Source of the DNA: a phage
Reading direction: 5' to 3' (one strand)
Sequence record: PZ583741.1
Length of the DNA stretch: 64,000 nt
The notes beneath the pieces were generated by a model. The model did not search any database, was not told where the DNA came from, and saw nothing but the letters and a program-made list of their open reading frames with translations. The position numbers and the translations under genes are program-made. Shown piece by piece: positions 1-64,000 of the stretch; position 1 is the stretch's first letter; the number at the start of each line of letters is the position of its first letter.

Positions 1-27
1 AAACCCCGCCCAGGCGGGGTTTGTTTT
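1..27. terminator. GC-rich hairpin (aaaccccgcc/ggcggggttt) with flanking T-run; putative bidirectional terminator after ssb
   Basis: Inverted repeat read directly; T-run 20-27; lies 3' of minus-strand SSB. Confidence 0.45.
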
Positions 28-31
28 ATCA

Positions 32-541
32 TCAGAACGGAATGTCGTCGTCGAAGTCAATCGGCGGCTCATTGCCTCCTTGTGGGCTTTGTTGTTTTTG
101 TGGCTGTTGTTGTTGCGGATTTGTCCCCCATCCACCTTGAGGTTGCTGTCCTGATTGCTGGCGTGGTTGTTGCTGATCAGAATCATCACGTCTACCACCA
201 AGCATCTGCATAACACCACCCATCTGCGGAATGACAATCTCAGTGGTGTATTTTTCAACGCCGCTCTGGTCTGTCCATTTGCGAGTGAGTAATTTACCTT
301 CCACGTACACCTGAGAGCCTTTCCGCAGGTATTCACCAGCAACTTCTGCCAGCTTCCCGAAGATAACCACGCGATGCCATTCAGTTTGCTCTTTCTTTTC
401 ACCTGTGGCCTTGTCATTCCACTGTTCTGATGTTGCAACGGAAAGATTGGCAATTGCAGAACCTGATGCTGAATATCTAATTTCCGGGTCATTACCAACT
501 CGACCAAGGATTATGCACTTATTAATACCAATCGAAGACAT
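32..541 (-). CDS. ssb: single-stranded DNA-binding protein (OB-fold, acidic C-terminal tip DDDIPF)
   Basis: 169 aa; N-terminus [19 protein letters not shown] resembles bacterial SSB; Q/G-rich linker; C-terminal DFDDDIPF. Confidence 0.85.
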
Positions 542-1059
542 TACTTGAATCTCCCGTTTTTATCTCTTAATCTGCCATTATGATTCTCTGTGGCGTGTAA
601 TGATGCGTGCTCTGACTTCGTCATAAGCATTAGGTTACTTGGATGGTTGTTTGTTTTATCATGGTCTATATGATGAACGCATTCATTGTGAAACAACCTC
701 CTCCCAATAATGCCTTCCATAACTACAACATGCTCTCCTCTTCCTTTGTTTTCACCCATAGTTATCTCGACATAACCGTTCGGTTTTACAGAGCGCCCCT
801 TGCCAACTCCTTTCTTTGATTTTGATATATTTTGCTTCCATTCTTCAGTAAACTCTCGTTTTTTACCCCTAAGTCCTGAGCCAAGCCTTCCCTCTGCGGC
901 AGCAATTCTTATTGCATCCCCTCTGCTTCTCAATATTCCGGCTTTCTTAAATCTAAACCTCAATGTTGACATGGCTATTCCTGTTTCATTGGAGATTTGA
1001 GGGATGCTCATGCCAGACAAATACATATCAAACTCATTCATATGCACCTCCTTGTGCAA
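541..1059 (-). CDS. HNH endonuclease with N-terminal HTH-like region
   Basis: 172 aa; [15 protein letters not shown]...HASLH matches an HNH motif. Confidence 0.65.
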
Positions 1060-1121
1060 TATAGTAATTTACAACCATCAAGTCAACTTTTAATTACTTT
1101 ATTTACGCCGCGTGCCATTTA

Positions 1122-1781
1122 TTAAAATCCTTCAATTGGAGTTGGTTTATGTTCGGTTTTTTCTTCCTGCGGTTCTGGCTGCTGTGGTTGCTGTTTGGCC
1201 AGTTTTGCAGGGTTAAATGATTCACCTGATACCATGAATTTAGCCTTCATCTCCTGATAAGCGCCAACAATAACGCGAGTTGCTGCATCATCACCACGAA
1301 ACGCCTTGTATTCTTCGCCATAGATTGAAGTTAATTCTTCCATGCTCGCTGCGTTTCGAATTAATGCGACTGCGTCTTTTGGTGATTTGCGAGCGGCATT
1401 ACCGTCATCATCAGCCTGAGCAATACCAAACATTGCCGCGATGGAATATCTGCGTGCGTACGTCATTGCGGAACCATACCCTTGCGCATCCTTCTTGGCT
1501 ACTGGCATTGGCATCACTGATGACATGTACTCGCCAGACTCATGCATTATCGTTGTTTCAAGTTTAAGCACATCCATTGAGTCGCCATCAATGGCATTCT
1601 GGATGATTATAAGACCATTAGCCTCAAGCGCTGGACGTATCGCATCAAGGAATGACTCAAGGTTTGCGTAATTGCTTTTCAGGTGTGGGTTTTTGGCGTT
1701 TTTCTTTGCGCCGCTACTCATCACCTTGCGAGCCTCAACCAGAGCCTTAATCAGATTTGCTTTCTGTTCCGAGAAAATCAT
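1122..1781 (-). CDS. putative single-strand annealing protein (Erf-like, family uncertain)
   Basis: 219 aa; conserved block DAQGYGSAMTYARRYSIAAMFGIAQADDDGN shared with the B paralog 45335..45985; sits next to exonuclease and SSB. Confidence 0.5.
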   Translation of the reverse strand: MIFSEQKANLIKALVEARKVMSSGAKKNAKNPHLKSNYANLESFLDAIRPALEANGLIIIQNAIDGDSMDVLKLETTIMHESGEYMSSVMPMPVAKKDAQGYGSAMTYARRYSIAAMFGIAQADDDGNAARKSPKDAVALIRNAASMEELTSIYGEEYKAFRGDDAATRVIVGAYQEMKAKFMVSGESFNPAKLAKQQPQQPEPQEEKTEHKPTPIEGF

Positions 1782-1798
1782 TTACATCACCTCACTAA

Positions 1799-2749
1799 TT
1801 ATAAATTAAATTGTTTTTTGAACCATTCTGGCGTTTCCATTTCTATTACAGGATTACCCATTGAATAACCCGGCCACGAATTGGCCTTTTTGCACGCCTT
1901 GTAAATTTCCATTGCACCATTTAACTGGATGCGACCGATTCGTAATTGCTCCTCTGTCAATCGAATCAACGCAGGAATAAACGGCGCTTTCTTTTCCTGC
2001 ACGAGAAGATTCACAGAGCGTGGCGCATGACCATATGCCGCAACAAACATGTCGTGCTGCATCGCCATTTTCATAAAGTAGCCAAGTCGCGCAGCATGGC
2101 GGAAAAACTCATCAGGCTTGGCGCTAACTGCCGTCTTGTAGTCAATGATTTCGCCACCTTTTGTCAGGCAGTCAAAGCGAACTTTTGCTTTTTCTCCATT
2201 AAGTTCACCGAGGATTGACACTTCCGCATAAGCACCAGAAAGAAGGCTGCTGTAATAGCTGTTTGCGTGAATTACAGCACGCATTTGCTGAATAGCATCA
2301 TAATAATGCCCTTCTAACAAAATGCGACCATTGGAGTTAATTTCAGCAATAAGACGCTCTTCGTCGTAAATCTTCACTGGCTCGCCAGTTGCACGAATGA
2401 TTTTGATCACATCAGCTTTCGACTTCCCTGAGAGTCCTTTGATGCCTCGCTCTTTCGCCCATGAGTTCATGTCACTGACAGTAACTAGCAGATCATCACC
2501 AAAATCTTCTTTGGTTGGCATGCGAGCATATTCAGCATCGAAACGCTCAGGTTCAAGCAGAGCTGTATGACTTCCGGTTCCGAAGATAAGTGCTTTTGAT
2601 TGCTCATCTTCTTCGTCTTTGTAGCGCCAAGCTGCTGGGCATCTGTCAAGTATATTCCATAACCCAGAACCATTAATATGCTCGGTGTCAGCGTGGTATT
2701 GCTCATTAGTTAATTCATTATTGAAATAGACCTTCATTGTTAACCTCAC
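1799..2749 (-). CDS. PD-(D/E)XK family exonuclease (recombination exonuclease, partner of annealing protein)
   Basis: 316 aa; EIIDYKT motif; homologous to B ORF 44137..45108. Confidence 0.55.
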   Translation of the reverse strand: MRLTMKVYFNNELTNEQYHADTEHINGSGLWNILDRCPAAWRYKDEEDEQSKALIFGTGSHTALLEPERFDAEYARMPTKEDFGDDLLVTVSDMNSWAKERGIKGLSGKSKADVIKIIRATGEPVKIYDEERLIAEINSNGRILLEGHYYDAIQQMRAVIHANSYYSSLLSGAYAEVSILGELNGEKAKVRFDCLTKGGEIIDYKTAVSAKPDEFFRHAARLGYFMKMAMQHDMFVAAYGHAPRSVNLLVQEKKAPFIPALIRLTEEQLRIGRIQLNGAMEIYKACKKANSWPGYSMGNPVIEMETPEWFKKQFNL

Positions 2750-2774
2750 TCATCATCACGTAAATGAATCTACA

Positions 2775-3215
2775 TCAATCCACATCAAAAGGCAAGCCAA
2801 AATAGGTCAACACTGCAATCTTTATCTGGTCGAGTCCACACGCCACCGCAGAGAATGCACCAGCGCTGGCGCTATCGTTGAGAAACGGTATCTGTCCTGG
2901 TTGCCATTTGCTAAGCGTTGAATCATGGCGCTTCAACTCTATCGTCGCTTTATGCCACCCACCCCCGGGCGTCAGGATTATCACATCAGACACCCCTGAC
3001 CTGACACCTTTCCTTGCGCGCGATGCAAGATGCTGCACTGAGTTGCTTTTGGTCTCCTGAGACGGATGGAACCACAGCACATCAGGAAACCGGTAATCCA
3101 TCCACCACTTGAACGCTATCAATTCGGAATCCTCAAGCGGACACTCGCCGCGGTAACCATCATCAAAAATTAATACCTTGTCACTCAGCTCATGCTGCTT
3201 GAATCGCTTTTTCAC
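2775..3215 (-). CDS. VRR-NUC domain nuclease
   Basis: 146 aa; D...IELKR PD-(D/E)XK core; homolog of B 52676..53095; overlaps helicase 3' end. Confidence 0.55.
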   Translation of the reverse strand: MKKRFKQHELSDKVLIFDDGYRGECPLEDSELIAFKWWMDYRFPDVLWFHPSQETKSNSVQHLASRARKGVRSGVSDVIILTPGGGWHKATIELKRHDSTLSKWQPGQIPFLNDSASAGAFSAVACGLDQIKIAVLTYFGLPFDVD

Positions 3216-5124
3216 TATTCTCTCCTGTAAAATCTTTTCTGTGGATTATGTCGCGACCTTTATCATTAATACGATGCGTGATGCGTTTTGGCGCTTTAAT
3301 CAATCCCGCATACATCATGAACTGCTTGGCGTTCTGGCATTTCAGGATTTTTCCAGCCATTGACTTATCATCAAGGTGAGGAAATACTGCCTTTGCCTTG
3401 AACATATTTTTCATGTGAGTTGCGCCGCCATAAGGGTAGAAAACTTCGTTAGCCCAGCCTTCTTTGCCATCACAACGATTAATCCAGTAGCGATATAAAA
3501 TACCATCTCCATCCTTCGTTAACTGGACTTTGAAATCCATAACATCAGCCCACTCATTATCCGTATACGCACGCTCATTCAGTGCCGCATTCGGGTCACG
3601 CAAAACATGATCACAATGCCGGCAATAGCGCGCTGTCGGGTCGTTTTTAGTACCGCATCCATCATCAAAAATACGGATTCCATGCTTATCGAAGCCGCAA
3701 CGGATGTAACTGAAAAACTCCTCGCAGCGACCATCTTGCGACAATGCATCTTTGCCAATGCAGCGGCGCGCAGATGGGCTGTTCATTGTTCCGCATTTCG
3801 GACACGGAACTTGTTCGCCGCTGCGTTTTGAACGTTGCGCTTCAGCCTCTTCCAGAATAGGGTCTTCATACAGCTGACCAAGCTCAAACATCGTTCCTGA
3901 GAAATCAAGAACCAGATGGTCTTCTTTATGATACCCGGCATCAATTTGCTCTTTCTTCAGCAGGCGCATTCCGCGACCAAGCAGCTGAACAAGAAGAGTG
4001 AGTGACATTATTTTTCGTAATATGCAGCTCGTATCCCATAACGGTATATTTACGCCAGTGGTAAGGGCTGCTATCTGGAATGTGAATTTTTTACGCCCGG
4101 TGTATGCATCTTTTAGAGCCTTCCTTCTGGCTTTTGACCCAATATCTTCTGTAACTATTGAATAACTTCCTTCAGGCAAATATTTTGCCGCCTCCTGGCA
4201 ATGCTTTTTACCAGCACATGTAATTAGCACTCCGTTCCTGTTTTTAGTCAACTCCATAACCTTGAGCATGATTTTCTGCGTCAACGTACCTTGCTCAAGA
4301 ATTTCTTTCTGCATCTGCTTGAGCTGCTCGGCGGTAAAGTCCTGAGTGCCATCAACATCTGAACCATGAAAATCCGAAAGGTCATAATGCAGACTATCAA
4401 CATCATGAAGACCAAAAATTGTTGGCACAAGAAAACCGTTTTCAACCATGTACTTGGTGTCTATGTTGATAATCTCTTTCTTCCAGAAAGCGCCTTTTAT
4501 TGATGTAGTTCCGCGAAACGGTGAGCCTGTATAACCTATTATTCTTAACTCATGGCCGTGCTTATCTTTGCACCTTTTCATTAGCTCATTAATTATCACT
4601 GCATACTGCGTATCACCATCATTAACAACGTCAATGTCATTAACCATATGATTTTCATCGATCAGCAGAAATCTTGGGCAAAAGTCAGAAAGCGCGCCTT
4701 TTGCAATAACATTCCCTGACTCATCCTTTTTGTCAAACAAAGCATTTGCAACAGTACCCTCAGAGCCACAGATTATTGGGTACGTAGAACTTTTCCTACC
4801 CAACGAAGCACTGAATAGTGAGTTTCTAACACCAAGCGCCCATAGCTCTTCCGCATCTTGCTCCACTATTTCGCCCTGTCTTGATAAAATCATCCCTGAA
4901 TAGCCCATTTCCTGAAAACGCTTTGCTATCATGGCAATCATTAGTGACTTTCCGCTACCGACGCTTGCTGTTACATAGCTCGGGCCAACATAATGACGAA
5001 TAACATCGCCAGTTAACTTATATATCAACCACTGATAAGGTCTTGGCTCGATATCACCAGTATCCAAGCAGGATTTCAGCAAGTTAATGTCAATCTCTGA
5101 AATCATCTTGTCTATTTTGTGCAT
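3190..5124 (-). CDS. SF2 DNA helicase with C-terminal zinc ribbons
   Basis: 644 aa; Walker A GSGKS, DExH-like LIDENH, motif VI LLGRGMR, CPKCG/CRHC zinc ribbons. Confidence 0.8.
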   Translation of the reverse strand: MHKIDKMISEIDINLLKSCLDTGDIEPRPYQWLIYKLTGDVIRHYVGPSYVTASVGSGKSLMIAMIAKRFQEMGYSGMILSRQGEIVEQDAEELWALGVRNSLFSASLGRKSSTYPIICGSEGTVANALFDKKDESGNVIAKGALSDFCPRFLLIDENHMVNDIDVVNDGDTQYAVIINELMKRCKDKHGHELRIIGYTGSPFRGTTSIKGAFWKKEIINIDTKYMVENGFLVPTIFGLHDVDSLHYDLSDFHGSDVDGTQDFTAEQLKQMQKEILEQGTLTQKIMLKVMELTKNRNGVLITCAGKKHCQEAAKYLPEGSYSIVTEDIGSKARRKALKDAYTGRKKFTFQIAALTTGVNIPLWDTSCILRKIMSLTLLVQLLGRGMRLLKKEQIDAGYHKEDHLVLDFSGTMFELGQLYEDPILEEAEAQRSKRSGEQVPCPKCGTMNSPSARRCIGKDALSQDGRCEEFFSYIRCGFDKHGIRIFDDGCGTKNDPTARYCRHCDHVLRDPNAALNERAYTDNEWADVMDFKVQLTKDGDGILYRYWINRCDGKEGWANEVFYPYGGATHMKNMFKAKAVFPHLDDKSMAGKILKCQNAKQFMMYAGLIKAPKRITHRINDKGRDIIHRKDFTGENSEKAIQAA

Positions 5125-5645
5125 TATTTTACCCTACCAAATTCACCATGATACTTTTTTGATGCTTCCGCATAAACTTTTGCTGCTTCTTCTTTTGTAT
5201 CATATCTGCCGAGCCATATTTTTTTATTATTTACATGTATAGAGCAAGTCCATTTTTTTGTTTGCTTGCAAAAACCAACCCCCTTTACACCGGATGTGTT
5301 ATGGCTTGGAATCCTCATGTTTCTTAAATTTCCATTAAAGTTTGTTTCTCTTAGATTTTCTATCCTGTTATTCAATCTATTACCATCTTTATGGTCTATT
5401 ATTAACTCAGGCCAATAACCATGCACTAAAGCCCAAATTATTCTATGAACCTTTATATCAACACCTAAAAAGCCAACCTGAAGATATCCACTTACAGTCT
5501 TAGAACCTGCAATAGCGCCACGTTTAACCCTGTTTGTTGTTGTTCTTTTCCATATGAGATTTATTCCGTCATATGAAAAATACTCCCGCAACGTGGATAC
5601 TGGTATTGACTTCTCTTTTAACTTCATCAATTCGAAATCATTCAC
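5124..5645 (-). CDS. HNH homing endonuclease with AP2-like DNA-binding domain
   Basis: 173 aa; HRIIWALVHG...IDHKDGNRLNNRIENL HNH motif then GVKGV...W AP2-like segment. Confidence 0.65.
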   Translation of the reverse strand: MNDFELMKLKEKSIPVSTLREYFSYDGINLIWKRTTTNRVKRGAIAGSKTVSGYLQVGFLGVDIKVHRIIWALVHGYWPELIIDHKDGNRLNNRIENLRETNFNGNLRNMRIPSHNTSGVKGVGFCKQTKKWTCSIHVNNKKIWLGRYDTKEEAAKVYAEASKKYHGEFGRVK

Positions 5646-5707
5646 TTTACGTTACCCTCATTCAGTGTTACGCTTAAAGCATACAAACAGTAACAGATGG
5701 AGTCAAC

Positions 5708-6658
5708 ATGTTTTCTTGGGAAGAGATACAACAAAAGATGATTGGAAATTGGGAGGCGGCACTACTGTCAATAGTCAACATAGACAGGAAAATTTTTTCT
5801 GGAAAACATCAACCATGCCCTCATTGCATGGGGGTTGACCGGTTCCGTTGGGATAATCACTTCGAAACAAAAGGCGACGGCGGAGCAATCTGCAATCAGT
5901 GCGGTTCCGGTAGTGGCATGAACTGGCTGATGAAACTCTCCGGCATGAGCTTTCCCGAAGCACTGGAGGCGCTGGGTGGATTCCTGAACATGCACCCGCG
6001 TGAAAAGCTGGAGGCAATCAGGAAGGAGCTGCCGAAGATAAATCACAACGATGACTTCATCACAGAGCAGGAAGTCGCAGCAATCATGGCTAAAACGACG
6101 CGTGTCTCGATGAATGAGTGGACTTTGATAAACGGTATTGGTTGCGACGTTAATGTCGCCAGAGGTAAATCTGGAGAGCTTATTGTGGTTGAGATGGTGC
6201 GTGCTGACACAATGAAGCCGTGCAACGTGGCATTCATTGGCATGGATGGTGATGCATTCAAAACATTTTATAAAGCAGGATACAACAAAGACTCAGCCAT
6301 AAACGGAAAACTCACGCGAGGCTCGATAAGCCCAATCGGAGAAGACAACGGAAAGTTCATTTATCTGGTATCTGATTATGCCGATGCATGGAAATGCCAT
6401 TACTTCACTGGCGCTCATGTCTGGTGTTGCTGGTCGCCGGAAAACATGTGGGAAGTGGTGCGTTCTGTTAGCGATGAGACGAAGGCGAGATTGCGCTGCA
6501 TAGTTAATTATAAATTTGACGAACTTTGCGCTGCGGAAAATTCAGGGCTTCCGGTGATGTTGCCTGATGATGCTGACACTATCAGGATGGCGAAGAGAAT
6601 CAGAAGAAAGATTTATGATGCTGGCGAGTTGATAGAGAAAATGTCAGTCAGCAGATAA
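5708..6658 (+). CDS. DNA primase (zinc-ribbon plus TOPRIM-like domain)
   Basis: 316 aa; CPHCMG...CNQCG zinc ribbon near N-terminus; homolog of B 49122..50045; divergent from helicase. Confidence 0.7.
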   Translation: MFSWEEIQQKMIGNWEAALLSIVNIDRKIFSGKHQPCPHCMGVDRFRWDNHFETKGDGGAICNQCGSGSGMNWLMKLSGMSFPEALEALGGFLNMHPREKLEAIRKELPKINHNDDFITEQEVAAIMAKTTRVSMNEWTLINGIGCDVNVARGKSGELIVVEMVRADTMKPCNVAFIGMDGDAFKTFYKAGYNKDSAINGKLTRGSISPIGEDNGKFIYLVSDYADAWKCHYFTGAHVWCCWSPENMWEVVRSVSDETKARLRCIVNYKFDELCAAENSGLPVMLPDDADTIRMAKRIRRKIYDAGELIEKMSVSR

Positions 6659-6661
6659 AAG

Positions 6662-6688
6662 AAACCCTCCAATCGGAGGGTTTTTGTT
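6662..6688. terminator. rho-independent terminator (ccctcc-aatc-ggaggg plus T-run), between convergent genes
   Basis: Hairpin and TTTTTGTT read directly. Confidence 0.6.
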
Positions 6689-6689
6689 A

Positions 6690-7094
6690 TCAGCGTTTCA
6701 TCTTGTCAATTTCATCGTCAATAATCTTTATTATCTCTCGCTTTGCATTCCTCCATGCATAAATGGCATCAAGCGAAGCTCTGTCTTTTGAATCACCGGT
6801 AGCTGTTGAATACAGGATTATGTCTCCCATCTTACAAAATGTATCTATGTAAACAGCCCTAAAAAGACCATCGCCGCAACTCCAGCACAAGCAATTATTT
6901 ATTTTCTTGCAATCATTACCAATGATTCCGGTGCTAAACAACTGAATCCAGCCAATAGGTTCACCAATGGAAATGTCATACTCATCACTATGACCACTAA
7001 CAGAGCACTCAAGACGGAACGTTCGATATTCATGCAGATTGAGACATAATGATCTGTAAATAAGGAATTTAGATCTTTTCTTAACGCTCATCAC
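6690..7094 (-). CDS. hypothetical Cys-rich protein
   Basis: 134 aa ORF, several Cys pairs; no family recognised. Confidence 0.35.
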   Translation of the reverse strand: MMSVKKRSKFLIYRSLCLNLHEYRTFRLECSVSGHSDEYDISIGEPIGWIQLFSTGIIGNDCKKINNCLCWSCGDGLFRAVYIDTFCKMGDIILYSTATGDSKDRASLDAIYAWRNAKREIIKIIDDEIDKMKR

Positions 7095-8683
7095 AACCCC
7101 CTCATAAATCTCATGCGCTTAACGGCAGCAGAAAGATAATTTCTAACCGTTGAGTTCATCCGCAGACCATCCCATGAACCATCACTGCACATCTTAATTG
7201 CTCTTGGATTATCCCTGTCCAGCATTAGTGGTGAATGTTTGTTCTCCTCAATAGCAAGAAGAACTTCATAAACAAATTTATCAGGCGTTAACGTGATGTT
7301 GTTCGAGTCAGCAGAATTGATTATCTTTTCGACTCTGTCACGGCACAGCTTGTTCTTTATAACAGACAAATAAGGCGTTTTAATGAATGCTTGTGATTCA
7401 CAAATTCGCTTTATTTTTTCAACAATGTTCGACCACTCAGTATTCTCAAGTCCATCAAATGCCTGTTCACCCTCAAGGAATCTTTTCAGCCCCGCGAGGT
7501 GTTCAAGAACAGTGAGATAACCCCACTCGATATGCTCCGTCGTAACTGATGGTGTCATTCCCTGACGACTTGACAGATCGGTATACGCCGCCAGAGTTGC
7601 AAGATCGACAATCATTAGACCCATGCGAGGGATAACATCACCAACAACACCATCGCAATCACCAAGCTCACTTTCCAGTTTCATAGACAGAGATCTGTGC
7701 AGTTTTTTCGCATTATCATCAGCCCATACAACGTGAGTTTTCGCGGTAAGAACCCTACCTTTCCACTCATTGATTATTTTTCTTGAAAGCGTACCACTCA
7801 CTTCCACATCCTTCATCGCTGGCATTTCCTCACCAGCAAGATGTCCAAGCTGGAACAGAACGCGACCCATACCGCCATCTTTCTGCCATGAACGCGCAGC
7901 ATCTATTCCCTGCTCTGGTGTGACAGTAATCAGCGGAACAAATTTTGCGTTTTCAATTCCACCGTCTTTTGTTGCAATTTCGTACTCATTCATTGCCGAC
8001 TTTAGCGCGCGCCCAACGCTGTGATCCATCATCGCAAGTCGCTTATAATCTATAACTCCTTTTCCATCATCGCCACCAGTAAGTGGCACTATCCATCCCT
8101 CAGCGCTTGCTGCCGCCATGATGCGTTTTGGGTTTTGTTCCCAAGTAAGGTTTTCAAGCAACTCCTTGATTATTGGTCTGTTAGGAACCCACACGCCGCC
8201 ATCAGTGAGGCCTCTATACCACGCCATAGTACCGCCAAGATATGCATTACGCGGGTTATTCCAGTCTTCAAGATGTTGCTTGTCATCATTCACAACGTAG
8301 AGCAAAGACCCACCTCCGGCAATCAGGTCTAACTGCATCTGTTTCGTAGATGTTGATTTAGACGCGCAAACTCTGGACCCTATTCCCAGCGCATTGGCAT
8401 ATGCCCTGACGAAACTCACCGGGGCACCCTTACCTGCACCAGAGCGAGCTACCAGAAATATGCCAGTATTGCAGATACTACCTGTTGGACCAATCAAGTA
8501 TCGTCCAGCCATCGCCTGAGCAAGACCCAAAGCGCCAGTTAAACGATATCTTCCACCTCCATCACGGCGCTCAAACCCCCTTGCGATCTCATCCATAAAC
8601 TCACCAAGTGCCCCGGGAGCATCCCGCTTTATGCCCATAGCCAGAGACTCAAAATCAATCGAACTCATCAATACACCATCCAT
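7091..8683 (-). CDS. P-loop NTPase, putative replication protein
   Basis: 530 aa; Walker A ARSGAGKGAP, Walker B-like LLYVVNDD; same relative position as B 58773..60356. Confidence 0.4.
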   Translation of the reverse strand: MDGVLMSSIDFESLAMGIKRDAPGALGEFMDEIARGFERRDGGGRYRLTGALGLAQAMAGRYLIGPTGSICNTGIFLVARSGAGKGAPVSFVRAYANALGIGSRVCASKSTSTKQMQLDLIAGGGSLLYVVNDDKQHLEDWNNPRNAYLGGTMAWYRGLTDGGVWVPNRPIIKELLENLTWEQNPKRIMAAASAEGWIVPLTGGDDGKGVIDYKRLAMMDHSVGRALKSAMNEYEIATKDGGIENAKFVPLITVTPEQGIDAARSWQKDGGMGRVLFQLGHLAGEEMPAMKDVEVSGTLSRKIINEWKGRVLTAKTHVVWADDNAKKLHRSLSMKLESELGDCDGVVGDVIPRMGLMIVDLATLAAYTDLSSRQGMTPSVTTEHIEWGYLTVLEHLAGLKRFLEGEQAFDGLENTEWSNIVEKIKRICESQAFIKTPYLSVIKNKLCRDRVEKIINSADSNNITLTPDKFVYEVLLAIEENKHSPLMLDRDNPRAIKMCSDGSWDGLRMNSTVRNYLSAAVKRMRFMRGL

Positions 8684-8997
8684 ACGCGCAAGAATTTACC
8701 ATGGATAACACCATGTTTCACCGTTAACACAGCACCCACCCTGTCAGCCTCAATTTTTAGCGCCCTCTGAAGTGACGCCATTGTCATCTGAAAACCTCGC
8801 TCTATGTCGTATGCGTAGCACCCATCTCTGCCACCAATCAAAATTGAAGTTGAATACCCGTTCTCAAAGTAAAACTGACACCCATCAGGAGCGGTAAGAT
8901 TATTTATCACGTCGTGAGCAAGCGATGTCGTAACAGGGAATATCGGAGCGCAACTCATACTCACCTCACTCAACTCGCTTAATGTGCAAAACTTCAT
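8668..8997 (-). CDS. hypothetical protein
   Basis: 109 aa ORF in minus-strand operon. Confidence 0.3.
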   Translation of the reverse strand: MKFCTLSELSEVSMSCAPIFPVTTSLAHDVINNLTAPDGCQFYFENGYSTSILIGGRDGCYAYDIERGFQMTMASLQRALKIEADRVGAVLTVKHGVIHGKFLRVWMVY

Positions 8998-9214
8998 CGA
9001 AATATGAGCACGTTCTGAATTTCATCCCAAAATCCTCACCAACCCTTCCGAGACACGCGCGAAATCTTTCAACAGAAAGCCCTTTATCTGCAATATCCTC
9101 ATAAGCAATTGAATTAACCTGGCCAACATCCATATGTTTTGCAACGCGATACACGAATTCCATCTTTGAACCATCACGATACATTTTGTTTCTCATAGTC
9201 ACCTCAATCCGCAT
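8966..9214 (-). CDS. hypothetical protein
   Basis: 82 aa ORF, first gene of minus-strand operon. Confidence 0.3.
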   Translation of the reverse strand: MRIEVTMRNKMYRDGSKMEFVYRVAKHMDVGQVNSIAYEDIADKGLSVERFRACLGRVGEDFGMKFRTCSYFDEVLHIKRVE

Positions 9215-9851
9215 TCCAACAGTAACTATAGATAAAAAATAAAATTAACGCAACGCAAAACAGGTCTAACCAGCAACAACAGCTACCACACTTAACAACT
9301 AGTCTGACCACCATCTCGTATCAGATATATGTGGATGGTGCCCGTCGTTTAATTTGTGCTCGATTTTTACCTAATTTACCGTATATTTATTGGTCAGTTT
9401 TTGCATAACTAATTGATTTATATGATTTACCGGTTTTACCGGAACTCTAAGGAGTATTTTCATCATTGAGAGTAGTAGTATATTAATTGGTCTAATTTTT
9501 AAATAACTCTAATAAAATCAATATATTAATATAAGAAAGTAACTTGCTTACTTATATAGGATTTACCGGGTAAAACCGGTAACTCCTCCGCATCCCGCGT
9601 CATTACTGGATTGATTTTTACCACCTGTAGGTAAATACAGTAGTTTTTAAGTCAGGATTGTTTTTGTAAGATGTTGATTACCGGTACTTTATTTGAAAAA
9701 CCGGGATTTACCGGGTTTTTGTTGTGTGATTAATAATTGCGCAATTGGTCATGTTTCAACAGAACACACTGATGCGACATCTGAAAATCATATTGACGTA
9801 GAATTACAACTGATGTAGATTGAACTCATCGAAACAAACGAGGGTGAAGAG
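9215..9851. promoter_or_regulatory. AT-rich divergent intergenic region with at least five (A/G)TTTACCGG(G)T repeats
   Basis: atttaccggttttaccgg, atttaccgggtaaaaccggtaa (palindromic), gattaccggt, ccgggatttaccgggttttt read directly; 640 bp without ORFs. Confidence 0.5.
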
Positions 9852-10037
9852 ATGAAAGAAGAAAGCACGTACAGCATTGACCAGATGAAGTTATTCAGCG
9901 ATATATGCATGGCATTGTCACAACAGGTTCCAAGCCTGCCTGCTGATATGCGCTCAAATGCCATCATTGATGCGGCAAACATGATTTGCGAGGCATATGC
10001 GATGACTGAAGATGAATATAAGGATTCGAAGAAATGA
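9852..10037 (+). CDS. hypothetical small protein
   Basis: 61 aa ORF starting the plus-strand operon. Confidence 0.35.
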   Translation: MKEESTYSIDQMKLFSDICMALSQQVPSLPADMRSNAIIDAANMICEAYAMTEDEYKDSKK

Positions 10038-10436
10038 CAGGCGCAGCATTCGAGCTTATCGCCAGTCTGGTTATCGCGGCATTCATTATCATCGCAGTGG
10101 CAGTTTATAAATCAGGATATAAGGAGTGACAGAATGAGCAGCTGGCATAATGAACACATCATGCAATGGTATCGTCGCCGCATTAAGACAATCATTAACT
10201 CTCACGAGGTGCAATAAATGGCAAAGACTATCTATCGTCGCGAGAAGCTGGAATAAGAACTCGGTCACGTTGGCGCGCAGAACTTCATGAGCAAGCAGGC
10301 ACGCAATGCAATGGAATCTATCCGCGTAAATCGCGTTGTGCGCGTGTTCAATGGCGAGGGTAAACGAAGAGTAATGGATGAGCTGATTATCGTATTTTGA
10401 CCTCGATTCAGCGCTCTTATTTTTAATGGTGATGAT

Positions 10437-10670
10437 ATGGCAAAAGTAAAAACATATGAGTTCTGGTTTGTGCAGAACAAAATTCATGCAAGCAAGATAA
10501 TCAAGCGAGCGCACTGGTGGAATAAGTGGCTAATCCTGTCAGGATGCATTGTGCTGGCAAAGTGCAAATTCAAAGCGATTGACATCACAGATGAGGATTC
10601 ACTCAAAATCGCAAAGATTGAGTTTGAAGAAGATGGCTATTACGAAGAAATTATGGGGGTTAGGGTATGA
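10437..10670 (+). CDS. hypothetical small protein
   Basis: 77 aa ORF. Confidence 0.35.
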   Translation: MAKVKTYEFWFVQNKIHASKIIKRAHWWNKWLILSGCIVLAKCKFKAIDITDEDSLKIAKIEFEEDGYYEEIMGVRV

Positions 10671-11068
10671 GTGAAGTTAAAACATACGCAGTGAATTGCA
10701 ATGACGCATGGCTAAACACCGAAGGTGATAACATCTCCGGGTCATACGTTAAGTACAAAGACCATCAGGAAGTGGTTGCCGCTATTGAGGCCAAGTGCGC
10801 GGCGCTAGCAGCGGAGAATGCGGCGCTTAAACAGTCGGAGAAGGAATTTAATAACTTCTGTCGTCAGGAGTACTACGGTTGGGAGGACAACTTCACGGAA
10901 ACCCCAGCCACCGATGATTTTCTGGTTGAAATTGAACGCAAAGCAATCCGCAAGTTCATTAACAGTATTGAACACATTCTTCGCGACAAGTTGTCACCGT
11001 ATGACACAGAAGAGATGCTTGAGGATATGCGTATTTTCCTGGAAGAGCAGAGTGGTGAGCAAAAATGA
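10667..11068 (+). CDS. hypothetical protein
   Basis: 133 aa ORF, start overlaps upstream stop (ATGA). Confidence 0.4.
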   Translation: MSEVKTYAVNCNDAWLNTEGDNISGSYVKYKDHQEVVAAIEAKCAALAAENAALKQSEKEFNNFCRQEYYGWEDNFTETPATDDFLVEIERKAIRKFINSIEHILRDKLSPYDTEEMLEDMRIFLEEQSGEQK

Positions 11069-11367
11069 CAATCACAAAACAACGTGTAGAAGAAATAATA
11101 TCGCGCATTGAAATGTATGGGCATGGTGCCGGGTATACCGCAGAAGAGGTTTATGACCTTGCTATACTGGCGCTGAATTTATCAAATATCGCAAACCTGA
11201 AGCGATACGAACTTGATATGGATGGTTGCGACTCGTGCGGTCAGGATTGTGGCGCTGACATGAGCGAAGACCCTGAAGGCGAATTTGTCATGTTCGACGA
11301 TGTTGTCAAGATGGTTCAGTTCGACACTACCAACCTGCAATTCGAAAGCCTGGCTAAAAGTGAATAG
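11065..11367 (+). CDS. hypothetical protein
   Basis: 100 aa ORF, overlapping start. Confidence 0.4.
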   Translation: MTITKQRVEEIISRIEMYGHGAGYTAEEVYDLAILALNLSNIANLKRYELDMDGCDSCGQDCGADMSEDPEGEFVMFDDVVKMVQFDTTNLQFESLAKSE

Positions 11368-11512
11368 CTACCCGTTCATATTAATTATCAGTGCGCTCTA
11401 TGTGTCGCACGCTTTAGTGGAGGCATACCAATGAACAACCACAAACGACGCCGATACACCACTGGCGCTAAAATCTTCCTTGCTGTTTATGTGCTGGCAC
11501 TTGTAGCAGCTG

Positions 11513-11710
11513 TTGCAGGAGTTGTGCATTATGTTTAACGATATCAGTGACGCAATGCAAAACATGTGGGAACGCTACTGGGACGGTATGATGACGTGTC
11601 ATTACATGATGGTGCAGCTCGGCAATCGCATTGAGGTTGTACCTGACAATGGTGTGCATGACATCAAGTACATGTGCTCTACGAGGGATTATGCTAATGC
11701 AAACAACTAA
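11513..11710 (+). CDS. hypothetical small protein
   Basis: 65 aa ORF. Confidence 0.3.
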   Translation: MQELCIMFNDISDAMQNMWERYWDGMMTCHYMMVQLGNRIEVVPDNGVHDIKYMCSTRDYANANN

Positions 11711-11870
11711 AGCCAAGGTTTGGCAACTCGCCAAGCAGCACGAATTGGACGATTTTATAGCGAAGGTTGCCAAAACATTCCCAGATGCGCTTGAAATCGT
11801 TCATGTGCAGACGCAAACAGAAAATGCATGGTGCTATGCTGGCAAGCGTGGTAATGATAGTGTACAATAA
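11691..11870 (+). CDS. hypothetical small protein
   Basis: ATG at 11691 preceded by gaggga; ORF-track start 11631 is probably too far upstream. Confidence 0.3.
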   Translation: MLMQTTKAKVWQLAKQHELDDFIAKVAKTFPDALEIVHVQTQTENAWCYAGKRGNDSVQ

Positions 11871-11914
11871 ACGCATAACCACCATTGCTTTCACTCATAT
11901 CATCACCCAACCTT

Positions 11915-11942
11915 TGACCCGCCTTGTGCGGGTTCTTTTTTG
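11915..11942 (+). terminator. rho-independent terminator (acccgcc-ttgt-gcgggt plus T-run)
   Basis: Read directly. Confidence 0.55.
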
Positions 11943-12018
11943 TCATTAACAGCATGGCGTAGAATCTGTTACAATATCGAATAACGGGAAAAAAGCGGAA
12001 TATTGATAGGGTTTATAT

Positions 12019-12435
12019 ATGGCTAAAAAGCTATTCAGTAAAGAAAATCAACCACAAAATAAACGTGGGAAAGACAAGCGTAAGTTGCTCGTTGAAGCTC
12101 TTGAGAGAAAGGGGTTTAGTGAGGAAAAGCTCTATGACGCCATCGTTGAGATGGCGATGATTGAGCGTGATACTGCAATGATGAAAGAGCTTATCGTTCG
12201 ATTCAGTCCGTTACCTAAGCCTGTCGCCCCTGTTTTTGAAGTTGATTTCCCTGATGACGGAACTCCGGTAGAGAAGATTGATGCTGTTATTCGTGGCATA
12301 GCTGCTGGTGTTATACCTGTGGACATTGGAAAGACATTTGCGGAGGTTATCAGGACTGGGCTTGATATTGCTGAAGTTACCGAACTCGCCGCGCGCCTTG
12401 AGCGACTGGAGAAATTACTGGCGCAGCAACAGTAA
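12019..12435 (+). CDS. putative terminase small subunit
   Basis: 138 aa, basic N-terminus, coiled-coil C-terminus, immediately upstream of large terminase; positional inference. Confidence 0.4.
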   Translation: MAKKLFSKENQPQNKRGKDKRKLLVEALERKGFSEEKLYDAIVEMAMIERDTAMMKELIVRFSPLPKPVAPVFEVDFPDDGTPVEKIDAVIRGIAAGVIPVDIGKTFAEVIRTGLDIAEVTELAARLERLEKLLAQQQ

Positions 12436-12534
12436 CTGATTTATAATAATTAATGCGGCTAGGGGGCACCCGAAAAGCGACTCATCACCGCCTGCCGCAT
12501 TCACTTCAATGATGCCCTGATGAGGAATCTATAT

Positions 12535-15054
12535 ATGGCACGCAAAAGACTGTCAGCACCAGCAATTGAAAAACTCGAAGAGATTATTGGCGATGGCGTG
12601 ATTGATACGCCTGAATCCGCGGTGTTCGGTGTTGTTAATACAGATAAGCAGATTGTTCGCAAACTAAAAATGACGCAAAGCGGAGTTGATGACGTTAGCG
12701 ACTCTGATATTAACGTTGATCACCTGATACCAGAAAAGCTGGAAAAGCTACTTTACCCCAAGCGAAATAAGATTGTGTTTGGCGGGCGCGGATGCTTAGC
12801 CATCGGCACAATGGTTAGGATGTTTGATGGTAGCCTAAAACGCGTAGAGGATATCGCTGTTGGCGATAAGGTTATGGGTCCAGACAGTAAACCACGAAAT
12901 GTTTTAAGCATCTGCCGTGGGTTTGATGACATGTATACGGTTCATCAAAAATATGCTGAGGACTACACTGTCAACTCAAGTCACATACTGTCATTACGAA
13001 AGATTCCATCTGCTATCAGTGACGAGACAAAAACACCGGATGGTAAAAGAATTTATCGTTATTACCCAAATGACCCTGAAATACTTAATATCGGTGTTTC
13101 AGAATATTTGTCGCGCGCAACTTCCACGAAGTTCCGTCATGTCTTTAAAGGGTGGCGAACAGGATGGGATTTTCAGGAACAAAGCGTTCCAATTGACCCG
13201 TACTTTCTTGGTTTATGGTTAGGTGATGGCTCATCTCGTAGTGTTGAAGTATGCACGCCTGATCCAGAGATAGTTGACTACCTTCACGGTGTGGCAAGCC
13301 AATATGGGATGCAGGTAAAGGTTCGCGACGATGATAGATGCCCTGTCTATGCGATAACTAATGGTCGAGCTGCTGGCATGGGGAAAAACACCAACCCTTT
13401 ACTAACTAAAATGCAGCAGCTTGGGGTGATTAATAATAAACACATACCTGACTGCTATATTAAAAACAGCAGACAGGTAAGACTTCAGATTCTGGCTGGG
13501 CTATTGGATACTGATTCGCATTACCACAAAGAAAAGAAAAGCTATTGTTTTACATCAATAAATAAAGATATAGCCTTCTCTTTGATGGATGTGGCAAGAT
13601 CACTTGGCTTCAAGTCAAGCATAATCAAAAAGACCGATGTCACCTTTGAGTATAAAGGTGAGAAAAGAATATACGAAAAGGATGTGTGGGAGGTGTTCGT
13701 TAGTGGTGAACTTCATACAATCCCATGCCGAGTAAAAAGGAAGATAGCAGAGAAAACCAAGTCAACCCGTGGAAAGATGACTGAGGTGTCATTGTCTTAT
13801 GCCGGGCATGGTGTATACGCTGGATTCACTCTTGATGGCGATCATCTTTTCTTGCTTGCTGATGGCACAGTTACACACAACAGCGGAAAAACAAGAACAG
13901 TAACTACAATACTTACGGAGCGTGCACGCTTTAAGCCTGACAGGATAGCTTGTTTCCGTGAGATTCAGCAGTCTATTGAGGATAGTTCGTATCAGGAACT
14001 GAAAGACGAGATTGACAGGAAGGGCGAGACAAAAGAGTTTCGCGTAATCAACAACGAAATAACACACAAGGTAACGAAAGCAAAGTTCCGCTTTAAAGGT
14101 CTGTATCGCAACCAGACGACCGTTAAAGGCTTTGCTGGCATTACAGTCGCTTGGGTTGAGGAGGCTGAAAACGTTAGCCAGACAAGCTGGGAAATCCTCA
14201 CTCCAACTGTTCGCGCTGATGGCTCTGAGATATGGGTGACATTCAACCCAAATAAGGAGCATGACCCCACATGGAAGACGTGGGTTGAGCCGTTTTATAG
14301 CAAACTGCGCTCAAGTGGCGGTATTTACGAAGACGAAGAAAACCTGATTATTGAATGTAACTATTCAGATAATCCGTGGTTTTGGGATACGCCACTACCC
14401 AGCCAAATGCAACGAATGAAAGAGACAGACTTCGACCGCTATCAATGGGTTTGGGGTGGTCGCTTTAACAAGAGGAATGACGAGCAGGTCTTTGGCGGCA
14501 AATGGCGCATTGATAACTTTGAGGTTAAACCTGAATGGCACGGCCCATACTTCGGGATGGACTTCGGGTTTTCCACTGATCCTACCGCAATGATTGAAGT
14601 TTACATCGAAGAACTACCAGGTGCACGGCGCAACATTTATATTAATCGCGAATATGGCAAGGTTGGCCTTGAGATTACCGATACACCAGCTGCGATGGAG
14701 CAATCATTCCCGATGGCTAAGCGCGCGCGATGGTATGCAGACTGCGCTCGACCGGAAACCATCAGCCACATCAAGCGTTCTGGCTTTGATATTCATCCAT
14801 GCACAAAATGGCCGGGAAGCGTTGAGGATGGCGTAACGTGGCTGCGCGGCTGCGACAGTATCATCATCCATGAGCGATGCAAGGAAATGCAGAATGAAGC
14901 GGCAATGTACAGCTATAAGGTTGATAAGCTGACCGGAAATGTACTCACGGATATTGTTGATGCATATAACCATTACTGGGATGCCGTTCGCTATGCGCTT
15001 AATGACCACATCGTCCAGCGCGGTAGCGGAATGCTAATCCGGCGCAGGAGATAA
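12535..15054 (+). CDS. terminase large subunit, intein-containing precursor
   Basis: Exteins give GGRG|SGKT Walker A, WVEEAE, VTFNPN, GMDFGF..DPTA, ADCARPE, NHYWDAVRYAL; ORF track starts at 12520, ATG at 12535 has a better RBS. Confidence 0.85.
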   Translation: MARKRLSAPAIEKLEEIIGDGVIDTPESAVFGVVNTDKQIVRKLKMTQSGVDDVSDSDINVDHLIPEKLEKLLYPKRNKIVFGGRGCLAIGTMVRMFDGSLKRVEDIAVGDKVMGPDSKPRNVLSICRGFDDMYTVHQKYAEDYTVNSSHILSLRKIPSAISDETKTPDGKRIYRYYPNDPEILNIGVSEYLSRATSTKFRHVFKGWRTGWDFQEQSVPIDPYFLGLWLGDGSSRSVEVCTPDPEIVDYLHGVASQYGMQVKVRDDDRCPVYAITNGRAAGMGKNTNPLLTKMQQLGVINNKHIPDCYIKNSRQVRLQILAGLLDTDSHYHKEKKSYCFTSINKDIAFSLMDVARSLGFKSSIIKKTDVTFEYKGEKRIYEKDVWEVFVSGELHTIPCRVKRKIAEKTKSTRGKMTEVSLSYAGHGVYAGFTLDGDHLFLLADGTVTHNSGKTRTVTTILTERARFKPDRIACFREIQQSIEDSSYQELKDEIDRKGETKEFRVINNEITHKVTKAKFRFKGLYRNQTTVKGFAGITVAWVEEAENVSQTSWEILTPTVRADGSEIWVTFNPNKEHDPTWKTWVEPFYSKLRSSGGIYEDEENLIIECNYSDNPWFWDTPLPSQMQRMKETDFDRYQWVWGGRFNKRNDEQVFGGKWRIDNFEVKPEWHGPYFGMDFGFSTDPTAMIEVYIEELPGARRNIYINREYGKVGLEITDTPAAMEQSFPMAKRARWYADCARPETISHIKRSGFDIHPCTKWPGSVEDGVTWLRGCDSIIIHERCKEMQNEAAMYSYKVDKLTGNVLTDIVDAYNHYWDAVRYALNDHIVQRGSGMLIRRRR
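12793..13881 (+). mobile_element. intein (363 aa) with LAGLIDADG homing endonuclease domain inserted in terminase Walker A
   Basis: Starts with Cys (tgc 12793), ends His-Asn (cac aac 13876-13881), +1 residue Ser; LGLWLGDGS and LAGLLDTDS motifs; flanks reconstitute GGRGSGKT. Confidence 0.8.
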
Positions 15055-15060
15055 AAATAA

Positions 15061-15088
15061 AGCCCTCATCTGAGGGCTACTTTCATTT
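15061..15088. terminator. hairpin agccctca-tc-tgagggct after terminase
   Basis: Read directly; weak U-run. Confidence 0.4.
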
Positions 15089-15235
15089 AATCAATGCTCG
15101 TCGACCAAGTTCAGCAATCCATTCCGCCGCATCCTCTATTTTGTTGAACTCATAAAGATGCTTGCCGTCTTCCATGACATAAAACAGAATGCGACCAAAT
15201 TTATTTTTCTTTGCGCTAAATTTAACATCTTTCAT
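15083..15235 (-). CDS. hypothetical small protein (50 aa)
   Basis: Short minus-strand ORF between terminators; not in ORF track. Confidence 0.2.
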   Translation of the reverse strand: MKDVKFSAKKNKFGRILFYVMEDGKHLYEFNKIEDAAEWIAELGRRALIK

Positions 15236-15387
15236 ATTTTCACTCCTTCCGTTTCATGAGTTCAATCTACATCACAAGCATATCCACGTCAACATTTATT
15301 GTTGTTGATAAATCTGCATCACCACACTTGACCAATCTACACCGAGCGCATAGTATAATCTACATCAGGCTTACCGGAGATATCACT

Positions 15388-15594
15388 ATGCGCAGCTATG
15401 CAGGATTTACACAGGAGGAAAAAGAACAGGTTTATTCACTGGCGCGGGCTGGCGTGCCTGATGAGGTGATTTGCTGTCGGTATGATATCGACGAGGACTT
15501 CCTGCTGCGTGTTATTGATGACGTTTTCGTTAACCTGCAAGAGAAGCGAGGATATAAGGGTATCTGCTGCAAGAATGATTTTTTGAGAGGGTGA
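15388..15594 (+). CDS. hypothetical small protein
   Basis: ATG at 15388 after ggaga; track ORF 15256 trimmed. Confidence 0.35.
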   Translation: MRSYAGFTQEEKEQVYSLARAGVPDEVICCRYDIDEDFLLRVIDDVFVNLQEKRGYKGICCKNDFLRG

Positions 15595-15756
15595 TGTGGT
15601 GATTATTGAAAAAACAAATGAATGCCACAGTCTGTATATAAATACAGAACTAGTCATCAATTTAAGGCAATGTGACGACTGGGTTCAGCTTGACAAACAC
15701 CAAGCCGCGCAACTAATCGAAGTCCTGCAACGCTGGGTTAATGGTGAGGAGATTGA

Positions 15757-15966
15757 ATGATGAGCGTTTATTTTTATTGCGGTCACATTGAGCGACAAGG
15801 AAGCGTAGCGAGCGTTGGTAGTTTCTGCGGATTATCAATTGGACCTGATGCTGTTAGCGCATATGAAGATGTCATGAGAGCGCAGGTGAAGGAAATCCAG
15901 TCAATCACTGAGAGCGGCGCTTTTAATCTTTCTGTTATTTTTGATAAATTCGAAAAGGTGGAGTGA
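15757..15966 (+). CDS. hypothetical small protein
   Basis: 69 aa ORF overlapping next start. Confidence 0.35.
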   Translation: MMSVYFYCGHIERQGSVASVGSFCGLSIGPDAVSAYEDVMRAQVKEIQSITESGAFNLSVIFDKFEKVE

Positions 15967-16442
15967 TGATTGATTGGGTATCTTTATTTGATTATGATGG
16001 AGCGTCTTTGGTGTGGAAGCATGGAAGGGGAGGTGTTTCCGTTGGCAGCATTGCGGGAACGGTTAATGCTGGCGGGTACATTCAGCTCAAAGTTAACGGA
16101 AGATTTTATTATGCCCACAGAATTATATGGGAAATGCATAACGGTCCTATACCGGAAGGTATGGAGATTGACCACATAAATCATAACAAGGCGGACAACA
16201 GGATTGAGAATTTGCGTCTTGTTCGACACAAAACTAACACTAAAAACGCGCCTAAATACAAAAATAACACCAGCGGCGTTACTGGTGTGAGTTGGTATAA
16301 GAGAGATAAAAAATGGCTAGCACAAATAATGGTTGATGGCAATTACATACGTCTTGGTCTTTTTGATAATTTCGAAGCAGCAGTCGACGTGAGAAAGGAA
16401 GCAGAACTAAGGTATGGATTTCACAAGAACCACGGCGCTTGA
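15963..16442 (+). CDS. HNH homing endonuclease with AP2-like domain
   Basis: 159 aa; HRIIWEMHNGPIPEGMEIDHINHNKADNRIENLRLV, near-identical block in B ORF 22049..22561. Confidence 0.75.
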   Translation: MMIDWVSLFDYDGASLVWKHGRGGVSVGSIAGTVNAGGYIQLKVNGRFYYAHRIIWEMHNGPIPEGMEIDHINHNKADNRIENLRLVRHKTNTKNAPKYKNNTSGVTGVSWYKRDKKWLAQIMVDGNYIRLGLFDNFEAAVDVRKEAELRYGFHKNHGA

Positions 16443-16470
16443 TGATATAATGACCCTTGCAGAAATGTGA

Positions 16471-17764
<1,294 letters not shown>

Positions 17765-17778
<14 letters not shown>

Positions 17779-17950
17779 GATTCACAAGTCAGAAGTAAAA
17801 ATTGGCGACACGGTAATTCACTGCGGTGAGATGAAGACGGTTGGCATGGAAACATTTGGCAAGGATGAGTTTATGGGACTCCTACTGTGGGGTGATAGCT
17901 ATCGCTGCGGCTACAAGATGGTTGAGGTTGTAACTGAGGTTAAGTTTTGA
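17765..17950 (+). CDS. hypothetical small protein
   Basis: 61 aa ORF; followed directly by cassette motif. Confidence 0.4.
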
Positions 17951-17968
17951 ATAGCACGAATTGCTAAA
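17951..17968 (+). promoter_or_regulatory. B cassette motif ATAGCACGAATTGCTAAA
   Basis: Overlaps upstream stop; TATAGT-like box about 22 nt downstream. Confidence 0.55.
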
Positions 17969-18214
17969 CCTTCCGCAAGGCCGTTTGATATAGTGGTCTT
18001 GTTGAAGCAAAACAATCAATCATGGGGTTACACAAATGCAAGTTTATAAATCACCTGGCGGCGCTCGTTACGTTGTTGTTGATGGCATGGTGTACTGCAA
18101 GCCGCTAACCGGATTCACATTTCGCTCGTCAATGACGGTGGATCGATACCTTTAGTTGATAGGTTGGGGATTTCTTAGGTTTGAAAAGGTAATCAAGCCT
18201 ATAATGACCGTCAA

Positions 18215-18232
18215 ATAGCACGAATTGTTAAA
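18215..18232 (+). promoter_or_regulatory. B cassette motif, variant (atagcacgaattgttaaa)
   Basis: Read directly. Confidence 0.4.
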
Positions 18233-18410
18233 ATGGGATTCATCCTGAATGGTATGATCCACACATCAACCACAAGAATGGAAGTTAAGTGACGATATAC
18301 GAACATAAATTCAGCAGTATGGGTATTGATATGCTCCTGCACTATGTAGACGAAAAATACGCAAATCTCATGCTTAATACGCATGGCGGCACAATAACGA
18401 GGATTGAGAT

Positions 18411-18674
18411 ATGAGTAAGTACAACCGTGAGATTATCGGCCTGGATGGGGAAGTAACCACAGTGGATGTATATCGAGTCCTGGATGCATTCCAGGTAACA
18501 GACCAAGCTATACAGCACGCAATCAAGAAGATGCTGTGCACTGGACTTAGAGGGCATAAGGACTATCTTACTGACATTGAAGACTCCATTGAATCACTGC
18601 AAAAAGCCAAGGAACTTTACGATCAGCGCAAGAGTTACGAGCGGCGATACAATTTATCTTTTACAGATAAATAG
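18411..18674 (+). CDS. hypothetical small protein
   Basis: 87 aa ORF. Confidence 0.4.
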   Translation: MSKYNREIIGLDGEVTTVDVYRVLDAFQVTDQAIQHAIKKMLCTGLRGHKDYLTDIEDSIESLQKAKELYDQRKSYERRYNLSFTDK

Positions 18675-18688
18675 CACGAATTGCTAAA
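18671..18688 (+). promoter_or_regulatory. B cassette motif ATAGCACGAATTGCTAAA
   Basis: Followed by gttatagtta and leader cacaccaaacgagagg. Confidence 0.55.
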
Positions 18689-18743
18689 CCCGCTCAGAAG
18701 GGTTTTGTTATAGTTAGTTCACACCAAACGAGAGGAAATAAAG

Positions 18744-18962
18744 ATGATTACTATTAACCTGTCAGATAAACAAGCAGCAGAACTCAAGTCCATGCTTTCA
18801 ATCTTTGAGAAGCCAAATGACCAGGTAATTGCCAAAGAGGTAGTGGCTCAGATTAACAACCAGCAATTCGACGTAAGTGACTTCGAGTCATCGCGCCAGT
18901 ACGAGGCAATGAGTGTTAATGCTGCATACCTGACTAACTGGGATAATGCGACTAAGAAATGA
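18744..18962 (+). CDS. hypothetical small acidic protein
   Basis: 72 aa ORF. Confidence 0.4.
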   Translation: MITINLSDKQAAELKSMLSIFEKPNDQVIAKEVVAQINNQQFDVSDFESSRQYEAMSVNAAYLTNWDNATKK

Positions 18963-19108
18963 TTTTATACATACATGAGTACTGGACGGGGAAGTTTAAC
19001 ACAGTTCGACATGTCCGTGTTTACGAAGATTATGTAAATGCATTCAATCAGCAGAAGGTTCTTGGTGGCACCATCAAGGTTTGCGATGTTGTGGATGAGA
19101 TTTACTAA

Positions 19109-19126
19109 ATAGCACGAATTGCTAAA
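19109..19126 (+). promoter_or_regulatory. B cassette motif ATAGCACGAATTGCTAAA
   Basis: Followed by gttatagttacc and catcaaaactaacgagg. Confidence 0.55.
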
Positions 19127-19182
19127 GCAGTCTTGGGGTAATTTGTTATAGTTACCACATCAAAACTAACGAGGTTATAAGA

Positions 19183-19287
19183 ATGAGTGAATTAATTAAA
19201 ACTATCGCGGACTATCCATTTGCTTCGCTTTTTCTTGCTATTGCAATATATGAAATTGTAAAGATTATTGTCAAATGTATTAAATAG
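19183..19287 (+). CDS. hypothetical small hydrophobic peptide (34 aa)
   Basis: MSELIKTIADYPFASLFLAIAIYEIVKIIVKCIK; cassette upstream. Confidence 0.3.
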   Translation: MSELIKTIADYPFASLFLAIAIYEIVKIIVKCIK

Positions 19288-19301
19288 CACGAATTTCTAA
19301 A
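19284..19301 (+). promoter_or_regulatory. B cassette motif, variant (atagcacgaatttctaaa)
   Basis: Followed by ctatagttacccc and catcaaaacgaaac. Confidence 0.5.
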
Positions 19302-19357
19302 ACATTATCGGGGTATCTTACTATAGTTACCCCATCAAAACGAAACAGGAAGCAGAA

Positions 19358-19537
19358 ATGAAATTTCAACAAGGCGAGCCAAAGCTACAAGTCAACCACT
19401 TCGATGGTTACGCAACATTCATCATAGCCCAGGCTTGCGGGATGCGAGATGAACCTCACGTTCACACCATTCACTTAACAGAAGAACAGGCACGAGAACT
19501 GGCTTACGAAATTCTTGAGCAATTGAACCGAATTTAA
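19358..19537 (+). CDS. hypothetical small protein
   Basis: 59 aa ORF after cassette. Confidence 0.35.
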   Translation: MKFQQGEPKLQVNHFDGYATFIIAQACGMRDEPHVHTIHLTEEQARELAYEILEQLNRI

Positions 19538-19586
19538 CGCGCATAAAACGCATTCTAACGAACGATAATTTAAGTAAGGCGATTCT

Positions 19587-19745
19587 ATGATTAAGGTTGT
19601 TTTTATTGCTGATGATGGTGTTTATCCATTATTATCTAATGGTGATGTTATTTACGTGCAAGACATGGGTTGCGCATATATCTATACAGATGAGTTTGGT
19701 GACTCTTATTATATTGAGAAATGGGAAGTTGAGGAGATTGCATGA
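19587..19745 (+). CDS. hypothetical small protein (tandem paralog 1)
   Basis: 52 aa, MIKVVFIADDG...; paralog of the next gene. Confidence 0.35.
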   Translation: MIKVVFIADDGVYPLLSNGDVIYVQDMGCAYIYTDEFGDSYYIEKWEVEEIA

Positions 19746-19903
19746 TTAAGCTTGTTTATGTGGGTGAGAGTGATTATGTGGCGCTCATTCAGAGTGGTGA
19801 TGTGTTCTTCGCAGAGATGAGTGATGATGGTAGTTTCTACATCGTAAAGAACAAGAATGGCGAAGATATCTACCTTTCAAAAGATGAGGTCATCATTTAC
19901 TAA
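19742..19903 (+). CDS. hypothetical small protein (tandem paralog 2)
   Basis: 53 aa, MIKLVYVGESD...; ATGA overlap with previous gene. Confidence 0.35.
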   Translation: MIKLVYVGESDYVALIQSGDVFFAEMSDDGSFYIVKNKNGEDIYLSKDEVIIY

Positions 19904-20028
19904 TGGATAACTACGAATCACCAGTAGAGTGGTGTAAGCGAATGCAGGACGAAGCTAAAACTGGTGAAGAGGCGATGGCTTACTACGAACTGGCGCAAAT
20001 TTGGATGGAACGTGAGAAGAAAGAATGA
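19903..20028 (+). CDS. hypothetical small protein (41 aa)
   Basis: TAATG overlap; short. Confidence 0.25.
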   Translation: MDNYESPVEWCKRMQDEAKTGEEAMAYYELAQIWMEREKKE

Positions 20029-20168
20029 GCTTCACTGAATACGTTATCGCATGCGAGAGACTGGTCTTTGACATGAAGACTTTTCACTGGTTCATCATCA
20101 AGGATTTAATTAAGCCTTACAAGCAAGGCGTTACGCCAGAGGCTTTTGTTAAGTCATTCTACAAATAG
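20025..20168 (+). CDS. hypothetical small protein (47 aa)
   Basis: ATGA overlap; ends in cassette motif. Confidence 0.25.
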   Translation: MSFTEYVIACERLVFDMKTFHWFIIKDLIKPYKQGVTPEAFVKSFYK

Positions 20169-20182
20169 CACGAATTGCTAAA
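20165..20182 (+). promoter_or_regulatory. B cassette motif ATAGCACGAATTGCTAAA
   Basis: 22 nt then TATAAT, then catcaacacaacgaag. Confidence 0.55.
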
Positions 20183-20241
20183 CGCAGTCGCCATGGATGG
20201 CATATAATTACCACATCAACACAACGAAGAGAGATATAATA

Positions 20242-20388
20242 ATGAAAAATGTATTTGGCATCAGCTATGAAGAAGAGTTTGTTGATTGCCTTATTTACCT
20301 GAATGAGATCTACGGAGATGAGTTTGAATGTGATGGTGATTCACTTCATGCAAAAATAGAACTTGAAACATTTGGGGAGGTTGTCTAA
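20242..20388 (+). CDS. hypothetical small protein
   Basis: ATG at 20242 after agagatataata; track start 20197 trimmed. Confidence 0.35.
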   Translation: MKNVFGISYEEEFVDCLIYLNEIYGDEFECDGDSLHAKIELETFGEVV

Positions 20389-20630
20389 TGATGTTTGGAT
20401 TATCAGAAGCACACTTCAACGCAGTTAAACGCCAGGCAGCAAAGTTGAACGAAGAGTACAGCAAGTTATCGCCAAAACAGCGCAAGGACGATAAGCAGGT
20501 TGCGGCATTGATTTCAAAGATGTGGGAGCCAGTTTTCACAATCATTAGTCGAGACCGCTTTGTTTGGACCAGTGGGTATCTTAAGGGTAGAGTAGGTCAC
20601 GACGAGAATGGGAATAGTCTTTATGAGTAA
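20388..20630 (+). CDS. hypothetical small protein
   Basis: 80 aa ORF. Confidence 0.35.
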   Translation: MMFGLSEAHFNAVKRQAAKLNEEYSKLSPKQRKDDKQVAALISKMWEPVFTIISRDRFVWTSGYLKGRVGHDENGNSLYE

Positions 20631-20805
20631 TTGCAATAAGCATAGGTATAAGTACGCTTTCAGTTCAAAACTTACAGCCCACGACATAAAACTACTTAAT
20701 CTAGGTTACTTCAAATCCAGCAAAAATGAAAATCATGTCGGGGATTATAGATCATTTTATGAGTGCGTTAATTGCGGCGAGATGATTGCGATGGGGGTAT
20801 TATGA
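20608..20805 (+). CDS. hypothetical small Cys-containing protein
   Basis: 65 aa; CNKH...CVNCGEM could be a zinc ribbon. Confidence 0.3.
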   Translation: MGIVFMSNCNKHRYKYAFSSKLTAHDIKLLNLGYFKSSKNENHVGDYRSFYECVNCGEMIAMGVL

Positions 20806-21086
20806 GTGAGTTAACAATCTGGTTTATCGCAGGTCTGATTACTTGGGCTTACTTTTTAATCGTTTAGATTGAGCTTGTTAAAAAGAGCTTGCATCACTGA
20901 CAGGAATTATCTAATATTAACCACGTAGACAAACGAGGCCACCAGGTGGCAACGGCGCACGGAGCGCACTACACGGCAAGTCCGTAGCTCATTAAGTAGC
21001 GTATGCGGCATTAAGACCTAGCGCAAATAGGCAGATTAATCGGCTGTATCAGGCAGCCCCGGAGCCGTAACCGGGACTCATTCAAA

Positions 21087-21164
21087 GCTCTGCTAGCTCA
21101 ATTGGACAGAAGCAACGACCTTCTAAGTCGCAGGTTACTGGTTCGAATCCAGTGCGGAGCGCCA
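21087..21164 (+). tRNA. tRNA-Arg (anticodon UCU)
   Basis: Hand-folded cloverleaf: acceptor GCTCTGC/GCGGAGC, T-arm ACTGG-TTCGAAT-CCAGT, anticodon loop CTTCTAA, 3' GCCA. Confidence 0.7.
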
Positions 21165-21179
21165 ATAAAGGAGTTCATT

Positions 21180-21362
21180 ATGTGGGATGTGAAGTTGTCA
21201 ATTCGCTTAATGGGCCGCTCGTGCAAGAATTGCACTCAAGAATACATCGCGTCAGTTGCCGCAATCAGCGCTGAGGATGCGGTAGCGAAAGTAAAGGAGA
21301 TGTCAGGCGCTGACCCTGACACCCACAAATTCCTGGTAGCTTACGTTCGTGAGCAAAAGTAA
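21180..21362 (+). CDS. hypothetical small protein
   Basis: ATG 21180 after aaaggag; track ORF 21102 overlaps the tRNA and is trimmed. Confidence 0.4.
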   Translation: MWDVKLSIRLMGRSCKNCTQEYIASVAAISAEDAVAKVKEMSGADPDTHKFLVAYVREQK

Positions 21363-21406
21363 AAAGTGTTATACCCTCGTTAAGTTTCGTTTCTCTCGTT
21401 GTTTTT

Positions 21407-21431
21407 AGCCCTCGCTTGAGGGCTTTTTTTC
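21407..21431 (+). terminator. rho-independent terminator (agccctc-gcttg-agggct plus T7)
   Basis: Read directly. Confidence 0.7.
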
Positions 21432-21473
21432 GTCTGCAATATGCTATAATCTGGAATCAACAAAGGAGGATTT

Positions 21474-21980
21474 ATGAGCAAAGCAGCATTAAAGATGGGT
21501 GAGGGAAATTTCAAGGCGCTCTACAACAAGAAGTATGGCGACATTGCTATGGTGGCAATCAACCGCAAGTACACGCCTGAGGAAGTTTTCGATTTCGCCG
21601 TTAGATACTTCTCCTGGGCTGAGAGCGAGGCAATTAAGGCTATTGAGACGGCTGCTTTCCAGGGTGTGGTTAGCGAGAGCCTCGTACACAAGCCTAGAGT
21701 ATTCACCTTAACTGGGCTGGCGCTCTTTATGGGTGTCAATATCAATAGATTCGCTCGCTGGCGTACTGAGGCTGGATACTCTGATGTGATGGAATTCATT
21801 GATAACGTTATTTACGAGCAGAAGTACCAGCTTGGTGTCGCAGGCATCATCAACTCTACCATCGTTGGTAAAGAGCTAGGAATTGATAAGCCGCAGGAGA
21901 TTAAGATTAGCAACAACTCCACAGCTAACGATGTTGACAGTATGAAGGAAGCACTTGAGTCCGTGATCAGTAAGCTATAG
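21474..21980 (+). CDS. putative terminase small subunit
   Basis: 168 aa; first gene of packaging operon; positional inference. Confidence 0.4.
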   Translation: MSKAALKMGEGNFKALYNKKYGDIAMVAINRKYTPEEVFDFAVRYFSWAESEAIKAIETAAFQGVVSESLVHKPRVFTLTGLALFMGVNINRFARWRTEAGYSDVMEFIDNVIYEQKYQLGVAGIINSTIVGKELGIDKPQEIKISNNSTANDVDSMKEALESVISKL

Positions 21981-22048
21981 CACTTATTGTTAAAAGAATG
22001 GGCCCAATCAATGAGATAATTGGGTCACTAACTTAACGAGGTGATGAT

Positions 22049-22561
22049 ATGAATTGGCATGATTATTTTGAATACAAAGATGGGAAGATTTACTGGAAAG
22101 ATTACGATAGCGAGAAGCTTGGAAGGAGAAGGATACAGCGAAGATTCATAGGGAAAGAGGTTGGCGGCATTGATAAAAGCCTAGGGTATGTTAGGGTAAA
22201 CATGCCTGGTAAAAAATATTGGGTTCATAGAATAATCTGGGAAATGCATAACGGAGCAATACCAGAAGGTATGCAAATTGACCATATAAATCATGTTAGA
22301 AATGATAACAGGATAGAAAACATTAGGTTAGTTACAATTCAGGAAAATAGAAAGAATCAGTCAATAAATTCTAGGAATAAGACCGGGGTTACCGGAGTCT
22401 GCATAGTATCTAGGACTGGCAAGTATGTAGCTCAAATAAAAAAGGATGGAGAGAATATTCACTTGGGATTCTTTGATAATATTCACGACGCATCGATTGT
22501 CAGGGCGAGGGCTGAATTTATTCTTGGGTATCATAAAAACCACGGGAGGAAAGATGAGTGA
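22049..22561 (+). CDS. HNH homing endonuclease with AP2-like domain
   Basis: 170 aa; HRIIWEMHNGAIPEGMQIDHINH; overlaps the large terminase start. Confidence 0.75.
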   Translation: MNWHDYFEYKDGKIYWKDYDSEKLGRRRIQRRFIGKEVGGIDKSLGYVRVNMPGKKYWVHRIIWEMHNGAIPEGMQIDHINHVRNDNRIENIRLVTIQENRKNQSINSRNKTGVTGVCIVSRTGKYVAQIKKDGENIHLGFFDNIHDASIVRARAEFILGYHKNHGRKDE

Positions 22562-24125
22562 TTTGATAGTTTGGGATGAGTTAAATCATGCGCAGAAGAT
22601 GGCTATCAAGGCCATCTCTGAGCATAGTTTCGAGGGGTTCTTGCGGTGTTTCTTCCAGATAACTCAGGGCGAGAGATTCAAAATGAATTGGCATGCGAAG
22701 TACCTTTGCCGCGTCATTGATGAGATTCTTGAGGGTAAGAGAAAGGATACCATCATAAACGTATCTCCGGGATCTGCCAAAACCGAACTGTTTAGCATCC
22801 ACTTCCCTGTATATAGCATGATTAAGATTAAGAAGGTTAGGAATCTTAGTTTGTCGTTCTCTGACTCATTGGTTAAGCGCAACTCCAAGCGCGTAAGGGA
22901 TTTGATAAAATCAAAGGAGTTCCAGGAGCTTTGGCCCTGCACCTTTGGAACGTGCAGGGATGACGAGATTCAGGTTCTTGATGAGAATGGCAAAGTTAGG
23001 TTTGAGTCTATATCTAAGGCGATGGCTGGTCAGGTGACAGGAAGCAGGGGCGGCTACATGACTGACGATTATAGTGGTTGCATAATGCTGGATGACCCAC
23101 TAAAGCCTGATGACGCGTTAAGTAATGTAAGAAGAGAGGCTGTCAATATGCTTCTCAAGAACACAATCCGTTCACGTCGAGCTAGCTCAGTAAAGGGAAA
23201 AGAAACGCCAATACTTTCCGTGCAGCAAAGACTTCATGTTCTGGACACTAGCCACTTCATGGAGTCAGGGCAAATGGGCATAAAGTTCGACGTAGTGAAA
23301 GTTCCAGCCATAGTCACAGAGGATTACGCCGACACGCTTCCTGATTGGATCAAACAACAATTTATTGATGATGTTCTTTCATCACCATTTGTAGAGCGGG
23401 ATGGAGTTAAGTATTACAGCTACTTTCCGGCAAAGGAGTCAATAGAAGACCTGATGGCTATGTGGGATGCTGACCCGTACACGTTCCTTAGTCAGTACCA
23501 GCAGGAACCTGTAGCTCTGGGCGGCAATCTTATTAATGTGGATTGGTTCCAGCGCCTTAGTGATACATTCATACCTCCAGCCAAGTATGATTATCGATTC
23601 ATCACATGCGATACCGCGATGACCACTAAAAGTTACAGCGACTTCTCTGTTCTTCAGTTGTGGGGCTATAAAGATGCTAAGATTTACCTTATTGATCAGC
23701 GCAGGGGTAAATGGGAGGCCCCAGAGTTGGAGGCTGAACTTCTGGACTTTGAGAAGAAATCAAGGGCAACCAGTCAGTCAGATGGTATCCTCAGAAAGAT
23801 TATTATCGAGAAGAAAGCGTCTGGTATCGGCCTGATTCAATCAGCTGGCAGGGTTATGCGAACACCGATAGAGCCATACGTACCGGATAATGACAAGCTA
23901 ACCAGGGTGATGAGTGCACTACCACAGATTAAGGCTGGTAACGTAGTTCTTCCAGAGTCATCGCCGTGGCTAAACGGATTGCTCACTGAGGTTGCGGCTT
24001 TTACGGCAGATGACTCGCATAAGCACGACGACCAAATTGACTGTCTAACAATGGCGGTAAACCTTGTACTTAACATCGCTGATGATCCTAAGGCGAGACT
24101 GATGCGCATAGCGGGAATGAAATAG
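22554..24125 (+). CDS. terminase large subunit (family different from genome A)
   Basis: Walker A-like VSPGSAKT, ...IMLDDPLKPDD, nuclease-domain-like TCDTAMTT...SDFSVLQLWG; start at M37 of track ORF 22446. Confidence 0.75.
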   Translation: MSDLIVWDELNHAQKMAIKAISEHSFEGFLRCFFQITQGERFKMNWHAKYLCRVIDEILEGKRKDTIINVSPGSAKTELFSIHFPVYSMIKIKKVRNLSLSFSDSLVKRNSKRVRDLIKSKEFQELWPCTFGTCRDDEIQVLDENGKVRFESISKAMAGQVTGSRGGYMTDDYSGCIMLDDPLKPDDALSNVRREAVNMLLKNTIRSRRASSVKGKETPILSVQQRLHVLDTSHFMESGQMGIKFDVVKVPAIVTEDYADTLPDWIKQQFIDDVLSSPFVERDGVKYYSYFPAKESIEDLMAMWDADPYTFLSQYQQEPVALGGNLINVDWFQRLSDTFIPPAKYDYRFITCDTAMTTKSYSDFSVLQLWGYKDAKIYLIDQRRGKWEAPELEAELLDFEKKSRATSQSDGILRKIIIEKKASGIGLIQSAGRVMRTPIEPYVPDNDKLTRVMSALPQIKAGNVVLPESSPWLNGLLTEVAAFTADDSHKHDDQIDCLTMAVNLVLNIADDPKARLMRIAGMK

Positions 24126-24139
24126 CACAAATTGCTAAA
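24122..24139 (+). promoter_or_regulatory. B cassette motif (atagcacaaattgctaaa)
   Basis: 22 nt then TATAGT, then cacacaaaagagaggag. Confidence 0.55.
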
Positions 24140-24194
24140 CACTAAAGCCACGGATGGCGTATAGTTACTTCACACAAAAGAGAGGAGAAGAAAG

Positions 24195-24527
24195 ATGAAG
24201 GCAGTATTTAAAGGTTATAAAAAAGCTGGTCGTTTGGAATTTACTATTGGTAAGATTTATGAGTTATCAGAAACACGCGGAGTGGGTGGATATATGGTGG
24301 TGACTGATGACGGTGGCTTTCGGGCAATATTTATCCCAGACAACATCTATGATTTCGAGGTGTTGATCCCAGATGAATTTATCGGTAAAGAAAAGCAATT
24401 CAAATATTACATCAATGGCGAAGCTGTTTCTAAAGTCAAGTTCGATGATACACTGTTATGCGTCAAGGAATTTAAATCTGATGGCATTGATACATCATCA
24501 ATCAAGTTCGAAGTAAAATTCGAGTAA
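24195..24527 (+). CDS. cassette-associated hypothetical protein (paralog of 36172..36531)
   Basis: 110 aa ending FEVKFE; own cassette upstream and terminator downstream. Confidence 0.45.
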   Translation: MKAVFKGYKKAGRLEFTIGKIYELSETRGVGGYMVVTDDGGFRAIFIPDNIYDFEVLIPDEFIGKEKQFKYYINGEAVSKVKFDDTLLCVKEFKSDGIDTSSIKFEVKFE

Positions 24528-24548
24528 CCACAAAAGCTATGATAAACT

Positions 24549-24571
24549 AGCCCCTAAATGGGGCTTTTTTA
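24549..24571 (+). terminator. rho-independent terminator (agcccc-taaat-ggggct plus T6)
   Basis: Read directly. Confidence 0.7.
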
Positions 24572-24583
24572 TTGGAGAAAAAC

Positions 24584-25810
24584 ATGGTCAAGACAGACAG
24601 CTACGCCAATATCTTTCTAGGCGGCAGTGATGGTAGTGAGATTTACGGGAGCTTGCAGAACCAAGCGCCTACAATTCTGGCTTCGCTTTATGCGGATAAT
24701 GCACTGGTGCGTCGAATTATCGACACAATCCCGGAGACGGCATTAGCGGCAGGATTCCACATTGACGGCATTGATGACGAGCCTGCATTCTGGTCTCGCT
24801 GGGACTATCTGGAGTTGACAAGGCACATCAACGAAGCGTGGTCGTGGGCTAGATTGTTCGGTGGAGCGGCAATTGTCGCTATCGTTAAGGACAACAGAGC
24901 TCTAACAAGCCCAGTCAGAGAAGGTTCTGAGCTTGAAACTGTTCGCGTATACGACCGCACACAAGTAAAAGTCCAAACTCGAGAGGAGAATCCGCGCAAC
25001 GCACGTTTTGGTAATCCACTAACCTATCGCATCACCACTAATGAGAGCGATATGTTTTACGATGTGCATTACAGCCGCATTCATATCATCGACGGAGAGC
25101 GAATCCCTAACGTAATGCGTCGGCAAAATGATGGCTGGGGCCGCAGCGTTCTCTCCAGTGATATTCTTGACTCAATCAAGGATTACACCAACTGCGAACG
25201 ACTAGCGACTCAACTGCTCAAGCGTAAACAGCAAGCGGTCTGGAAAGTCAAGGACCTGGCATTGCTTTGTGATGATAGTGAAGGAGTTGGCGCGGCTCGT
25301 TTACGTCTCGCTCAAGTTGATAACAACAGCGGAGTTGGTCAGGCAATTGGCATTGATGCGGAATCGGAAGAATACAGCATTCTGAACTCTGATATTGGTG
25401 GGATTGATGCGTTCCTGGATAAGAAGTTCGACAGAATCGTTGCTCTGAGCGGCATCCATGAAATAATCCTGAAGAACAAGAACGTCGGCGGCTTATCATC
25501 AAGCCAGAATACAGCGCTTGAGACATTCCATAAGCTAGTCGATCGAAAGCGTAACGCTGAACTGCTGCCGATTCTCGGGTTCCTGATTCCGTTCATTTCA
25601 GACGAGCAAGAATGGTCAGTGGAGTTTAATCCTCTGGCTCAGGAATCAAGTAAAGATAAAGCGGAGACCCTTGAGAAGAACGTAAACAGTATAGCAACAC
25701 TAATTGCAGCTGGCGCTATGGATACTAGCGAAGCGCGTGATACACTACGAACTATCGCGCCAGAGATTAAGATTGGCGATGGCAATATCGAACCTAAAGA
25801 ACCAGTCTAG
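24584..25810 (+). CDS. portal protein
   Basis: 408 aa from ATG 24584 (track 24572 is a TTG); follows terminase; homologous blocks with A ORF 16480. Confidence 0.6.
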   Translation: MVKTDSYANIFLGGSDGSEIYGSLQNQAPTILASLYADNALVRRIIDTIPETALAAGFHIDGIDDEPAFWSRWDYLELTRHINEAWSWARLFGGAAIVAIVKDNRALTSPVREGSELETVRVYDRTQVKVQTREENPRNARFGNPLTYRITTNESDMFYDVHYSRIHIIDGERIPNVMRRQNDGWGRSVLSSDILDSIKDYTNCERLATQLLKRKQQAVWKVKDLALLCDDSEGVGAARLRLAQVDNNSGVGQAIGIDAESEEYSILNSDIGGIDAFLDKKFDRIVALSGIHEIILKNKNVGGLSSSQNTALETFHKLVDRKRNAELLPILGFLIPFISDEQEWSVEFNPLAQESSKDKAETLEKNVNSIATLIAAGAMDTSEARDTLRTIAPEIKIGDGNIEPKEPV

Positions 25811-25879
25811 GAAGCAATGGCGACGACAGAGGAACCTAATGAATGATGAATTTGATGGCTTTTAGTGAGGAGAATTGGG

Positions 25880-26965
25880 ATGTCTAAAGCCCGCTATGAC
25901 AGTGTAAAGTTTAAAGCAACAATCGACGAGAATGGATTCTTAGTTGACACTCCGGTAGTCGCTCGTCTCGGCGTGCAAGTCTACTACATGGAAGATGGTC
26001 GAACGGTTCGAGAGTTTCGCCCGGCAGAGGAGGTTTTCAATGATGAATCTCTGGCAAGCTACCAGGGTAAGCCAATGACTCTTGATCATGTTTTCGTTAA
26101 CTCAGAGAACGCTAAAGAGGTAGTAGTCGGCTCAGTTGCTGGAAAGGCAGAGCCATTAGGCAGCTCCGTGGTTGCTCCAATTGTTATTTACGATAATGCC
26201 GCCATTCAGGAAGCTATGTCAGGTAACGCAAAGGAGTTATCCGTTGGATACTCATCAGTCATTGATTACACCCCAGGTTGGGGTGACCCTGTTACTGGTG
26301 AGTACTTCCTTAAGTCTGAAAGTGAGCTATTCGACGTACCAGAAGGATGGCAGGAGTTCGACGCAATTCAGCGTGACATTAAAGTGAACCATCTCGCAAT
26401 GGTATATCGCGGTCGCGCAGGTATTGCCAAATTGAATATGGACGGTGAGCAGGAAAACCCGTATACTACTGACGTTGATATCAATAAAGAGGATAAACAG
26501 GAAATGATTAAGATTAAACTAGACGGCGCGCAGGAATTCGAAGTCGCCCCAGAAATCGCTTCTCACATCGAAGCGCTGAACGCAAAGGCTGACACTGCAA
26601 TCGCAGAGCGCGACTCGCTGAAAGCTAAGGTAGATGCAATTCCAGCTGAAATCGAGAAAGCAGTAGCTAAAGCTAAAGCTGATGCCGATGCCCTAGCCGC
26701 TCTGGTTGCTGTTGCTGCTGAAGCTGGTGTTAAGGCTGACGGCCTGGATGCTAAAGGCATTAAAGTTGCTTACGTTAAAGAAGTCTCCAGTCTTGATGTT
26801 TCCGAGAAGTCTGACGCTTACATCGACGCAGCGTTCGACATTGCCAAAGAATCTGATAAAATGGCTGAAGTACGTAAAGCGACTACCGCTTCCGACAAAT
26901 CTGACAGCGCCGAAGAGCCTAAGAAATTAGACCCGCGTGCTCGTTTAGCTAAAATTAAGAAATAA
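25880..26965 (+). CDS. putative head scaffolding / maturation protein
   Basis: 362 aa; Ala/Lys-rich coiled-coil C-terminal half; position between portal and capsid. Confidence 0.4.
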   Translation: MSKARYDSVKFKATIDENGFLVDTPVVARLGVQVYYMEDGRTVREFRPAEEVFNDESLASYQGKPMTLDHVFVNSENAKEVVVGSVAGKAEPLGSSVVAPIVIYDNAAIQEAMSGNAKELSVGYSSVIDYTPGWGDPVTGEYFLKSESELFDVPEGWQEFDAIQRDIKVNHLAMVYRGRAGIAKLNMDGEQENPYTTDVDINKEDKQEMIKIKLDGAQEFEVAPEIASHIEALNAKADTAIAERDSLKAKVDAIPAEIEKAVAKAKADADALAALVAVAAEAGVKADGLDAKGIKVAYVKEVSSLDVSEKSDAYIDAAFDIAKESDKMAEVRKATTASDKSDSAEEPKKLDPRARLAKIKK

Positions 26966-26977
26966 GGAGTTATAAAC

Positions 26978-27487
26978 ATGGCAATTCGTTCCGTAGCACT
27001 GGCTGGTATGGTTTCTGATACCTCTCTGTATAACATCGACGGCGCTTGCGTAGTTGGCGGCAGCGATGCAATTCCGGTTGGTACTGTTGTTGGTGTAACA
27101 GCCGCTCAGCCTATAGATGGTCACAAAGTTGTTGGCCTTCCAGCTGTAACTGGCACGGCAGTTAAACCTTATGGTGTTGTTGTTAAATCTCATTACGAGA
27201 CTCCAGATGGCACAGCTCGCGTAAATGAAGCAGTTAACGTAATGACTCATGGTCGCATCTGGGTTCGCACCACTTTAGCAGCCGCGCCAGTTTTTGGTAG
27301 CAAGGTTTTCGTAAACGCAAGTGGTGTAGTTGTTGCTGAAGCGGCTACTACTACTTGGGAAACTGGTTTTACATTTGCTGGCGGTTACATCGCAAACACT
27401 GGCACAGACCCACAAAACCTGAGCGTTGATGGTGCCCTAGTTGAGGTTCAGCTTATCCAATCCACGGACTCAACCGTTGCAGCATAA
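26978..27487 (+). CDS. putative head decoration or accessory capsid protein
   Basis: 169 aa Gly/Val/Thr-rich ORF immediately upstream of major capsid. Confidence 0.3.
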   Translation: MAIRSVALAGMVSDTSLYNIDGACVVGGSDAIPVGTVVGVTAAQPIDGHKVVGLPAVTGTAVKPYGVVVKSHYETPDGTARVNEAVNVMTHGRIWVRTTLAAAPVFGSKVFVNASGVVVAEAATTTWETGFTFAGGYIANTGTDPQNLSVDGALVEVQLIQSTDSTVAA

Positions 27488-27504
27488 TAGTTAAGACTAA
27501 ACTA

Positions 27505-27527
27505 ACCCGCTTCGGCGGGTTTTTTAT
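27505..27527 (+). terminator. rho-independent terminator (acccgc-ttcg-gcgggt plus T6)
   Basis: Read directly. Confidence 0.75.
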
Positions 27528-27610
27528 TGCCTATCATCTCATCATTGCGTGGTCTAAAAACTCGTGTATAATGAACACGTAGACACCTAACTGAAAAGGA
27601 ACAATAAAGA

Positions 27611-28552
27611 ATGGCCATTAAATTTGATGCAGAACAAGCAAAAATCACCGCTCATCTCGAGCAAATGGGCGTAGACAAAGCTGATGCCGCTGGTATCTGG
27701 ACCGTTAAGCAACTGACCGCCAATCTGGCACGTGCTTACGAAAAAGAATATCCAGACAACTCCGTTGTTAATATCTTCCCTGTAACCAATGAAATCCCAG
27801 GTCATGCGAAATATTTCGAATATCCAGAATTTGACGGCGTTGGCATTGCTCAGATTATCGCTGATTACTCTGACGACTTGCCGCTGGTTGATGCGTTTAT
27901 GACAGAGAAACAAGGTAAAGTGTTCCGCTTCGGTAACGCGTTCCTGATCTCTACTGATGAAATCAAAGCTGGCGCTGCTACTGGTCAATCGCTGTCATCT
28001 CGTAAGCAGGCGTTGGCATTCGAAGCGCACGATAACCTGTTGGATAAACTGGTATGGTCCGGCTCTACACCGCACGGCATTCCTAGCGTATTCGACCATC
28101 CGAACATCAACAACGTTGTTGCTGGTACGTGGAACTCCGCAGCTGCCGCCATGACTGATATTACCGCACTTATTGATGCAATCGAGACTTCGACTAATGG
28201 CACTCACACCGCAACTGATATTCTGCTGCCTGCTTCCGCTCGCCGCTTGATGCAAGAGCTGGTTCCTAACACCTCTATCAGTTACGCGCAGCTGTTCGCC
28301 ACCAACAACTCGGGTATCAATCTGCGTTACCTTCAGTTCCTGGATAACTACGATGGCGCAGGCGGCAAAGCTGCTCTGGCTTTTGAGAAGGATGCATTAA
28401 ATATGTCTATCGAGATCCCGGAGGCCACTAACGTACTTCCTGGTCAAATGAAGGATTTACATATCAAGTACCCCGTAACCTCTAAGGCTACAGGTTTGAT
28501 TTTATATCGTCCTCTGACGATGGCGGTAATGAAAGGCATTACCTACGAGTAA
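27611..28552 (+). CDS. putative major capsid protein
   Basis: 313 aa; own promoter-like region and strong terminator; position in head module. Confidence 0.5.
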   Translation: MAIKFDAEQAKITAHLEQMGVDKADAAGIWTVKQLTANLARAYEKEYPDNSVVNIFPVTNEIPGHAKYFEYPEFDGVGIAQIIADYSDDLPLVDAFMTEKQGKVFRFGNAFLISTDEIKAGAATGQSLSSRKQALAFEAHDNLLDKLVWSGSTPHGIPSVFDHPNINNVVAGTWNSAAAAMTDITALIDAIETSTNGTHTATDILLPASARRLMQELVPNTSISYAQLFATNNSGINLRYLQFLDNYDGAGGKAALAFEKDALNMSIEIPEATNVLPGQMKDLHIKYPVTSKATGLILYRPLTMAVMKGITYE

Positions 28553-28557
28553 TAAAT

Positions 28558-28582
28558 GGCCCTCTTCGGAGGGCTTTTTTAC
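28558..28582 (+). terminator. rho-independent terminator (ggccctc-ttcg-gagggct plus T6)
   Basis: Read directly. Confidence 0.75.
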
Positions 28583-28644
28583 GTCTGTACCAAATGGAAT
28601 TGTTGGGTTATAATCACTCAATCAGATAAACAAAGGAGACAAAA

Positions 28645-28890
28645 ATGATTCGTTTAGAACACACTGGCGCTTGCCTTATCGTTTACAGTGGCGAGAAATA
28701 TCTACCTGGTGACACTTTCGAGGTTGATGTAATTTGCGACGGACTAAAGCGTTTAATCGCAGAGGGCAAACTCACCATTGATGGTGATGCCAAAGCAACC
28801 AAACAGATTGCGCAGGAAGTTGTTAGCAAGAAAAAGCGCAAGGAACCGAAAACCATCTCCGAAGCTGAGACTGGCAACGAGTACAAATAA
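28645..28890 (+). CDS. hypothetical head-associated protein
   Basis: 81 aa ORF. Confidence 0.35.
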   Translation: MIRLEHTGACLIVYSGEKYLPGDTFEVDVICDGLKRLIAEGKLTIDGDAKATKQIAQEVVSKKKRKEPKTISEAETGNEYK

Positions 28891-28931
28891 CAAACAGGGG
28901 GCTTAGGCCTCCTTTATTGTATGGAGCTAAT

Positions 28932-29333
28932 ATGAATGATGCAATTTTGGCGTTTATGCGCTCACTCGTTCCTGCGCTCAAGGCAGTGGATGACGAATCA
29001 ATTAATGTATGGATTGATTTGGCACGTCTATACGTATGCGAAAGCAAGTTTGGCGCAGACAAAGATAAGGCAGTAGGACTTTACGCATTACACTTGATGC
29101 TTGCTGATGGCGCATTTAAGGGTGAGAATGAAGGATTGGAAACATACAGCCGTAGAATGGCAAGTTATGCACTGAGCGGTGAATTCTCTATCACCTACGA
29201 TAACCAATCAGCAATCCAGGGTGATTTATCATCTTCCTCCTGGGGTCGTATGTACAAAGCACTGCTCCGCAAGAAAGGTGGCGGCTTTGGATTGATTACT
29301 TCCGCTGGTGGCGGTGGGTGCGGTTGCCGATGA
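28932..29333 (+). CDS. putative head-tail connector / head completion protein
   Basis: ATG 28932; positional. Confidence 0.3.
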   Translation: MNDAILAFMRSLVPALKAVDDESINVWIDLARLYVCESKFGADKDKAVGLYALHLMLADGAFKGENEGLETYSRRMASYALSGEFSITYDNQSAIQGDLSSSSWGRMYKALLRKKGGGFGLITSAGGGGCGCR

Positions 29334-29701
29334 ACTACAGCGAAATCGAATCAATCACTCGCTCTGGAATTAACTTCTTTAGTGATGCTAATGGTGTTTA
29401 CGAGATGAGCACTGGCGCTGGATATGTTGAAATCGTTAACGGAGTTGAAGTAGAAGTGCCAGCGCAAACATTCCAGCTAAAAGGCTTAGTGCGAGAAATC
29501 AAGACGCGCGATATTGATGGTGAGTTTATCCAGTTTGGCGATAAGCGCGGAATCTTCACGGCTCAGGTGGAAATTAAGCAGGGTTATCAGATTAAAGTTG
29601 ATGGTGAGACTTTTGTTGTCGTTGACCCGCGCCCAGTTAAACCGACTGGCACAGTTGTTGGGTATAGACCGATTCTTCGTAGGGTGGCTACTTATGGCTA
29701 G
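29330..29701 (+). CDS. putative head-tail joining protein
   Basis: ATG 29330 overlapping upstream stop; positional. Confidence 0.3.
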   Translation: MNYSEIESITRSGINFFSDANGVYEMSTGAGYVEIVNGVEVEVPAQTFQLKGLVREIKTRDIDGEFIQFGDKRGIFTAQVEIKQGYQIKVDGETFVVVDPRPVKPTGTVVGYRPILRRVATYG

Positions 29702-30131
29702 AAATATTGGAAGCGTTGCTACGTTTGAGAAATCTATTGCTGACTGGATTGACAGAGCAGATAATGGATTTGAAATTGTAGTAGCTAATACAGTTACCAA
29801 GACAGCTAATGCAATTGTTGACCTTTCTCCTGTCGACACTGGTAGGTTCAAAGCTAACTGGCAAATCACCGCAAACTCACCAGCTCAGCAATCACTGAAT
29901 GAGTACGATCAGACTGGTGGGCAGACAAAAACATATCTCGCCAGACAGGCTAGAGCTGTCGCCAACTCAAAAGCTACGAGTGTTATTTATATAACCAACC
30001 GACTTGATTACGCTGCTGGGCTTGAGTATGGGGCATCAAATCAGGCTCCAGCTGGCGTTTTGGGTGTTGTGCAAGCAAGGTTGGGCAGGTACTTCCAGGA
30101 AGCGGTAGAGGAGGCTCGTCGTGCAATATGA
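29694..30131 (+). CDS. putative neck / tail completion protein
   Basis: ATG 29694; track ORF 29514 is over-extended. Confidence 0.3.
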   Translation: MARNIGSVATFEKSIADWIDRADNGFEIVVANTVTKTANAIVDLSPVDTGRFKANWQITANSPAQQSLNEYDQTGGQTKTYLARQARAVANSKATSVIYITNRLDYAAGLEYGASNQAPAGVLGVVQARLGRYFQEAVEEARRAI

Positions 30132-30522
30132 ATTATCATTAGCAGCAAGGAAATTCGTCAACGATTTGTTGGTAAATGAATTTCCGGTCAGGTATCCAGT
30201 TGCGTGGGAGAACGCTAAGTTTACTCCTCCTGTCGATGGCTCAATCTGGCTTAAGTACGACTACACGGAAGTTGACACCGTAACTTACGGATTAAGCAGG
30301 AAGTGCAAATACTACGTAGGCATGGTGCAGATTTCAGTATTCTTCAGTCCTGGTACTGGAATTGATAAGCCGAGACGTATTGCTAATCAATTGGCAGAAT
30401 CTATCGTTGATGGTACAATGCTTGACAGCGGGACCATTTATGAGTCTGGAGTTGTTAACCCCGTTATCAAATCCAAGTCTGGGTGGTTTATCCCGGTTCG
30501 TTTTTATGTTCGTCTAGACTAA
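30121..30522 (+). CDS. putative tail terminator protein
   Basis: 133 aa; GTG start overlapping upstream stop; immediately upstream of major tail. Confidence 0.3.
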   Translation: MQYELSLAARKFVNDLLVNEFPVRYPVAWENAKFTPPVDGSIWLKYDYTEVDTVTYGLSRKCKYYVGMVQISVFFSPGTGIDKPRRIANQLAESIVDGTMLDSGTIYESGVVNPVIKSKSGWFIPVRFYVRLD

Positions 30523-30537
30523 CAAAAGGAAAAATAC

Positions 30538-31194
30538 ATGGCTCATTTATCAAACGGCACCCAGGTGTTCGTAGAAGGCTCTCGCGGAACTGCAATTGAC
30601 GTAACAGCAATTTCTAACGCAGTTACACCTGTTTTAACTGTATCTGACGCATCAGGCTTGGTTGTTGGTGATTACCTGCTTTTCACCTCCTCTGCTTCGA
30701 CGCTTCTGGCTGACAAGCAGGTTCGCGTAACTGCAATCTCTGGCACGTCAGTAACTGTTGAAGGTATTGATACATCCAGCACTACCAAGTTCCCAGCTGG
30801 TTTAACTGGTGAAGTTGTTAAGATCACTTCATGGTTCGAAGTTCCTTGTGTTCAGGATGTATCTACTGATGGTGGCGAACAGCAATTCGTTAACTTCCAG
30901 TGTCTTTCTGATGACCGTGAACAGCAGATTCCTACTTATAAGTCTGCGGTAACGAACACCTTCACCTTCGCTCACGAGTACACCAACCCGGTCTATCCGG
31001 TTCTGCGTAACTACGATGAGTCAGGTCAGGTTGTTGCAATTCGCCTGTTCGTACCTCGCGCTCAGGAAATGCGCTTGCAGTCCGGCACTATCGCTTTCAA
31101 CGACACCCCTACCATTGGTGTTAACGAAATCGAAACGGTATCCATCGCAGTATCCATTCGTGGTCGCCTGTCCTCTGTGGCAGCTGAAGTTTAA
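30538..31194 (+). CDS. putative major tail protein
   Basis: 218 aa, RBS aaaggaaaaatacATG, strong terminator downstream, upstream of chaperones and tape measure. Confidence 0.5.
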   Translation: MAHLSNGTQVFVEGSRGTAIDVTAISNAVTPVLTVSDASGLVVGDYLLFTSSASTLLADKQVRVTAISGTSVTVEGIDTSSTTKFPAGLTGEVVKITSWFEVPCVQDVSTDGGEQQFVNFQCLSDDREQQIPTYKSAVTNTFTFAHEYTNPVYPVLRNYDESGQVVAIRLFVPRAQEMRLQSGTIAFNDTPTIGVNEIETVSIAVSIRGRLSSVAAEV

Positions 31195-31200
31195 AGCATA

Positions 31201-31222
31201 AACCCTCTTCGGAGGGTTTTTT
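31201..31222 (+). terminator. rho-independent terminator (aaccctc-ttcg-gagggtt plus T6)
   Basis: Read directly. Confidence 0.75.
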
Positions 31223-31277
31223 ATTGCTACCAACCTGCTATAATGCAATCTCACAAACAATAAGAGGATTAACTAAG

Positions 31278-31592
31278 ATGGCAAAGTTCAAACTTTCACT
31301 GGCGGCACTCCCAGACTTTAAGCTACCAGTAAAATTTAAGCTGGCTAACGACCAGGATGTAGAGGTTATCTTTACAGTCAAGCACAAGAAAACATCAGAG
31401 CTTCAGGTGTTACTACAGAAAGAAGACCTGAGTACTAAAGAATTGATTATGGCAATCGCCTCTGATTGGGACTTGGAAGAGGAATATAACGAGGATAACG
31501 TTAATGAGTTCTCTGACCTGTTCCCAGCTTCAACCGTTGCCCTTACTACCGCTTATATGCAAGCGCTTGCTGGTCAGCGAGTAAAAAACTAA
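31278..31592 (+). CDS. tail assembly chaperone (G-like)
   Basis: 104 aa acidic protein directly upstream of tape measure; ends at slippery site. Confidence 0.55.
   Translation: MAKFKLSLAALPDFKLPVKFKLANDQDVEVIFTVKHKKTSELQVLLQKEDLSTKELIMAIASDWDLEEEYNEDNVNEFSDLFPASTVALTTAYMQALAGQRVKN
31583..31589 (+). other. slippery heptamer A_AAA_AAC for programmed -1 ribosomal frameshift
   Basis: Codons gtA AAA AAC then TAA; the -1 frame is open through 31912. Confidence 0.5.
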
Positions 31593-31912
31593 AACGAGCG
31601 GTGTATCTACAGTACCAGTCAGAGCCAACTGATGCCGAACTGGAAGCTATTGGGATGCGCCGCTCTGATTACGAAGACGAAGAGCCTGAGGTTTTGCACT
31701 TTGACGACAACATGATGAAGGCGTGGGACATTTATTGCTCAATGGCTACGCAGTGGAGAGTCGGAGCTAACGGAGCTACAGGCCTAGATTACAACGTGCT
31801 AAACTTCCTCTTTAGAGTGTATAATGTTTCTGAAGAAGAATTGGTACTCAGCGATTTACGCATCCTTGAAGCTAAGGCTCTTGAGATGATGGATAACCTG
31901 AGAAAAAAATAA
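31589..31912 (+). CDS. -1 frame extension of tail assembly chaperone (GT-like fusion C-terminus)
   Basis: ORF 31601..31912 lies in the -1 frame relative to 31278..31592. Confidence 0.45.
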   Translation, partial: LKRAVYLQYQSEPTDAELEAIGMRRSDYEDEEPEVLHFDDNMMKAWDIYCSMATQWRVGANGATGLDYNVLNFLFRVYNVSEEELVLSDLRILEAKALEMMDNLRKK

Positions 31913-31933
31913 CCCGCTTCGGCGGGTTTTCTA
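31912..31933 (+). terminator. hairpin acccgc-ttcg-gcgggt with short U-run
   Basis: Read directly. Confidence 0.5.
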
Positions 31934-31947
31934 TTATGGAGGCTTAG

Positions 31948-34923
31948 ATGGCAACAAATGAATTAGCCGGAATCACACTAGCCGTAGACGTCTCGCAGGT
32001 AGACAGGGGAACGCAATCCCTACAAAAGTTCAGACAGGCCAACCAACAGGCTGCATCTGGGATTAGTGAGTTCGTCAATGCTGAGCAGGTTGCTAAAAAC
32101 CAGGCTAGAGATACCGCTCGCGCACTTGCTGAGCAACAGGCATCTTTAGCTAAATTGCAAACAGCTATTGACCCAACTGCGGCAAAATTCCGCAAGCTGC
32201 AGGAGGCTGCTGTAGGTCTTGATAAGGCGTTCGCTGCTGGAGTGGTTCCCGATGAGGAGTTTTTCCGCTTAGGCGAGGCACTTGAAACGCAGAATGCAAA
32301 ACTTGCTCGTTCACGTGCGGCGCTAACTGAAGAGGGTAGAGCAGCTGCTCAGGCTGCAAAAGATAAAGCAAAAGCAAAGGCTGAAGCGGATAGATTTATC
32401 GCATCACTTGAGCGTCAGGCTCAGGCGGCAACATTGACGCGTGAGGAGTACCTAAAGTTACAAGCGGCCCAGCTTGGAGTAAGTTCTCAGGCAGCGCCTA
32501 TTATTGACAGAATCGCCGATGCATCACAGAAGGCAAACACCCAGCTAATTGCTCAGAGCAAGGCTTTTCAACGATCTGGCTTAAGCGCTGGTCAATACAA
32601 GAACGCAATTTCTCAGCTGCCAGCGCAGATTACTGATATTGGCACGTCGCTTGCTGGCGGCATTCCTATTTGGCTTATTGCAATTCAGCAAGGTGGGCAG
32701 ATCAAGGATTCATTTGGCGGTATTGGTAACACCTTTAGATTCGCGCTTGCAGCCTTAAACCCATTTAATGTAGCTGTTGGTGTTTTGGGTGGCGCACTTA
32801 TTGCTCTTGGTGTTGGTGCAGCTCAGGCTGAAAGTGAATTCAGAGCATTAAACTCCGCAATTGCTTTCTCCAACAACTCTACAATCGCATCAATCTCACA
32901 GGTTAGAGAGTTGGTTAGCTCTGTTTATGATGCAACAGGTGCTACCAGAGGACTTGTGACTAGCATCGCAACAAGCCTTATTGAGCAAGGGAACCTTACG
33001 CTGACGCAGATTGACAAGATTACTAAATCGACCGCAAGATGGGCGCAGTTGACAGGTAAGGATGCGAAGGAGATTACTGGTTACTATAACCAGATTGCAA
33101 GCGACCCAATCCAGGGTTTAGTTGATTTGGATAAGCGCTTTAACTTCCTCACACAGGGGCAGTTGACGACAATCGAAAACCTGAGAAAGACAAAGGGAGA
33201 AGTTGAGGCCGTTACTGCTGCGATTGATATTTTCAGCAAGTCTCAGGAAGCCAACCTTAACGACATAGCTGCGCAGTTAACTCCGCTTGAGCTAGCCTGG
33301 AATGATTTCAGAAAGTACATCTCTGATATCTGGGATGCAATTAGTCGTAGAACTGTCGGGGCGCTGAACCTATTTGTTGACGTAATCGCCGGAACGATTG
33401 AACAGATCAGGGTATTCATTAACCAGGGTGATGTTCTGATTGGTGAATTCGTAATTAGCGCAACTCAGGCATTGCAGAACATTCCTGGTCTTGATGGCGT
33501 TGGTGATGATGTTATCAAGGGGCAGCAGAAGATTATCGATGCCGCCAAGAAGCAAAACCTTGAGCTAGAGAAGTCTATCAAGGAGCGAGATGCCAGAATC
33601 AGAGAGGGAGAGCTTGGTTACGTTACTCGCAGAGAAAATCAGAATACAAATGAGCAATCAGGGACAGATGAGGAATTTGCAAAAAGGAAGAAGGCGCTTC
33701 AGGATGAGCTTGATGCGATCAAGAAGAACAGGAAAGAAGAAAATAGTAGGGTTAAGGAGCAAAGAGATTTAACAATTGGTTATGAATCTGGCGTTCTGGC
33801 GCTTCAGGCTCAACTCAAGGTGCTTCAGGAAAACAGGGATATTGGCGCAGTAATAAGCAATGAGCGCAAGCAGTATCTTCATGAGGAGGCCAAATTCAGG
33901 ATTCTTGAGCAGAGACAACTTGATGGCTCAATTACCAAAGAGCAAGCAAGACTTCTCATTGAAAAGGATAAAGTTCTTGAGTTAGCCAGACAGAAGGCTG
34001 AGCTAGGTGATCAGATTGCTTTGCAGGAGCGAGCTAATAAGTTAGCTGAAGATAACCGCAAGAAGATTCTTCAGATTAACAATGAGGCAAGTAACATTGA
34101 TTTGGGTGCTGGTTTATCATCTCGCGAGCAGCAGAGAGCCAAAGAGATTCAGGCTCTTCAATCCAATCAGGTTAATGCTGGTGGTTCTGTTGATGATGTT
34201 GATTTTCAGCAACTTCTCGAAGCAAGACGTAACTTTTATGCTCAGGAGGATGCGCTACGTGAAAACTGGCTCGCTGGCGTGAACCAATCCTTTGCTAACT
34301 GGGCTGAGAGCGCGACAGATGCATTCTCAATTGCTGGAAGTTTAACCACGACAGTCTTTGAAGGTATTACAGACCAGATTACAAACCTTGTAACCACTGG
34401 TGAGACGAACTTCAGGGAATTTACTGTTAGCATCCTTAAGCAGATTGCTAAGATTGCAACCCAGCTTCTTATTGTTAAGGCTATTGAGTCTAGCTTAAGT
34501 AGCTTCGGTGGCACCGGTGGCGCTATTGGTTCGATTGCATCTGGTTTTGGGTTCGCTGGTGGCGGATACACTGGTGACGGCGGGAAGTATCAGCCAGCAG
34601 GAACGGTACACCGCGGTGAGTTTGTATTCACAAAAGAAGCAACAAGCCGAATTGGTGTTAAGAACCTATACGCACTAATGAAGGGTTACGCAAACGGCGG
34701 CGCTGTAGGCGGTCCATCTGGTTATGCTAATGGCGGATTGGTTTCTGGTGGAACTGATGTTAATGTTAGCGGCATCACTGTTAACGTGAACTCTGGTGTT
34801 GGAAGTGATCAAGAACAAGCTAAGGCACTGCAAAATGGAGTTAAGGCAATCGTAGCTGAAGAGATTGCTCAGTCCTTCCAGCAGGGTGGCAGGGCGTATG
34901 CTTACCTTCGCGGATTCAACTAA
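31948..34923 (+). CDS. tail tape measure protein
   Basis: 991 aa, long coiled-coil Ala/Gln/Lys-rich regions, Gly-rich C-terminus. Confidence 0.8.
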   Translation: MATNELAGITLAVDVSQVDRGTQSLQKFRQANQQAASGISEFVNAEQVAKNQARDTARALAEQQASLAKLQTAIDPTAAKFRKLQEAAVGLDKAFAAGVVPDEEFFRLGEALETQNAKLARSRAALTEEGRAAAQAAKDKAKAKAEADRFIASLERQAQAATLTREEYLKLQAAQLGVSSQAAPIIDRIADASQKANTQLIAQSKAFQRSGLSAGQYKNAISQLPAQITDIGTSLAGGIPIWLIAIQQGGQIKDSFGGIGNTFRFALAALNPFNVAVGVLGGALIALGVGAAQAESEFRALNSAIAFSNNSTIASISQVRELVSSVYDATGATRGLVTSIATSLIEQGNLTLTQIDKITKSTARWAQLTGKDAKEITGYYNQIASDPIQGLVDLDKRFNFLTQGQLTTIENLRKTKGEVEAVTAAIDIFSKSQEANLNDIAAQLTPLELAWNDFRKYISDIWDAISRRTVGALNLFVDVIAGTIEQIRVFINQGDVLIGEFVISATQALQNIPGLDGVGDDVIKGQQKIIDAAKKQNLELEKSIKERDARIREGELGYVTRRENQNTNEQSGTDEEFAKRKKALQDELDAIKKNRKEENSRVKEQRDLTIGYESGVLALQAQLKVLQENRDIGAVISNERKQYLHEEAKFRILEQRQLDGSITKEQARLLIEKDKVLELARQKAELGDQIALQERANKLAEDNRKKILQINNEASNIDLGAGLSSREQQRAKEIQALQSNQVNAGGSVDDVDFQQLLEARRNFYAQEDALRENWLAGVNQSFANWAESATDAFSIAGSLTTTVFEGITDQITNLVTTGETNFREFTVSILKQIAKIATQLLIVKAIESSLSSFGGTGGAIGSIASGFGFAGGGYTGDGGKYQPAGTVHRGEFVFTKEATSRIGVKNLYALMKGYANGGAVGGPSGYANGGLVSGGTDVNVSGITVNVNSGVGSDQEQAKALQNGVKAIVAEEIAQSFQQGGRAYAYLRGFN

Positions 34924-34953
34924 TTAACGGGGCTTCGGCCCCTAAGGATTTTT

Positions 34954-35304
34954 ATGGCTATTGATACATTTAATTACTGCACTCAAGTCCAAAATGGAGG
35001 CGGCTCATTCTCTAACACAAACAATGTGAGAATTGTTAGTTTTGGCAATGGTTACGAGCAGCGTGGAACGGGTGGCTATCGCAGCAATAAGCGAAGCTAC
35101 CAGATGACATACACCAACAAGGACTGGCGCGAGGTGATGGACTTTTGCTTCAATCACATCATCACACCATTCTTCTGGAAAACACCGCAAGGTGATACTT
35201 CTATGTTTGTTATTCAGCAGGATAGCATTTCAGTTACACCAATTAGTAGCGAAGTTCAGACTGTAAACATGCAATTCGTGGAAGTCTTTAGCTCAATGCG
35301 TTAA
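34954..35304 (+). CDS. minor tail protein (lambda M-like position)
   Basis: 116 aa directly after tape measure. Confidence 0.45.
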   Translation: MAIDTFNYCTQVQNGGGSFSNTNNVRIVSFGNGYEQRGTGGYRSNKRSYQMTYTNKDWREVMDFCFNHIITPFFWKTPQGDTSMFVIQQDSISVTPISSEVQTVNMQFVEVFSSMR

Positions 35305-35342
35305 ACTAAGCCCTATTAGGGGCTTTTTTATTGGAGATATAT

Positions 35343-36098
35343 ATGTTAAGTCCAAAGTTTGAAAATCAGTTGCAAAGCCTTTTCCCGGGTGAGATTGTTA
35401 CTCTAATCCAGGTTGACGGAACCTCATTTGGAAGTCTCGTTTATTCGTTCCATAATGAGAACATTTCATACACACCAGAAGAGATTATGCTAGCCCAAAT
35501 GAATGGCGAGCCACTGCCAGAGAAGACAATTACATTCCGCGGCGAAGAGTATGGCCCAAGACCATTTGGTATCTCTGGTATCAATATGACTTCTGACGGC
35601 AAGGCTAACAAGGTTACGTTAACGGTATCAAACGTGGACCAGCGCATTAGCGCATTGATTCGCACATATAACGGACTTGTTAAGGCAAAGGTTACTATCT
35701 GGATCACCACGCGCGACAATATCAATGAAGACGGAAGTATTGCTGATGGGGACTATCGCAGATTTGTTTACTTCATTGAGAGGCCAAAGCAGGTTGATTA
35801 CAAAACGGCATCATTTGAGCTAAGTAGCCCGATGGATATGGATGGCATTTACATCCCAGCGAGACTTGTTCAGTCAGTTTGCTATTGGGCCTCTAGGGGT
35901 TGGTATCGTAGCGGTAATGGTTGCGACTATGCTGGCAATAGATACTTCAATAAGGATGATGAGCCAGTGGCAGACCCTTCATTAGACTTCTGTGCAGGAA
36001 CAGTTAACAGTTGCAAGCTTAGATTTGGTGAGAATAACCAACTTTCATTTGGTGGCTGCGCGGCGGCAAGCCTTCAGGCAAAGGCGAATCAGAGTTAA
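35343..36098 (+). CDS. minor tail protein (lambda L-like position)
   Basis: ATG 35343 (track 35331 is a TTG); C-terminal Cys cluster. Confidence 0.45.
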   Translation: MLSPKFENQLQSLFPGEIVTLIQVDGTSFGSLVYSFHNENISYTPEEIMLAQMNGEPLPEKTITFRGEEYGPRPFGISGINMTSDGKANKVTLTVSNVDQRISALIRTYNGLVKAKVTIWITTRDNINEDGSIADGDYRRFVYFIERPKQVDYKTASFELSSPMDMDGIYIPARLVQSVCYWASRGWYRSGNGCDYAGNRYFNKDDEPVADPSLDFCAGTVNSCKLRFGENNQLSFGGCAAASLQAKANQS

Positions 36099-36116
36099 AT
36101 AGCACTTTTTGCTAAA
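36099..36116 (+). promoter_or_regulatory. B cassette motif, variant (atagcactttttgctaaa)
   Basis: Then ggatggcgTATAGTtacc and cacacaaacgagagg. Confidence 0.5.
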
Positions 36117-36171
36117 GACGAACAGCAAAGGATGGCGTATAGTTACCTCACACAAACGAGAGGATATAAAA

Positions 36172-36531
36172 ATGTTCTACATTGAATTCAACGGATACAG
36201 AAAAGACAAAGGAGAGTGCGGTGGTTTATTTTCTGTTGGTAAAACTTACGCATGTGATGTTGTTGACTCAGGCTATCAGGTTATGGATGATGAAGGTAAA
36301 GCTGTAAAATTTAGAAGCATGTTTTATGATAATTATTACATCTTTTCACGAGTTGAACATAATGAGGTGGAGGTCAATTTGTTAAGTGATACGAATGATG
36401 GCAAGATGAAATATAGAATGAATGGTATTGATGTTACTAAGTCATTCTTTGATGAAAAACTGATTGAGGCTGAGGGGCTTAAATCCAAGGGTGTTTCAGT
36501 GCTTATAGATTTTGAGGTTTATTTTGAATAA
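36172..36531 (+). CDS. cassette-associated hypothetical protein (paralog of 24195..24527)
   Basis: 119 aa ending FEVYFE; inserted between tail genes. Confidence 0.45.
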   Translation: MFYIEFNGYRKDKGECGGLFSVGKTYACDVVDSGYQVMDDEGKAVKFRSMFYDNYYIFSRVEHNEVEVNLLSDTNDGKMKYRMNGIDVTKSFFDEKLIEAEGLKSKGVSVLIDFEVYFE

Positions 36532-36589
36532 ACTAAATTAGTGTTAAACTAGGTCAATCGAAAGGTTGGCCTTTTTTATTGGAGATAAA

Positions 36590-37348
36590 ATGTTAACACC
36601 AAAAGTTAAGCTGGAAATCTTCCAGCACGCAAAAGAAGTCTTCCCGCATGAGTGCTGCGGGATTGTTACGCAGAAAGGTAGGGCGCAGAAATACCACAGA
36701 ATCAAGAACGCCAGCAAAGACCCTGAAAATGAATTCATCCTTGATTCAAATGAGTATGCAGATGTTCTCTTTGAGTTGGCTCACAATGAATCTATTGTTT
36801 ACGTAGTCCACTCCCATACTGGTGATGGAGCGACAACGAGGCCTAGCCCAGCAGATATCTGTAGCTGCAATGAATGCGAGATTCCGTATGTTATCGTAAG
36901 TATCCCAGAGGGAGATATGCGGATTCTTGAGCCATCAACCATGCCTCTGATTGGTCGCCCATGGGGGCTTGGTAGCTTTGATTGCTGGGGGCTGGTTATG
37001 TCGTTTCACAAGAAATACGGCGTCAAACTGAATGACTACCGAGTTAATTACCAGTGGTGGGAGAAGAAGTACAGCGAAAATATCTATGACGACAACTGGA
37101 TTAAGGAAGGATTTGAACTGGTAAAAACTTCAGATATTCCAATTGGCTCAATGATTATGATGCAGGTGCAAAGCGAGGTTACTAACCACGCAGGAATCTA
37201 CATTGGCAATAACAGATTCATACATCACCTTTATGGTAAAATGAGTTCTATAGATATTTATTCCGATTACTGGCGCGAGCGCACGGTGCGAATCGTTCGC
37301 CACAAGGATTTAACGGAGGATGTGAGTTATGACCAAGAAACTGATTGA
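36590..37348 (+). CDS. tail assembly protein K-like (JAB/MPN plus NlpC/P60-like)
   Basis: HECCGIV...VHSHTGDG JAB-like motif; C...H residues in C-terminal half. Confidence 0.55.
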   Translation: MLTPKVKLEIFQHAKEVFPHECCGIVTQKGRAQKYHRIKNASKDPENEFILDSNEYADVLFELAHNESIVYVVHSHTGDGATTRPSPADICSCNECEIPYVIVSIPEGDMRILEPSTMPLIGRPWGLGSFDCWGLVMSFHKKYGVKLNDYRVNYQWWEKKYSENIYDDNWIKEGFELVKTSDIPIGSMIMMQVQSEVTNHAGIYIGNNRFIHHLYGKMSSIDIYSDYWRERTVRIVRHKDLTEDVSYDQETD

Positions 37349-37901
37349 TATTAAGTTGGGCTTATCGCTTGGTCGAAAGTTTGGCAAGATTCACCAAATG
37401 GCAGTTAGTAGCGTGCCAGAGGCAATGCGAGCGCTTTGCTCTCAGATTCCCGCCTTCAAGGAGTTCATGAATAGCCATGTGGGGCAAAACACAAAGTACG
37501 CCGTTTTCGTTGATGGTAAAAATGTGAATGAGCATCGAATCTCTGATTTTAGTGCCGTTCAGGAGATACGCATCTTACCAATCCCTCAAGGCCGCAAGTC
37601 AGGTGGGTTATTTCAGACAATCCTAGGTGCCGCGCTTATCACGGTTGGTATCTTTACTGGTCAGATTTATCTTGTTGGTGCTGGTGTGTCTTTGGCGGCG
37701 GGTGGTATTGCTCAGCTACTTTCACCACAAGCAACTGGATTAAAGACCCAGAACAACCAAACGAGCAACCGTGCATCATATGCATTTGGCTCAGCAGTAA
37801 ACACGGTAGCAGCTGGTTATCCGGTTTGTCTTCCATATGGCTACAGAACGGTTGGCGGCTCTGTATTTTCGGCCAGCTCATATAGTGAAGACATTGCTTA
37901 A
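37329..37901 (+). CDS. tail assembly protein I-like
   Basis: 190 aa with hydrophobic C-terminal segment; position between K-like and J-like. Confidence 0.45.
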   Translation: MTKKLIDIKLGLSLGRKFGKIHQMAVSSVPEAMRALCSQIPAFKEFMNSHVGQNTKYAVFVDGKNVNEHRISDFSAVQEIRILPIPQGRKSGGLFQTILGAALITVGIFTGQIYLVGAGVSLAAGGIAQLLSPQATGLKTQNNQTSNRASYAFGSAVNTVAAGYPVCLPYGYRTVGGSVFSASSYSEDIA

Positions 37902-37908
37902 GTATCAT

Positions 37909-37932
37909 GCCCGCCTAGTGCGGGTTTTTTAT
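37909..37932 (+). terminator. hairpin cccgc-ctagtg-cggg plus T6
   Basis: Read directly. Confidence 0.6.
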
Positions 37933-37942
37933 TTAGTGTAGA

Positions 37943-40900
37943 ATGGCACAAATGATCAAAACAAACATGAGGCTTTGTGATATGGCTGAAGAGATTAAGA
38001 TTTATGGTGCTAAGGGTGGTAGCCAGAAGCAGCACCAACCAGTGGAACAAGAAGACAACCTGATTTCATTAAACAAGGTTAAGGTATTACTTGCGGTTGC
38101 TGACGGCGAGGTGGATCCAAACTTCTCAATGAAGGATTTATACCTTGCTGACGTTCCGGTGCAAAACCAGGATGGCAGCTACAACTACGATGGTGTTCGC
38201 GCTGAGTTCCGTGCTGGTACGCAGTATCAGGACTATATCGCTGGCCTTGATGGTGCTAACTCAGAGATTCAGGCTTCCAGGGAAATCACAAACGACACCC
38301 CGTACATCATTGCGGTTAACAATAACCAGCTATCGGCAATTAGAGTCAAACTTTTTTGGCCTCGGTTGGTTAAGCAAGAAAGTAACGGCGACCTTGTCGG
38401 AACTACGTGCGAGTATGCGATTGACCTTTCCGTTAATGGTGGTTCTTACCAGGAATACACTCGCGGAGTTGCTAACGGGAAGACCACTACAGGTTACGAC
38501 CGCAGCATTCGCGTGAACCTTCCTGCAGAGTTTGATAGCGCATTGGTTCGCATCCGTAAGATTACAGCAGATTCAACAAGTAGCACGCTGGTTAACGGAA
38601 TGCAGATTACAACCTATCAGGAAGTAATCGACGCTAAATTCCGCTATCCGCTTACGGCACTTGTTTATGTTGAGTTCGGCTCTGACTTGTTCCCTAACGG
38701 AATCCCGACAATCTCAATCAAGAAGCGATGGAAGTTAATTCAGGTCCCAACGAACTATGATCCTGAGACTAGAACCTACAGCGGCACGTGGAATGGCCTG
38801 TTCAAGATGGCATGGTCAAACAACCCGGCGTGGGTTCTCTATGACTTAGTGACAAACCGCCGATATGGTCTTGAACAGCGAGAGCTTGGTGTAGAGATTG
38901 ATAAATGGGGACTGTATGAAGCTGCGCAATTCTGCGACCAGATGGTGCCGAATGGTAAGGGTGGAATGGAACCGCGATATCTATGCGACATGGTTGTACA
39001 GAACAAGGTTGAGGCATACACACTAATTCGTGACATTTGCTCAATCTTTCGTGGACTGACTTTCTATGATGGCGAAAAGATTGGTATCGTGGTTGATAAA
39101 CCTCGCAATCCATCTTACATCTTCACTAATGATAACGTTGTAAACGGATTATTCAGCCGCACTTTTGCCAGCGATAAAAGCCTTTACACTACGGCAAACG
39201 TTCAGTTTGATGATGTGGAGAACAACTATCAGCAGGATGTTGAGCCAGTATTTGAGCTCGAGGCTACTCGCCGATTTGGTTTTAACCCGGTCGACCTAAC
39301 GGCAATTGGATGTACGCGAAGAAGTGAAGCAAACAGACGCGGAAGATGGCTACTGAAAACCAACCTGAGAAGCGAAACCATAAGCTTCACTACCGGGCTG
39401 GAAGGCATGATTCCGATGATTGGTGAGGTGATTGCGGTCAATGACGCGGCATGGTCAAGCAACTATCAGTTAAACCTTTCTGGTCGCATTGAATCAGTTC
39501 AGGGATTGCAGGTTTTCACCCCGTTTAAAGTTGACGCAGCGCCGGGTGACAGAATTCTTCTGAACAAGCCTGACGGAAGTCCAGAAGCAAGAACTATTGC
39601 CAGCGTTTCGGAAGATGGTAGGACAATCAACCTTAACACTGCTTTTAGCTTTGTTGCTCAGCCAGACACGGTATTTGCAATCGACAAGGATAACCTTGCT
39701 CTTCAGCAGTACGTTGTGACAGGGATTCAAAAGGCAGATACTGACGGCTCGGATTCATTCCAGTATACGATTACCGCTGTAGAGTATGACCAGAACAAGT
39801 ATGACGAGATTGACTACGGCGTTAACATCGTTGACCGTCCAACTTCAATTGTTGAGCCTGACAGATTGTCGCCGCCTGAGAACTTAACAGTGTCAAGCTA
39901 CAGTAAGGTTGTTCAGGGCTTGTCAGTTGAGACAATGGTTATCGGATGGGATAAGGCGCCATACGCTAAAACCTACAATGTTCAGTGGAGAAAAGAGAAT
40001 GGTAACTGGATTAACGTACCAAGAACAGCAAGTACAGAGGTTGATATCGAAGGTATTTACGCAGGAATCTATGACGTTAGGGTTCGCAGCGTATCAGATA
40101 CTGAAAACGTGTCCGCCTGGTCTGACATTGTAACGGTATCGCTAACTGGCAAGATTGGTCGTCCCTCTGCACCTACGGTTATCACGGCCTCAAATGATGA
40201 AGTATTTGGTATCCGTGTTAAGTGGGGTTTCCCTGATGGCTCTGGCGATACTGCTTACACTGAACTTCAGCAGGTTGCTGATAATGGTGATGGTACATAC
40301 AATCCTGATAACGCAAGTTTGCTGACGTTGCTTCCATACCCAGCCTATGAATACTGGCATACGCCAATTCAGCCAGGTAAGGTGATTTGGTATCGCGCAA
40401 GATTGATTGACAGAATCGGCAATACCTCTGATTGGTCTGATTTCGCTAGAGGCATGAGTACTGACGACGCCAACATTATCAATGATTACATCAAGGTTGA
40501 TATTGAGGGTTCTGAAGGATTCAAATACCTAGAGCAGAATGCGATTCAAAAGAATCAGGACATTCAGAATCAGGCAGAGTCAATTCTTGAGAACGCATTA
40601 GCTAATGACACTGATGTGCGTCGTATGACTAAGGAGAACGGCAAACGTAAGGCCGAATATGTTCAGGCAGTGAATCTTATAGCTGATGAAACTCAGGCGC
40701 GTGTAGAAGCTCTTACGCAGCTTAAAGCGCAGATAGATGATGAAGTTGTAGCATCGATTACAGAAGTTCAGACAGCGCTAGCCACCGAGACAGAAGCAAG
40801 GACTACTGCAGACACGGCTCTATCAGCAAGATTGGGTGATAACGAGGCGGCTATAAGCCAGAAGTTAGACGCATTCTCCAATGCGACATCTACTGGCGTG

Positions 40901-41368
40901 CAATACGGAATTAGTTTGGGTCTTAAATATAACGGCCAGACTTATTCATCTGGCATGAGCATGGAGCTTGTCGGCACTGGTGGAAATGTTCGTAGTCAAT
41001 TCATTTTTGATGCAAACAGATTCGCAATCAGTAATGGAATTGGTTCTGGTTCTGGTCAGTGGCAACTCCCCTTCGTTGTCGAGAACGGAAACGTAATCAT
41101 CCAAAGTGCAGTAATTGGTGATGGTTCAATCAGTAACGCGAAGATTGGTAACTTCATTCAGTCCAATAACTACGTAGCAGGAACCACAGGTTGGAGGATT
41201 GATAAGTCTGGAAGTGCAGAGCTAAGCAACGCCACTGTAAGAGGTAATCTTTACGCTAACAATGGTAACTTCGCATTCAACGGAACCAATAACACTGTTC
41301 AGATTAACAACAATGGAATTACGGTAAACTTACCGAACGGAGGTAGAGTTGTAGTTGGAGTGTGGTAA
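37943..41368 (+). CDS. central tail fibre / host specificity protein (J-like)
   Basis: 1141 aa, last gene of tail operon; true start may be a downstream Met. Confidence 0.75.
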   Translation: MAQMIKTNMRLCDMAEEIKIYGAKGGSQKQHQPVEQEDNLISLNKVKVLLAVADGEVDPNFSMKDLYLADVPVQNQDGSYNYDGVRAEFRAGTQYQDYIAGLDGANSEIQASREITNDTPYIIAVNNNQLSAIRVKLFWPRLVKQESNGDLVGTTCEYAIDLSVNGGSYQEYTRGVANGKTTTGYDRSIRVNLPAEFDSALVRIRKITADSTSSTLVNGMQITTYQEVIDAKFRYPLTALVYVEFGSDLFPNGIPTISIKKRWKLIQVPTNYDPETRTYSGTWNGLFKMAWSNNPAWVLYDLVTNRRYGLEQRELGVEIDKWGLYEAAQFCDQMVPNGKGGMEPRYLCDMVVQNKVEAYTLIRDICSIFRGLTFYDGEKIGIVVDKPRNPSYIFTNDNVVNGLFSRTFASDKSLYTTANVQFDDVENNYQQDVEPVFELEATRRFGFNPVDLTAIGCTRRSEANRRGRWLLKTNLRSETISFTTGLEGMIPMIGEVIAVNDAAWSSNYQLNLSGRIESVQGLQVFTPFKVDAAPGDRILLNKPDGSPEARTIASVSEDGRTINLNTAFSFVAQPDTVFAIDKDNLALQQYVVTGIQKADTDGSDSFQYTITAVEYDQNKYDEIDYGVNIVDRPTSIVEPDRLSPPENLTVSSYSKVVQGLSVETMVIGWDKAPYAKTYNVQWRKENGNWINVPRTASTEVDIEGIYAGIYDVRVRSVSDTENVSAWSDIVTVSLTGKIGRPSAPTVITASNDEVFGIRVKWGFPDGSGDTAYTELQQVADNGDGTYNPDNASLLTLLPYPAYEYWHTPIQPGKVIWYRARLIDRIGNTSDWSDFARGMSTDDANIINDYIKVDIEGSEGFKYLEQNAIQKNQDIQNQAESILENALANDTDVRRMTKENGKRKAEYVQAVNLIADETQARVEALTQLKAQIDDEVVASITEVQTALATETEARTTADTALSARLGDNEAAISQKLDAFSNATSTGVQYGISLGLKYNGQTYSSGMSMELVGTGGNVRSQFIFDANRFAISNGIGSGSGQWQLPFVVENGNVIIQSAVIGDGSISNAKIGNFIQSNNYVAGTTGWRIDKSGSAELSNATVRGNLYANNGNFAFNGTNNTVQINNNGITVNLPNGGRVVVGVW

Positions 41369-41374
41369 ATGATT

Positions 41375-41396
41375 AGGCCCCTGGTGGGGCCTTTTC
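41375..41396. terminator. hairpin aggcccc-tggt-ggggcct between convergent genes
   Basis: Read directly. Confidence 0.6.
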
Positions 41397-41398
41397 TT

Positions 41399-42370
41399 TT
41401 AGTAGAAGTTTGGAATGAATGGAAGTGCCATTGATATATTTGTGTCGAAAGGGAACTGAGCGCCTGATTGCGTCGAGTAGTTACCAATTACAGTACCTGG
41501 CACTGCTCTAACGTTACCACCAGACATGCAAATGCCCTTGTATCGCAAGTTGTTATACCCTCCAGTAACTCTAGTCGTAGCGCCACATCTAAGAAGCGGG
41601 AAGAATCCACCATTTATTGACTGATATACATTGCTTATTTGTATAAATCCACTAAGTACAAATGGTCGCCTAACGCTGGAGAAAACAATCTGACCAGAGC
41701 TATTTGACATTGTAAGACCAGGTCCAGCTACTGGAGGTTCATTCCTGAATATCACCAACTGAACGTAAGTGCTTGCCGCCACATCATCTATACCACCATA
41801 GTTTACATCACGGCACCATATCGTACTCCCATCACTCTCCAGAGACACGTTTGGATTATCCCACTTACCGAATGGTATTCCACTGACTGGCAGTGCTGAT
41901 GATCCGTTAACCTGAATACCACCAACCCATGCCGCTGACATTAGCCGTGAGTTGCTTGATATTGCCAAGAAGTCAGTTGAGTTTTCAACTAGTATTCCTG
42001 GGCTTGATGAAGATGAGGCTGGTAGAATTTCAAAACAATTACCCGCAAAGTCAATTATTCGACCATTGGCTCCGTTAAAGTTACTAAGTGTTATCCTGCC
42101 AGTGCCGTCATTTACCTTTTGGAATCCGTTCATGTAATAAACTTCTGGTATAACATCGTAAGCGTCAACGTGGACCGCCTTCGTTGGTAGGCAGAAAGCC
42201 GTAGAGCCAGGAGACATTGTCAATCTAAAATCCCACGAACTTGCTGGGGTTGAAAGTCCATTGGTATTTATTGATCCAGTCACAGCAGGTGCCCTTAACC
42301 CTGCCGTAATTTCCATCGCTGGCCTTCCGTCATTAAGGTCAATCAATATACCATGAGGCATTATTTCCAC
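41399..42370 (-). CDS. hypothetical Gly/Ser/Asn-rich protein (possible fibre-like or exclusion-associated)
   Basis: 323 aa; second gene of a minus-strand two-gene cassette. Confidence 0.4.
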
Positions 42371-42606
42371 TCCTTGCTGCCATGATCTGCAACAGAGCCG
42401 CCGTAACCGCCGCCGACCTTGCTTTCAATCCCAGCGTAACGAACATCAACCTCGCCAGCCGGAACAACTACGCCACCCTTCCATTTAGCTACGCATACGC
42501 CGTTAGCTTGAGTTGCACACCAGCCATCCGGTCGAGGACCTGAAGAACAACCTACCATCATGACTGCTGCTGCGGCGATGATTGAAAGTTTGATTAAGTT
42601 AGTCAT
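42361..42606 (-). CDS. small lipoprotein (possible superinfection-exclusion protein)
   Basis: [22 protein letters not shown] signal peptide with lipobox VGC; minus-strand cassette upstream. Confidence 0.5.
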
Positions 42607-42672
42607 TTCTAATTCCTTAGTAAGTTGTTTCGTTTCGATGTGGTAATAGTATCGCATCCATGAGATCAGTAT

Positions 42673-42690
42673 TTAGCAATTAGTGCTATT
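42673..42690 (-). promoter_or_regulatory. B cassette motif on minus strand (aatagcactaattgctaa)
   Basis: Reverse complement read directly; TACTAT box and catcgaaacgaaac leader follow. Confidence 0.5.
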
Positions 42691-43339
42691 TCTTTTCGAG
42701 TAACATCTTGATGTCAATGCCGAGATTATTTTCAATCAATCCAGTCAGTGCATCCGTCTTTTCTTTAAGGGCAAAACACTGAGCTTCATACTTAAATCTT
42801 TCCTCCATCTCGTCAGAGCGACTAACCCAGCACTGGCGAGCCTCGCAAGCCAGCATGTCGAGTTTTTCATCGGTATTCTTATCCATGAGTAAGATCTCAT
42901 TTATTCTTTGCTCTGCAACAATGCGCTGACTAAGGTGTGCATTTTGCGCATTAGCCACACCAAGCATCATGCGCGCTTCTTTTAACTCATCAATGCTTAC
43001 CATCTGACTGATTACTTCTGCTTGTTTTTTAACTAACGACTCAAGCTCATGAAGTCTTTTAACTACCGCGTATCGAAGTGCGGGGCTGTAACCCATAACC
43101 AATGTTTCAGTTAAATCGCGGTTAAGAAGAACTTCAGAAACAAAGCCGCGATAGTCTATAAGTGCTTGATAATCCTCATGACCCAAATTTGGGTTATGCC
43201 CCGACGCTAGGATGTCGATTATCATATCCTCACAGTCACGAATAACGTGACCATGTCTTTTCCCAGTTAATTCCGCAATTTCTTTCGTGCTCATCATGGT
43301 TTTCGGCTGTTCTTTGTACAATTTAATCTTCATTTTCAT
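42686..43339 (-). CDS. Rha-family-like phage regulatory protein (putative)
   Basis: N-terminal MSTKEIAELTGKRHGHVIRDCE resembles Rha regulators; start at M34 of track ORF. Confidence 0.45.
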   Translation of the reverse strand: MKMKIKLYKEQPKTMMSTKEIAELTGKRHGHVIRDCEDMIIDILASGHNPNLGHEDYQALIDYRGFVSEVLLNRDLTETLVMGYSPALRYAVVKRLHELESLVKKQAEVISQMVSIDELKEARMMLGVANAQNAHLSQRIVAEQRINEILLMDKNTDEKLDMLACEARQCWVSRSDEMEERFKYEAQCFALKEKTDALTGLIENNLGIDIKMLLEKK

Positions 43340-43431
43340 CTCTCTTTGGTTTTGTGATACGAAATTTTCGTAGCGCAAGCGGCACCATTTCCGCCATGCG
43401 CACAAATATACCCAAATATTGCGTCTTGTCT

Positions 43432-43449
43432 TTAGCAAGACGTGCTATT
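43432..43449 (-). promoter_or_regulatory. B cassette motif on minus strand (aatagcacgtcttgctaa)
   Basis: TATATT box downstream on minus strand. Confidence 0.45.
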
Positions 43450-43938
43450 TATCGCAAATTTACCCATAAATCATGGTTACGCGTAACCGATGTAACTCGA
43501 TGTATACCATAGCCACCCGCGAGAAATGATATACGCACTGTTACGCCAATTTACGCAATGGTTACATTAAAATATCTATATATATCAACCTTTTACTCTT
43601 ATTATTATTATTATATATATTACCGTGTATATCATGTAACTACTGTTCTGGAGTGTTCCGGTTATAATTTTTATATTATGTGGATTTATACAGTATTGCG
43701 CGGCACCTATACATATGCACCATCCGTTAAAATAGGTATACACGATATACGCACCATTTACATTGAGCTATAGCTGGGCTTAAGTGGTGAAAAACGTAAC
43801 AAATGGCGATGTCTACACGTAGTTACAAAATTATACGCGTAAACTTGAATCAACGATTGGCAAAACCAATTGGACTACGCGTCGTGCGTAAGGCATCATT
43901 AACTCATCGAAAGCAAACAACAATAGAGAGATAAAGAA
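43440..43938. promoter_or_regulatory. AT-rich divergent control region (copy 1) with (TA)n, (ATT)n and 20-bp element cattgagctatagctgggct
   Basis: About 500 bp without ORFs; element at 43761..43780 contains perfect palindrome agctatagct; paralogous to 61940..62662. Confidence 0.5.
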
Positions 43939-44133
43939 ATGCCATACTTCATCATTAAAGAGAAAAACAACGCACTGTTCGGGGATTGCTACTTTGGAGG
44001 TGAGGCTGGATATACAGTTCACAAATCTGAAGCCGACCGATTCGAGACAAAGGAAGAAGCCAAGTCTGTTCTGACCGGATATTTCACTGAGGAAGATTTG
44101 AAAGCTGTTAAGATTGTCAAAATTAAGGATTGA
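43939..44133 (+). CDS. hypothetical small protein
   Basis: 64 aa ORF. Confidence 0.35.
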   Translation: MPYFIIKEKNNALFGDCYFGGEAGYTVHKSEADRFETKEEAKSVLTGYFTEEDLKAVKIVKIKD

Positions 44134-44136
44134 ACC

Positions 44137-45108
44137 ATGACATTTACCGTATACACAAATGATGAGCTAACCAATGAAGCCTATCACGAAGAGCAAGACC
44201 ATATCTCTGGCTCTTCACTTGCTGAGATTCTTGCCACCTCTCCAGCTAAATGGAAGTTTAAGCAGCGCAATAACTCTAGCGCAGCACTTAAGTTTGGCAC
44301 ACTCAGTCACTGCATGATGCTCGAGCGTGAAGTGTTCGATTCAACCTACATGCGAGCAACTGACTTTGACGAAGTGGAAGGATTGATTACAAGCCAAACA
44401 GCCTTATCAGCAGCGCTTAAGAAAGTTGGAGTTTCTGGCACGTCAGGAAAGGGCTATAGCGAGCTCTTAGAGATGATGTACAAGTCTGGTGAGGATTGGC
44501 CTGTTAAATGGTTAATTGATCAGCAGGAGAGCGCTGAGGCGTTAATTAGTGGCAAGGAGCTAGTTACTGCTAAAGATTACGATAAGGTAATCTCAATGCG
44601 TGAGGTTCTGACTAATGTACCGGCATATGATGCGGTGATTAATTCACCTACAGCGCAGAAAGAGCTATCAATCTTTGGTGATATTCTTGGGTGTGGTGTT
44701 AAGGTTCGGCTTGATCACGTGGATGTTGTTGATGGCGTTGTCTATATCCATGACTATAAGACGACCGCAGACGCAAGCCCTCGAGGATTTGGTAAGTCGG
44801 CTTATGACCATGGTTACCTGTGCAAGATGAGCCTTCAGCGTGATTTGTTTGTGAAGGCATTTAGCGAGAAGCGCAAGGTTGTGGTTCGACTCCTGGCGCA
44901 GGAGAAAACTGAACCATACTTACCTATGTGCTACACGCTTACAGATGAGCAACTTCGCATTGGGCGCATTCAGTATCTTGAAGCACTGGCTACATACAAA
45001 CAGTGCAAGGAACTTGATGTGTGGCCTGGTTACAGTAATGGGATTACAGAGCAAGAACTGATGATCCCTGAGTGGGTAAGTAAGCAGTATCAGGAGCTGC
45101 TAAAATAG
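44137..45108 (+). CDS. PD-(D/E)XK family exonuclease
   Basis: 323 aa; N-terminal block matches A ORF 1799..2749; IHDYKT motif. Confidence 0.55.
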   Translation: MTFTVYTNDELTNEAYHEEQDHISGSSLAEILATSPAKWKFKQRNNSSAALKFGTLSHCMMLEREVFDSTYMRATDFDEVEGLITSQTALSAALKKVGVSGTSGKGYSELLEMMYKSGEDWPVKWLIDQQESAEALISGKELVTAKDYDKVISMREVLTNVPAYDAVINSPTAQKELSIFGDILGCGVKVRLDHVDVVDGVVYIHDYKTTADASPRGFGKSAYDHGYLCKMSLQRDLFVKAFSEKRKVVVRLLAQEKTEPYLPMCYTLTDEQLRIGRIQYLEALATYKQCKELDVWPGYSNGITEQELMIPEWVSKQYQELLK

Positions 45109-45122
45109 CACGAATTGCTAAA
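45105..45122 (+). promoter_or_regulatory. B cassette motif ATAGCACGAATTGCTAAA
   Basis: Then ggggtattatcacccc and catcgaaactaaaaac. Confidence 0.5.
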
Positions 45123-45185
45123 GACAAAATTAACTGGTGGGGTATTATCACCCCATCGAAACTAAAAACAGAAGTGAGAGATTAA

Positions 45186-45335
45186 ATGAAAGTATACATC
45201 GTAACCAGTCAAGAAATGTATGATTATGATACGAATGTTGAAGCCGTGTTTTTTGATGAAGAGCTTGCTAATGGATTTGTTTATAAATCAGAACTTGAAG
45301 GATTGCAGATTTTAGAGATGGAGGTAACCGAGTAA
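45186..45335 (+). CDS. hypothetical small protein (49 aa)
   Basis: After cassette; TAATG overlap with next gene. Confidence 0.3.
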   Translation: MKVYIVTSQEMYDYDTNVEAVFFDEELANGFVYKSELEGLQILEMEVTE

Positions 45336-45985
45336 TGAAAACTTCAGAACAAAACAAGCAAGTATTGAAGTCGTTATTTGAAGCTAAATCAAAGTTTGCA
45401 AAGGCTGAAAAGTCAAAGCAGAACTCACACCTGAAGAACAAATACGCAACTCTGGAAGACGTACTAGCGGCTGTAGAACCCGGCCTTGCAGATAGTGGTC
45501 TGGTTTTATTCCAGGGAATGCTTGATGATGAAGCCACGACTCGGATTAAAGTTGAGACAACTATCTATCATGCAGAGTCTGGAGAGTGGGTTAGCTTCCT
45601 GACAATCGTCCCAATCAGCAAGCAAGATGCCCAAGGTTATGGTTCTTCTCTGACTTATGCTCGACGTTACGCAATTACAGCAGCATTGGGGCTGAGCCAG
45701 ACGGATGATGATGGTCAGCTGGCAGTTAAAGGAATTAACTCATTTAAGAAGGACTTGGCTAAGTGCAATACCCTTGATGACCTGCGTGATGTTTACAAGG
45801 AAGCAAAACAGTCTCTTGACTCTGCTGGGTGGTTAGTGCTTGAGCCTCATATCATTGAGCGAAAAGCTGAGATTCAGGCTAATGCAACTAACGGATTCAA
45901 TCCAGCAAAACCTAAGCAGGTTGCACAAAAAACTGTTCAAGAAGAAAGAATTGAAGTACAATCTCAAGAAATCGATACGTTCTAA
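45335..45985 (+). CDS. putative single-strand annealing protein (Erf-like, family uncertain)
   Basis: 216 aa; DAQGYGSSLTYARRYAITAALGLSQTDDDGQ shared with A paralog. Confidence 0.5.
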   Translation: MKTSEQNKQVLKSLFEAKSKFAKAEKSKQNSHLKNKYATLEDVLAAVEPGLADSGLVLFQGMLDDEATTRIKVETTIYHAESGEWVSFLTIVPISKQDAQGYGSSLTYARRYAITAALGLSQTDDDGQLAVKGINSFKKDLAKCNTLDDLRDVYKEAKQSLDSAGWLVLEPHIIERKAEIQANATNGFNPAKPKQVAQKTVQEERIEVQSQEIDTF

Positions 45986-46025
45986 TTTAACGGGGCTTCG
46001 GCCCCAACATTAAGAGAGAAATGAA

Positions 46026-46454
46026 ATGAGTCATGTAATCACTGGTGTTATCCGTCGCGCTCCGTTTACCAAAGAAGGTCAGAATGCCAATGGCACCTGG
46101 AAGATGTACGCAGTTGATTTGAGTGAGCGATATAAGGATAAAGATGGTCAGGCACATTATTCGAATTACCGCGCAGTCTTCTTCGCGAAGGAGTCAATGC
46201 TAGATTGGTACAACGAGGCATTTCAAGAGGGTAAAGTTGTTAGCGTTAGCGCTGAAAGTTTATCTGTAGATGTTCGTGACAAAGATGGTAAAACATACGT
46301 AACCATTAACATGAATAACCCTCGACTAGAGTTTAGTCAGCGTGGCGATGCAGTTAGCAATCCACAACAACATCAACATCAGCCAAAACAGCAGCAGCAG
46401 CAGCAACGACAACCGCAGCAGCAACAGAACCTCGAGGACGACATTCCATTCTGA
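46026..46454 (+). CDS. ssb: single-stranded DNA-binding protein with Q-rich linker
   Basis: 142 aa; C-terminal LEDDIPF; (CAG/CAA)n tract 46370..46430. Confidence 0.7.
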   Translation: MSHVITGVIRRAPFTKEGQNANGTWKMYAVDLSERYKDKDGQAHYSNYRAVFFAKESMLDWYNEAFQEGKVVSVSAESLSVDVRDKDGKTYVTINMNNPRLEFSQRGDAVSNPQQHQHQPKQQQQQQRQPQQQQNLEDDIPF

Positions 46455-46463
46455 TAAAAGAAA

Positions 46464-46486
46464 AGGCCCCTTTCGGGGCCTTTTTT
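46464..46486. terminator. bidirectional terminator (A-run, aggcccc-tttc-ggggcct, T-run)
   Basis: Read directly; between convergent ssb and tailspike. Confidence 0.8.
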
Positions 46487-49034
46487 ACGAAGCTGTATTT
46501 ACCTGAAGATATGCACCATTAGTGGCACCAAACCATGCGTAAGCAGATCCGTAAGTTGTTGGGTTATCATTTAAGATGAAGTCACCCGCTCTAATTACAC
46601 ACTTTGCTCCATATCTATCAGTTGGCCTTGCACTAAAACCATAATCAACATATCTAAAACCAACCTTCGTTACGTTATCGTTAAGAGGAAAAATATCCGA
46701 GAAGCTAGAAGACCTAAAGTCATTGTTCCTGAAAACGCCTCCAGTAAAGTTATCCATGTCAAACATAGTGTTCAAGCTAGCTCCAACAGTATTCCTGAAC
46801 TTGTTACCTTCGTATGTTGGAGAGATTACTTCATAGCCAACCCTCAACTGAATAAATCCTCCATCAAGAATATTGTCCTTAATTGTTGGGTACTGACCGC
46901 CGATTGATAATGCCCCGAAGCCAGGTGTAAATTTGCAACTATTATTACTAAATATAGCACCAATCCATGACTGATTAGTAAGGTATGGTGCTTTCGTGTC
47001 GGTCATCGTGTTTCCGGTGATAATTAATCCATTCTTAATCTGTGTGCCCTCCTGGTAGCCCTGAATCGCCACGCCACCACCAATCATAATGTTGTTGGAT
47101 ATAATAATGTTGCTCAACCCCTCATTAACACCCCAATCACTTTCTGCATCATTTGTTATCAGTAAGTAGTGAGAAGAAGCCCTACCAGTAGCGTCCGTAG
47201 TTATAATGCTTGTATTGCCTTTGCATATAACATTGTTTGCCGCAAAAACCTCAACAAATATACCAGCACCTTCGTAGTAGTTATCCGTAACCGTTACGTT
47301 ATTGCCAGCCGGGGTTATCCTTGACTGGATAGATATTGGATAATAGAACTTGTTGGCGTGAGCATAAGACCTTTTGCTTTTTTCGGATATTGCATAATCC
47401 TCCGCGAAAGTGTGCCATGCCCTTCCTGACTGTTTTGTTGTGTTTCCGATAAACTCTGAGTAGTCACAGTTTCTTGTGAGTAAGCAGTAGTTAGTGTTGT
47501 ATCTGAAGTTTGAATCTCTAAGAGATACTAATGCATTAGATAAACCATTAAGAGCATCGGCATTAACAAAGGCCCTCGAGGCATTAACCTCCATACGCTC
47601 AATCAAAACTGATGCGCACCCTTCAACCATAAAGCCAAACCAGTCTTCTCTTGGTTTATGCGTTGTATCTAATGGTTGGATTGAGTAATCTGAAAAGTCA
47701 CTATTCCAGTTGAGGCCGCTAGCTTTAAGTGTGCAATTCTTTGCGCCGAAAACAACCCTCTCAGGTGATGAACTTCCAGATATATCGATCTCAACATCAT
47801 TATTGGCAAAAATATCAACATTAAGGCCATTAAGGAAGAATGCCGTCTTCCTTAATACGTTGTACTTATCATTGTACTGAATATCAGTGGAGAATGAGAC
47901 CTTCAGTCTTCCTGCGCTAATCCTTACCTTTCTGTTTGTGTTGTGACCAAGATTTATACACGCCATCACTGATGCGTTTGATTCATTAACTCCAGAAACA
48001 TCATGACCAGCCCATTCAGTATGGATATCATCGATCCCTCCTGTAAACCTAACCCAGCAACCATTCCCCCCTGGTGATGGCTCACCAACTCCTCCAAGGA
48101 AGTCTGAAAGCGTGGAATAAGTACCATCAAATGGAACCGTTGGGCTAAAAACAGTAATCCCGTTATGTTCGCCCTTACTTACTGATGGACTCCAGTAGAA
48201 CAGACCGCCACCAGAGTTTGATCCAGAAATGTAAGACCTTACATTTGCTAAAGTTTTATTCTCAGTTGGTTGTTGGATTAACTCGTAAATAGAATCAAAA
48301 CCAGCATCACCACTGGAAGCCAAAGGAATCCAACCTTGAGGGCCGATGCCACCAGTGTCTTCCGGGGTAGAGCCAGCTGGAACAACTTTAGGAAGTTCAC
48401 CGCCCCACAGGTAGGATGATGCGTAACCATTTGATATATTTATTACCTGCTGGCTTTTTGATTCTACTGTTACTCCATCCTGAAATGTGCCAATTAGAGC
48501 CCCAGAAACAGAAGCGGCACTTGCTGCAGCATGTTGTGCAGATACAGAAGCTGATGATGCGCTCAATTCTGATGATTGCTTGTCCTGGGACACCTGAGCG
48601 GCATCACTAGAAACTTGAGCGCCAATAGAAACAACCTCACCATGCTGTGTGTTTACCTGGGTTACCTTTGATTCAAAATCCGCAAAGTCAAAGTTGTTAA
48701 AAGCATCGACTGCATCGGCGACTTCTGTTTCTCGCGACTGATAGTATCGAAGAGTCTCGGCAACATCCTGAGCTAAACCCTGAACACTAATACCATCATG
48801 TGCAAGGATTGCATAACCAGTGCCATCGGGAACGGTTTCACCATTAGGGTTGTATACAGCCATTGATGTGTCGCTGGTGATTTCAGAGATAGTGTAAATC
48901 TGTACTGGCTCCGTTTTAAACACTAAAGTAGCACCAACGCGAATAAGTGTTAGTGGCATGGTCCATTGAGTGCCAACTCCAGTAACCTGACCGTTCGCTG
49001 CTAAACTGGCAGTGCCAGTATCATAAATTGCCAT
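46485..49034 (-). CDS. tailspike / receptor-binding protein with beta-helix-like repeats
   Basis: 849 aa from ATG (track start 49064 is a GTG); repetitive N/G/T-rich C-terminal region. Confidence 0.6.
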   Translation of the reverse strand: MAIYDTGTASLAANGQVTGVGTQWTMPLTLIRVGATLVFKTEPVQIYTISEITSDTSMAVYNPNGETVPDGTGYAILAHDGISVQGLAQDVAETLRYYQSRETEVADAVDAFNNFDFADFESKVTQVNTQHGEVVSIGAQVSSDAAQVSQDKQSSELSASSASVSAQHAAASAASVSGALIGTFQDGVTVESKSQQVINISNGYASSYLWGGELPKVVPAGSTPEDTGGIGPQGWIPLASSGDAGFDSIYELIQQPTENKTLANVRSYISGSNSGGGLFYWSPSVSKGEHNGITVFSPTVPFDGTYSTLSDFLGGVGEPSPGGNGCWVRFTGGIDDIHTEWAGHDVSGVNESNASVMACINLGHNTNRKVRISAGRLKVSFSTDIQYNDKYNVLRKTAFFLNGLNVDIFANNDVEIDISGSSSPERVVFGAKNCTLKASGLNWNSDFSDYSIQPLDTTHKPREDWFGFMVEGCASVLIERMEVNASRAFVNADALNGLSNALVSLRDSNFRYNTNYCLLTRNCDYSEFIGNTTKQSGRAWHTFAEDYAISEKSKRSYAHANKFYYPISIQSRITPAGNNVTVTDNYYEGAGIFVEVFAANNVICKGNTSIITTDATGRASSHYLLITNDAESDWGVNEGLSNIIISNNIMIGGGVAIQGYQEGTQIKNGLIITGNTMTDTKAPYLTNQSWIGAIFSNNSCKFTPGFGALSIGGQYPTIKDNILDGGFIQLRVGYEVISPTYEGNKFRNTVGASLNTMFDMDNFTGGVFRNNDFRSSSFSDIFPLNDNVTKVGFRYVDYGFSARPTDRYGAKCVIRAGDFILNDNPTTYGSAYAWFGATNGAYLQVNTAS

Positions 49035-49057
49035 TGTGTAAAGTCTCCATTTGTAAA

Positions 49058-49075
49058 GTAGCACTAATTGCTAAG
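49058..49075. promoter_or_regulatory. cassette-like palindrome gtagcactaattgctaag upstream of tailspike
   Basis: Matches consensus on the plus strand but lies 5' of a minus-strand gene; orientation ambiguous. Confidence 0.35.
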
Positions 49076-49106
49076 TTGGATTGTATCATCTTTCAGGCAT
49101 AAAAAA

Positions 49107-49123
49107 ACCTCCCGAAGGAGGTT
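49107..49123 (-). terminator. terminator for minus strand (aacctcc-ttcg-ggaggtt plus T-run)
   Basis: Plus strand shows aaaaaa + aacctcccgaaggaggtt. Confidence 0.65.
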
Positions 49124-50045
49124 AGTCTAGTAATTCGCTTGCTTTGTATATTCGCTTTCTTATGCCTGACTTGAAAAAATTATCATCATTTGGCATTACC
49201 ACATCAAGATTGCGATCGTCAGCAACAGCGAGTAAATCAAAATCGTGGCGAGTACAAGCGACGCGTAACTTGTAGTTTCTAAGCGCATAAGCAACCATTT
49301 CCATGTTGTAACTGGAGTAGCAAACAAGCACGCAGCGGTTGCCAGTAGCAAGATGAACGCGAATACCATCAATCCAATTATCGACCATATAAGCGTACTC
49401 ATCATTCTTAAAGGTACCAATAACAGCAATAGACTGGCGAGTATAATCTTTTGCAGCATAACTAACATCTCCCTCTTCATTGATAAACATTACATTGCAC
49501 ATCTCATCGGACAACCCATCACTATATGCCATAAAACACGGTATTGCGTGTATTAGTTCGCCTGACTTCGTCCTGCCAACATCAAAACCAAACTCGCTGT
49601 AAATACCCTCGTATATACTGAGAGGAGTTGATTCTACTCTTTCCGTCCTTTCCATTATCTCTAAGCATCTTTCGTGGTCAATCTGCGCGCCCATTTTGTA
49701 TGGTGATGTTCTTGAAGCTCTTTTGTTTGCTTTTGATATAACATCTACTGGAACTAGATTCAGCCAATCACCAAGCGTATCTATTGTTTCGCTATAACTC
49801 ATTCCCGAGCATTTCATAACCCAGCCAACACCAGAATCGTTGCCGCACTGGTTACATATTGCTGCGCCATTTCCCTTTTCCTGACCTAACTCATCAGTGA
49901 AGCGAAACCTATCCTTGCCAAAGCAGTGGGGGCACGGACCATGCTTCTTGCTGAGATTCTCCTTTGTCCATCCAAGGTGCGATGAGTAGAATTCGCCCCA
50001 CATTCCACTCATTTTTGCTATCACTTCATTTTTATCATGGTGCAT
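49122..50045 (-). CDS. DNA primase (zinc-ribbon plus TOPRIM-like)
   Basis: 307 aa; CPHCFG...CNQCG; homolog of A 5708..6658. Confidence 0.65.
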   Translation of the reverse strand: MHHDKNEVIAKMSGMWGEFYSSHLGWTKENLSKKHGPCPHCFGKDRFRFTDELGQEKGNGAAICNQCGNDSGVGWVMKCSGMSYSETIDTLGDWLNLVPVDVISKANKRASRTSPYKMGAQIDHERCLEIMERTERVESTPLSIYEGIYSEFGFDVGRTKSGELIHAIPCFMAYSDGLSDEMCNVMFINEEGDVSYAAKDYTRQSIAVIGTFKNDEYAYMVDNWIDGIRVHLATGNRCVLVCYSSYNMEMVAYALRNYKLRVACTRHDFDLLAVADDRNLDVVMPNDDNFFKSGIRKRIYKASELLD

Positions 50046-50104
50046 ATCAATCTATCTCTTAGTAAATAAAAAAAGGATGTACCGATTATGGCACATCCAA
50101 TTAT

Positions 50105-50578
50105 TTACTCTTTAGCTTTTCGTGCTGCTTCGTTGGCTGCCTTAATTTTGCGCCATGAGCGACACTCTGGTTTAGTTGCTAGCTCAGCCTCAGTAACAAC
50201 ACGCAGCATATGACGCTTCTTGCAACGTAGAGTTAGCGGTTTCCCGTTACCGTCGAATTGCAGATCTGGTCGGCAGAATGTAGCGCGAAAACCTTCTCCA
50301 TTTCGCTTATAGTAGTTGTGCGACAACTGAGCGCCGCGCGCAGAAATCATCCCACGCTTAAACCATTCTTCTACAGCCTGAGGTGTCACCTTTAACTGCT
50401 TTGCGATATTTGCCTTTGTGCCGAAGAAATCAAGAACAATCTCCAGTCGCGCACGTAAACCCGCCCTTACCTCATCTTTCAAAACGTAGTAACCTGAAGG
50501 TCGTTTACGTTGCTTCTTATCTTGTGTGCGGACGGTCCCGTTATTGCCGTTAATTGTTCGCTTGTCAACTGCATTCAT
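50105..50578 (-). CDS. putative HTH DNA-binding protein
   Basis: Basic protein with HTH-like segment NIAKQLKVTPQAVEEWFKRG; start at M13 (gagg RBS). Confidence 0.3.
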   Translation of the reverse strand: MNAVDKRTINGNNGTVRTQDKKQRKRPSGYYVLKDEVRAGLRARLEIVLDFFGTKANIAKQLKVTPQAVEEWFKRGMISARGAQLSHNYYKRNGEGFRATFCRPDLQFDGNGKPLTLRCKKRHMLRVVTEAELATKPECRSWRKIKAANEAARKAKE

Positions 50579-50679
50579 TTCATTACCTCGATAGCATTTT
50601 TTGTTAAAAGTCATTCTGATTTGATGGTATTATTGTACTCAATTAAACGCTACAAGACAATTTTTATAGGAATTTAGAT

Positions 50680-52674
50680 ATGTTGCCTATCGAAAAGCTG
50701 GTTGCAAACTTCGATAAAGAAAGAATCAAGCAGATTCAGAAAGACTATCAGTTTGGTGAGATAACCCCTTACGAGTTTCAGTGCGTGACATTTGATGCAA
50801 TCGGAAAGGCTATTGGGAAGTACGAAGCACCATTTATCGCAGACCTTTCCGTATCGGCTGGTAAGACAATCATCCTGGCTATGATTGGAAAGCGTATGGA
50901 TCAGCTTGGTCTTCCTTATATGGTTCTATCTCGACAGTCAGAGATAATCAGCCAGAACTCAGAAGAGCTTCGTAATTTCGGCATCCGTAACAGCGTCTAT
51001 TGCGCTGGCCTTAACGTTAAATCGGTTTACTATCCAACCATAGTTGCCAGCGAGGGTACGGCTGCTAACGGATTGTTTAAGGGGCTTGGTGACTATGTTC
51101 CGGCAGTTATCGCTATCGATGAATGCCACATGCTTGATGCTATGGATATCGTTGAAGCCGAGGAGAACGAGGAAACTTTTGAGCAAATGAGCACAAAGAA
51201 GGGCGAGATGGTTCTCAAGGATGGCGTTAACACTGGATTAATTGGTACAGGTCGCGCGCAGTACACGCTAATCATCACTGAGATGAAGCGTCGTTGTCGC
51301 GAAAAGTATGGGCGGGAGCTTCGTATATTCGGTCTTACTGGCAGCCCATATCGCAACAACGACCACATAGTCGTTAGTAATCCTAATATCCGTGGTTTCT
51401 GGCGCAAAACAGTTATTCAGGTACCGACCAATTACCTGGTTGATTTGGGGTTCGTTGTACCAACAGTTTACGGTGAAGTTGGTGATTTGGGCTATGACCT
51501 TGCTGAGTTTACGCCAGATGGCTCTGACGGGATTAAAGACTTCACGAAGAAAGACTTAAACGCAATGGAGGAGAAGATTCACCAAAACCAATCTATGACA
51601 CAAAAGATTATGCAATTTGCAGCCAAGTTCATGGAGACAAGGAACGCGGCACTTGTTACCTGTTCTGGTAAGCGTCATTGCGAGGAAGCAGCAGCAGCGC
51701 TTCCTGAGGGTGTGACCTGGGCTATAGTAACTGACTCTACTGGTGAGAAAAAGCGTCGTGAGATTCTTTCTGACGCAGCTGAAGGTAAGTATAAATTCAT
51801 CTTTCAGATTGGTTGCCTCACAACCGGCGTGAACGTCCCGCCATGGGACACGTCAATAATTCTTCGCAAGGTTGGTAGCATCACGTTATTGATTCAGCTT
51901 TTGGGTCGAGGCATGCGAATTCTTAAGAAGAAGCATAAGGAAATGGGAATGGTTAAGGATGATCACGTGGTGCTGGACTTCGCTGGTACTCTTGATGACA
52001 TGGCAGAATTGTACTTTGACCCAATCATAGAGGAAGTGCAGGACCAGAAATTTAAGTCTTCACGCAAAGGCGGCGATGAGCCAAGAGTGTGCCCCGCATG
52101 CTCTTATGAGAATTCTCCTTTTGCCCGTCGTTGCAATAACGTAATTGATGGAAAGCGTTGTGAGCATTTTTTTACATTTCGCTTGTGTGAAGATATAGAG
52201 GACCCGCAGACAAAATCTATTATTAAGAAAGGTTGTGGTGAGAAGAATGATATTGCCGCTAAAAACTGTAGGTGCTGTGGCGAGATGCTAATAGACCCGA
52301 ACGCAAAGTTATCTGGGAAAATGTATCGTAAAGGCGACTGGTTGAGAGTCTACGACTTTAAGATTGGATTAACAAAGAATCAATCAGGGATTGTTGCCTC
52401 ATACGAGGTCATGGCTCATAGTGGGGATAGGTTCCGGGCCTATGAGACGTTTTTTCCAGAGTCAGACCATCGCGTTTGCTCTGTAAAATGGAAAGCATTT
52501 TGCTCGAGTCACATAGAGAACAGGACTGAGGCTTTTAGAATTGGCAGATTGCGTAATGCTAAGATGATTATGACTAATGCTCACCTTTTCCGTGCGCCAT
52601 TAAGGATTACACACCGTAAGAACCAGAAGTCTCAAGATATTATCGCAAACAAATCATTTACTATGGAAGACTGA
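50680..52674 (+). CDS. SF2 DNA helicase with C-terminal zinc ribbons
   Basis: 664 aa; Walker A SAGKT, DExH-like IDECH, LLGRGMR, CPACS/CRCCG; homolog of A 3190..5124. Confidence 0.8.
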   Translation: MLPIEKLVANFDKERIKQIQKDYQFGEITPYEFQCVTFDAIGKAIGKYEAPFIADLSVSAGKTIILAMIGKRMDQLGLPYMVLSRQSEIISQNSEELRNFGIRNSVYCAGLNVKSVYYPTIVASEGTAANGLFKGLGDYVPAVIAIDECHMLDAMDIVEAEENEETFEQMSTKKGEMVLKDGVNTGLIGTGRAQYTLIITEMKRRCREKYGRELRIFGLTGSPYRNNDHIVVSNPNIRGFWRKTVIQVPTNYLVDLGFVVPTVYGEVGDLGYDLAEFTPDGSDGIKDFTKKDLNAMEEKIHQNQSMTQKIMQFAAKFMETRNAALVTCSGKRHCEEAAAALPEGVTWAIVTDSTGEKKRREILSDAAEGKYKFIFQIGCLTTGVNVPPWDTSIILRKVGSITLLIQLLGRGMRILKKKHKEMGMVKDDHVVLDFAGTLDDMAELYFDPIIEEVQDQKFKSSRKGGDEPRVCPACSYENSPFARRCNNVIDGKRCEHFFTFRLCEDIEDPQTKSIIKKGCGEKNDIAAKNCRCCGEMLIDPNAKLSGKMYRKGDWLRVYDFKIGLTKNQSGIVASYEVMAHSGDRFRAYETFFPESDHRVCSVKWKAFCSSHIENRTEAFRIGRLRNAKMIMTNAHLFRAPLRITHRKNQKSQDIIANKSFTMED

Positions 52675-52675
52675 C

Positions 52676-53095
52676 ATGCAAATTACAGACAAAGAAGATT
52701 ACATTGAGTTTTACCCAGGCCCGGTTAAGTCATGCCCGAAAGAGGATGACGAACAAATCTTTTGCTCTGATTGGGTTAAGTATAACTACCAGGAGATGGT
52801 ATTTTTCCACTGCGTAAATGAGGGGAAGAAAACCATTGGACAGGCAAGAAAGGACCAGGCTAAAGGGCTCCTTAAAGGCGTGTCAGACTGCATGTTTCTT
52901 ATTCCAGAGTCTCTGCGAGGCAAATACCCTTTCGGAGCTATAGAGCTGAAGAGGGCTGGCAAAACTCAGGCTAGCCCAGTCAGTGACGAGCAGAAGTCTT
53001 TCCTTAAAAGCGTGAGAGAATCAGGGGGTTTCGCTGGGGTTGCCTACGGTAGAGATGGTTTTCTGGCAGCGTTTAGAGAAATGATTTCAAAATAG
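52676..53095 (+). CDS. VRR-NUC domain nuclease
   Basis: 139 aa; D...IELKR core; homolog of A 2775..3215. Confidence 0.55.
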   Translation: MQITDKEDYIEFYPGPVKSCPKEDDEQIFCSDWVKYNYQEMVFFHCVNEGKKTIGQARKDQAKGLLKGVSDCMFLIPESLRGKYPFGAIELKRAGKTQASPVSDEQKSFLKSVRESGGFAGVAYGRDGFLAAFREMISK

Positions 53096-53109
53096 CACTA
53101 ATTGCTAAA
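53092..53109 (+). promoter_or_regulatory. B cassette motif (atagcactaattgctaaa)
   Basis: 22 nt then TATAGT, then catcgaaacgaaacgc. Confidence 0.55.
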
Positions 53110-53173
53110 CACTTATCGCATGGATGCGATATAGTTACTCCATCGAAACGAAACGCACGAAGAGAGAAAGAAA

Positions 53174-53374
53174 ATGGCTACTATCTTTACTGGTAAATTC
53201 TACGAATCACGCAAGACTGGTTACATTTACGAACTGCAAGTAACTGAAGATGGTTATGTTCTGGTTGATATCGAAGACTGTACATACGCATTCGAAGTTA
53301 GTCCAACCTACAAAGATGATTTAGAAACTGTTAAAAACGCATTTGGCGAAAAATTTGATGAGGTGTCAGAATGA
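53174..53374 (+). CDS. hypothetical small protein
   Basis: 66 aa after cassette. Confidence 0.35.
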   Translation: MATIFTGKFYESRKTGYIYELQVTEDGYVLVDIEDCTYAFEVSPTYKDDLETVKNAFGEKFDEVSE

Positions 53375-53529
53375 GAGAGGCAATCGTAAACTGGAAAACT
53401 GGAGAGGATTCAAAATTCCTCTTCAATACATTCACGCAATACATTGACAAGTTTGTTTTCGTAATTGATGGTGGATGTGAGGTTGTTGTGCCTATTAAGC
53501 TAATTGATGGATTTGGGGTTACGGAGTAA
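53371..53529 (+). CDS. hypothetical small protein (52 aa)
   Basis: ATGA overlap with previous gene. Confidence 0.25.
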   Translation: MREAIVNWKTGEDSKFLFNTFTQYIDKFVFVIDGGCEVVVPIKLIDGFGVTE

Positions 53530-53750
53530 TGAAAAAATTAACTTTTGATAAGCAATGGGAGCTATTTCAGGCAATGGCAGCTCAGGAGTTGACTAAGGCT
53601 GGATATAAACATGATGCTTGGGGTTTGGCGTGGTGCCTTGATTATAGTTTTGAAGAAGACTACCTGAACACTGATATTGAAACATGGCGCGACCGCATGG
53701 TTGCTGATATCGAAGAAATGAAGAAAGATTGCCAGGAGGATTTCTTATGA
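53529..53750 (+). CDS. hypothetical small protein
   Basis: 73 aa ORF. Confidence 0.35.
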   Translation: MKKLTFDKQWELFQAMAAQELTKAGYKHDAWGLAWCLDYSFEEDYLNTDIETWRDRMVADIEEMKKDCQEDFL

Positions 53751-53947
53751 TTAACAATATACCGTTCGTTGTTACGTTTAAGCCAAGAAACAACACCCCA
53801 CGGATGGATATTGATGAGTACCTTCTGAAACGAGGAAATAGCTATTTTGTTCTTGAAATTTCCGCAGACTCAGATAGGTATATAGTCAAAAACGATGCGG
53901 GTATTGTTGTCTCAGTTTCAAAATTAGATGTGGAGATTGTTAGATGA
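53747..53947 (+). CDS. hypothetical small protein
   Basis: ATG 53747 overlapping previous stop. Confidence 0.3.
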   Translation: MINNIPFVVTFKPRNNTPRMDIDEYLLKRGNSYFVLEISADSDRYIVKNDAGIVVSVSKLDVEIVR

Positions 53948-54065
53948 AAATCGTAGACAAAGAGATGTTTGAAATTGCGCAGGTTTACGCGATTGATGCC
54001 GTCAAGAATAAATCAGAATGGTCATGGATGTGTGCTAAAGAATACCTAAAAATGGCTTGCGGATT

Positions 54066-54314
54066 ATGATAGTTGAAACAGGACGCGCCGCTGTTTGGGC
54101 GCATTGTGGAGAGGCTGGGCTGCAAGATGACATTAAGCAGATATCCAGATTCTTTGACATAAAAGATATCAGCGTTGTGTTCAATGGTAAATTCTCTTAC
54201 ATGGATGAGCGACCAAGAAAATACGTAAGAGTTAAGCCAGGTGTCAGGATTGATGTTAACGAGTTCCTTAAATCTGAGGGATTCAAGTTTAAGATAACGA
54301 AGCCTAAGGATTAA
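54066..54314 (+). CDS. hypothetical small protein
   Basis: ATG 54066 (track 54057 is a TTG). Confidence 0.3.
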   Translation: MIVETGRAAVWAHCGEAGLQDDIKQISRFFDIKDISVVFNGKFSYMDERPRKYVRVKPGVRIDVNEFLKSEGFKFKITKPKD

Positions 54315-54316
54315 GT

Positions 54317-54568
54317 ATGTTGGGTTTAGATTTTCAGCCAGGGCATTACGATTTAGTGCATGGGCAAAGTGGAACCAAGTTTAGAGCGATACCTATTGCT
54401 GATTGGTTCCCTCCTGATTATATGGATGTGAACGCAAAAACTAAAGAAGGTAAGTGGGTGCAGGTTTACTACTCCCCAGCTTGCGGAAACCTTTGCATGA
54501 CTGACCTTGATCAGAAATTAGCAATTAGTGCGGAAGTTATCGACTACTGGTTGAAAGAAGTTGAATGA
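54317..54568 (+). CDS. hypothetical small protein
   Basis: 83 aa ORF. Confidence 0.35.
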   Translation: MLGLDFQPGHYDLVHGQSGTKFRAIPIADWFPPDYMDVNAKTKEGKWVQVYYSPACGNLCMTDLDQKLAISAEVIDYWLKEVE

Positions 54569-54651
54569 CTAGCCTAATACTAGTAGGATCGTCACCACTG
54601 TTTAGCTTTACTATCTTATACTTTATCTCAATGAATTAAGGAACTTATATA

Positions 54652-55782
54652 ATGGCAACTGCAAAAATCACCAACGAGCAACTGCGCGAAGAGCTGGAAA
54701 ATGGCATGACCAACAAGGCAATCGCAGAGAAGTATGGAATGAACATTCGCAACGTTGAATTGCGTCGCAGTAAGCTGGCAAAATCAGGCGAGCTTCATGG
54801 AAACCCTGGTATCAAGAAGTTAGTCCCTGACGGTTATATGGTCAAAGGAACCTCAACAATGATTGACGCGGCGGGTAATGAAAAGCTTCGCTGGGTTAAA
54901 ACCTCTGTAGATAATGAGCGCCTTGAGGTTTTAATGGAGCAAGCTAGAGAGGCATTTTGTTCTGAGTTGCCAAAAGCAGATGCGGTCAGCCACTCAGGCA
55001 ACGAAGTTAACTCTGAATTAATGACTCTTTACCCTATTTTCGATATCCATATCGGCATGATGGCGCATCGCCATGAATCTGGTGAGAATTATGACACTAA
55101 CACGGCAGAGAAATTAATGGAATCATATTTCGACCATGCAATTTCTGTATCACCTGCGTCAGAGAAAGCCGTTGTTTTAGTTGGCGGCGACTTCCTTCAC
55201 TCTGACGGACTGGAGGCAGTAACTCCAGCAAGTGGTCACTGCCTTGATCAAGATAGTCGATATGCTAAGTTAGTTTATGTTGCAATTCGCTCAATTCGTG
55301 GTGCCATAGAGAAGATGCTTAAGAAGCATAAGAATGTCGAGATTCAGATTATAGAGGGAAATCATGACCAAAGCGGCATGATCTGGCTTCGCGCTGCAAT
55401 GGCTGCATTTTATGAAAACGAGAATCGCGTGTTTGTTGATACCAGTCCAGCAATCATGCACAAGACGCGATTTGGCTCAACGTTACTTGGTTACACACAC
55501 GGTCACACGATGAAGAAAGCCGAGGGTCGACTTGCGGCAATGGCGACTGACTACCGTAAAGACTTTGGTGAATGTGAATTTGTTTACTGCCACTCAGGAC
55601 ATTTCCATCATGCAACTGTTACAGAGTGCACACTTGGTATTGACGAGGTTCACCCAGCACTGGCCAGTAAGGACGCATATGCCGCACGTGGAGGTTGGCG
55701 CTCATACCGTCAAGCGGCTGCGATAGTTTACCACAAGAATTTTGGCGAGGTTGGTCGCCATATTTACCGCCCAGGCATGTAA
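54652..55782 (+). CDS. calcineurin-like metallophosphoesterase with N-terminal HTH-like domain
   Basis: 376 aa; DIHIG, GGDFLHSD, EGNHD motifs; N-terminal MTNKAIAEKYGMNIRNV. Confidence 0.5.
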   Translation: MATAKITNEQLREELENGMTNKAIAEKYGMNIRNVELRRSKLAKSGELHGNPGIKKLVPDGYMVKGTSTMIDAAGNEKLRWVKTSVDNERLEVLMEQAREAFCSELPKADAVSHSGNEVNSELMTLYPIFDIHIGMMAHRHESGENYDTNTAEKLMESYFDHAISVSPASEKAVVLVGGDFLHSDGLEAVTPASGHCLDQDSRYAKLVYVAIRSIRGAIEKMLKKHKNVEIQIIEGNHDQSGMIWLRAAMAAFYENENRVFVDTSPAIMHKTRFGSTLLGYTHGHTMKKAEGRLAAMATDYRKDFGECEFVYCHSGHFHHATVTECTLGIDEVHPALASKDAYAARGGWRSYRQAAAIVYHKNFGEVGRHIYRPGM

Positions 55783-55800
55783 ATAGCACATTTTGTTAAT
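55783..55800 (+). promoter_or_regulatory. degenerate B cassette motif (atagcacattttgttaat)
   Basis: Read directly; weaker match. Confidence 0.3.
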
Positions 55801-55856
55801 AAAGCCTCAAAGGATTGAGGCAAAATGAATAAACGATAACGAGATTAGGAGTTATA

Positions 55857-56330
55857 ATGATTTACGTATTTGATATTGACGGAACTATAGCTAATAATGA
55901 GCATAGAAATCACCTTTTACCATCCAGTGACCTTCACTTGACTTCAAGTTGGAAGTATTACAATAAAGCCTGTTCTGGAGACTCACCAATAATTCCAATG
56001 ATAAACATGATGAATGCGTTAGCGGAGTTATCGCAAGTTTGCATCATGACCTCCAGAAGCGATGAAGTTGAATGGAGAACACTTGAGTGGCTTCAGGATA
56101 ATGAGGTTGAGTATGATTCGATATACATGAGAAATCGACATGACAACCGAAAAGATTACAAAATAAAAGAGGAATGGCTTAATAAAATCAGTGGTGGCGA
56201 CAAAAGCAATGTGGTTATTTTTGAAGATAACCCACAAGTAATTAAGCACCTAAGAAGTTGCGGATACACCGTTATGGCTGTATGTGAATATGAAGACCTA
56301 CCTAAAGACTGCGAATCTCACGGAGAATGA
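55857..56330 (+). CDS. HAD-superfamily phosphatase-like protein
   Basis: 157 aa; N-terminal FDIDGT motif. Confidence 0.45.
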   Translation: MIYVFDIDGTIANNEHRNHLLPSSDLHLTSSWKYYNKACSGDSPIIPMINMMNALAELSQVCIMTSRSDEVEWRTLEWLQDNEVEYDSIYMRNRHDNRKDYKIKEEWLNKISGGDKSNVVIFEDNPQVIKHLRSCGYTVMAVCEYEDLPKDCESHGE

Positions 56331-56887
56331 AAATGACTAAATTATTTATCCTTAATGGCCCAGCTGGAGTAGGCAAGGACACTATAGCGGATATCATGGT
56401 TGAGACTGGTGTCGCCAAAGAAAAGGTATCATTCAAGTCACCAATGTTTAACGTTGCAAAAGGAATGCTATCAAGCGATGAATTTGATGGATTCATCAAG
56501 AATTACGACAATAGAGGCTATAAGGAATCACCTCATGGATTTATTGGCGGTATGACAGTTCGTGAATTTATGATTTGGATTAGCGAGTCTGTAATGAAGC
56601 CAGTCTTTGGTGATGATGTTTTCGGTAAAAGGCTAGCCCAGTCACTTGGTGATGGTTGCTACATTTGCGCTGACGGTGGATTTGCTAGCGAGATTGAGCC
56701 ACTGATCGACGCTGGTGTTAATGTAACGTTAATCAGATTGCATAGGGCAGGGTACACATTTGATGGCGATAGTCGCTCATACATTCACGGGGTGTGCGCA
56801 AGAGAAATTGATGTTCGTGTTGTTGATTGTGATATTGATGGAACATCAGCATTGGTAAGGCACGTAATAAATAGCACGAATTGCTAA
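56327..56887 (+). CDS. P-loop kinase (dNMP kinase-like)
   Basis: 186 aa; LFILNGPAGVGKDTIAD P-loop near N-terminus. Confidence 0.45.
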   Translation: MKMTKLFILNGPAGVGKDTIADIMVETGVAKEKVSFKSPMFNVAKGMLSSDEFDGFIKNYDNRGYKESPHGFIGGMTVREFMIWISESVMKPVFGDDVFGKRLAQSLGDGCYICADGGFASEIEPLIDAGVNVTLIRLHRAGYTFDGDSRSYIHGVCAREIDVRVVDCDIDGTSALVRHVINSTNC

Positions 56888-56889
56888 AG
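56872..56889 (+). promoter_or_regulatory. B cassette motif ATAGCACGAATTGCTAAA
   Basis: Then catcgaaacgagatg leader. Confidence 0.5.
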
Positions 56890-56955
56890 ATAATAATAAA
56901 AACTTAGTTATCATTAACACATCGAAACGAGATGAAACAAAAGAGGAAGAACAAA

Positions 56956-57132
56956 ATGACTAAAATGATTTATTGCACCAAAAACAACTCCAAGACGCTG
57001 CCATTTACAGTTAACCAGCCGTACAATGCAGAGTATCAAGGTGACGGATACTACAAGATTTATGGCGACGATATGACGTGGATTTTAGCGCCGATTGATG
57101 GTTCGCTGGTTGAATTTATTATCGCAGACTAG
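56956..57132 (+). CDS. hypothetical small protein
   Basis: ATG 56956 after aagaggaag. Confidence 0.35.
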   Translation: MTKMIYCTKNNSKTLPFTVNQPYNAEYQGDGYYKIYGDDMTWILAPIDGSLVEFIIAD

Positions 57133-57156
57133 CGCATCTAAAACATAGCTTTACAA

Positions 57157-57186
57157 GTGGGGGGCCTTTTGGCTCCCCTTTTTTAT
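57157..57186 (+). terminator. rho-independent terminator (ggggggcc-tttt-ggctcccc plus T-run)
   Basis: Read directly. Confidence 0.6.
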
Positions 57187-57263
57187 GCTTCTTTTCCGAG
57201 CGGTGCTAATGTATCATTCTTTTACTAACTTAAACATTGACAAATACACAAATGGAGGATCAC

Positions 57264-57479
57264 ATGAGGGAAGTAATCAACGCTGCTACGGCGTCAACTG
57301 GAGGGGCTGCGGTAACTGGCGCGGCAACTGGTCAAATGACTATAGCAATAATCAGCCTTATCGCTCTAATCATTTTTGGTGCGTGGGGAGCTTACTGGAA
57401 GTTTAAAGATAGCCAGGCTATTCGGCGAGCGCTTGAGTCTGGCGACCTAAAAACAGCAATCAATATAAGGAGCAAATAA
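57264..57479 (+). CDS. holin (probable pinholin)
   Basis: 71 aa from ATG 57264 (ggagga RBS); TM segment MTIAIISLIALIIFGAWGAYW; directly upstream of SAR endolysin. Confidence 0.45.
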   Translation: MREVINAATASTGGAAVTGAATGQMTIAIISLIALIIFGAWGAYWKFKDSQAIRRALESGDLKTAINIRSK

Positions 57480-57965
57480 ATGAAGCAAAAGATGCTAATT
57501 AGCGCGGCTACGGCTGCGGCAATATACATCGCAGCGCCGCTTATTGAGCTCGTTGAGGGCGTGGAGAACAAGCCTTACATGGACATTGCCGGAATCCCTA
57601 CAGTTTGTTCCGGTATTACTGGTCCTGACGTTGTTTGGGGTAAGACTTACAGCAACAGGGAGTGCCGTAACCTGCTGGAGAAGCACATCCAGATTCATGC
57701 TAAGTATGTTCAGGATGCAGTTACCTACCCAATCGCACCGCAGACAAGGGCGGCGTTAATCAGCTTTAGCTATAATGTTGGCGGCTCAGCGATGAGGAAG
57801 TCTACGGCTGTAAGGTTAATCAACCAGGGTAAAGTGGAGCAAGGTTGTAAGGCTTTGAGCCTTTGGAATAAAGCTACCGTTAATGGCAAGAAGGTTGTGG
57901 TTAAGGGCTTGGTAAACCGCAGGAATGAGGAGATTAAGTTATGCTTAAGCGGATTGCAGCGTTAG
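57480..57965 (+). CDS. endolysin, lysozyme-like with N-terminal SAR signal-anchor
   Basis: 161 aa; hydrophobic N-terminus MLISAATAAAIYIAAPLI then E-x8-D-x5-T catalytic spacing. Confidence 0.6.
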   Translation: MKQKMLISAATAAAIYIAAPLIELVEGVENKPYMDIAGIPTVCSGITGPDVVWGKTYSNRECRNLLEKHIQIHAKYVQDAVTYPIAPQTRAALISFSYNVGGSAMRKSTAVRLINQGKVEQGCKALSLWNKATVNGKKVVVKGLVNRRNEEIKLCLSGLQR

Positions 57966-58330
57966 TAATGTGCGTAGCTTTATATGGATGTTCAGCAACA
58001 TCTGCTCTGACCGGATTAATTGGAAGTAAGCCTGAAGTTACGGCTCAGGCTGGTGCCGAGAACAATAAGGTTGGTGTTGGGTTAACGAACAAGGTTGACT
58101 CCAGTAACTCCAGCGATGCCACAGTTAAGGATTCCAGCGTGGGCTCACTTGATAGTTCTAGCGGGAAAAAGACTGCTGATAATTCGATTAAGGCCTCTAC
58201 AATCACTGCCGAAAAGATTGAGATTACCAATAACGACTCATCAGCGCTTCCGTGGATTGGAACAGGAGCGATGGGTTTGCTGGTTCTGATTCTCCTTTCC
58301 TTAATCTTAAGACGTAAAAAAGCCTCCTAA
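57941..58330 (+). CDS. unimolecular spanin (N-terminal lipoprotein signal, C-terminal TM)
   Basis: 129 aa; lipobox LYGC|S; C-terminal WIGTGAMGLLVLILLSLILRRKK; overlaps endolysin 3' end. Confidence 0.55.
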   Translation: MLKRIAALVMCVALYGCSATSALTGLIGSKPEVTAQAGAENNKVGVGLTNKVDSSNSSDATVKDSSVGSLDSSSGKKTADNSIKASTITAEKIEITNNDSSALPWIGTGAMGLLVLILLSLILRRKKAS

Positions 58331-58340
58331 TGGAGGCTAT
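58321..58340. terminator. bidirectional terminator (agcctcc-taat-ggaggct with A-run and T-run)
   Basis: Read directly; between convergent spanin and 58345 ORF. Confidence 0.65.
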
Positions 58341-58344
58341 ATTT

Positions 58345-58680
58345 TTAGCTAAATAACTCTTCGTCAGTCATTGTCCCTATGTTCATCATCTCTTTTATGT
58401 ACTGGCTTTCATACCCGTTAAGCGCCTCAAAGTTGAAACAAAATGGCCTCTTCAAGCTACCCTTACTAACAAACTCACCGCACTTGCCATCAATGTATCC
58501 GGCACTCAACATCTTCGCGCAGAACTCCTTTGAGGCAGCGCTGCAAAACTCTCTATGTGACAATCCTGCCGCCTTACTGAATCTCTGAGAGTCCTTATGT
58601 TGGTAGATGAATCGCGCCAAATGCTGGCGCGTAAAGTATGAATACGACTCACAGAACTTAAATATATCGAGTATGAACAT
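58345..58680 (-). CDS. hypothetical protein
   Basis: 111 aa ORF. Confidence 0.35.
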   Translation of the reverse strand: MFILDIFKFCESYSYFTRQHLARFIYQHKDSQRFSKAAGLSHREFCSAASKEFCAKMLSAGYIDGKCGEFVSKGSLKRPFCFNFEALNGYESQYIKEMMNIGTMTDEELFS

Positions 58681-58772
58681 ATTCAGCTCCAGATTATGTC
58701 TAATACAAATATAAGCAGTGAGATTAAAATAAGGAACCCCAAAATTACAAGAAGTATTGTTTCAAGCATAAA

Positions 58773-60356
58773 TCACCCCAGCAGTCGCGGATTAATGTAA
58801 ACTTTATCACCAATCAGGCACGTATAGTTTTTCTCATCAAGCATTGGCAGTAAGTGATCTTTAATCTTCGTCATCACTCCAGCCTGAGCCTCGAACGGCT
58901 TAACATTGCGAGCAGCTTCATACAATGAGCGAATACCAACTACGCCCTTACCGTTTTTGCCTTGCTTGATCAGAATATCAATCAGCTTATTCATCTCGGC
59001 ATTGTCGCCAGCGTGACCAGCTGCGTTAGCAGATGACAAATAAGTCTTGCTCAGTTCCTGAAACATAATAACAGCTTCTTGCATCGTATCTAGCTCGATC
59101 TCTCTAGACTTACGCGGACTCCCGCCATTTGGGTTAAACCAGTTACGCACGGTATGAAGAACCGCCGCAATTCGGATAGCCTGCTTGTCGAATTTACCCA
59201 GGGCGCCGCGCAACATTGTGTGTGAATACTTACCGCCGTCAGCAAGGTGAGGTTCCATTTCCTGACGCGCGCGGTTGAGATACTTCATTGCTGAGTTGCT
59301 CACTGTCAACTTAACATCCTGCTCATTCATTATTTCGTGAACAAGTCGGAAGTAATCAGCCTTCAATGCGCCATCAATTGGCTCGTAAGTTGAATCTCCA
59401 TTTTCATCAACGAATACACGTTCGCCAAGGAATGACTTCTCGCGGACCAAAAGGAAGCGCTCAGATACACCGATACCACGCGCACCAGCGTTCATAATAG
59501 CGTTGATTGTCTCATCCTGCGCAATTACGGAGATACAGCCCATGGCAACGAAGCTCATGTTGTTCTCTGCGTTCGCACGTGCGATAGATACGTTACCAGC
59601 ATCCCATGCTTTAAGCACAAGCTCGCTGTTCGTTTTCTTTGAGCCGTCACCATAGGTCATACCAAGCAGTGAGTTTACACTAGTCGCCTCATCAGAGATG
59701 ACAGCAAAGTTGCCCTGACGGTTGTTTATTCTGGCAAGGCCCTCAGGCGTGGTATCGGACACGGGGAAAACGATATCGCATAGCTTCTCGAGCTTTTCCT
59801 CGAGTTCCTCCTTCTCTTCAAATAGAGAAGCCATCTCTGAAGGAGATTTCTCCTGCTTCATCTCTTTGGATAATGCAGAAAGTTTTGCCATTATTTTCTT
59901 GCGCTCACGCTTACGCACCTCATTCAGTCGCTCAGTCTCAGCAATCATTGGAGCAATTGAAAGTGAGTTGATGGCTGATTTACCAGTCGATGGGGGCTGG
60001 CTTGTTACGACGTACAGCGAGGTTGGTTGCTGAGTCCCGTGATATTCAACAGTAAATCGTCCAAGCATGGCAGCAGAAATACACCCCAGAAAGTGCATGT
60101 ATGCGGAAGACTCTGGAAACTGAACAGAACGGGCAATATTGGCTGACAGCTTACCAACAATATCAACATCATTTCCGAGTGAGATTACAGGATACTTGTC
60201 ATTAGCGGCATCAATCTCGACCGGAGACTTCCAGAATGATTGAGACTGGCGATAGCCATTGGCATTAATGGCGACTCGCAGTGGTGGGAGGTTGTCTGCG
60301 GATGCAATTGCCATAACCTGTTCAACAGATAGTTTATCTTCGTTGAAATCAAACAT
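58773..60356 (-). CDS. P-loop NTPase, putative replication protein
   Basis: 527 aa; Walker A SQPPSTGKSA, Walker B-like FAVISDEA; minus-strand cassette upstream; N- and C-termini shared with 63142..63666. Confidence 0.45.
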   Translation of the reverse strand: MFDFNEDKLSVEQVMAIASADNLPPLRVAINANGYRQSQSFWKSPVEIDAANDKYPVISLGNDVDIVGKLSANIARSVQFPESSAYMHFLGCISAAMLGRFTVEYHGTQQPTSLYVVTSQPPSTGKSAINSLSIAPMIAETERLNEVRKRERKKIMAKLSALSKEMKQEKSPSEMASLFEEKEELEEKLEKLCDIVFPVSDTTPEGLARINNRQGNFAVISDEATSVNSLLGMTYGDGSKKTNSELVLKAWDAGNVSIARANAENNMSFVAMGCISVIAQDETINAIMNAGARGIGVSERFLLVREKSFLGERVFVDENGDSTYEPIDGALKADYFRLVHEIMNEQDVKLTVSNSAMKYLNRARQEMEPHLADGGKYSHTMLRGALGKFDKQAIRIAAVLHTVRNWFNPNGGSPRKSREIELDTMQEAVIMFQELSKTYLSSANAAGHAGDNAEMNKLIDILIKQGKNGKGVVGIRSLYEAARNVKPFEAQAGVMTKIKDHLLPMLDEKNYTCLIGDKVYINPRLLG

Positions 60357-60413
60357 TACTTCTCTCCGTGTTGTTTCTGAGCGGCCATTATATCAACGAC
60401 CGCTTATAATTCA

Positions 60414-60431
60414 TTATCAATTTGTGCTATT
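60414..60431 (-). promoter_or_regulatory. B cassette motif on minus strand, variant (aatagcacaaattgataa)
   Basis: TATAAT box, ggagag RBS and P-loop gene ATG follow on minus strand. Confidence 0.45.
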
Positions 60432-60781
60432 TACAGGTACTGGGCCTCAAAATGGTACGTCTGGCAAAGAGTGTAAAATCCAACATCCTCGCTACGGTAG
60501 AGCTGCCAGGCATTACCATCCTCATCGTAAATGTAACCAGCCGATTGACCTAGTCCAGCGTGAAGGTTCACCTGGTAACGTTTCTCTTCTTTAAAGTCTT
60601 TTTTAACTCCTGATTTATGGTTAACCTTCGTGCAGTAAATAGTTTTGGTCTTAATGTATTTGCCGCGCTCTTCCAGGTTAATCCATTTGCCATCTTTCTT
60701 GATTTGTTCTACACCATCTTTAACTCGAGCTTTGTATAATACGTTATCGTTGCTAATGAAGTTTTTAGTAATCGTTGTCAT
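60431..60781 (-). CDS. hypothetical protein
   Basis: 116 aa after minus-strand cassette. Confidence 0.4.
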   Translation of the reverse strand: MTTITKNFISNDNVLYKARVKDGVEQIKKDGKWINLEERGKYIKTKTIYCTKVNHKSGVKKDFKEEKRYQVNLHAGLGQSAGYIYDEDGNAWQLYRSEDVGFYTLCQTYHFEAQYL

Positions 60782-60844
60782 TTTGTTTGCCTTTTTGTGT
60801 TTCGTTTCGATGAGATGAATATACAGGAAAAGCCCCGAAGGGCT

Positions 60845-60862
60845 TTAGCAATTCGTGCTATT
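60845..60862 (-). promoter_or_regulatory. B cassette motif on minus strand (aatagcacgaattgctaa) followed by hairpin
   Basis: Downstream on minus: gcccttcggggctttt hairpin, then catcgaaacgaaac. Confidence 0.5.
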
Positions 60863-61005
60863 TCGTGCTTTTTCTATCGCCTTGAGCATAATTTCATGAC
60901 TCTCTAGCAAGTCCTCGCGAAACCAGTCTCCGCAGGGCCAGCCCTTTCCGCTGTAAGCACTTATGACCTCAAGGTCGAAATAATTTATCTCAGATGGTAA
61001 TAGCA

Positions 61006-61266
61006 TCACTTCACCTCATCAAAAGTTGCAATTCCAGGGATTACTAGCTTTCGCACCCAGCCATTAATGTCAATACAGCTATTAATTGCAATCCATCCAG
61101 AATCGTGCTTGTGCGGTCGCTCAGCGCCATTAATAACCCATTCGTTCGGGATTGTCTTGCCGTTAATTATTAGCGGCTCTGCGTCGTATACAGAGCCTTT
61201 AACGAAAGGCGTTAAGACTTTCTTGTCGGTACTATTGATAACGTTAGTGCAGATTATTTTAGTCAT
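61006..61266 (-). CDS. hypothetical protein
   Basis: 86 aa ORF. Confidence 0.35.
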   Translation of the reverse strand: MTKIICTNVINSTDKKVLTPFVKGSVYDAEPLIINGKTIPNEWVINGAERPHKHDSGWIAINSCIDINGWVRKLVIPGIATFDEVK

Positions 61267-61450
61267 TTACAACCTCGTACTCACCTTTATAAACAGCGAC
61301 CTCTTCATTCACATTGTTGACAATCACTGCTAAACAAAGAGCACCCAAATACTTTACCACTTCGTACTCGCAGCCCAACGTCAGACAATAGTCCTCACAT
61401 GAACGTCCACTGCAATCTAAATCTTCGAATTTAACTAACTTAATTTTCAT
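61259..61450 (-). CDS. hypothetical protein
   Basis: 63 aa ORF. Confidence 0.3.
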   Translation of the reverse strand: MKIKLVKFEDLDCSGRSCEDYCLTLGCEYEVVKYLGALCLAVIVNNVNEEVAVYKGEYEVVND

Positions 61451-61460
61451 ATCTCAATCC

Positions 61461-61640
61461 TCAAATAAATGGTAAGCATTCAGTGCAGCCGAGGCCGTCA
61501 CAACAGAAAAATTCATCCTCTGACTGGAACTGCTTTGCCAGATCAATATCCAACTTTCCGCGCAACACAAGGTCGGTGTAATCCTCGTTAAGCCCAATCA
61601 GTGCGCATTCGTGACGTAACTCATCTTTATTCTTTTTCAT
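61461..61640 (-). CDS. hypothetical small Cys-containing protein (59 aa)
   Basis: ORF read on minus strand, ends FFCCDGLGCTECLPFI; not in track. Confidence 0.25.
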   Translation of the reverse strand: MKKNKDELRHECALIGLNEDYTDLVLRGKLDIDLAKQFQSEDEFFCCDGLGCTECLPFI

Positions 61641-61939
61641 TTCTCATGGCCCTTTAAATTATGGCGCTTATTCAGAACTTCAACCCATTCTTGCGCGTCT
61701 TTCTCTCTCATGAAGAAGCTTAACTTTGGGTGCTTGTGAAAACCTTTAAGTTCAACAATCCAATGACCACCTTCGTAACTATAACTAACTTTCTTCTCTG
61801 TCATTTCGTTACCTTTTGAGTTTTTTATTATCGACATCTCTTCAACGTACTCGCTACAACTCGGGATTTTACTCCCGGCCCGGCATTCTAACAAAAGGAC
61901 CCGCTCGGCGCTTTGGTGGGTGAGGTAACGCTTCCTCAC
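61637..61939 (-). CDS. hypothetical protein (start uncertain)
   Basis: 100 aa track ORF; 5' part overlaps a GC-rich structured stretch, so an internal Met may be the real start. Confidence 0.3.
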   Translation of the reverse strand: MRKRYLTHQSAERVLLLECRAGSKIPSCSEYVEEMSIIKNSKGNEMTEKKVSYSYEGGHWIVELKGFHKHPKLSFFMREKDAQEWVEVLNKRHNLKGHEK

Positions 61940-62662
61940 ATTGCGCGGTAGTATTTACCCTTTTTAGTCTCTTTCGAGAGTGACTCAGAGTCTGCTACCG
62001 TGTCGATGAGATTAAGTATACGCATAGTTAGCCACACTGTCTTTAGCAAAAAGTGCTATTCGTTAGATTTATGGATTGTTGCAGATATTGCAATGATTCA
62101 CATGACTATTGCACATACAGCAATATTGCTTCAGATGCAATGATGTTTTTGATTGTTGCGAAAATTGAAATGAAGTGGAGATTGAGTGAATGAAAGATGG
62201 ATGGACTACCATACAAGTTGATTTTGATCTTGACTGAGCCATTTTCACGCTTACACGTAACCGCTGTAGCGCGATGTAAGCCAACGCCTATCGTTACGCG
62301 AGTTACGCGAAGCTACGCCATGACTTACACTATAAGTGCTTAATATATATATATATCTTCTTTCTATTATTATTATTATTATTAATATTATTGTATGTAA
62401 GTCATGTAACCGGGTGTTCGGCGGTATCTATATGTTTTTTCCTATCAGAATACATTATTTCCATTTTATGCGAGATTTAGCCATTATGGGGCCACCTAGC
62501 TAATTTACCTCGTTACACGCACGACACGAAACTACATTGAGCTATAGCTGGGCTGGTGTGCCATTTCGCGTAACGACCCCCAAAAGTTACCAAAAATTAC
62601 ACTTGACTACATGTGTAAGTCGGGATATGATGGATTCAACTTAAACGAGAGGAGTAATAGAA
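61940..62662. promoter_or_regulatory. AT-rich divergent control region (copy 2) with (TA)n, (ATT)n and 20-bp element cattgagctatagctgggct
   Basis: Element at 62535..62554; (tatt)/(att) run 62361..62390; paralogous to 43440..43938. Confidence 0.5.
62043..62060 (-). promoter_or_regulatory. B cassette motif on minus strand, variant (aatagcactttttgctaa)
   Basis: Reverse complement read directly. Confidence 0.45.
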
Positions 62663-63142
62663 ATGAACGAGAAAGTAACATTGGGACAAGTGATTCGTGA
62701 GATGGTAAAGGCAGCGCTTAAGTCTGAGGACAAGCAGATCAGCGTGACACTTAACAAGATTGAGAGCCTTATTGGTGCTGAGGAGGGTGGCCTACACAAG
62801 CTTAAGAGCTCATATATCTACAATACAACGGCTCGCATGCCAGAGTTGAGGGATGCAGGACTGAAGGCAACTCACCACTATGATGACGATGAGGGTGGCA
62901 GTGAATTTGGAGAAACAACTTTAGCGGGAGAAAGGAAGTTAGTTATCAAGCTAATACCAGGCACGGCAAACATTGGAATCAGGAAAAAGACCAACGACGC
63001 GGTCAAGGATGAGGCAATCACTGAGTTCAAGGCGAAGATTTCTAAGGTGATGCCAGATCTCTCTGAGTATGAGGGTGAAGCGCTTGCAGCCGCCATGAAG
63101 GCCATTAAGGATTACCGTTTAATTATTGAGGAGATTAAGTAA
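62663..63142 (+). CDS. hypothetical protein
   Basis: 159 aa, RBS gagaggag upstream. Confidence 0.4.
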   Translation: MNEKVTLGQVIREMVKAALKSEDKQISVTLNKIESLIGAEEGGLHKLKSSYIYNTTARMPELRDAGLKATHHYDDDEGGSEFGETTLAGERKLVIKLIPGTANIGIRKKTNDAVKDEAITEFKAKISKVMPDLSEYEGEALAAAMKAIKDYRLIIEEIK

Positions 63143-63666
63143 TGTTTGACTTTAACGATGATAAACTGACAGAAGAGCAGGTAATTGAGATATCCAAGCA
63201 AGATGGACTGCCTCCGCTGCGAATTGCAATCAATGCTAACGGTTATCGACAGTCAACTGCGTTTTGGGGCTCGATTGATACATCAGAGGTGTATAGTGGT
63301 GATGAGCTTGGTGTACTGATTAAAATCATCAGGAAAATGGGAGTCAACGGCAAAGGAGTTGTCGGCATCAGGTCTCTATATGAAGGTGCTCGCAAGCTGA
63401 AACCATTTACGGGTCGCGATGGAATGATGCTACTGATTAAGGATAAGCTAATTCCAGAACTCGACAAGATGAATGTTACCTGTCTAATTGGAGATAAGGT
63501 TTACGTCAACCCTTCCTTGACGGATTTAAGCTGGCAGCCTAACTTCAAAACTTACGAAGGTGAGCACCATAGCAGACTACCATACCACTTGCGGTACAGT
63601 GAGGAGGAGGTTGAGAAGGCGATTGAGTTCTACCGGAAAGCTAAATCACTCCTGAATGGTAAATAG
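63142..63666 (+). CDS. truncated paralog of P-loop protein 58773..60356 (lacks the NTPase core)
   Basis: 174 aa; MFDFNDDKLTEEQV...LPPLRIAINANGYRQS and GKGVVGIRSLYE...CLIGDKVYVNP match the N- and C-termini of the 527-aa protein. Confidence 0.45.
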   Translation: MFDFNDDKLTEEQVIEISKQDGLPPLRIAINANGYRQSTAFWGSIDTSEVYSGDELGVLIKIIRKMGVNGKGVVGIRSLYEGARKLKPFTGRDGMMLLIKDKLIPELDKMNVTCLIGDKVYVNPSLTDLSWQPNFKTYEGEHHSRLPYHLRYSEEEVEKAIEFYRKAKSLLNGK

Positions 63667-63680
63667 CACTTTTTGCCTAA
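63663..63680 (+). promoter_or_regulatory. B cassette motif, variant (atagcactttttgcctaa)
   Basis: Then ggatggcataatagcc and catcgaaacgagag. Confidence 0.45.
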
Positions 63681-63742
63681 CGCGGTAATGCCAAGGATGG
63701 CATAATAGCCTCATCGAAACGAGAGATACCAAGGAAAACAAA

Positions 63743-63931
63743 ATGTCTAAGCGCATCACTAAAGAACTTAAAGTGCTGAACAAAGAAAACGTAATCACCA
63801 TCCTGACAATGTTTGGCTACAACGAAGAATCTGCCATTGCAAAGGTTGAATCTGGTTACGATGTTGCGGTACGAAGCATGCCGGAAGCAACCTCAAAAGG
63901 TATCGCCGACTTCCTGGCTACATGTTACTAA
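63743..63931 (+). CDS. hypothetical small protein
   Basis: 62 aa; its last 58 nt are the start of the 127-bp repeat shared with 17652.. Confidence 0.4.
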   Translation: MSKRITKELKVLNKENVITILTMFGYNEESAIAKVESGYDVAVRSMPEATSKGIADFLATCY

Positions 63932-64000
63932 GTTATCTTACAAGGCATCTCGTGGGGTGCCTCAGTAAGACAACCGGAGATAGAGCATGAAAACCAAAAT
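63874..64000. repeat. 127-bp exact copy of 17652..17778 (terminal overlap of circular genome B)
   Basis: Base-by-base identity; period 46,222 bp; repeat ends exactly at the window end. Confidence 0.85.

Follow-up and report, generated by a model that had tools for sequence, protein, structure and literature searches.

The locus lies in a stretch of 64,000 nucleotides (sequence record PZ583741.1; hereafter the window), this part of which comes from a Skatevirus-like E. coli siphophage whose nearest relatives are vB_EcoS_ASO78B, Bas81, ZCEC08, Bas80 and Bas77. A non-coding gap at positions 9197–9851, delimited from the ORF list, the sequence and the gene starts of relatives, separates a leftward replication operon from a rightward early operon. 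Its left border had been placed at 9215 in an earlier note made from the sequence; 9197 is more likely, since relatives use the ATG at 9196, with a GAGGTG ribosome-binding site, as the start of the operon's first gene. The G+C content of the region is 34%, versus roughly 37–49% in 1-kb windows of the stretch. Its description as free of open reading frames holds overall, with the exception of one 41-codon ORF with a TTG start (9693–9818); this ORF overlaps the rightward promoter described below, and is annotated in some relatives. An Rfam scan of 8500–10500 at E ≤ 1 returned nothing relevant and gave no sign of a known structured RNA, and a consensus terminator scan yielded a single weak match (9334–9346), at chance level. 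The GC-skew minimum at about 9–10 kb was set aside as evidence for an origin; it is not independent evidence, because the coding strand switches at the same place.

The leftward operon opens with the gene for a 76-aa protein (8966–9196, minus strand), followed by those for a 96-aa protein (8668–8958, minus strand) and for a 530-aa P-loop protein (7091–8683, minus strand), which in relatives starts 5 codons later, at 8668. A 134-aa protein is also encoded in this operon, and farther to the left lie genes for a DnaG-type primase (5708–6658), an HNH endonuclease, an SF2 helicase, a RecE-like exonuclease and Erf. The rightward operon carries small early genes from 9852 onward to a terminase gene at 12520. 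No informative family emerged when the 76/82-aa and 96/109-aa proteins were searched against Pfam and PHROGs, and comparison of the small proteins with Pfam, helix-turn-helix (HTH) families included, gave zero matches even at E ≤ 10.

The gap contains a field of short repeats. All the units quoted in the earlier note are present, namely atttaccggttttaccgg at 9425–9442, atttaccgggtaaaaccggtaa at 9561–9582, gattaccggt at 9676–9685 and ccgggatttaccgggttttt at 9701–9720, and the true core of the repeat is TTTACC, which occurs in 11 copies and in both orientations. The clustering of the motif is strong. All four copies of TTTACCGG in the 64-kb window fall in the site field, as do six of the nine copies of TTACCGG (within 9350–9730, 381 bp; binomial P 3.7e-12), and the window total of nine was reached by none of 100 dinucleotide shuffles. 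Within the same 9350–9730 interval we counted nine of the 62 TTTACC copies of the window (expected 0.37, binomial P 1.4e-10) and 10 of the 61 copies of ACCGG (P 3.8e-12); the six TTACCGG and nine TTTACC copies all fall inside 9364–9716. On the basis of these enrichment counts, the motif does not occur at similar density throughout the genome, which was the finding that the earlier note had named as contrary to its proposal.

The 11 sites are organized in a pattern in which tandem pairs, their partners 9 bp apart, point inward from both flanks of a 118-bp spacer. On the left, an outer pair composed of TTTACCTA and TTTACCGT (9366–9382, plus strand), 9 bp apart, has its cores at 9366 and 9375, both directed rightward toward the AT-rich centre, and is conserved in Bas80 and Bas77. 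The inner-left pair revealed by the site scan consists of two copies of TTTACCGG starting at 9426 and 9435 (9426–9442, plus strand), also 9 bp apart; it abuts the spacer, and has an inverted-repeat partner at 9569–9585 (17 nt, 94%). On the other side of the spacer, the same scan located an inner-right cluster (9562–9583) in which a plus-strand TTTACCGG site (9562–9569) overlaps a minus-strand tandem pair (9567–9574 and 9576–9583; TTTACCCG and GTTACCGG on the minus strand). This cluster is unchanged in six of six aligned phages. Further to the right, the alignment and the site scan identified an inverted site pair, TTTACC-N6-GGTAAA (9617–9635), with cores at 9617–9622 and 9630–9635. The inverted pair sits inside a longer invariant block that also holds a small palindrome, CTGTA-N6-TACAG. 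The outer-right sites (9677–9714, plus strand), conserved in Bas80 and Bas77, are ATTACCGG at 9677–9684, a half-site ACCGG at 9700–9704 and TTTACCGG at 9707–9714.

The spacer itself (9443–9560, 118 bp), which the stability scan points to as a candidate DNA-unwinding element, is roughly 79% A+T. Of all 100-bp stretches in the 64-kb window, the least stable lies here (−103.2 kcal/mol versus a mean of −134.9, sd 6.7), as do the AT-richest 80-, 100- and 120-bp stretches. Weak plus-strand promoter-like matches in the spacer, at 9457 and 9498, are most simply explained as by-products of its AT-richness. No DnaA box (TTWTNCACA) was found in the region, which holds three matches to the IHF consensus.

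The site field is flanked by two divergent promoters of the sigma-70 type, neither of which overlaps any site. The rightward one, a strong predicted early promoter (TTGACG-17-TAGATT, 9793–9821, plus strand; PWM score 13.1), is located about 80 bp outside the field, and the DNA from about 9787 to 9851 is common to about 150 phages irrespective of their repeat motif. The best leftward candidate, predicted to serve the replication operon (TTGCGT-17-TATAGT, 9225–9253, minus strand), has the best minus-strand PWM score, 9.7, and lies about 110 bp outside the field; it is kept in Bas81, ASO78B and ZCEC08, and is replaced in Bas80 and Bas77. A position between divergent promoters is also one where operators would be placed.

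Conservation was examined in an alignment that included Bas80 and Bas77. When comparing the window with Bas80, over a region that is about 82% identical, identity is 94% in the columns within sites and 76% in those outside them (Fisher P 1e-5). The site columns thus stand above the background, indicating purifying selection on the sites.

The 530-aa protein encoded in the leftward operon matches the Pfam family DUF3987 (PF13148) below threshold (E 0.023; 14.4 bits versus a gathering cut-off of 27). More distant members of its family score higher against PF13148, one above the cut-off (P0024, 35.3 bits) and two just below it (P0021, 25.8 bits; P0037, 25.4 bits). A profile built from six homologues and compared with 1.84 billion representatives matched 50 clusters at E ≤ 1e-3, and the distant matches are DUF3987 proteins, Prim-Pol-PriCT_2-DUF3987 fusions or NrS-1-like fusions. 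The window protein thus belongs to a rare, divergent branch of DUF3987-type proteins. Walker A residues G84 and K85 are invariant in 22 sequences, as are R274 and R353; T255 is nearly so, and the consensus retains DD at the Walker B position. R274 and R353 could be the arginine finger and sensor 2.

Searches of PDB sequences with the helicase and with a 22-sequence profile returned P-loop noise only, and the protein has no detectable sequence similarity to solved structures. Its fold was predicted with confidence by AlphaFold2 (AF2; pLDDT 87, pTM 0.75). In a Foldseek comparison with the PDB, 16 of the 17 top matches are MCM subunits, with probability up to 1.0, E values of 0.01–0.15 and TM scores of 0.3–0.37; in the BFVD, many DUF3987 proteins and phage primase-helicases are matched with probability 1.0 and E values between 1e-17 and 1e-5. 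Profile and predicted fold together assign the 530-aa protein as a divergent DUF3987/MCM-like helicase. DSSP analysis of the model delineates, within codons 405–500 (7184–7471, minus strand), a C-terminal domain composed of helices 439–446, 449–459 and 467–479 followed by a β-hairpin (strands 486–488 and 495–498). This domain, for which we propose a role as the iteron reader on the basis of the model and of the domain identities given below, is consistent with a winged helix as judged by secondary-structure order, and is followed by a very conserved basic helix (511–528).

DUF3987 (PF13148) helicases of phages and mobile elements belong to superfamily SF6 and are distantly related to MCM proteins (PMC4889955), and one member, AgaPH, is a demonstrated helicase that binds its own primase (PMC11724360). 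The window protein resembles this family in its P-loop ATPase core with an invariant Walker A motif, in its predicted C-terminal winged-helix-like domain and in the primase that is genetically associated with it; it differs in falling under the Pfam threshold.

A tblastn search with the 530-aa protein recovered only 11 phage records, and a search for related loci started from an alignment returned only three lineages, all of them already known. Each of the more distant phages has its own repeat at the equivalent position, arranged on a common plan: two tandem sites 8–9 bp apart that point inward, 95–125 bp of AT-rich DNA, a tandem pair of inverted orientation and outer sites. This layout was found in the window and Bas80, where the motif is TTTACCGG; in swi2, whose helicase is 51% identical to that of the window, with the motif GTTACCGG; in contig L010 (47%, GTTACCGG); in KpnS_VR6602, which together with BUCT541 (58%) carries GAGTTCCCG; and in KLB16 (33%, TTTACTA). 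In the Salmonella relative Segz_1 the motif is GGATAAA and the arrangement is less clean. Its 495-aa helicase is distant in sequence and homologous in predicted structure (BFVD TM 0.74–0.79, E 1e-17).

Homology between the window and Segz_1 ends at 7097 and restarts at 9787; a single exchangeable cassette of 2.7 kb thus comprises the helicase, the small genes and the site field, and is flanked on both sides by conserved DNA. The replacement in Bas80 is confined to the first small gene with its promoter region (8968–9349), and the helicase and the site field remain together. The earlier note had also regarded the repeats as a different motif system from that of a second genome, its genome B. 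This is correct with respect to the sequence of the motif, which is GTTACGCG in genome B, but both genomes use one design. A DUF3987 protein (527 aa, Pfam) is encoded in genome B as well; BLASTP detected no similarity between it and the window helicase.

The relatives allowed us to ask which protein goes with the motif. Between the window and swi2, which share the TTACCGG core, the ATPase domain (residues 50–300) is 50% identical and the C-terminal domain (405–500) 62%, whereas between the window and KpnS, which has a different motif, the corresponding values are 66% and 44%. In a three-way comparison of informative sites, the window sides with swi2 and with KpnS in a ratio of 17:57 in the ATPase domain and of 22:4 in the C-terminal domain (Fisher P 4e-8). 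Within the gene, the C-terminal domain is encoded by the segment most distant from the sites, with the oppositely related ATPase segment in between, and physical linkage therefore cannot explain the co-variation. A further homologue, P0005 (47% overall identity), resembles swi2 in its C-terminal domain, from which GTTACCGG sites were expected next to it. Indeed, AGTTACC occurs 10 times in its contig (L010), arranged as predicted.

The small proteins behave differently. The window and Bas80 have the motif in common, yet their 76-aa proteins share only 31% identity, and the 96-aa protein is 27% identical between the window and swi2, which have the same core, versus 46% between swi2 and KpnS, whose motifs differ. 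In KLB16 no small ORF intervenes between sites and helicase, and the repeat layout is kept. In these comparisons, the motif class tracks the C-terminal domain of the helicase, and neither its ATPase domain nor the small proteins. The suggestion that the adjacent P-loop protein binds the repeats therefore gains support from the co-variation of its C-terminal domain, together with its predicted MCM-like/DUF3987 assignment.

Of the two functions initially considered for the region, an origin or a repressor-controlled divergent promoter, the former is favoured by the convergent arrays, the unstable spacer and the absence of sites from the promoters. We consider that the region is probably the phage origin of replication, serving a self-loading initiator-helicase. 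The following sequence of events would account for such an origin. Host RNA polymerase would transcribe the leftward operon and thereby supply the 530-aa MCM-like (DUF3987-type, SF6) helicase, which would act as the initiator and whose C-terminal winged-helix-like domain would read the 8–9-bp TTTACC(GG) iterons. Two helicase rings would then bind in mirror orientation on the facing pairs at 9426–9442 (pointing right) and 9567–9583 (pointing left), melt the 118-bp spacer and load themselves, with the outer sites (9366–9382, 9617–9635 and 9677–9714) providing additional cooperative binding. Divergent transcription from the flanking promoters could aid the opening, possibly together with bending by IHF; according to the twin-domain model, transcription that leaves in both directions would leave the spacer underwound. 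The phage DnaG-type primase (5708–6658) and the host polymerase would subsequently begin bidirectional synthesis. In this scheme, iteron binding, loading of a double ring, melting and origin activity itself are what we infer from the arrangement of the sites and the predicted nature of the protein.

Other explanations of the repeats have to be weighed against an origin. An operator array, through which the small 76-aa or 96-aa protein would regulate the divergent promoters, as an early-to-middle switch or by autoregulation of the operon, would fit the location between divergent operons, the partly palindromic units and the presence of neighbouring small proteins without an assigned function. 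The 96-aa protein is moreover 90% identical between the window and Bas80, which have the motif in common, and its AF2 model, derived from a shallow alignment, is unusable (pLDDT 45), so that this protein may yet bind DNA and is the rival candidate for binding the sites. However, the sites stop about 80 bp from the rightward −35 element and about 110 bp from the leftward candidate, the rightward promoter is kept in about 150 phages regardless of the motif, and it would be unusual for an operator to comprise 11 sites distributed across 350 bp, with an AT-rich core of 118 bp among them. In control regions of the lambdoid OR type, operators overlap the hexamers of the promoters and an HTH repressor gene lies next to them; the region differs from these both in the distance of at least 80 bp between sites and promoters and in the lack of any HTH match in the small proteins, neither of which matches Pfam, HTH families included, at E ≤ 10. 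The low identity of the 76-aa protein in Bas80, where the motif is the same, the failure of 96-aa identity to follow the motif, and the retention of the layout in KLB16, where the intervening small ORF is missing, also argue against this explanation, which we regard as unlikely. A little less probable still is a dual use, in which the region would be an origin and the same bound helicase-initiator would tune the flanking operons. Many plasmid Rep proteins autoregulate, and all the evidence for an origin applies equally to a dual use, which is compatible with everything seen; the sites are positioned between two promoters, and in swi2 the last of them is a few bp upstream of the −35 element of the rightward promoter. 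In the window, however, no site comes within 80 bp of a promoter hexamer.

The repeats could also form a pac region, bound by the small terminase subunit at the start of headful packaging. The genomes of relatives were deposited as circularly permuted, the terminase genes are found about 2–3 kb downstream, and repeated sites with bent AT-rich DNA are present at some pac sites, such as that of SPP1. Against this, motif and helicase cassette (7098–9786) are exchanged as a unit, while the downstream early and terminase region is conserved across motif types; the C-terminal domain of the helicase varies in step with the motif, and the distance to the terminase genes exceeds 2 kb. A role in packaging is thus very improbable. 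Least probable of all is that the repeats are sites for a host factor, or functionless low-complexity AT-rich sequence, as the AT-richness of the region and its three IHF-consensus matches might suggest. Closely related phages of a single host, E. coli, have different motifs (TTTACCGG and GTTACCGG); the motif tracks a domain of a phage protein, its columns are selectively conserved, and the region is devoid of a DnaA box. Host-factor sites were rejected as the main explanation on account of the change of motif among phages of one host.

An origin of this design is known from the staphylococcal SaPI islands, and the closest known system is the SaPI Rep/ori pair, especially that of the SF6/MCM-like Rep of SaPIbov1 and SaPI2. 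In SaPI origins, 6–12 iterons are arranged around an AT-rich centre, with two or more on either side and the two sides oppositely oriented (PMC9371898; PMC7581432). The SaPI Rep protein is both helicase and initiator, and binds the iterons through a C-terminal winged helix (PMC9371898); two hexamers are thought to load, and one class of Rep is SF6/MCM-like (PMC9371898; PMC7581432). The phage locus is similar in that its 11 TTTACC-core sites (9366–9714) are separated from the helicase start by about 0.7 kb, and in that the pairs at 9426–9442 (plus) and 9567–9583 (minus) flank an AT-rich spacer, as they do in swi2, L010, KpnS and KLB16. Further parallels are that the proposed initiator is a replicative AAA+ helicase with a predicted C-terminal winged-helix-like reader, that helicase and sites are paired in an element-specific manner, as Rep and ori are in SaPIs, that a primase is encoded nearby, and that self-loading of two hexamers is proposed in both cases. 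There are also differences. SaPIs are satellite islands, whereas the element described here is a virulent siphophage of Gram-negative bacteria; the SaPI ori is located immediately 3' of rep, whereas the phage sites lie between divergent promoters, upstream of the operon, with two small genes separating them from the helicase gene; and in place of penta- or hexanucleotides the units are 8–9 bp long (TTTACCGG) and set in 9-bp tandem pairs. The region would thus work like a SaPI origin but in a position that is not that of a SaPI origin, a parallel drawn here by computation.

A second parallel is offered by the alpha protein of satellite phage P4, an initiator-helicase with a C-terminal origin-binding domain that acts on clustered octamer repeats in both orientations. 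The alpha protein is a fusion of a primase with an SF3 (D5-like) helicase, and a further cis site, crr, is required in addition to its TGTTCACC iterons. Clustered repeats in both orientations and a proposed C-terminal reader on an initiator-helicase are common to P4 and the window; unlike P4, the sites here form convergent pairs around an AT-rich core. The origins of papillomavirus E1 and SV40 large T antigen have been cited as analogues of those of SaPIs (PMC7581432), and share with the region inverted short sites that flank an AT-rich or easily melted element and head-to-head hexamers, the latter as proposed here; E1 and large T antigen differ from the window helicase, however, in being SF3 proteins of eukaryotic viruses, with an N-terminal origin-binding domain and no sequence relationship. 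In the iteron origins of plasmids pSC101, R6K, RK2 and P1, the iterons are direct, helically phased and about 17–22 bp long, and are recognized by a WH1-WH2 Rep protein that is not a helicase, with DnaA boxes and dependence on DnaB/DnaC (PMC4980987). Clustered sites beside an AT-rich unwinding element and a possible involvement of IHF are features that the region has in common with these origins. A plasmid-type iteron origin was nevertheless rejected given the 8–9-bp units, their presence in both orientations and the lack of a DnaA box; a Rep-family (Rep_3-type) initiator was not found among the neighbouring proteins in Pfam and PHROGs.

In the literature that we searched, of which coverage was incomplete, no origin is described for Skatevirus-like phages and no cognate origin for any DUF3987 helicase, and genome papers on the relatives label the helicase 'hypothetical'. 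We lean, with some reserve, toward the more general proposal that Skatevirus-like virulent siphophages, and apparently also the Dhillonvirus-like genome in the window, rely for replication on an interchangeable cassette of 2.7 kb in which an MCM-like DUF3987 helicase, acting as its own origin-recognition protein, is matched to convergent 8–9-bp iterons around an unwinding element. If this is true, a conserved 350-bp non-coding block and a 530-aa orphan protein would acquire a function in phages that are therapeutic candidates against E. coli, Klebsiella and Salmonella, and a mosaic hot spot would be explained as the swapping of matched initiator/origin cassettes. The system would provide a simple bacterial model of self-loading by an MCM-like helicase, and a bacterial-virus counterpart to the loading of double hexamers at the origins of eukaryotic viruses. 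In addition, the at least five natural specificity variants (TTTACCGG, GTTACCGG, GAGTTCCCG, TTTACTA and GGATAAA) would give access to a recognition code between winged helices and iterons, and the pairs of motif and C-terminal-domain variants could be used for specificity tests and as orthogonal origins.

The site field of genome A (the Skatevirus-like part of the window), a cluster of 11 TTTACC-core iterons at 9366-9714 that is the candidate origin, holds three sequences that fit the IHF consensus WATCAANNNNTTR exactly, located at 9406-9418 (-), 9516-9528 (+) and 9667-9679 (-). The whole window contains nine such matches. When the region was shuffled 500 times at constant base composition, no shuffle reached three. 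The positions of all three are conserved in the close relative Bas80. Nevertheless, the matches are not universal, since the corresponding regions of the other lineages carry between zero and two. The site field also includes an invariant block, TTTTTACCACCTGTAGGTAAATACAGTAG (9615-9645), which comprises an inverted pair of sites and the small palindrome CTGTA-N6-TACAG, and which is more conserved than its flanking sequence in all six aligned phages.

The 64-kb window is a composite of two phage types. From position 1 to at least 24 kb its matches are Skatevirus/Segzyvirus-like phages, while between 40 and 64 kb they are Dhillonvirus-like phages (82-92% identity), and this second genome, genome B, is seen from approximately 40 kb onward. 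Genome B encodes a clear DUF3987 protein (58773-60356; Pfam E 7.6e-42), and its divergent intergenic region at 62285-62662 repeats the design of the genome A site field with a different motif. GTTACGCG occurs in tandem at 62293 and 62302, a spacing of 9 bp, and is followed by a (TA)n/(ATT)n stretch that includes the 100-bp segment ranking second in the window for instability, beyond which an inverted copy is located at 62567. Another GTTACGCG cluster lies between divergent genes at 43476-43650. There, the palindrome GTTACGCGTAAC (43476-43487) and GTTACGCC (43540) immediately adjoin the 100-bp segment that ranks third for instability in the window. This cluster may be a second origin-like site.

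The proposed initiator of genome A is a 530-aa P-loop protein (7091-8683, minus strand), a divergent DUF3987/MCM-like helicase. Its last 30 residues (501-530, encoded at 7091-7183) form a basic amphipathic helix, GLRMNSxVRNxLSAAxKRMRFMR, and are the most conserved part of the protein between the window-, swi2-, L010- and KpnS-type lineages, with 71-77% identity even though the iteron motifs of these phages differ; identity to KLB16 over the same residues is 13-23%. This tail may serve to bind a partner or to close the ring. Further left in genome A, an HNH-AP2 homing-endonuclease-like gene (5124-5645) is flanked by the SF2 helicase and primase genes; some relatives carry it and others lack it.

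The two small proteins encoded between the helicase gene and the site field (8668-9214) appear to be related to a protein of 88-92 aa that occurs singly in swi2, KpnS and L010. In Kpn_74, the N-terminus matches the window's 82-aa ORF (47% over 34 aa, E 1e-5) and residues 10-91, most of the length, match the 109-aa ORF (24%, E 2e-5), which suggests a duplication or a split.

The segment at 9787-9851, which carries the rightward promoter, leader and ribosome-binding site, is approximately 90-98% identical across some 150 phages of Salmonella, Escherichia, Shigella and Klebsiella, as well as in one Acinetobacter phage record. The helicase/origin cassette has a sharp recombination boundary at this segment. 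In Bas80 and Bas77, unrelated sequence takes the place of 8968-9349, which covers the leftward promoter region and the first of the small genes; the protein from that gene is 31% identical to its counterpart in these phages. Both phages retain the helicase and 96-aa genes as well as the site field. There is therefore a second, smaller mosaic joint within the cassette.

Follow-up and report, generated by a model that had tools for sequence, protein, structure and literature searches.

The window, that is, the whole 64,000-nucleotide stretch of phage DNA analysed here (sequence record PZ583741.1), joins two phage genomes artificially near position 17,652, and carries a large terminase (TerL) gene in genome A. 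The longest open reading frame of this gene spans 12520..15054 on the + strand and encodes 844 residues. Because all annotated relatives begin at the second ATG (position 12535, with GAGGA ahead of it), the precursor is probably an 839-residue protein with its start codon at 12535. The gene and its parts are as follows:

12535..15054, + strand: TerL precursor gene of the PBSX/Terminase_3 family, 839 aa plus stop (TIGR01547, Terminase_3, Terminase_3C)
12535..12792, + strand: N-extein of 86 aa with GGRG at its end, which supplies the opening half of Walker A (codons 12781-12792)
12793..13881, + strand: predicted class 1 intein, 363 aa, with Cys1, block B N61/H64 and His362-Asn363, followed by Ser+1
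12793..13191, + strand: Hint domain, N-terminal part, aa 1-133 (Hom_end_hint match to aa 1-85; PI-SceI alignment)
13192..13752, + strand: LAGLIDADG homing-endonuclease domain, aa ~134-320, 3' limit approximate (profiles, PI-SceI alignment, fold matches)
13207-13233, + strand: motif 1, LGLWLGDGS, intein aa 139-147, with predicted catalytic D145
13492-13518, + strand: motif 2, LAGLLDTDS, intein aa 234-242, with predicted catalytic D241
13753..13881, + strand: Hint domain, C-terminal part, with blocks F and G (YAGFTLDGDHLFLLADGTVTHN) at 13816-13881
13882..15054, + strand: C-extein, 390 aa plus stop, opening with SGKT (13882-13893), which completes Walker A

TerL scores 134.9 bits against TIGR01547 (PBSX terminase; cut-off 105, E = 4.8e-39) and is matched by both Terminase_3, which covers the ATPase with its Walker A motif, and Terminase_3C, which covers the nuclease, as expected of a PBSX/Terminase_3 protein. 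The C-extein holds what remains of the ATPase domain together with the RNase H-like nuclease domain; its first residue, the +1 nucleophile, is Ser455 in the numbering of the 844-residue frame. The preliminary description had placed here a 363-residue insert with Cys directly after GGRG and His-Asn directly before SGKT. Translation of 12793-13881 reproduces it: the segment comprises exactly 363 codons with zero stops, begins with CLAIGTMVRMFDG, ends with GFTLDGDHLFLLADGTVTHN, is flanked by GGRG and SGKT, and leaves the frame open across both junctions. The mass formerly estimated for the free intein, about 41 kDa, agrees with the calculated 41.0 kDa, whereas the spliced product, put earlier at about 53 kDa, comes to 55.2 kDa for the ligated exteins; the 839-residue precursor has a calculated mass of 96 kDa.

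The same interruption is found in the TerL of seven isolated phages (Segz_1, ST65, ST44, ST46, KpV2811, pYD38-A and pIS4-A) and, with identical junctions, in at least eleven uncultivated genomes. The open frame and the recurrence of identical junctions in independent genomes refute an artefact of assembly or concatenation, an intron and a free-standing homing-endonuclease gene, and we regard the chance of any of these as negligible: although the window itself is a join of two genomes, that join lies 2.6 kb downstream of the TerL gene. In none of these genomes is the intein annotated within the 839-residue TerL, and the word 'intein' is unmentioned in the retrieved literature naming these phages, a body of work to which InBase and subscription journals do not belong. 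For TerL phylogenies and packaging-type predictions in this group, use of the extein-only sequence is advisable.

Anatomy of the insert

Profile searches of the kind proposed in the preliminary description return intein and endonuclease families alike, with matches, well past what chance would give, to Hom_end_hint (E = 5e-21), Hom_end (E = 1.7e-9) and LAGLIDADG_3 (E = 5e-7). The intein-like terminal blocks noted earlier resolve into blocks A, B, F and G, and the alignment to PI-SceI spans Cys1 to the terminal His-Asn. The N-terminal part of the Hint domain contains block A, whose nucleophile, Cys1, is invariant in 50/50 family members and in every allele compared. It also contains block B (YTVNSSHILSL, 12964-12996) and a short subdomain at aa ~71-117 that takes the place of the larger DNA-recognition region of PI-SceI. 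Block B carries N61-S-S-H64, in which H64 is invariant and N61 is present in 44/50 family members. Blocks F and G end in DGDHLFLLADGTVTH362-N363, followed by Ser; the TIGR01443 intein_Cterm profile, run on the whole protein, gives a marginal match (16.1 bits against a cut-off of 15.6; E = 0.01). Among 50 family members, C1, H64, D145, D241 and N363 are invariant and N61, K216 and H362 nearly so, and the six intein alleles compared residue by residue show no variation at any predicted catalytic position for splicing or endonuclease activity.

The two LAGLIDADG motifs reported earlier are present and align to both motifs of PI-SceI. D145 and D241 correspond to PI-SceI D218 and D326 and are Asp in 50/50 family members, and K216 is the counterpart of PI-SceI K301. 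Motif 2 ends in Ser242, a position occupied by Gly in 49/50 family members. This substitution could weaken the predicted endonuclease; the terminal Gly is a family-conserved residue and not a defining feature of LAGLIDADG motifs.

The predicted structure of the intein (pLDDT 93.4, pTM 0.90) has a Hint fold, matching PI-SceI, VMA inteins, Prp8 inteins and mini-inteins. Ranked by fold, PI-SceI comes first (E = 1.6e-27, TM 0.78), followed by the Tli and Pho VMA inteins, PI-PfuI, I-DmoI and mini-inteins. The modelled endonuclease domain adopts the pseudo-dimeric alpha-beta-beta-alpha-beta-beta-alpha arrangement; I-DmoI (TM to target ~0.6) is among its matches, as are the corresponding domains of PI-SceI and PI-PfuI. 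With sequence and model in agreement, we are highly confident that 12793-13881 is an intact class 1 intein with a double-motif LAGLIDADG endonuclease, inserted in frame at GGRG↓SGKT (the arrow marks the insertion site) and predicted to splice and to cleave DNA.

Related inteins and insertion register

The best solved relative is PI-SceI, the VMA1 intein of Saccharomyces cerevisiae (PDB 1VDE, 1LWS and 1LWT; sequence E = 1.3e-19). In the alignment Cys1 falls on Cys1, the terminal His-Asn on His-Asn, and aa 1-56 on PI-SceI 1-56. Both are class 1 inteins with an embedded monomeric double-LAGLIDADG endonuclease, and they share the Hom_end_hint and Hom_end pair, Gly-1, an N-x-x-H block B, two catalytic Asp and the active-site Lys. 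However, their identity is just 22-23%, and PI-SceI has 454 residues, as opposed to 363 here; most of this difference lies in the DNA-recognition region (PI-SceI 57-206 versus aa 57-133 here). PI-SceI also has Cys at +1 and Gly at the end of motif 2, where the present intein has Ser in both places, and its host protein is a V-ATPase rather than a phage terminase P-loop. Within the V-ATPase, PI-SceI follows the Walker A motif at a distance of ~20 residues.

Inteins in the P-loop of TerL are already well described, and nothing here is conceptually new in that respect. The mycobacteriophage inteins TerL1-a and TerL1-b are LAGLIDADG inteins in the TerL Walker A motif, sporadically distributed, some of which splice, cleave intein-free alleles and home (Kelley et al. 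2016, PMC5050341). Their hosts are Terminase_1 (and Terminase_6) proteins, with none reported in other terminase families, and TerL1-a lies between the invariant Lys and Thr, TerL1-b one residue away (PMC5050341). The logic by which packaging depends on splicing would be alike here; by contrast, the host protein here is a Terminase_3/PBSX terminase of enterobacterial siphoviruses, and the site, G↓SGKT, is shifted by three residues towards the N terminus from the classic Lys↓Thr position that TerL1-a, DnaB-b and MCM-a use. In a sample of 50 family members, the register is K↓x in 36 and G↓xGK in 10.

In prophages, large terminases of the PBSX/XtmB family have also been reported to carry inteins (five examples; Novikova et al. 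2016, PMC4760082, Table 3). Together with the metagenomic Terminase_3 inteins P0004, P0016, P0018 and P0028, these share with the present intein the extein family (PF04466/COG1783), the intein family (PF05203 and PF05204, 39-41% identity) and insertion into the P-loop. The metagenomic ones, to which the comparison of register refers, sit at GSGK↓S, the classic register, and not at G↓SGKT. P0004, P0016 and P0028 group together with 99% support, to the exclusion of the present intein, which joins them in only 50% of bootstraps. A slip of site within the P-loop, from a shared Terminase_3 intein ancestry, is a scenario we do not claim, because the neighbour-joining tree that grouped these inteins did so with a support of just 100/200. 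The register found here, G↓(S/T)GK(S/T), is used by inteins of PhoH-like and other ATPases (P0029, P0042, P0059, P0105 and the P0009 group), which belong to the same intein family and likewise have the +1 nucleophile ahead of Gly-Lys, but reside in unrelated exteins. A single clade of G↓xGK inteins was rejected (0/200 bootstraps); since these inteins form no clade with the present one, the register was reached independently.

Intein-free terminases and the predicted spliced product

The alignment of the exteins to intein-free terminases, suggested in the preliminary description, bears it out. The TerL proteins of DS8 and VLCpiS13c are 83-84% identical to the exteins and collinear with them; what they lack is exactly the 363 residues between GGRG and SGKT/SSKT, the removal of which restores GGRGSGKT. 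An uninterrupted P-loop is found in ~50 TerL relatives. A homologous non-intein domain at the insertion point was thus rejected, as the relatives lack precisely these 363 residues.

GenBank records annotate the interrupted protein as one continuous 'terminase large subunit', in line with an intein-derived domain that no longer splices and is permanently retained in the mature terminase. We consider this very improbable. Retention is incompatible with the P-loop, because GxxxxGK[ST] is split between its fourth and fifth residues; residues needed only for splicing (C1, N61, H64, H362, N363 and S+1) are all conserved; the ~50 close relatives function without the insert; and the Terminase_3 profile fits the extein-only protein (E = 1.8e-36, profile 3-201) better than the intact frame (E = 2.7e-31, profile 12-201). 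Splicing of the protein and cleavage of DNA we infer from three observations: the catalytic residues are intact, selection on the intein is purifying, and seven plaque-forming phages, isolated independently, have the same interrupted P-loop.

With 363 residues separating the halves of its P-loop, the 96-kDa precursor would, as proposed, be unable to bind ATP. The Hint domain would fold, and Cys1 and Gly-1 would form a thioester, which Ser+1 would attack to give a branched ester. Cyclisation of Asn363 would then release the 41-kDa intein, and an O-to-N shift would yield a normal 55-kDa TerL with GGRGSGKT. As normal TerL would arise only after excision, DNA packaging would depend on splicing.

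The joined-extein site is GTGTTTGGCGGGCGCGGA↓AGCGGAAAAACAAGAACAG. In a tblastn search of 50,697 phage records with the spliced N-terminal 163 residues, no allele with the same N-extein and an uninterrupted P-loop was found, the best contiguous match being 76.7% identical; a back-translated 41-nt pattern of the joined site gave no match in IMG/VR. Against the inferred target, the intein-free alleles available show mismatches at 17-22/48 bases. The phage closest in backbone, ASO78B, carries a TerL without an intein and from another lineage (25-68% nucleotide identity in aligned 100-nt windows), which makes it unsuitable as a 'before' state for this locus.

The identity island and proposed intein mobility

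Two further features concern the DNA around the intein:

12019..12435, + strand: upstream ORF, 138 aa, phrog_9747, occupying the small terminase subunit position
About 12378..14000, no strand assigned: identity island of ~1.6 kb, 92-100% identical, common to all intein-bearing phages

From the 3' end of the upstream gene, the island runs through the intergenic spacer, N-extein and intein and reaches ~120 nt into the C-extein. Its left edge is sharp, and identical in comparisons with ST65, Segz_1 and KpV2811, whereas on the right identity decays stepwise to ~14,500; the neighbouring DNA is 40-80% identical among the phages that share the island. The left recombination breakpoint falls inside the conserved 3' end of the upstream ORF (12378-12428), and the upstream gene is closest to that of the intein-free S13c. 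The N-extein type found here occurs exclusively in intein-bearing alleles, with a nucleotide identity of 97.7-100% among these and 58-61% to intein-free alleles. Against KpV2811 and pIS4-A, identity is 95-96% in the intein (dS 0.11-0.15) and 97.7% in the N-extein, whereas the C-extein reaches 80% (dS 1.5-1.9), no closer than to intein-free DS8 or S13c. In another fifteen alleles the junctions are identical and the frames open, and the identity of their upstream flanks ranges from 39 to 91%. The presence of the intein is thus incongruent with both C-extein and backbone, and the intein is far less diverged than its host gene, the footprint of a mobile element.

The intein GC content is 42.5% (GC3 39.7%) and that of the flanks 44-48% (GC3 42-51%), a difference too small for base composition to be retained as a sign of foreign origin. 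Values of dN/dS of 0.10-0.27 indicate that the intein is under purifying selection (binomial test against neutrality, p = 4e-12). For the endonuclease domain alone dN/dS is 0.11-0.25 (binomial p = 8e-5, from 27 substitutions); the counts behind these selection tests are small.

These patterns suggest that the island at 12378-14000 is a tract of homing and co-conversion initiated by the endonuclease. What is new at this locus is the ~1.6 kb block of upstream spacer, N-extein and intein at about 12,378-14,000, 94-100% identical between phages that differ strongly in the adjoining DNA, which we read as the footprint of recent homing with co-conversion. Ordinary mosaic recombination between phages could in principle give such an island without an endonuclease. 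The intein may then be splicing-competent with an inactive endonuclease, late in the homing cycle, and have travelled as a passive passenger in ordinary module exchange. The left breakpoint does lie in a patch conserved in all phages, where ordinary recombination also happens, and the whole TerL neighbourhood is mosaic; all alleles have Ser242 where motif 2 otherwise ends in a near-invariant Gly, and the searches of phage records and IMG/VR described above yielded no cognate empty site. Yet the island is centred on the intein, on several backbones and with at least three different upstream flanks; both catalytic Asp and the Lys are intact; dN/dS of the endonuclease domain is significantly below neutral; and the 16 intein alleles checked contain no frameshift, stop or deletion. 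We judge the passenger explanation unlikely, and the intein is apparently still mobile. The description of the insert as a homing endonuclease in an essential gene, made at the outset from the sequence, fits its sporadic distribution and the island around it.

In the homing mechanism that we favour, the free intein or its endonuclease domain would cut intein-free TerL alleles during co-infection, and repair would copy the intein in. Crossovers would fall, on the left, in the conserved 3' end of the upstream gene and, on the right, in the conserved C-extein, the nearest homology, because the N-extein is highly divergent between the allele types. The spacer and the whole N-extein would therefore be co-converted with the intein. 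An extension of this idea, which we hold to be rather doubtful and somewhat less probable than the passenger explanation, is that the mobile unit is an obligate ~1.5 kb cassette of spacer, TerL N-terminal 86 residues and intein, moving among otherwise 40-80% identical siphoviruses. If true, the G↓SGKT intein would drive replacement of the TerL N terminus, perhaps the part that contacts the small subunit, and would shape the evolution of the packaging module instead of being a neutral passenger. It is more speculative still that splicing, through Cys1, might set when packaging takes place. The hosts concerned are siphoviruses of Salmonella, Escherichia and Klebsiella, with Vibrio and Aeromonas as reported.

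With its left breakpoint resolved to the base, the TerL locus is an unusually clean natural example of what appears to be homing with co-conversion, in cultivable enterobacterial phages for which mixed infections are easy. The group, with phages of Salmonella, Klebsiella and E. coli, is therapeutically relevant, and the compact 363-residue PI-SceI-like intein, with Gly-1 and Ser+1 and from a mesophilic enterobacterial system, may be of use as a splicing tool or a rare-cutting endonuclease.

Identity of the terminase insert

By its sequence, the genome-A large terminase (TerL) carries an intact, unannotated LAGLIDADG intein in the Walker A motif of its Terminase_3 domain, as the preliminary description had proposed; profile matches, alignment with PI-SceI, predicted fold and an exact 363-residue gap all bear this out.

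12520-15054 (+): terminase open reading frame, 844 amino acids (aa)
12793-13881 (+): insert, 363 codons, stop-free

Translation placed the insert between ...KIVFGGRG and SGKTRTVT..., with CLAIGTMVRMFDG at its N terminus and GFTLDGDHLFLLADGTVTHN at its C terminus, correct to the base in position and sequence as first described. Both of the LAGLIDADG motifs reported there were located, LGLWLGDGS at intein residues 139-147 and LAGLLDTDS at 234-242. The 844-aa reading frame exists, but every annotated homologue begins at the second ATG (12535, with GAGGA just ahead of it), so the likely precursor is 839 aa (96.2 kDa). Calculated masses are 41.0 kDa for the intein, close to the earlier estimate of about 41 kDa, and 55.2 kDa for the ligated exteins (476 aa), rather than about 53 kDa.

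When searched alone, the insert matched the Pfam intein profiles Hom_end_hint (E 5e-21, residues 1-85), Hom_end (1.7e-9) and LAGLIDADG_3 (5e-7). The extein-only protein matched Terminase_3 with an E value of 1.8e-36 over profile positions 3-201, compared with 2.7e-31 and the loss of the first 11 profile positions for the intact reading frame; Terminase_3C spans the terminase C terminus. NCBIfam assigns the host to the PBSX-family large terminases (134.9 bits; cut-off 105), and its intein C-terminal splicing model was barely over cut-off on the host protein (a marginal E of 0.01). The best solved-structure relative by sequence is the yeast VMA1 intein PI-SceI (E 1.3e-19), in whose alignment Cys1 falls on Cys1, the terminal His-Asn on His-Asn and both LAGLIDADG motifs are superposed; a Lys equivalent to PI-SceI K301 is also present. 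An AlphaFold2 model of the intein, built from 50 family sequences, was confident (mean pLDDT 93.4, pTM 0.90). Its top PDB matches were eleven chains of PI-SceI (best E 1.6e-27, TM 0.78), followed by the Tli VMA intein, the Pho VMA intein and PI-PfuI; I-DmoI fits the endonuclease core, and the Prp8 and DnaB mini-inteins fit the Hint core. The window intein lacks about 90 residues relative to PI-SceI, mainly in the DNA-recognition region of the latter (residues 57-133 in the window intein, 57-206 in PI-SceI).

Two intein-free terminases, from Shigella phage DS8 (474 aa) and from Klebsiella phage VLCpiS13c (S13c; 476 aa), are collinear with the window protein at 83-84% identity, and the sole large gap is exactly the 363-residue insert, between GGRG and SGKT (SSKT in S13c). 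A tblastn search with the spliced N-terminal 163 residues hit 205 phage records at a query coverage of 80% or more; about 50 close relatives among the matches listed contain it as one unbroken 489-nt piece. DS8, S13c and these relatives are thus uninterrupted, with no homologous non-intein domain at the site.

Catalytic residues and selection

When the insert was aligned with 49 homologues, C1, H64, D145, D239, D241 and N363 proved invariant and N61, K216, H362 and G146 nearly so, and 48 of the 49 have Ser or Thr directly behind the intein. The window intein keeps this whole set, as do the alleles of ST65, ST46, Segz_1, KpV2811 and pIS4-A, the 32 variable positions falling elsewhere. Because the insert splits the P-loop and has retained residues needed solely for splicing, a permanent, non-splicing domain is very unlikely.

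13516-13518 (+): Ser242 codon of the intein

Ser242 is the sole departure: 49 of the 50 family members have Gly here, closing the second LAGLIDADG motif, and the Ser is fixed in all intein alleles compared. It casts some doubt on endonuclease activity but not on splicing. It would fit an intein that still splices but whose endonuclease is dead, and which spread by ordinary mosaic recombination; we consider this unlikely, given that the catalytic residues are intact and that the insert is under purifying selection. The dN/dS ratio is 0.10-0.27 for the intein over all informative pairs and 0.11-0.25 for its endonuclease domain. In a binomial test pooling two phylogenetically independent contrasts, 25 of 65 changes in the whole intein were non-synonymous (38%, against a neutral 78%; p 4e-12), as were 12 of 27 in the endonuclease domain (44% against 79%; p 8e-5). 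From this deficit, splicing and endonuclease activities both appear to be maintained, the counts being small.

A cassette shared by divergent terminases

The window intein has evidently been mobile recently, a point that adds to the preliminary description. Relative to KpV2811 and pIS4-A, identity is 80% for the C-extein (dS 1.5-1.9, saturated), 95-96% for the intein (dS 0.11-0.15) and 97.7% for the N-extein. The C-extein is no nearer to these two phages than to the intein-free DS8 (80.5%) and S13c (82%), and the N-extein is 97.7-100% identical among all intein-bearing alleles and only 58-61% identical to intein-free ones. Sliding-window identity to KpV2811 runs at 40-60% upstream, leaps to 98% at about 12,400 and stays at 91-99% across the intein up to about 14,000, then falls to 79-93% to about 14,500, 62-78% to the gene end and about 50% beyond. 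Comparisons with ST65 and Segz_1 gave the same left edge, just upstream of which the closest relative is the intein-free S13c (77-87%). At base resolution, the left breakpoint lies in a patch (12,378-12,428) that encodes ...TELAARLERLEKLL... and is conserved in all phages compared; in the spacer that follows, intein-bearing and intein-free genomes are unrelated.

12019-12435 (+): upstream open reading frame, 138 aa, phrog_9747 (function unknown)

This reading frame, without a Pfam match, may by its position encode the small terminase subunit; its last ~17 codons, conserved in all relatives, contain the left breakpoint.

In 15 further alleles, the cassette (spacer, N-extein and intein) keeps 94-99% identity. 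Its 400-nt upstream flank comes in no fewer than three classes, with ungapped identities of 39-51%, 80-81% and 91%, and the distal C-extein in two (73% and 90%). The rest of genome A, which is Segzyvirus/Macdonaldcampvirus-like and a siphovirus, has as its nearest relatives over 1-12,300 the E. coli phages vB_EcoS_ASO78B (93%) and ZCEC08 rather than the intein-bearing Salmonella phages; the ASO78B TerL is intein-free, of a different lineage and adjoined by a free-standing HNH gene.

The identity island is the footprint expected from homing with co-conversion. The N-extein would be too divergent for crossovers, and the nearest homology for them would be in the C-extein and at the upstream gene's 3' end, both conserved, so that spacer and N-extein would travel with the intein. 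A breakpoint in a generally conserved patch would also suit mosaic recombination with a dead endonuclease, as would the fact that no empty site turned up in the 50,697 phage records or in IMG/VR, but the island is centred on the intein, which argues against that reading.

Among 50,697 phage records, the interrupted terminase occurs in 11, representing seven phages: Salmonella phages ST65, ST44 and ST46 (Macdonaldcampvirus) and Segz_1 (Segzyvirus), Klebsiella virus KpV2811, and 'Vibrio' phage pYD38-A and 'Aeromonas' phage pIS4-A (Roufvirus). All these records annotate the gene as plain terminase, and the word 'intein' was not found in the retrieved literature naming these phages. A further eleven genomes, all uncultivated, come from IMG/VR (36.6-48 kb; intein 93-94% aa identity), and all 15 additional alleles checked have identical junctions (KIVFGGRG/SGKTRTVT) and no stop codon. 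An artefact, an intron and a free-standing gene were excluded, as the frame is continuous and the same junctions recur in 18 independent genomes. Ten of the eleven uncultivated genomes (L014-L024) come from one metagenome, 3300045988; the upstream flank of the shared cassette is of at least three kinds there, suggesting that the cassette circulates within a local population. The terL genes of pYD38-A (South China Sea) and pIS4-A (Lake Inselsee) (L006 and L007, 516-3035) share 100% identity across 2,520 nt, a stretch that includes the intein, and are ~97% identical to that of KpV2811, a surprising match in view of where, and on which hosts, these phages are reported to occur.

Between the intein-free alleles and the inferred target, 17-22 of 48 bases are different, chiefly at wobble positions. 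When the +1 Ser codon (13882-13884) was compared with its homologues in loci L001, L003 and L010, it was AGC in all intein-bearing alleles and ASO78B and TCA in intein-free DS8 and S13c, a change of Ser codon family unreachable by one synonymous step. In S13c terL (L003, 2231-3661) the P-loop reads GGRGSSKT (codons TCA TCT), with Ser replacing the Gly ahead of the Walker A Lys; this is unusual for a P-loop, lies exactly at the intein target and may reflect a sequencing error, a variant that is tolerated or one that protects the target.

Insertion register and neighbourhood

A search at E ≤ 1e-3 gave 240 relatives of the window intein; the best 120 are mostly 29-46% identical, apart from the near-identical fragments P0001 and P0008, and most contain PF05203, usually with PF05204 and PF14528. 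Hosts among the relatives listed include DnaB, Terminase_3, PhoH, thymidine/thymidylate kinases (TK), ABC ATPases, RecA, RuvB, SF2 helicases and other P-loop NTPases. Nearly all mapped junctions lie within Walker A, in two registers.

Junction registers among 50 sampled family members
GxxxxGK / T or S: 36; DnaB, TK and other Terminase_3 hosts (P0004, P0016, P0018, P0028)
G / (S/T/C)GK(S/T): 10; window intein, PhoH group, P0009 group
Other: 4; P0018, P0067, P0079, P0089

The other Terminase_3 hosts are thus interrupted three residues downstream of the window site. The G/xGK register is polyphyletic (one clade in 0 of 200 bootstraps), with the PhoH (174/200) and P0009 (200/200) groups as separate clades, and arose several times. 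P0004, P0016 and P0028 form a clade without the window intein in 198 of 200 bootstraps, and the window intein joins them in only 100 of 200; we therefore describe it as a distinct lineage in a non-classic register. Proteins P0002-P0120 place one family (PF05203 plus PF05204) in the Walker A of 15 or more unrelated P-loop NTPase families, a case of large-scale extein switching guided by shared P-loop sequence.

TerL is the most intein-rich mycobacteriophage protein; its commonest sites, TerL1-a and TerL1-b, lie in the Walker A P-loop, TerL1-a at the 'classic' Lys/Thr junction, several of these TerL inteins splice and encode active endonucleases, and carriers in that set are Terminase_1 and Terminase_6 proteins only (Kelley et al., PMC5050341). 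Five inteins are known in PBSX/XtmB-family prophage terminases, in a study that stressed P-loop clustering (Novikova et al., PMC4760082). A 2025 preprint takes near-identical inteins in divergent exteins as a sign of ongoing invasion and argues that terminase inteins must splice (10.1101/2025.01.02.630785). Element kind, host protein class, P-loop preference and evolutionary pattern were thus already known; the phage group, exact register and clean cassette structure are specific to the present case. For specialists, only the co-conversion cassette and the non-classic register stand out in an otherwise ordinary intein.

15963-16442 (+): free-standing HNH_3 and AP2-domain homing endonuclease gene

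This gene, ~900 bp downstream of the terminase, matched phrog_99 (E 4e-67), Pfam HNH_3 (4e-23) and AP2 (25.5 bits, under the 33.3 cut-off). In relatives, HNH genes abut the 5' end of terL (ASO78B) or lie nearby (Seszw, KFS-SE2, LPST10); with the intein, these several positions mark the terminase neighbourhood as a hot spot for homing elements of several kinds. The window itself joins two unrelated phage genomes at about 17,648-17,654: genome A stops at about 17,652, within its portal region, and the rest is a nearly complete ~46-kb genome with its own terminase, kin to Escherichia phages vB_Ec-G8, SU57 and ACG-M12.

Follow-up and report, generated by a model that had tools for sequence, protein, structure and literature searches.

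The DNA that we analysed, a window of 64,000 nt, consists of two phages joined: a Segz_1-like piece (genome A, positions 1-17650) and the complete genome of a T1-like, Rtp-like Drexlerviridae coliphage (genome B, ~17651-64000). A first-pass annotation had described a cassette recurring at about 19 sites on both strands of the second genome. We found all 19 listed sites and two further copies, at 21977(+) and 50591(+), which brings the total to 21. The oriented pattern ATAGCACnnnTTGnTAAA occurs 21 times in the window against 0.8 by chance, always within genome B, and the oriented pattern ATAGCACNNNTTGNTAAA with at most two mismatches also returns 21 sites (0.81 expected), the lowest at 17951. 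The palindromic pattern ATAGCAnnnnnTGCTA with at most one mismatch gives 36 matches, each site being counted on both strands, against 1.76 expected, and none of 100 shuffles reaches 36. The oriented scan returned no copy in genome A, in agreement with the earlier remark that 1..17651, part of a different phage, is free of them. The minus-strand copies had been placed correctly (oriented boxes at 42672-42689, 43431-43448, 60413-60430, 60844-60861 and 62042-62059), while the copy given as 56872 really starts at 56871. Twenty of the 21 copies point in the same direction as their downstream gene, which supports the use of one promoter cassette across the phage genome on both strands.

The architecture of the unit was read from an ungapped alignment of the 21 window copies, in which the A of ATAGCAC is position 1. 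The box, identified below as a marbox, occupies positions 1-20, with the recognition element GCAC at 4-7 and YYAAA at 14-18. Next come 18 bp of free sequence as spacer (positions 21-38), and positions 36-44 form an extended -10, TGnTATAaT. The 22 nt proposed between TTGCTA and TATAGT/TATAAT hold in the alignment, in which A40 is present in 17 and T44 in 18 of the 21 copies, and -14 is G in 16. The leader 3' of the -10 is conserved as claimed (C50 A51 t c g A A A C g A), that is C-A(+1)TCGAAACGA; the conserved stretch ATCGAAACGA leads into the Shine-Dalgarno sequence and then the start codon, which lies 73-90 nt from the first box base. The overlap with the upstream stop codon was also borne out: the upstream ORF stops in or adjoining the box, with TAG at positions 2-4 or TAA at -2 or at 15-17.

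Over 123 cassettes the -10 base counts (T93 A108 T96 A76 A63 T114) carry the sigma-70 signature, with G at -14 in 99, the full TG in 48 (39%), Y50 in 111 and A51 in 99. The gap between box and -10 is 18 bp in 110 of 138 phage boxes and 17-19 bp in 127. No -35 element was found: positions 16-21 read AAAnnn, the best TTGACA match is 2.8/6 against 2.4 for random sequence, and neither count of generic -35/-10 promoter matches exceeds expectation (34 vs 34.3, and 36 vs 39.7). The predicted start is A51 (Y50-R51), which would put the box centre at about -40.5 to -41.5.

On the plus strand the first cassette (17949..18011) has its marbox at 17951-17970 (ATAGCACGAATTGCTAAACC), without mismatch to AYnGCACnnWnnRYYAAAYn, a -10 TATAGT at 17989-17994 within a 9-bp stem, and a predicted start at ~18001. 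It is followed by 18213..18275 (marbox 18215-18234, TATGAT 18253-18258) and by 18669..18731 (marbox 18671-18690, TATAGT 18709-18714), whose spacer hairpin AAACCCGCTCAGAAGGGTTT, then TGTTATAGTT, is terminator-like. The next cassettes are 19107..19169 (marbox 19109-19128, extended -10 TGT-TATAGT at 19147-19152), 19282..19344 (TTTCTA variant marbox 19284-19303, TATAGT, stem GGGGTA/TACCCC around the -10) and 20163..20225 (marbox 20165-20184, TATAAT 20203-20208). The cassette at 21975..22037 (marbox 21977-21996, ATAGCACTTATTGTTAAAAG; GATAAT) lies 5' of an HNH endonuclease ORF (22049-22561), and that at 24120..24182 has its marbox (24122-24141) over the stop codon of the terminase large subunit, with TATAGT at 24160-24165. 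At 36097..36159, 5' of a virion protein ORF, the marbox (36099-36118) is separated by 19 bp from TATAGT at 36138-36143. The cassette at 45103..45165 (marbox 45105-45124, TATTAT 45143-45148) has the stem TGGTGGGG/CCCCATCG around the -10. A variant marbox at 50591-50610 (ATAGCATTTTTTGTTAAAAG; cassette 50589..50651), with TATTAT near 50628-50633, lies 5' of the helicase gene (50680) and adjoins a divergent HTH gene. Further along, 53090..53152 (marbox 53092-53111, TATAGT 53130-53135) has the spacer hairpin CGCATGGATGCG and the leader CCATCGAAACGAAACG; 55781..55843, 5' of a PNK-phosphatase ORF, has a variant marbox (55783-55802), the hairpin GCCTCAAAGGATTGAGGC and a weak -10, CAAAAT; 56869..56931 (marbox 56871-56890, TATCAT 56909-56914) is 5' of the lysis region; and 63661..63723 has a variant marbox (63663-63682, TTGCCTAA), the extended -10 TGG-CATAAT and the leader CTCATCGAAACGAGAG.

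On the minus strand, 42629..42691 (marbox 42670-42689) has TACTAT at 42646-42651, and 43388..43450 (marbox 43429-43448, TATATT) has a long leader before a Rha-like gene. The cassette at 60370..60432, 5' of a 527-aa DNA helicase, combines a variant marbox (60411-60430, TTGATAAT) with the extended -10 TGA-TATAAT and the stem AGCGGTCG/TGGCCGCT around it. At 60801..60863 (marbox 60842-60861, TATATT) the hairpin GCCCTTCGGGGC is followed by TTTTCC and is terminator-like, and at 61999..62061 (marbox 62040-62059, TATACT at a 19-bp gap) a leader of ~70 nt separates the predicted start (~62009) from the next ORF start (61939). The remaining copy is an orphan box (49058..49077, +) that opposes the flanking minus-strand genes (primase, tail fibre) and has no -10 at the fixed distance; its position is kept in T1, Rtp and EC3a. 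On its minus strand, GTGCTAC gives a TGn and the start of a possible -10 (TACTTT) just 5' of the tail-fibre ATG. The promoter 5' of the major capsid gene (27545..27572, +) is of a different kind, a canonical sigma-70 TTGCGT-N16-TATAAT without an intact box; in the T1, TLS, Klebsiella, Erwinia and Citrobacter relatives a reversed marbox makes up the spacer of the corresponding promoter.

The spacer usually takes part in a hairpin, which it forms alone or with positions 44-58, and the segment from box to leader folds far better than shuffled sequences (mean z = -2.5; 123 cassettes, 8 genomes). In 40 of the 123 cassettes a GC hairpin ends at the T-rich -10 in a terminator-like arrangement. The suggestion of a terminator and promoter in one therefore holds for part of the copies and, in the window, clearly only for 18671 and 60861: the former is terminator-like and is also a hit of a terminator scan (18686-18705), and the latter is so by eye and by folding, the scan not having flagged it.

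By its sequence, the box in the 21 copies is a 20-bp marbox, the MarA/SoxS/Rob site. The marbox is described as 5'-GCAHWWWWTGYYAAA-3' and is bound by MarA as a monomer; in class II marbox promoters a forward box overlaps the -35 (PMC6900184). All cassettes carry the marbox in forward orientation, toward the downstream gene. A 20-mer consensus, AYnGCACnnWnnRYYAAAYn, reportedly goes back to Martin et al. 1999; the 15-mer, the -41/-41.5 position and the sequence of micF were taken straight from the sources. Against the 20-mer, six window copies have no mismatch and nine have one, and against the 15-mer the box variants GCACTTTTTGCTAAA and GCACTTTTTGTTAAA match at 15/15 positions and GCACGAATTGCTAAA at 14/15. 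The degenerate marbox positions are the ones that vary among the 123 phage boxes: position 7 is C/T, 8-10 are (G/T)(A/T)(A/T) and 14 is C/T. Exact matches to GCAHWWWWTGYYAAA number 7 in genome B, 9 each in EC3a and Rtp, 11 in T1 and 12 in TLS, where simulations give 0.1-0.25; genome A has none. These counts used marbox patterns of non-phage derivation. Reciprocally, when the 123 phage boxes are made into a matrix, the micF and mar marboxes of E. coli score 13.5 and 15.2 against it, both above the maximum of 500,000 random 20-mers (10.2).

The alignment of the 21 copies argues against the palindrome as the functional feature. C14 changes to T in four window copies and to A in one, uncompensated by the invariant left arm, and the 123 boxes have either C or T at position 14; a functional palindrome is not supported, and the apparent one is, to judge from these boxes, incidental. 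The earlier caveat that the motif might be a common host promoter or REP-like element was half right: it is a host-type activator site, but one enriched 50-100-fold in the phage, and it was not found as a repeat in bacterial genomes.

Match, orientation, spacing, missing -35, family-wide conservation and hairpin statistics, together with the lack of a detectable phage MarA homologue (tblastn of MarA/SoxS against the window, T1, TLS, Rtp, EC3a and G8 returned nothing below E ~0.9, and 20 ORFs examined contained no AraC-type domain), suggest that each unit is probably a compact transcription-unit boundary, a class II marbox promoter for the sigma-70 RNA polymerase of the host. The box would be occupied by a MarA-family activator of the host, as a monomer: Rob, MarA or SoxS in E. 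coli, possibly also RamA in Klebsiella, Enterobacter and Salmonella. This activator would make up for the absent -35 contact through sigma region 4 and the alpha C-terminal domain, both of which it would touch as has been shown for micF. The extended -10 would probably give some basal, activator-independent activity, and the hairpin would stop or insulate transcripts that arrive from upstream, in some copies perhaps as a true intrinsic terminator with the T-rich -10 as its U-tract. Binding of MarA, SoxS or Rob, dependence of transcription on them and the start sites are stated here as predictions.

The first-pass annotation had proposed a dedicated phage regulator or sigma-like factor. Such a factor is unneeded, since the host marbox consensus and the micF-type class II geometry suffice, and we consider it unlikely that a phage protein on the box controls all cassettes, as activator or repressor, with the marbox likeness due to convergence or mimicry. 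The candidate is the product of 50105..50614 (-), a conserved phage 'transcriptional regulator' homologous to T1 gp23 and Rtp52 (phrog_2856), whose gene adjoins the primase in T1, TLS, Rtp, EC3a, Klebsiella and Citrobacter phages; it is kept in every Drexlerviridae genome examined, a co-occurrence that leaves room for a phage factor, and the variant box at 50591 abuts its start and would allow autoregulation. The protein itself has a single, weak P22_Cro-type HTH (E = 4.5e-6, below the Pfam cut-off), a best PDB match at E = 0.88 and no AraC-type domain. Cro-type HTH proteins usually bind symmetric sites as dimers. The C14 copies do offer a dyad with 10-bp spacing, TAGCA-N5-TGCTA, but it is broken without compensation in a third of the boxes (T14 in 36/123), and the conservation profile is asymmetric, equal to that of the two-HTH monomer site of MarA. 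Positions 1-3 and 11-13 are more invariant than in host marboxes, and positions 3, 11 and 12 are invariant in the phage yet 'n' in the 20-mer; this tighter box could mean a different or additional binder. With a phage protein as the reader, the exact micF spacing and orientation would be left as coincidence. The second protein that had been named, at 42686-43438, is a Rha/anti-repressor-like accessory protein, and no Rha-like gene is annotated in the Rtp record.

Extended -10 promoters can function without a -35, and it is conceivable, if distinctly unlikely, that the cassettes are activator-independent promoters of this type, the box acting directly on RNA polymerase (as an UP-like element or unusual upstream contact) or marking a module end. 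The frequency of G at -14 and of the full TG given above speaks for this, as does the need of phage early genes to fire in unstressed cells. Such cells contain little MarA or SoxS, and most of their Rob is sequestered (PMC10268841), so that immediate-early dependence of a virulent phage on them is not obviously sensible. The authors of the TLS study proposed an UP-like enhancer (PMC11447400). The phage box nevertheless centres on an invariant GCAC, unlike UP elements, which are A/T-rich, and the full TG is confined to 39% of the cassettes. The strict 18-bp distance to the -10, combined with 14-15 invariant positions, points to a sequence-specific reader, and the point-by-point marbox match would go unexplained.

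That the box is mainly a recombination or module-junction sequence, shuffling small genes among T1-like phages much as promoter-stem-loop cassettes do in T4-type phages, and with transcription secondary, we regard as highly improbable. Homology breakpoints between genome B and Rtp, EC3a, G8, T1 and TLS do concentrate in cassettes (27/146 against 6.4 expected, p = 2e-10, under a null not confined to intergenic DNA), but this is expected in any intergenic DNA. Cassettes also flank many tiny, variable ORFs, and the boxes fall into few subtypes (GAA, TTT, TAA/AAA). Recombination, however, requires identity rather than a fixed 18-bp distance to the -10 or co-orientation with genes, and the box is kept across subfamilies with unrelated flanks; such a role would be compatible with promoter function rather than an alternative to it. 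A 'stoperator'-like role, in which a protein on the box would halt elongating polymerase in the way that the L5 repressor does (among the suggestions in PMC11447400), would suit asymmetric, intergenic sites co-oriented with transcription, but is scarcely credible for virulent T1-like phages in which no repressor has been identified, since a roadblock needs no fixed distance to the -10, separate hairpins or terminators are already there to stop transcripts, and the marbox match is left unexplained.

The class II marbox reading can be compared with known host promoters. In the micF promoter of E. coli K-12, the archetype of class II, 18 bp separate the end of the marbox ACAGCACTGAATGTCAAAAC from the -10 TAGAAT, as they do in the phage cassette; counted from the annotated 5' end of the RNA, the centre of this marbox lies at -41.5. 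The marbox of fumC, another class II promoter of E. coli, is perfect, but the -10 there is ambiguous, so that no second clean spacing measurement results. The phage cassette is found also in T1, TLS, Rtp and the Drexlerviridae of Klebsiella (Webervirus), Erwinia and Citrobacter, and is absent from one Yersinia myovirus. The hosts of the cassette-bearing Drexlerviridae are all enterobacteria and would be expected to carry MarA-family regulators. Carriage of these regulators by enterobacterial hosts has been described (PMC12052159), the soxbox is reported as centred at -41.5 (PMC9638938), and in Salmonella ChIP-seq and cappable-seq data forward sites cluster at -41, with class II promoters lacking a -35 (PMC10268841). 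The repeat itself was already published for phage TLS and noted in T1 and Rtp by German et al. 2024, who list its function as an open question (PMC11447400). What we add is its proposed identity as a marbox: some 20 promoters with a near-perfect site for the host stress activators MarA/SoxS/Rob, at exactly the micF placement, which offers a testable answer to the role of the 21-base repeat of the T1-like family.

The unit that recurs in the window is very probably a promoter cassette, as the first-pass annotation had read it. The recurrence itself is borne out: the palindrome pattern with at most one mismatch gives 36 matches (each site being counted on both strands) against 1.76 expected, and an oriented pattern, ATAGCACNNNTTGNTAAA, with at most two mismatches gives 21 sites against 0.81 expected, every one of them in genome B, the part of the window that follows base ~17650. 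All 19 sites listed earlier are present (56872 should read 56871), and two copies, at 21977 and 50591, had been overlooked.

The 21 copies align without gaps over ~65 nt. Each reads AA, ATAGCAC (whose first A is position 1), three variable bases and TTG(C/T)TAAA up to position 18, followed by free sequence; the 20-bp element from position 1 onward is referred to here as the box. Positions 34-37 are T/G-rich (G37 in 16/21 copies), a -10 element TATAaT occupies positions 39-44 (A40 in 17/21, T44 in 18/21), and downstream of it lie C48, C50, A51, the leader tCgAAACgA and a Shine-Dalgarno sequence, with the start codon 73-90 nt from position 1. The stop codon of the upstream open reading frame (ORF) lies within the box or adjoins it. 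Twenty of the 21 copies are oriented toward a downstream ORF with a Shine-Dalgarno sequence, GCAC being distal and YAAA proximal to it; the exception is a reversed orphan at 49058. The initial transcribed sequence, C-A-TCGAAACGA (a C-A-T-C-G-A-A-A-C-G-A leader) at positions 50-60, for example at window 53141-53151 and 42629-42640, is conserved across Drexlerviridae genera, the Klebsiella and Erwinia phages included, and corresponds to no Rfam family. After the cassettes whose boxes start at 62059 and 43448 we observe untranslated leaders of ~60-70 nt, about twice the usual length (61940-62009 and 43340-43398, both minus strand), which could hold small RNAs or regulatory structure.

Comparison with phage records (BLAST) shows that the window is an end-to-end join of two unrelated phage genomes. 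Bases 1 to ~17650 (genome A) are similar to Salmonella phage Segz_1 and its relatives, and ~17652-64000 form a complete Rtp-like, T1-type genome of the Drexlerviridae, whose best matches are vB_Ec-G8 (G8), Rtp, SU57, DTL and EC3a. Homology to vB_Ec-G8 begins at 17652, and the join at window 17640-17660 is an artificial or assembly join of unrelated phage genomes. The ORF 16480-17709 spans it, so that its last codons are chimeric. The Segz_1-like part carries a match to the Rfam int-alpA RNA (12452-12515, plus strand; 42.6 bits, above the gathering score), and the early region of genome B carries a tRNA-Arg with anticodon TCT (21087-21164, plus strand), also found in other Rtp-like phages.

The observation of the repeat is correct but previously published. 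In phage TLS, 18 intergenic copies of aaATAGCACnnnTTGnTAAAA have been described as 21-nt direct repeats, running in the same direction as the genes ~76 nt 5' of start codons, with similar repeats in T1, Rtp and Rogue1 (German, DeGiulio, Ramsey, Kropinski and Misra 2024, PMC11447400). The same study found only three sigma-70-like promoters in TLS and listed the function of the repeat in T1-like phages as an open question, with stoperators, enhancer-binding sites and UP elements as options; a fixed -10, a marbox and a hairpin were not connected to the repeat there (PMC11447400). The element in the window is this TLS repeat: it shares the consensus aaATAGCACnnnTTGnTAAAA, is intergenic and co-directional, and its 73-90 nt to the start codon compare with ~76 in TLS. 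We count 23 copies in T1 and 20 in TLS, with the same fixed downstream -10 in both. What appears to be new, as far as the literature searched shows, is that the repeat reads as a consensus marbox, the site of the host activators MarA, SoxS and Rob, in class II position. Our literature search, of incomplete coverage, found no paper tying the marbox to T1-like phages and no start-site or transcriptome data for these phages.

The marbox is defined as 5'-GCAHWWWWTGYYAAA-3', and at class II promoters it stands in forward orientation and overlaps the -35 region (PMC6900184). The phage box variants GCACTTTTTGCTAAA and GCACTTTTTGTTAAA fit this 15-mer at 15/15 positions and GCACGAATTGCTAAA at 14/15. 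The exact published 15-mer occurs 7 times in genome B, 9 times each in EC3a and Rtp, 11 times in T1 and 12 times in TLS, as compared with 0.1-0.25 in simulations, and is not found in genome A. A 20-mer form of the marbox, AYnGCACnnWnnRYYAAAYn, was reportedly given by Martin et al. in 1999, and 15 of the 21 window copies have at most one mismatch to it. The variable positions of the box, 7 (C/T), 8-10 and 14 (C/T), are the degenerate positions of the marbox. Moreover, a weight matrix built from 123 phage boxes of eight genomes scores the E. coli micF and mar marboxes, taken straight from the E. coli K-12 genome, above all 500,000 random 20-mers. Judged by sequence, the box thus matches the site of these monomeric activators with two helix-turn-helix (HTH) motifs.

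Conservation within the box is asymmetric, the left part ATAGCAC being essentially invariant. G4 is present in 123/123 boxes and position 14 is C in 81, T in 36, A in 5 and G in 1. Since position 14 is C or T without a compensating change in the left arm, the palindrome is incidental. It had been proposed earlier as the functional feature of the repeat, a role that does not stand up to a right arm that varies against a fixed left arm; the lack of compensatory changes likewise leads us to reject TAGCA/TGCTA as a hairpin or symmetric operator.

The strongest point for the marbox reading is the geometry. In E. coli K-12 micF, for which the RNA 5' end is annotated, the marbox ACAGCACTGAATGTCAAAAC ends 18 bp before the -10 element TAGAAT and is centred at -41.5; micF is the class II paradigm, with its soxbox centred at -41.5 (Shi et al. 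2022, PMC9638938). Across the 138 boxes of eight genomes, the distance from the box to the best -10-like hexamer is 18 bp in 110 and 17-19 bp in 127. If the phage cassettes start where their -10 and the conserved Y50-A51 predict, the box is centred at -40.5, and at -41.5 if the one-base-longer distance between -10 and start of micF is applied. In Salmonella, ChIP-seq and cappable-seq place forward sites in a cluster at -41, and the class II promoters lack a recognisable -35 (PMC10268841). The phage cassettes carry AAAnnn at the place of the -35 hexamer and match TTGACA at 2.8/6 positions, against 2.4 at random. A scan of the window (17651-37650 and 44001-64000) found canonical -35/-10 matches no more often than shuffled sequence, which accounts for the small number of promoters reported by earlier annotators.

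The -10 profile of the 123 cassettes, T93 A108 T96 A76 A63 T114, is of sigma-70 type. G stands at -14 in 99 of them, and factor-independent extended -10 promoters are one possible reading of the cassettes. Box and -10 taken together, the cassettes would be further members of a known promoter class, the class II marbox promoters.

That the boxes are read by host MarA-family proteins is the simplest reading, and on balance we favour such activators as probably acting on the cassettes. Rob is largely sequestered (PMC10268841); being constitutive and abundant, it would still be the likeliest reader in unstressed cells. A phage factor imitating marbox recognition is another possibility. Neither the window nor T1, TLS, Rtp, EC3a or G8 encodes a MarA- or SoxS-like protein (best tblastn E ~0.9), none of the 20 ORFs tested carries an AraC-type domain (Pfam), and among the matches listed for a tblastn search of MarA in 50,697 phage records none was evidently from the Drexlerviridae. 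On these tblastn and Pfam results a phage-encoded MarA-like protein is rejected. The conserved phage 'transcriptional regulator' (50105-50614) shows a weak Cro-like single HTH only. The idea of a dedicated regulator for the palindrome, raised in the first-pass annotation, thus finds no support, the box reading as a host marbox in class II position. Should the marbox reading prove wrong, so exact a mimicry of the marbox and of the micF geometry would itself call for an explanation.

Other promoter readings survive less well. An extended -10 within the box (TG at 12-13, TAAAnn at 15-20, start at ~27) is attractive because a hairpin often starts at 27, which would put the predicted start at the hairpin foot. 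It is rejected as the main promoter since the final T is missing and positions 19-20 are unconserved; positions 39-44, unlike the box hexamer 15-20, carry the canonical TAtaaT profile. Taking TTGCTA as a -35 leaves a 22-bp spacer to TATAGT, with no -10-like hexamer 17 bp downstream, and is rejected. An UP element is an A/T-rich tract from -40 to -60 with no invariant G/C core, a description that does not fit the box, where G4, C5 and G13 hardly vary or do not vary at all and position 7 is C in 114/123. The sigma-54 consensus TGGCAC-N5-TTGC has a GG...GC pair with a fixed 10-bp spacing, and is rejected because the box has AGCAC, not GGCAC, and 3 nt, not 5, between CAC and TTGC. The consensus sequences of sigma-32, -28, -24 and -38 promoters do not fit.

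The cassette also contains secondary structure. Positions 19-60 fold much better than shuffles, with a mean z of -2.5 and 60% below -2 over the 123 cassettes (window mean -1.7). The spacer and the segment after the -10 form stems of 7 bp or more 35 times, against ~10 expected from pairing the arms of different copies. Most often the stem brackets the -10, positions 27-33 pairing with 50-44, and its sequence differs from copy to copy, which amounts to covariation. Copy-specific inverted repeats put the -10 in a ~10-nt loop at window 19310-19333, 17975-18002 and 60380-60404 and at T1 3561-3584. In T1 and TLS the bracketing stems reach 13-15 bp, extending from directly after the box to position 58 with no T-run after them. 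This raises the question of whether the stem protects the 3' end of the upstream mRNA or presents the -10 in a cruciform.

In 40 of the 123 cassettes, a GC hairpin lies wholly within the 18-bp spacer and ends at a T-rich -10, as in the Klebsiella phage sequence CCCGGCgaaaGCCGGG-TATTATT; the arrangement is clearest in the Klebsiella and Erwinia phages. Such a terminator-like spacer hairpin would be an intrinsic terminator whose U-tract is the -10. The annotated T1 terminators 38973-39001, 39998-40024 and 41980-42007 coincide exactly with spacer hairpins. The earlier suggestion that the element acts as terminator and promoter in one therefore appears to hold for part of the copies: in the window it is clear for 18671 only, the one copy to pass the terminator scan, to which 60861 can be added as terminator-like by eye and by folding. 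In 13 further cassettes the -10 lies within a hairpin loop with no T-run. In the structural region, terminator-like hairpins are two-fold enriched (32 against 16.1).

The reversed box at 49058 opposes its neighbours and has positional counterparts in T1 (34902), Rtp and EC3a. A tail-fibre ATG (~49050, minus strand) lies 7 nt past it with no Shine-Dalgarno sequence (window 49040-49077), and the tail-fibre start in the ORF list is a GTG at 49064. The TGC-TACTTT at this box could be an extended -10 giving a leaderless or near-leaderless tail-fibre mRNA. In T1, reversed boxes beside a possible -10 stand before a tail gene and before the tail-fibre gene, the latter also in the window. Canonical sigma-70 promoters upstream of the major capsid gene in the T1, TLS, Klebsiella, Erwinia and Citrobacter phages have a reversed box as their spacer (T1 15067-15086; TLS 15023-15042; Erwinia phage Snitter 33970-33989; Klebsiella phage ~26448-26467). 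An example is TTGACG-CTTTAACAAAAAGTGC-TATTAT, in which GTGCTAT supplies TGn and the start of the -10. The capsid promoter of the window (27545-27572) is canonical and has kept only a degenerate box remnant. At pbpG a marbox overlaps the promoter spacer, and MarA, SoxS and Rob repress (PMC12052159); activation is likewise possible where MarA sits beside a -10 and distorts base pairing (PMC12781870). The reversed boxes may therefore either repress or activate. A repressing marbox in the spacer of the rob promoter was reportedly described by Schneiders and Levy in 2006.

Every member of the Drexlerviridae examined carries the cassette (Tunavirus T1, Tlsvirus, Rtpvirus, Guelphvirus, Webervirus, Hicfunavirus and Erwinia phage Snitter); one Yersinia myovirus with a distantly related capsid lacks it. 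Multi-copy matches in IMG/VR lie in contigs of ~45-53 kb. Bacterial chromosomes, in a scan of 185,579 species genomes, have single isolated copies only among the matches listed, and a REP-like or otherwise repeated host element is rejected on this ground. The exact phage-type box ATAGCACTATTTGCTAAAAT occurs at one orthologous site in many Enterobacteriaceae (Enterobacter, Citrobacter, Leclercia). This single site accounts for most enterobacterial matches, its GC-rich flanks are conserved like coding sequence, and it is probably unrelated to regulation. Two enterobacterial loci with the exact phage-type box, an AlpA-type island gene and a pao-like operon, gave no link to known regulon promoters. 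Among related phages, 27 of 146 homology breakpoints fall in cassettes, against 6.4 expected under a null that is not intergenic-only. An HNH endonuclease ORF (Pfam HNH_3) with its own cassette (window 21977-22561) separates the small from the large terminase gene. These two genes follow each other directly in vB_Ec-G8, and the HNH ORF therefore looks like a mobile insertion that brought or used the cassette.

The marbox reading, if correct, supplies the missing promoters of T1, TLS, Rtp and their Klebsiella, Erwinia and Citrobacter relatives, names Rob, MarA, SoxS and RamA as candidate host factors that can be tested with existing strains and purified proteins, and so turns the open question on the repeat into a short list of experiments. 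A much broader proposal, which we regard as speculative and rather unlikely in its full form, is that the Drexlerviridae transcription programme is wired wholly onto host MarA/SoxS/Rob/RamA through forward marboxes, opposite-sense reversed boxes and activator titration. The ~20 forward marboxes per genome would drive insulated, terminator-bounded transcription units, and the reversed boxes of the capsid promoter spacer, the T1 tail gene and the tail-fibre gene of T1 and the window would give the opposite response. As phage DNA replicates, hundreds of genomes with 20 consensus sites each would titrate a limited activator pool; such titration would time the early-to-late switch and simultaneously drain the host stress and efflux regulon.

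If this wiring were true, infection would be tunable by salicylate, paraquat, bile salts or the mar mutations common in antibiotic-resistant clinical isolates. The marbox reading by itself, if right, would tie a large virulent phage family to the regulon controlling intrinsic multidrug resistance; clinical isolates with derepressed mar, ram or sox could then support phage growth differently from wild type, and the cassettes would constitute compact, insulated, inducible promoter-terminator parts. T1-like phages are notorious laboratory and fermentation contaminants, and are also therapy candidates.

Among known systems, the cassettes resemble the class II mar-sox-rob promoters such as micF in having a 20-bp asymmetric box with GCAC and YAAA, in forward orientation and at the same gap, a sigma-70 -10 and no -35. 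They differ from that class in being carried by a virulent phage genome, in a number (~20 per 46 kb) that exceeds chance 50-100 times, and in a spacer with a hairpin or terminator that is followed by a conserved transcribed leader. Unlike host marboxes, the phage box is far nearer to the consensus and far less variable. At the fumC promoter (E. coli K-12 1686560-1686800, minus strand), a perfect marbox ATGGCACGAAAGACCAAACA adjoins the fumA terminator, the -10 being ambiguous without a mapped start; terminator and marbox are packed as tightly as in the phage, with the order reversed. The capsid promoters, with a marbox inside the promoter spacer, are like pbpG.

Among phages, the promoter-early stem-loop (PeSL) cassettes of T4-type phages, reportedly described by Arbiol, Comeau, Krisch and co-workers in 2010, are said to be plain early sigma-70 promoters with a -35. 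Both systems consist of compact repeats of promoter and stem-loop between small novel ORFs, with breakpoints enriched at the units, whereas the sequences are unrelated and PeSL has a -35 and no activator box. T4 middle promoters use MotA with AsiA, the MotA box lying at -30, and the middle and late promoters of Mu use Mor and C, all of them phage-encoded activators. As in these promoters, which serve one temporal class throughout the genome, the -10 of the cassettes is good, a -35 is missing and a box stands upstream at a set distance; the cassettes differ from them in the position of the box and in that the box reads as the site of a host activator, of which no phage homologue was found.

Follow-up and report, generated by a model that had tools for sequence, protein, structure and literature searches.

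Relatives of the locus considered here are also found among T7-like phages. In Berlinvirus (A7, P483, P694), a small gene of the type called B below follows the nucleotide kinase gene (gene 1.7) and precedes that for Gp2; it sits precisely where gene 1.7 would otherwise adjoin the homologue of gene 1.8, a place at which T7 itself has no such gene. Proteins of this type are collected in phrog_38524 (among them Shigella phage VB_Ship_A7 QBZ69011.1, Escherichia phage P483 gp29 and MM01_00008), whose profile is built on the 57-residue forms of T7-like phages. The T7 gene 1.8 product (gp1.8), a 48-residue protein annotated as non-essential, is a homologue of the protein encoded directly downstream of B and not of A or B themselves. 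It is among the T7 genes that, earlier deemed non-essential, resisted deletion in a CRISPR reduction screen (PMC9825161). Our search of the literature on gp1.8, on DUF8272 and on Drexlerviridae with SH3 found no functional paper.

Structural comparisons can be made with the small beta-barrel domains of the SH3 and KOW kinds (Csk, GRB2 and spectrin SH3; NusG/Spt5 KOW), from which the proteins described below differ in standing alone, in measuring only 52-53 residues and in being very acidic. Other stand-alone SH3-like micro-proteins are encoded by T1-like phages (Jk06 JK_67P, the 62-residue protein of EC3a, phiEB49 Gp10 and phrog_29417). These resemble the present family in predicted fold, size and phage group (BFVD Foldseek TMq 0.76-0.84), but they are only 17-26% identical to it, occupy other genome positions and display no linkage to a gp1.8-like gene.

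Genomic setting

The window, by which we mean the whole 64,000-nt stretch of phage DNA that was analysed (record PZ583741.1), carries two adjacent micro-genes, A and B (Table 1). The region around them is that of a T1-like siphophage (Drexlerviridae, Braunvirinae, near Guelphvirus and Veterinaerplatzvirus), and the flanking sequence has matches of 86-91% in Escherichia phages vB_Ec-G8, EC3a and others. A and B reside in a plus-strand block of small genes in the left arm, upstream of a tRNA-Arg gene and the small and large terminase genes; the tRNA gene is placed as in EC3a and MM01, and a search against Rfam returned tRNA and no other RNA family. The label "early region" given to the locus by the first-pass annotation is plausible in view of this position upstream of terminase and of the class II location of the T7-like homologue.

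Table 1. Features of the A/B locus and related elements, numbered from the first letter of the window
Feature	Position	Strand	Remarks
59-aa gene (phrog_7411)	19358..19537	+	Conserved left flank of the variable slot; phrog_7411 E 5.4e-34
Intergenic spacer	19538..19586	+	Conserved; Shine-Dalgarno-like taaggcga before the first micro-gene
Micro-gene A	19587..19745	+	52 aa, ATG start, charge -9.5; predicted SH3-like beta-barrel; rare A-type clade
Micro-gene B	19742..19903	+	53 aa, ATG start, charge -6.5; predicted SH3-like beta-barrel; common B-type clade (phrog_38524)
41-aa gp1.8-like gene (phrog_1312; DUF8272)	19903..20028	+	Joined to B by TAATG
47-aa gene (phrog_22596)	20025..20168	+	E 2.8e-38; ATGA overlap with the gp1.8-like gene; last of the four-gene run
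tRNA-Arg (anticodon TCT)	21087..21164	+	Separates the small-gene block from the small terminase gene
Third SH3-like relative (phrog_29417)	53729..53947	+	Distant; 66-72 aa; right-arm block of small genes

Several observations concern the window and its public relatives as such. The 127 nt at 17652-17778 recur without change at 63874-64000 (period 46,222), which indicates that the coliphage carrying A and B is a complete, circularly permuted unit of 46.2 kb. At about 90%, positions 1-17651 are similar to another T1-like phage (Salmonella phage Segz_1 and others); they break off within an incomplete portal gene at 16480..17709, which covers Phage_portal_3 positions 7-291 of 357, and the window has another portal gene, complete, at 24572..25810. 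The window has the appearance of two phages joined by chimeric assembly or concatenation, and not of one 64-kb genome. The plus-strand ORF at 18411..18674 (87 aa), for which we found no Pfam match, has homologues labelled "terminase large subunit" (EC3a Ec3a_05, 261 nt) and "ATPase" (G8), labels that are probably misannotations; the candidate for the large terminase is a 559-aa ORF at 22446..24125. Two records with 85-86% identity to the region, MG065688.1 (Campylobacter phage A110b) and PP134917.1 (Pseudomonas phage PsgS01F), are co-linear with the E. coli phages, and their host labels look doubtful.

Relationship of A and B

The first-pass annotation had described adjacent ORFs of 52 and 53 codons that overlap by ATGA, and both the coordinates and the overlap are exactly as it gave them, with the stop of A and the start of B meeting in gcATGAttaag. 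Its claim that the two are paralogues also stands, the similarity being significant on formal alignment. In a single BLASTP comparison, 17 of 50 positions are identical (34%, with 58% positives and one 2-residue gap; E 8e-8). The Smith-Waterman score, 79, exceeds the average for shuffled sequences (25, sd 5.1, maximum 61) by 10.6 sd, and not one of 20,000 shuffles equals it; with the common MIK start removed, the score of 65 still beats every shuffle (maximum 63). Among the 159 ORFs of 40-80 aa in the window, A and B are reciprocal best matches by a wide margin. Family alignments of 13 and 54 sequences display the same length and the same core pattern, MIK..Y/F...D....GDV....G..Y......G...Y....EV. 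We define an A/B SH3-like micro-protein family by one such alignment (A2), to which A and B conform in pairwise similarity, profile score, length and core pattern; the hmmsearch values for its profile (A 1.5e-22, B 7.8e-32) are partly so by construction, both sequences being in the alignment. Judged by their sequences, A and B are correctly described as tandem paralogues.

Both ORFs are intact in the window, and each has a Shine-Dalgarno-like sequence, the GAGGAG of B falling within the conserved C-terminal codons of A. Together with the gp1.8-like gene and the 47-aa gene, they make up a predicted translationally coupled run, the successive joins being ATGA, TAATG and ATGA. The 47-aa gene occupies the same position in G8, EC3a, JulesPiccard, BEK6, L011, L013, L019 and L027.

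The two proteins are not equally represented in sequence collections. B is clearly a member of phrog_38524 (E 7.6e-17, residues 1-53 on profile positions 2-54 of 57); it is 53-65% identical to the members named above, and shares with them its length, its acidity and its place directly upstream of a gp1.8-like ORF, although it has 53 residues where the forms underlying the profile have 57. A, in contrast, has no match to phrog_38524 at E<=1 and none to any PHROG at E<=0.01. Its relatives reach phrog_38524 weakly (JulesPiccard protein, E 0.005; the fusion protein P0081 described below, E 0.025), and A is tied to the family by its similarity to B when the two are compared directly, and by the profile constructed in this work. 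A search of 5.8 billion proteins with the single sequence of A gave two clusters (P0001 at 88% and P0002 at 71%), and profile searches gave about a dozen A-type clusters. Among 50,697 phage records, A has one convincing match, JulesPiccard bas03_0078 (54% identity, E 4e-9). B-type proteins form about 60 clusters at 90% identity, and the A-type appears from these searches as a rare sister clade of the B-type.

An exhaustive profile search of 1.84 billion representatives recovered about 13 genuine clusters at 50% identity, so that the family as a whole is narrow. Matches of its profile to large proteins were spurious; P0094, the one inspected, is a tandem repeat protein. Scans of IMG/VR with the family alignment, with A and with B recovered few loci: the three Berlinviruses already known, a 118-kb contig bearing a fusion-type gene, and a pair of fragments of doubtful status. 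When A, B, the gp1.8-like protein and the P0081 fusion were searched against Pfam and NCBIfam, no significant family emerged.

A third, more distant relative is encoded in the right arm. Of 1060 ORF segments in the window, it was recovered by hmmsearch with the family profile (E 1.5e-5, profile positions 15-53, "LLKRGNSYFVLEISADSDRYIVKNDAGIVVSVSKLDVEIV"); BLASTP alone finds nothing, and the kinship is supported by the profile search. This protein belongs to phrog_29417 (E 5e-48), to which B has a weak match (E 0.014). The 41-aa ORF that follows it (53944..54069) was compared with the gp1.8-like family and is unrelated.

Age of the split

The similarity of A to B was first read as the trace of a recent tandem duplication, and this part of the first-pass annotation does not survive comparison at the DNA level. 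In a codon alignment, A and B are 49% identical overall and 41% identical when third positions are taken alone; with dN at 0.70, dS has reached about 2.8 and is saturated, and the longest DNA word common to both is 10 nt. The high nucleotide identity and low dS that would mark a recent duplication are thus not observed. The same order of genes, A followed by B and by a gp1.8-like gene, also exists in five other metagenomic lineages (L013, L015-L018, L019, L029), and across five tandem loci the identities are 42-80% between A copies and 51-94% between B copies, as against 25-49% between A and B. Paralogues within a genome are therefore not closer to one another than to orthologues elsewhere, as they would be after a recent event. 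Since each copy is closer to its counterpart in other lineages than to its neighbour, the split between A and B predates these lineages. Duplication in situ in the phage of the window would account for the adjacency of A and B, for their practically equal length and for the first 9 nt (ATGATTAAG) that they have in common, yet the saturated divergence, the orthologous pairs elsewhere and the existence of relatives with A only or B only make it highly improbable. On these comparisons, A and B are real but anciently diverged copies.

A variable slot among related phages

Comparison of copy number in related phages, which the first-pass annotation had suggested, was carried out and reveals that the slot between the 59-aa gene and the 41-aa gene varies in content: it holds neither copy, A, B, both, or a hybrid. 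The 59-aa gene lies at the same position in nearly all related loci inspected, and the spacer that follows it is identical in relatives ahead of whichever SH3-like gene stands first. The 40-60 nt upstream are nearly identical in G8, JulesPiccard, BEK6, SU57, L013, L015 and L019 ("...cgcattctaacgaac.ataatttaagtaaggtgattctATG"). The depositors of SU57 annotated a BPROM promoter in this spacer, while our promoter consensus scan of 17600..21600 yielded no more sites than shuffled sequence and none before A; the spacer is a candidate promoter only.

Most relatives carry B alone (G8, BEK6, SU57, MM01, IMM-001, AN_ECEAS and Veterinaerplatzvirus). A stands alone in JulesPiccard/Bas03, L011/L012, L027/L028, L030 and L031, and EC3a has no SH3-like gene in the slot. 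A and B occur together in none of the 50,697 deposited phage records. A single-copy chimera occupies the slot in L032 (901..1065, protein P0087), where the first ~125 nt (~40 codons) are A-type and the last 40 nt (~14 codons), including the TAATG junction, are B-type; such a sequence is consistent with the leftover expected when a tandem pair collapses by recombination. In L013, the B copy (3156..3317 of that contig) has an in-frame TAA at codon 12 with an ATG directly after it, and only an N-terminally truncated product of 41 aa is called. This stop could be the decay of one redundant copy, or the truncated protein could be a restart product.

These states may also be read in the opposite direction, with A and B arising as alternative alleles of one slot in different lineages and being juxtaposed later by illegitimate or microhomology-mediated recombination in co-infection, for example at the common ATGATTAAG start, so that the A-only and B-only arrangements would be ancestral. 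Such a course is compatible with the agreement of A-only and B-only genomes in both flanks (identical spacer upstream, the same gp1.8-like gene downstream), with the solitary B-type genes of T7-like phages, and with the mosaic pairing of variants, the window and L029 having B copies that are 94% identical and A copies that are 56% identical. The junction between A and B also differs among tandem lineages: where the window, L013 and L029 have ATGA, L015-L019 have an 8-nt overlap (ATGATTAA). These differences could mean several independent joinings. However, the junction differences amount to changes of 1-3 nt inside the same "GAGGAGATT...ATGATTAAG" context, the L032 hybrid is evidence of collapse from tandem to single copy, and one old duplication with repeated loss fits the data equally well. 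We give separate allelic origins a rather low probability.

Selection on the two copies

Comparison with orthologues gives dN/dS values of 0.09-0.24 for B (0.43 against MM01) and of 0.30-0.48 for A (1.05 against its closest relative, on very few changes). These values point to purifying selection acting on both coding sequences. One of the two genes, with A the likelier candidate, could be a superfluous duplicate in decay that lacks a separate function, as the faster evolution of A, the rarity of its type and the loss of a pair member through the L013 stop might suggest. Nevertheless, both ORFs of the window retain their reading frames, Shine-Dalgarno-like sequences and coupling; the A-type stands alone in at least 5 lineages and recurs as fusions in 5 clusters; and dN/dS remains below 0.5 over deep divergence, with the core residues of the barrel conserved. 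Decay of a redundant copy is improbable as an account of the pair.

Predicted fold

Structure prediction had likewise been proposed as a check, and AlphaFold returns a five-strand SH3/KOW-like barrel. The AlphaFold2 model from the 54-sequence alignment has a pLDDT of 92.8 and a pTM of 0.71, and the A-type domain of P0081, modelled at pLDDT >93, displays five strands as in B. From these models, we are confident that the A/B family is SH3-like in its predicted fold, having the beta-barrel that defines SH3 domains. Sequence profiles are less telling: there is no Pfam SH3 match at E<=1, as would be had by a canonical SH3 domain, and the best profile match in the PDB is Csk SH3 (E 0.024, 29 residues covered) among SH3 and KOW matches with E-values of 0.02-0.2. 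Neither the KOW sequence motif nor the Pfam KOW family (NusG/Spt5) was found in these proteins. The SH3-like fold is a generic one and names no ligand.

Linkage to gp1.8-like genes and gene fusions

Downstream of B is a gene whose 41-aa product matches T7 gp1.8 in BLASTP (E 4e-6), as well as a 36-aa ORF of Berlinvirus A7 (E 1e-5). Both the window protein (E 9e-16) and T7 gp1.8 (E 6.3e-15) are members of phrog_1312, and precomputed Pfam tables place PF26839 (DUF8272) on the orthologues of the 41-aa gene in L013, L015-19, L027-29 and L031-32. In all A/B loci inspected, including those of Berlinvirus, a gp1.8-like ORF lies directly 3′ to the SH3-like gene. This order recurs in T1-like phages, in T7-like phages (between gp1.7 and gp2) and in a contig of ~135 kb that is myophage-like.

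The two genes are also found joined in a single reading frame. Six protein clusters represent in-frame fusions of an SH3-like to a gp1.8-like domain, of which P0076, P0080, P0081, P0082 and P0091 are A-type and P0043 is B-type. A fusion-type gene was also seen on L024. The P0081 gene (L020 4001..4291) is flanked by an HNH-like (DUF723) gene and nrdG; the contig, 135 kb long, is weakly similar to E. coli myophages of ~140 kb. The P0081 product is modelled as a barrel followed by a helical hairpin (pLDDT 91.6, pTM 0.74), the packing of the two domains being judged from the pTM alone. A Foldseek search of this model against the PDB matched SH3 structures on the N-terminal domain only and returned no two-domain analogue. 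Most of the fusions come from single metagenome contigs, and some could be frameshifts of sequencing or assembly.

Conceivably, the SH3-like proteins act independently of their gp1.8-like neighbours and the two genes are adjacent because the slot is permissive for recombination. Genes of the gp1.8-like kind are far commoner, occurring in 105 phage records and mostly without an SH3-like neighbour (T7 itself and at least 80 T1-like records lack one), so that the SH3-like partner is optional; moreover, the third SH3-like relative is followed by an ORF of another kind. Against independence stand the recurrence of the same gene order in otherwise unrelated genomes and the repeated fusions, which involve both A-type and B-type domains. 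Independent action appears somewhat doubtful on balance, and a working relationship between the two proteins is the interpretation pursued here.

Interpretation

The locus is an ordinary mosaic accessory cassette of the kind that routine phage mosaicism produces. We think it fairly probable, with some reserve, that A and B are anciently diverged SH3-like paralogues in a mosaic accessory slot, forming with the gp1.8-like protein a module for interaction with the host. This explanation is built on the homology, the age of the split, the fold, the purifying selection, the gp1.8-like linkage and the fusions, and from these we infer function. In outline, A and B are paralogues from a narrow family of acidic, stand-alone SH3-like barrels of ~53 residues in enterobacterial phages, among which recombination may have generated slots with no copy, one copy (A or B), two copies (A and B) or a hybrid. 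The SH3-like barrel would serve as a protein-binding module and could act on a host target jointly with the gp1.8-like helical hairpin, the two probably forming a small complex; phages with both A and B might then possess two binding specificities. The module is apparently dispensable, and it is probably an accessory for host takeover or counter-defence, given that dispensability and variability in allele and copy number are typical of such accessories.

Other readings of the same features should be kept beside this one. The adjacency of SH3-like and gp1.8-like genes could reflect a common insertion hotspot. The higher dN/dS of A and the stop codon in the L013 B copy would also fit partial redundancy or decay instead of two specificities. 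A broader proposal is that the SH3-like and gp1.8-like proteins form a conserved, two-part and sometimes fused host-targeting module in T1-like, T7-like and ~135-kb myophage-like genomes, with A and B as stacked specificity variants that widen the range of host targets bound or defences neutralised; we put this forward tentatively and regard it as unlikely in its full extent.

What is modestly new is the predicted SH3-like fold of phrog_38524, a PHROG without annotated function, together with the rare A-type clade and the linkage and fusion to gp1.8. The link to gp1.8 offers a hypothesis that is cheap to test, namely that the two proteins form a complex on a host target, and carriers of these proteins exist among model phages and in the BASEL collection (JulesPiccard/Bas03), in which genetic manipulation is easy. 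If the two-part module proved true, it would provide the first functional handle on gene 1.8 of T7.
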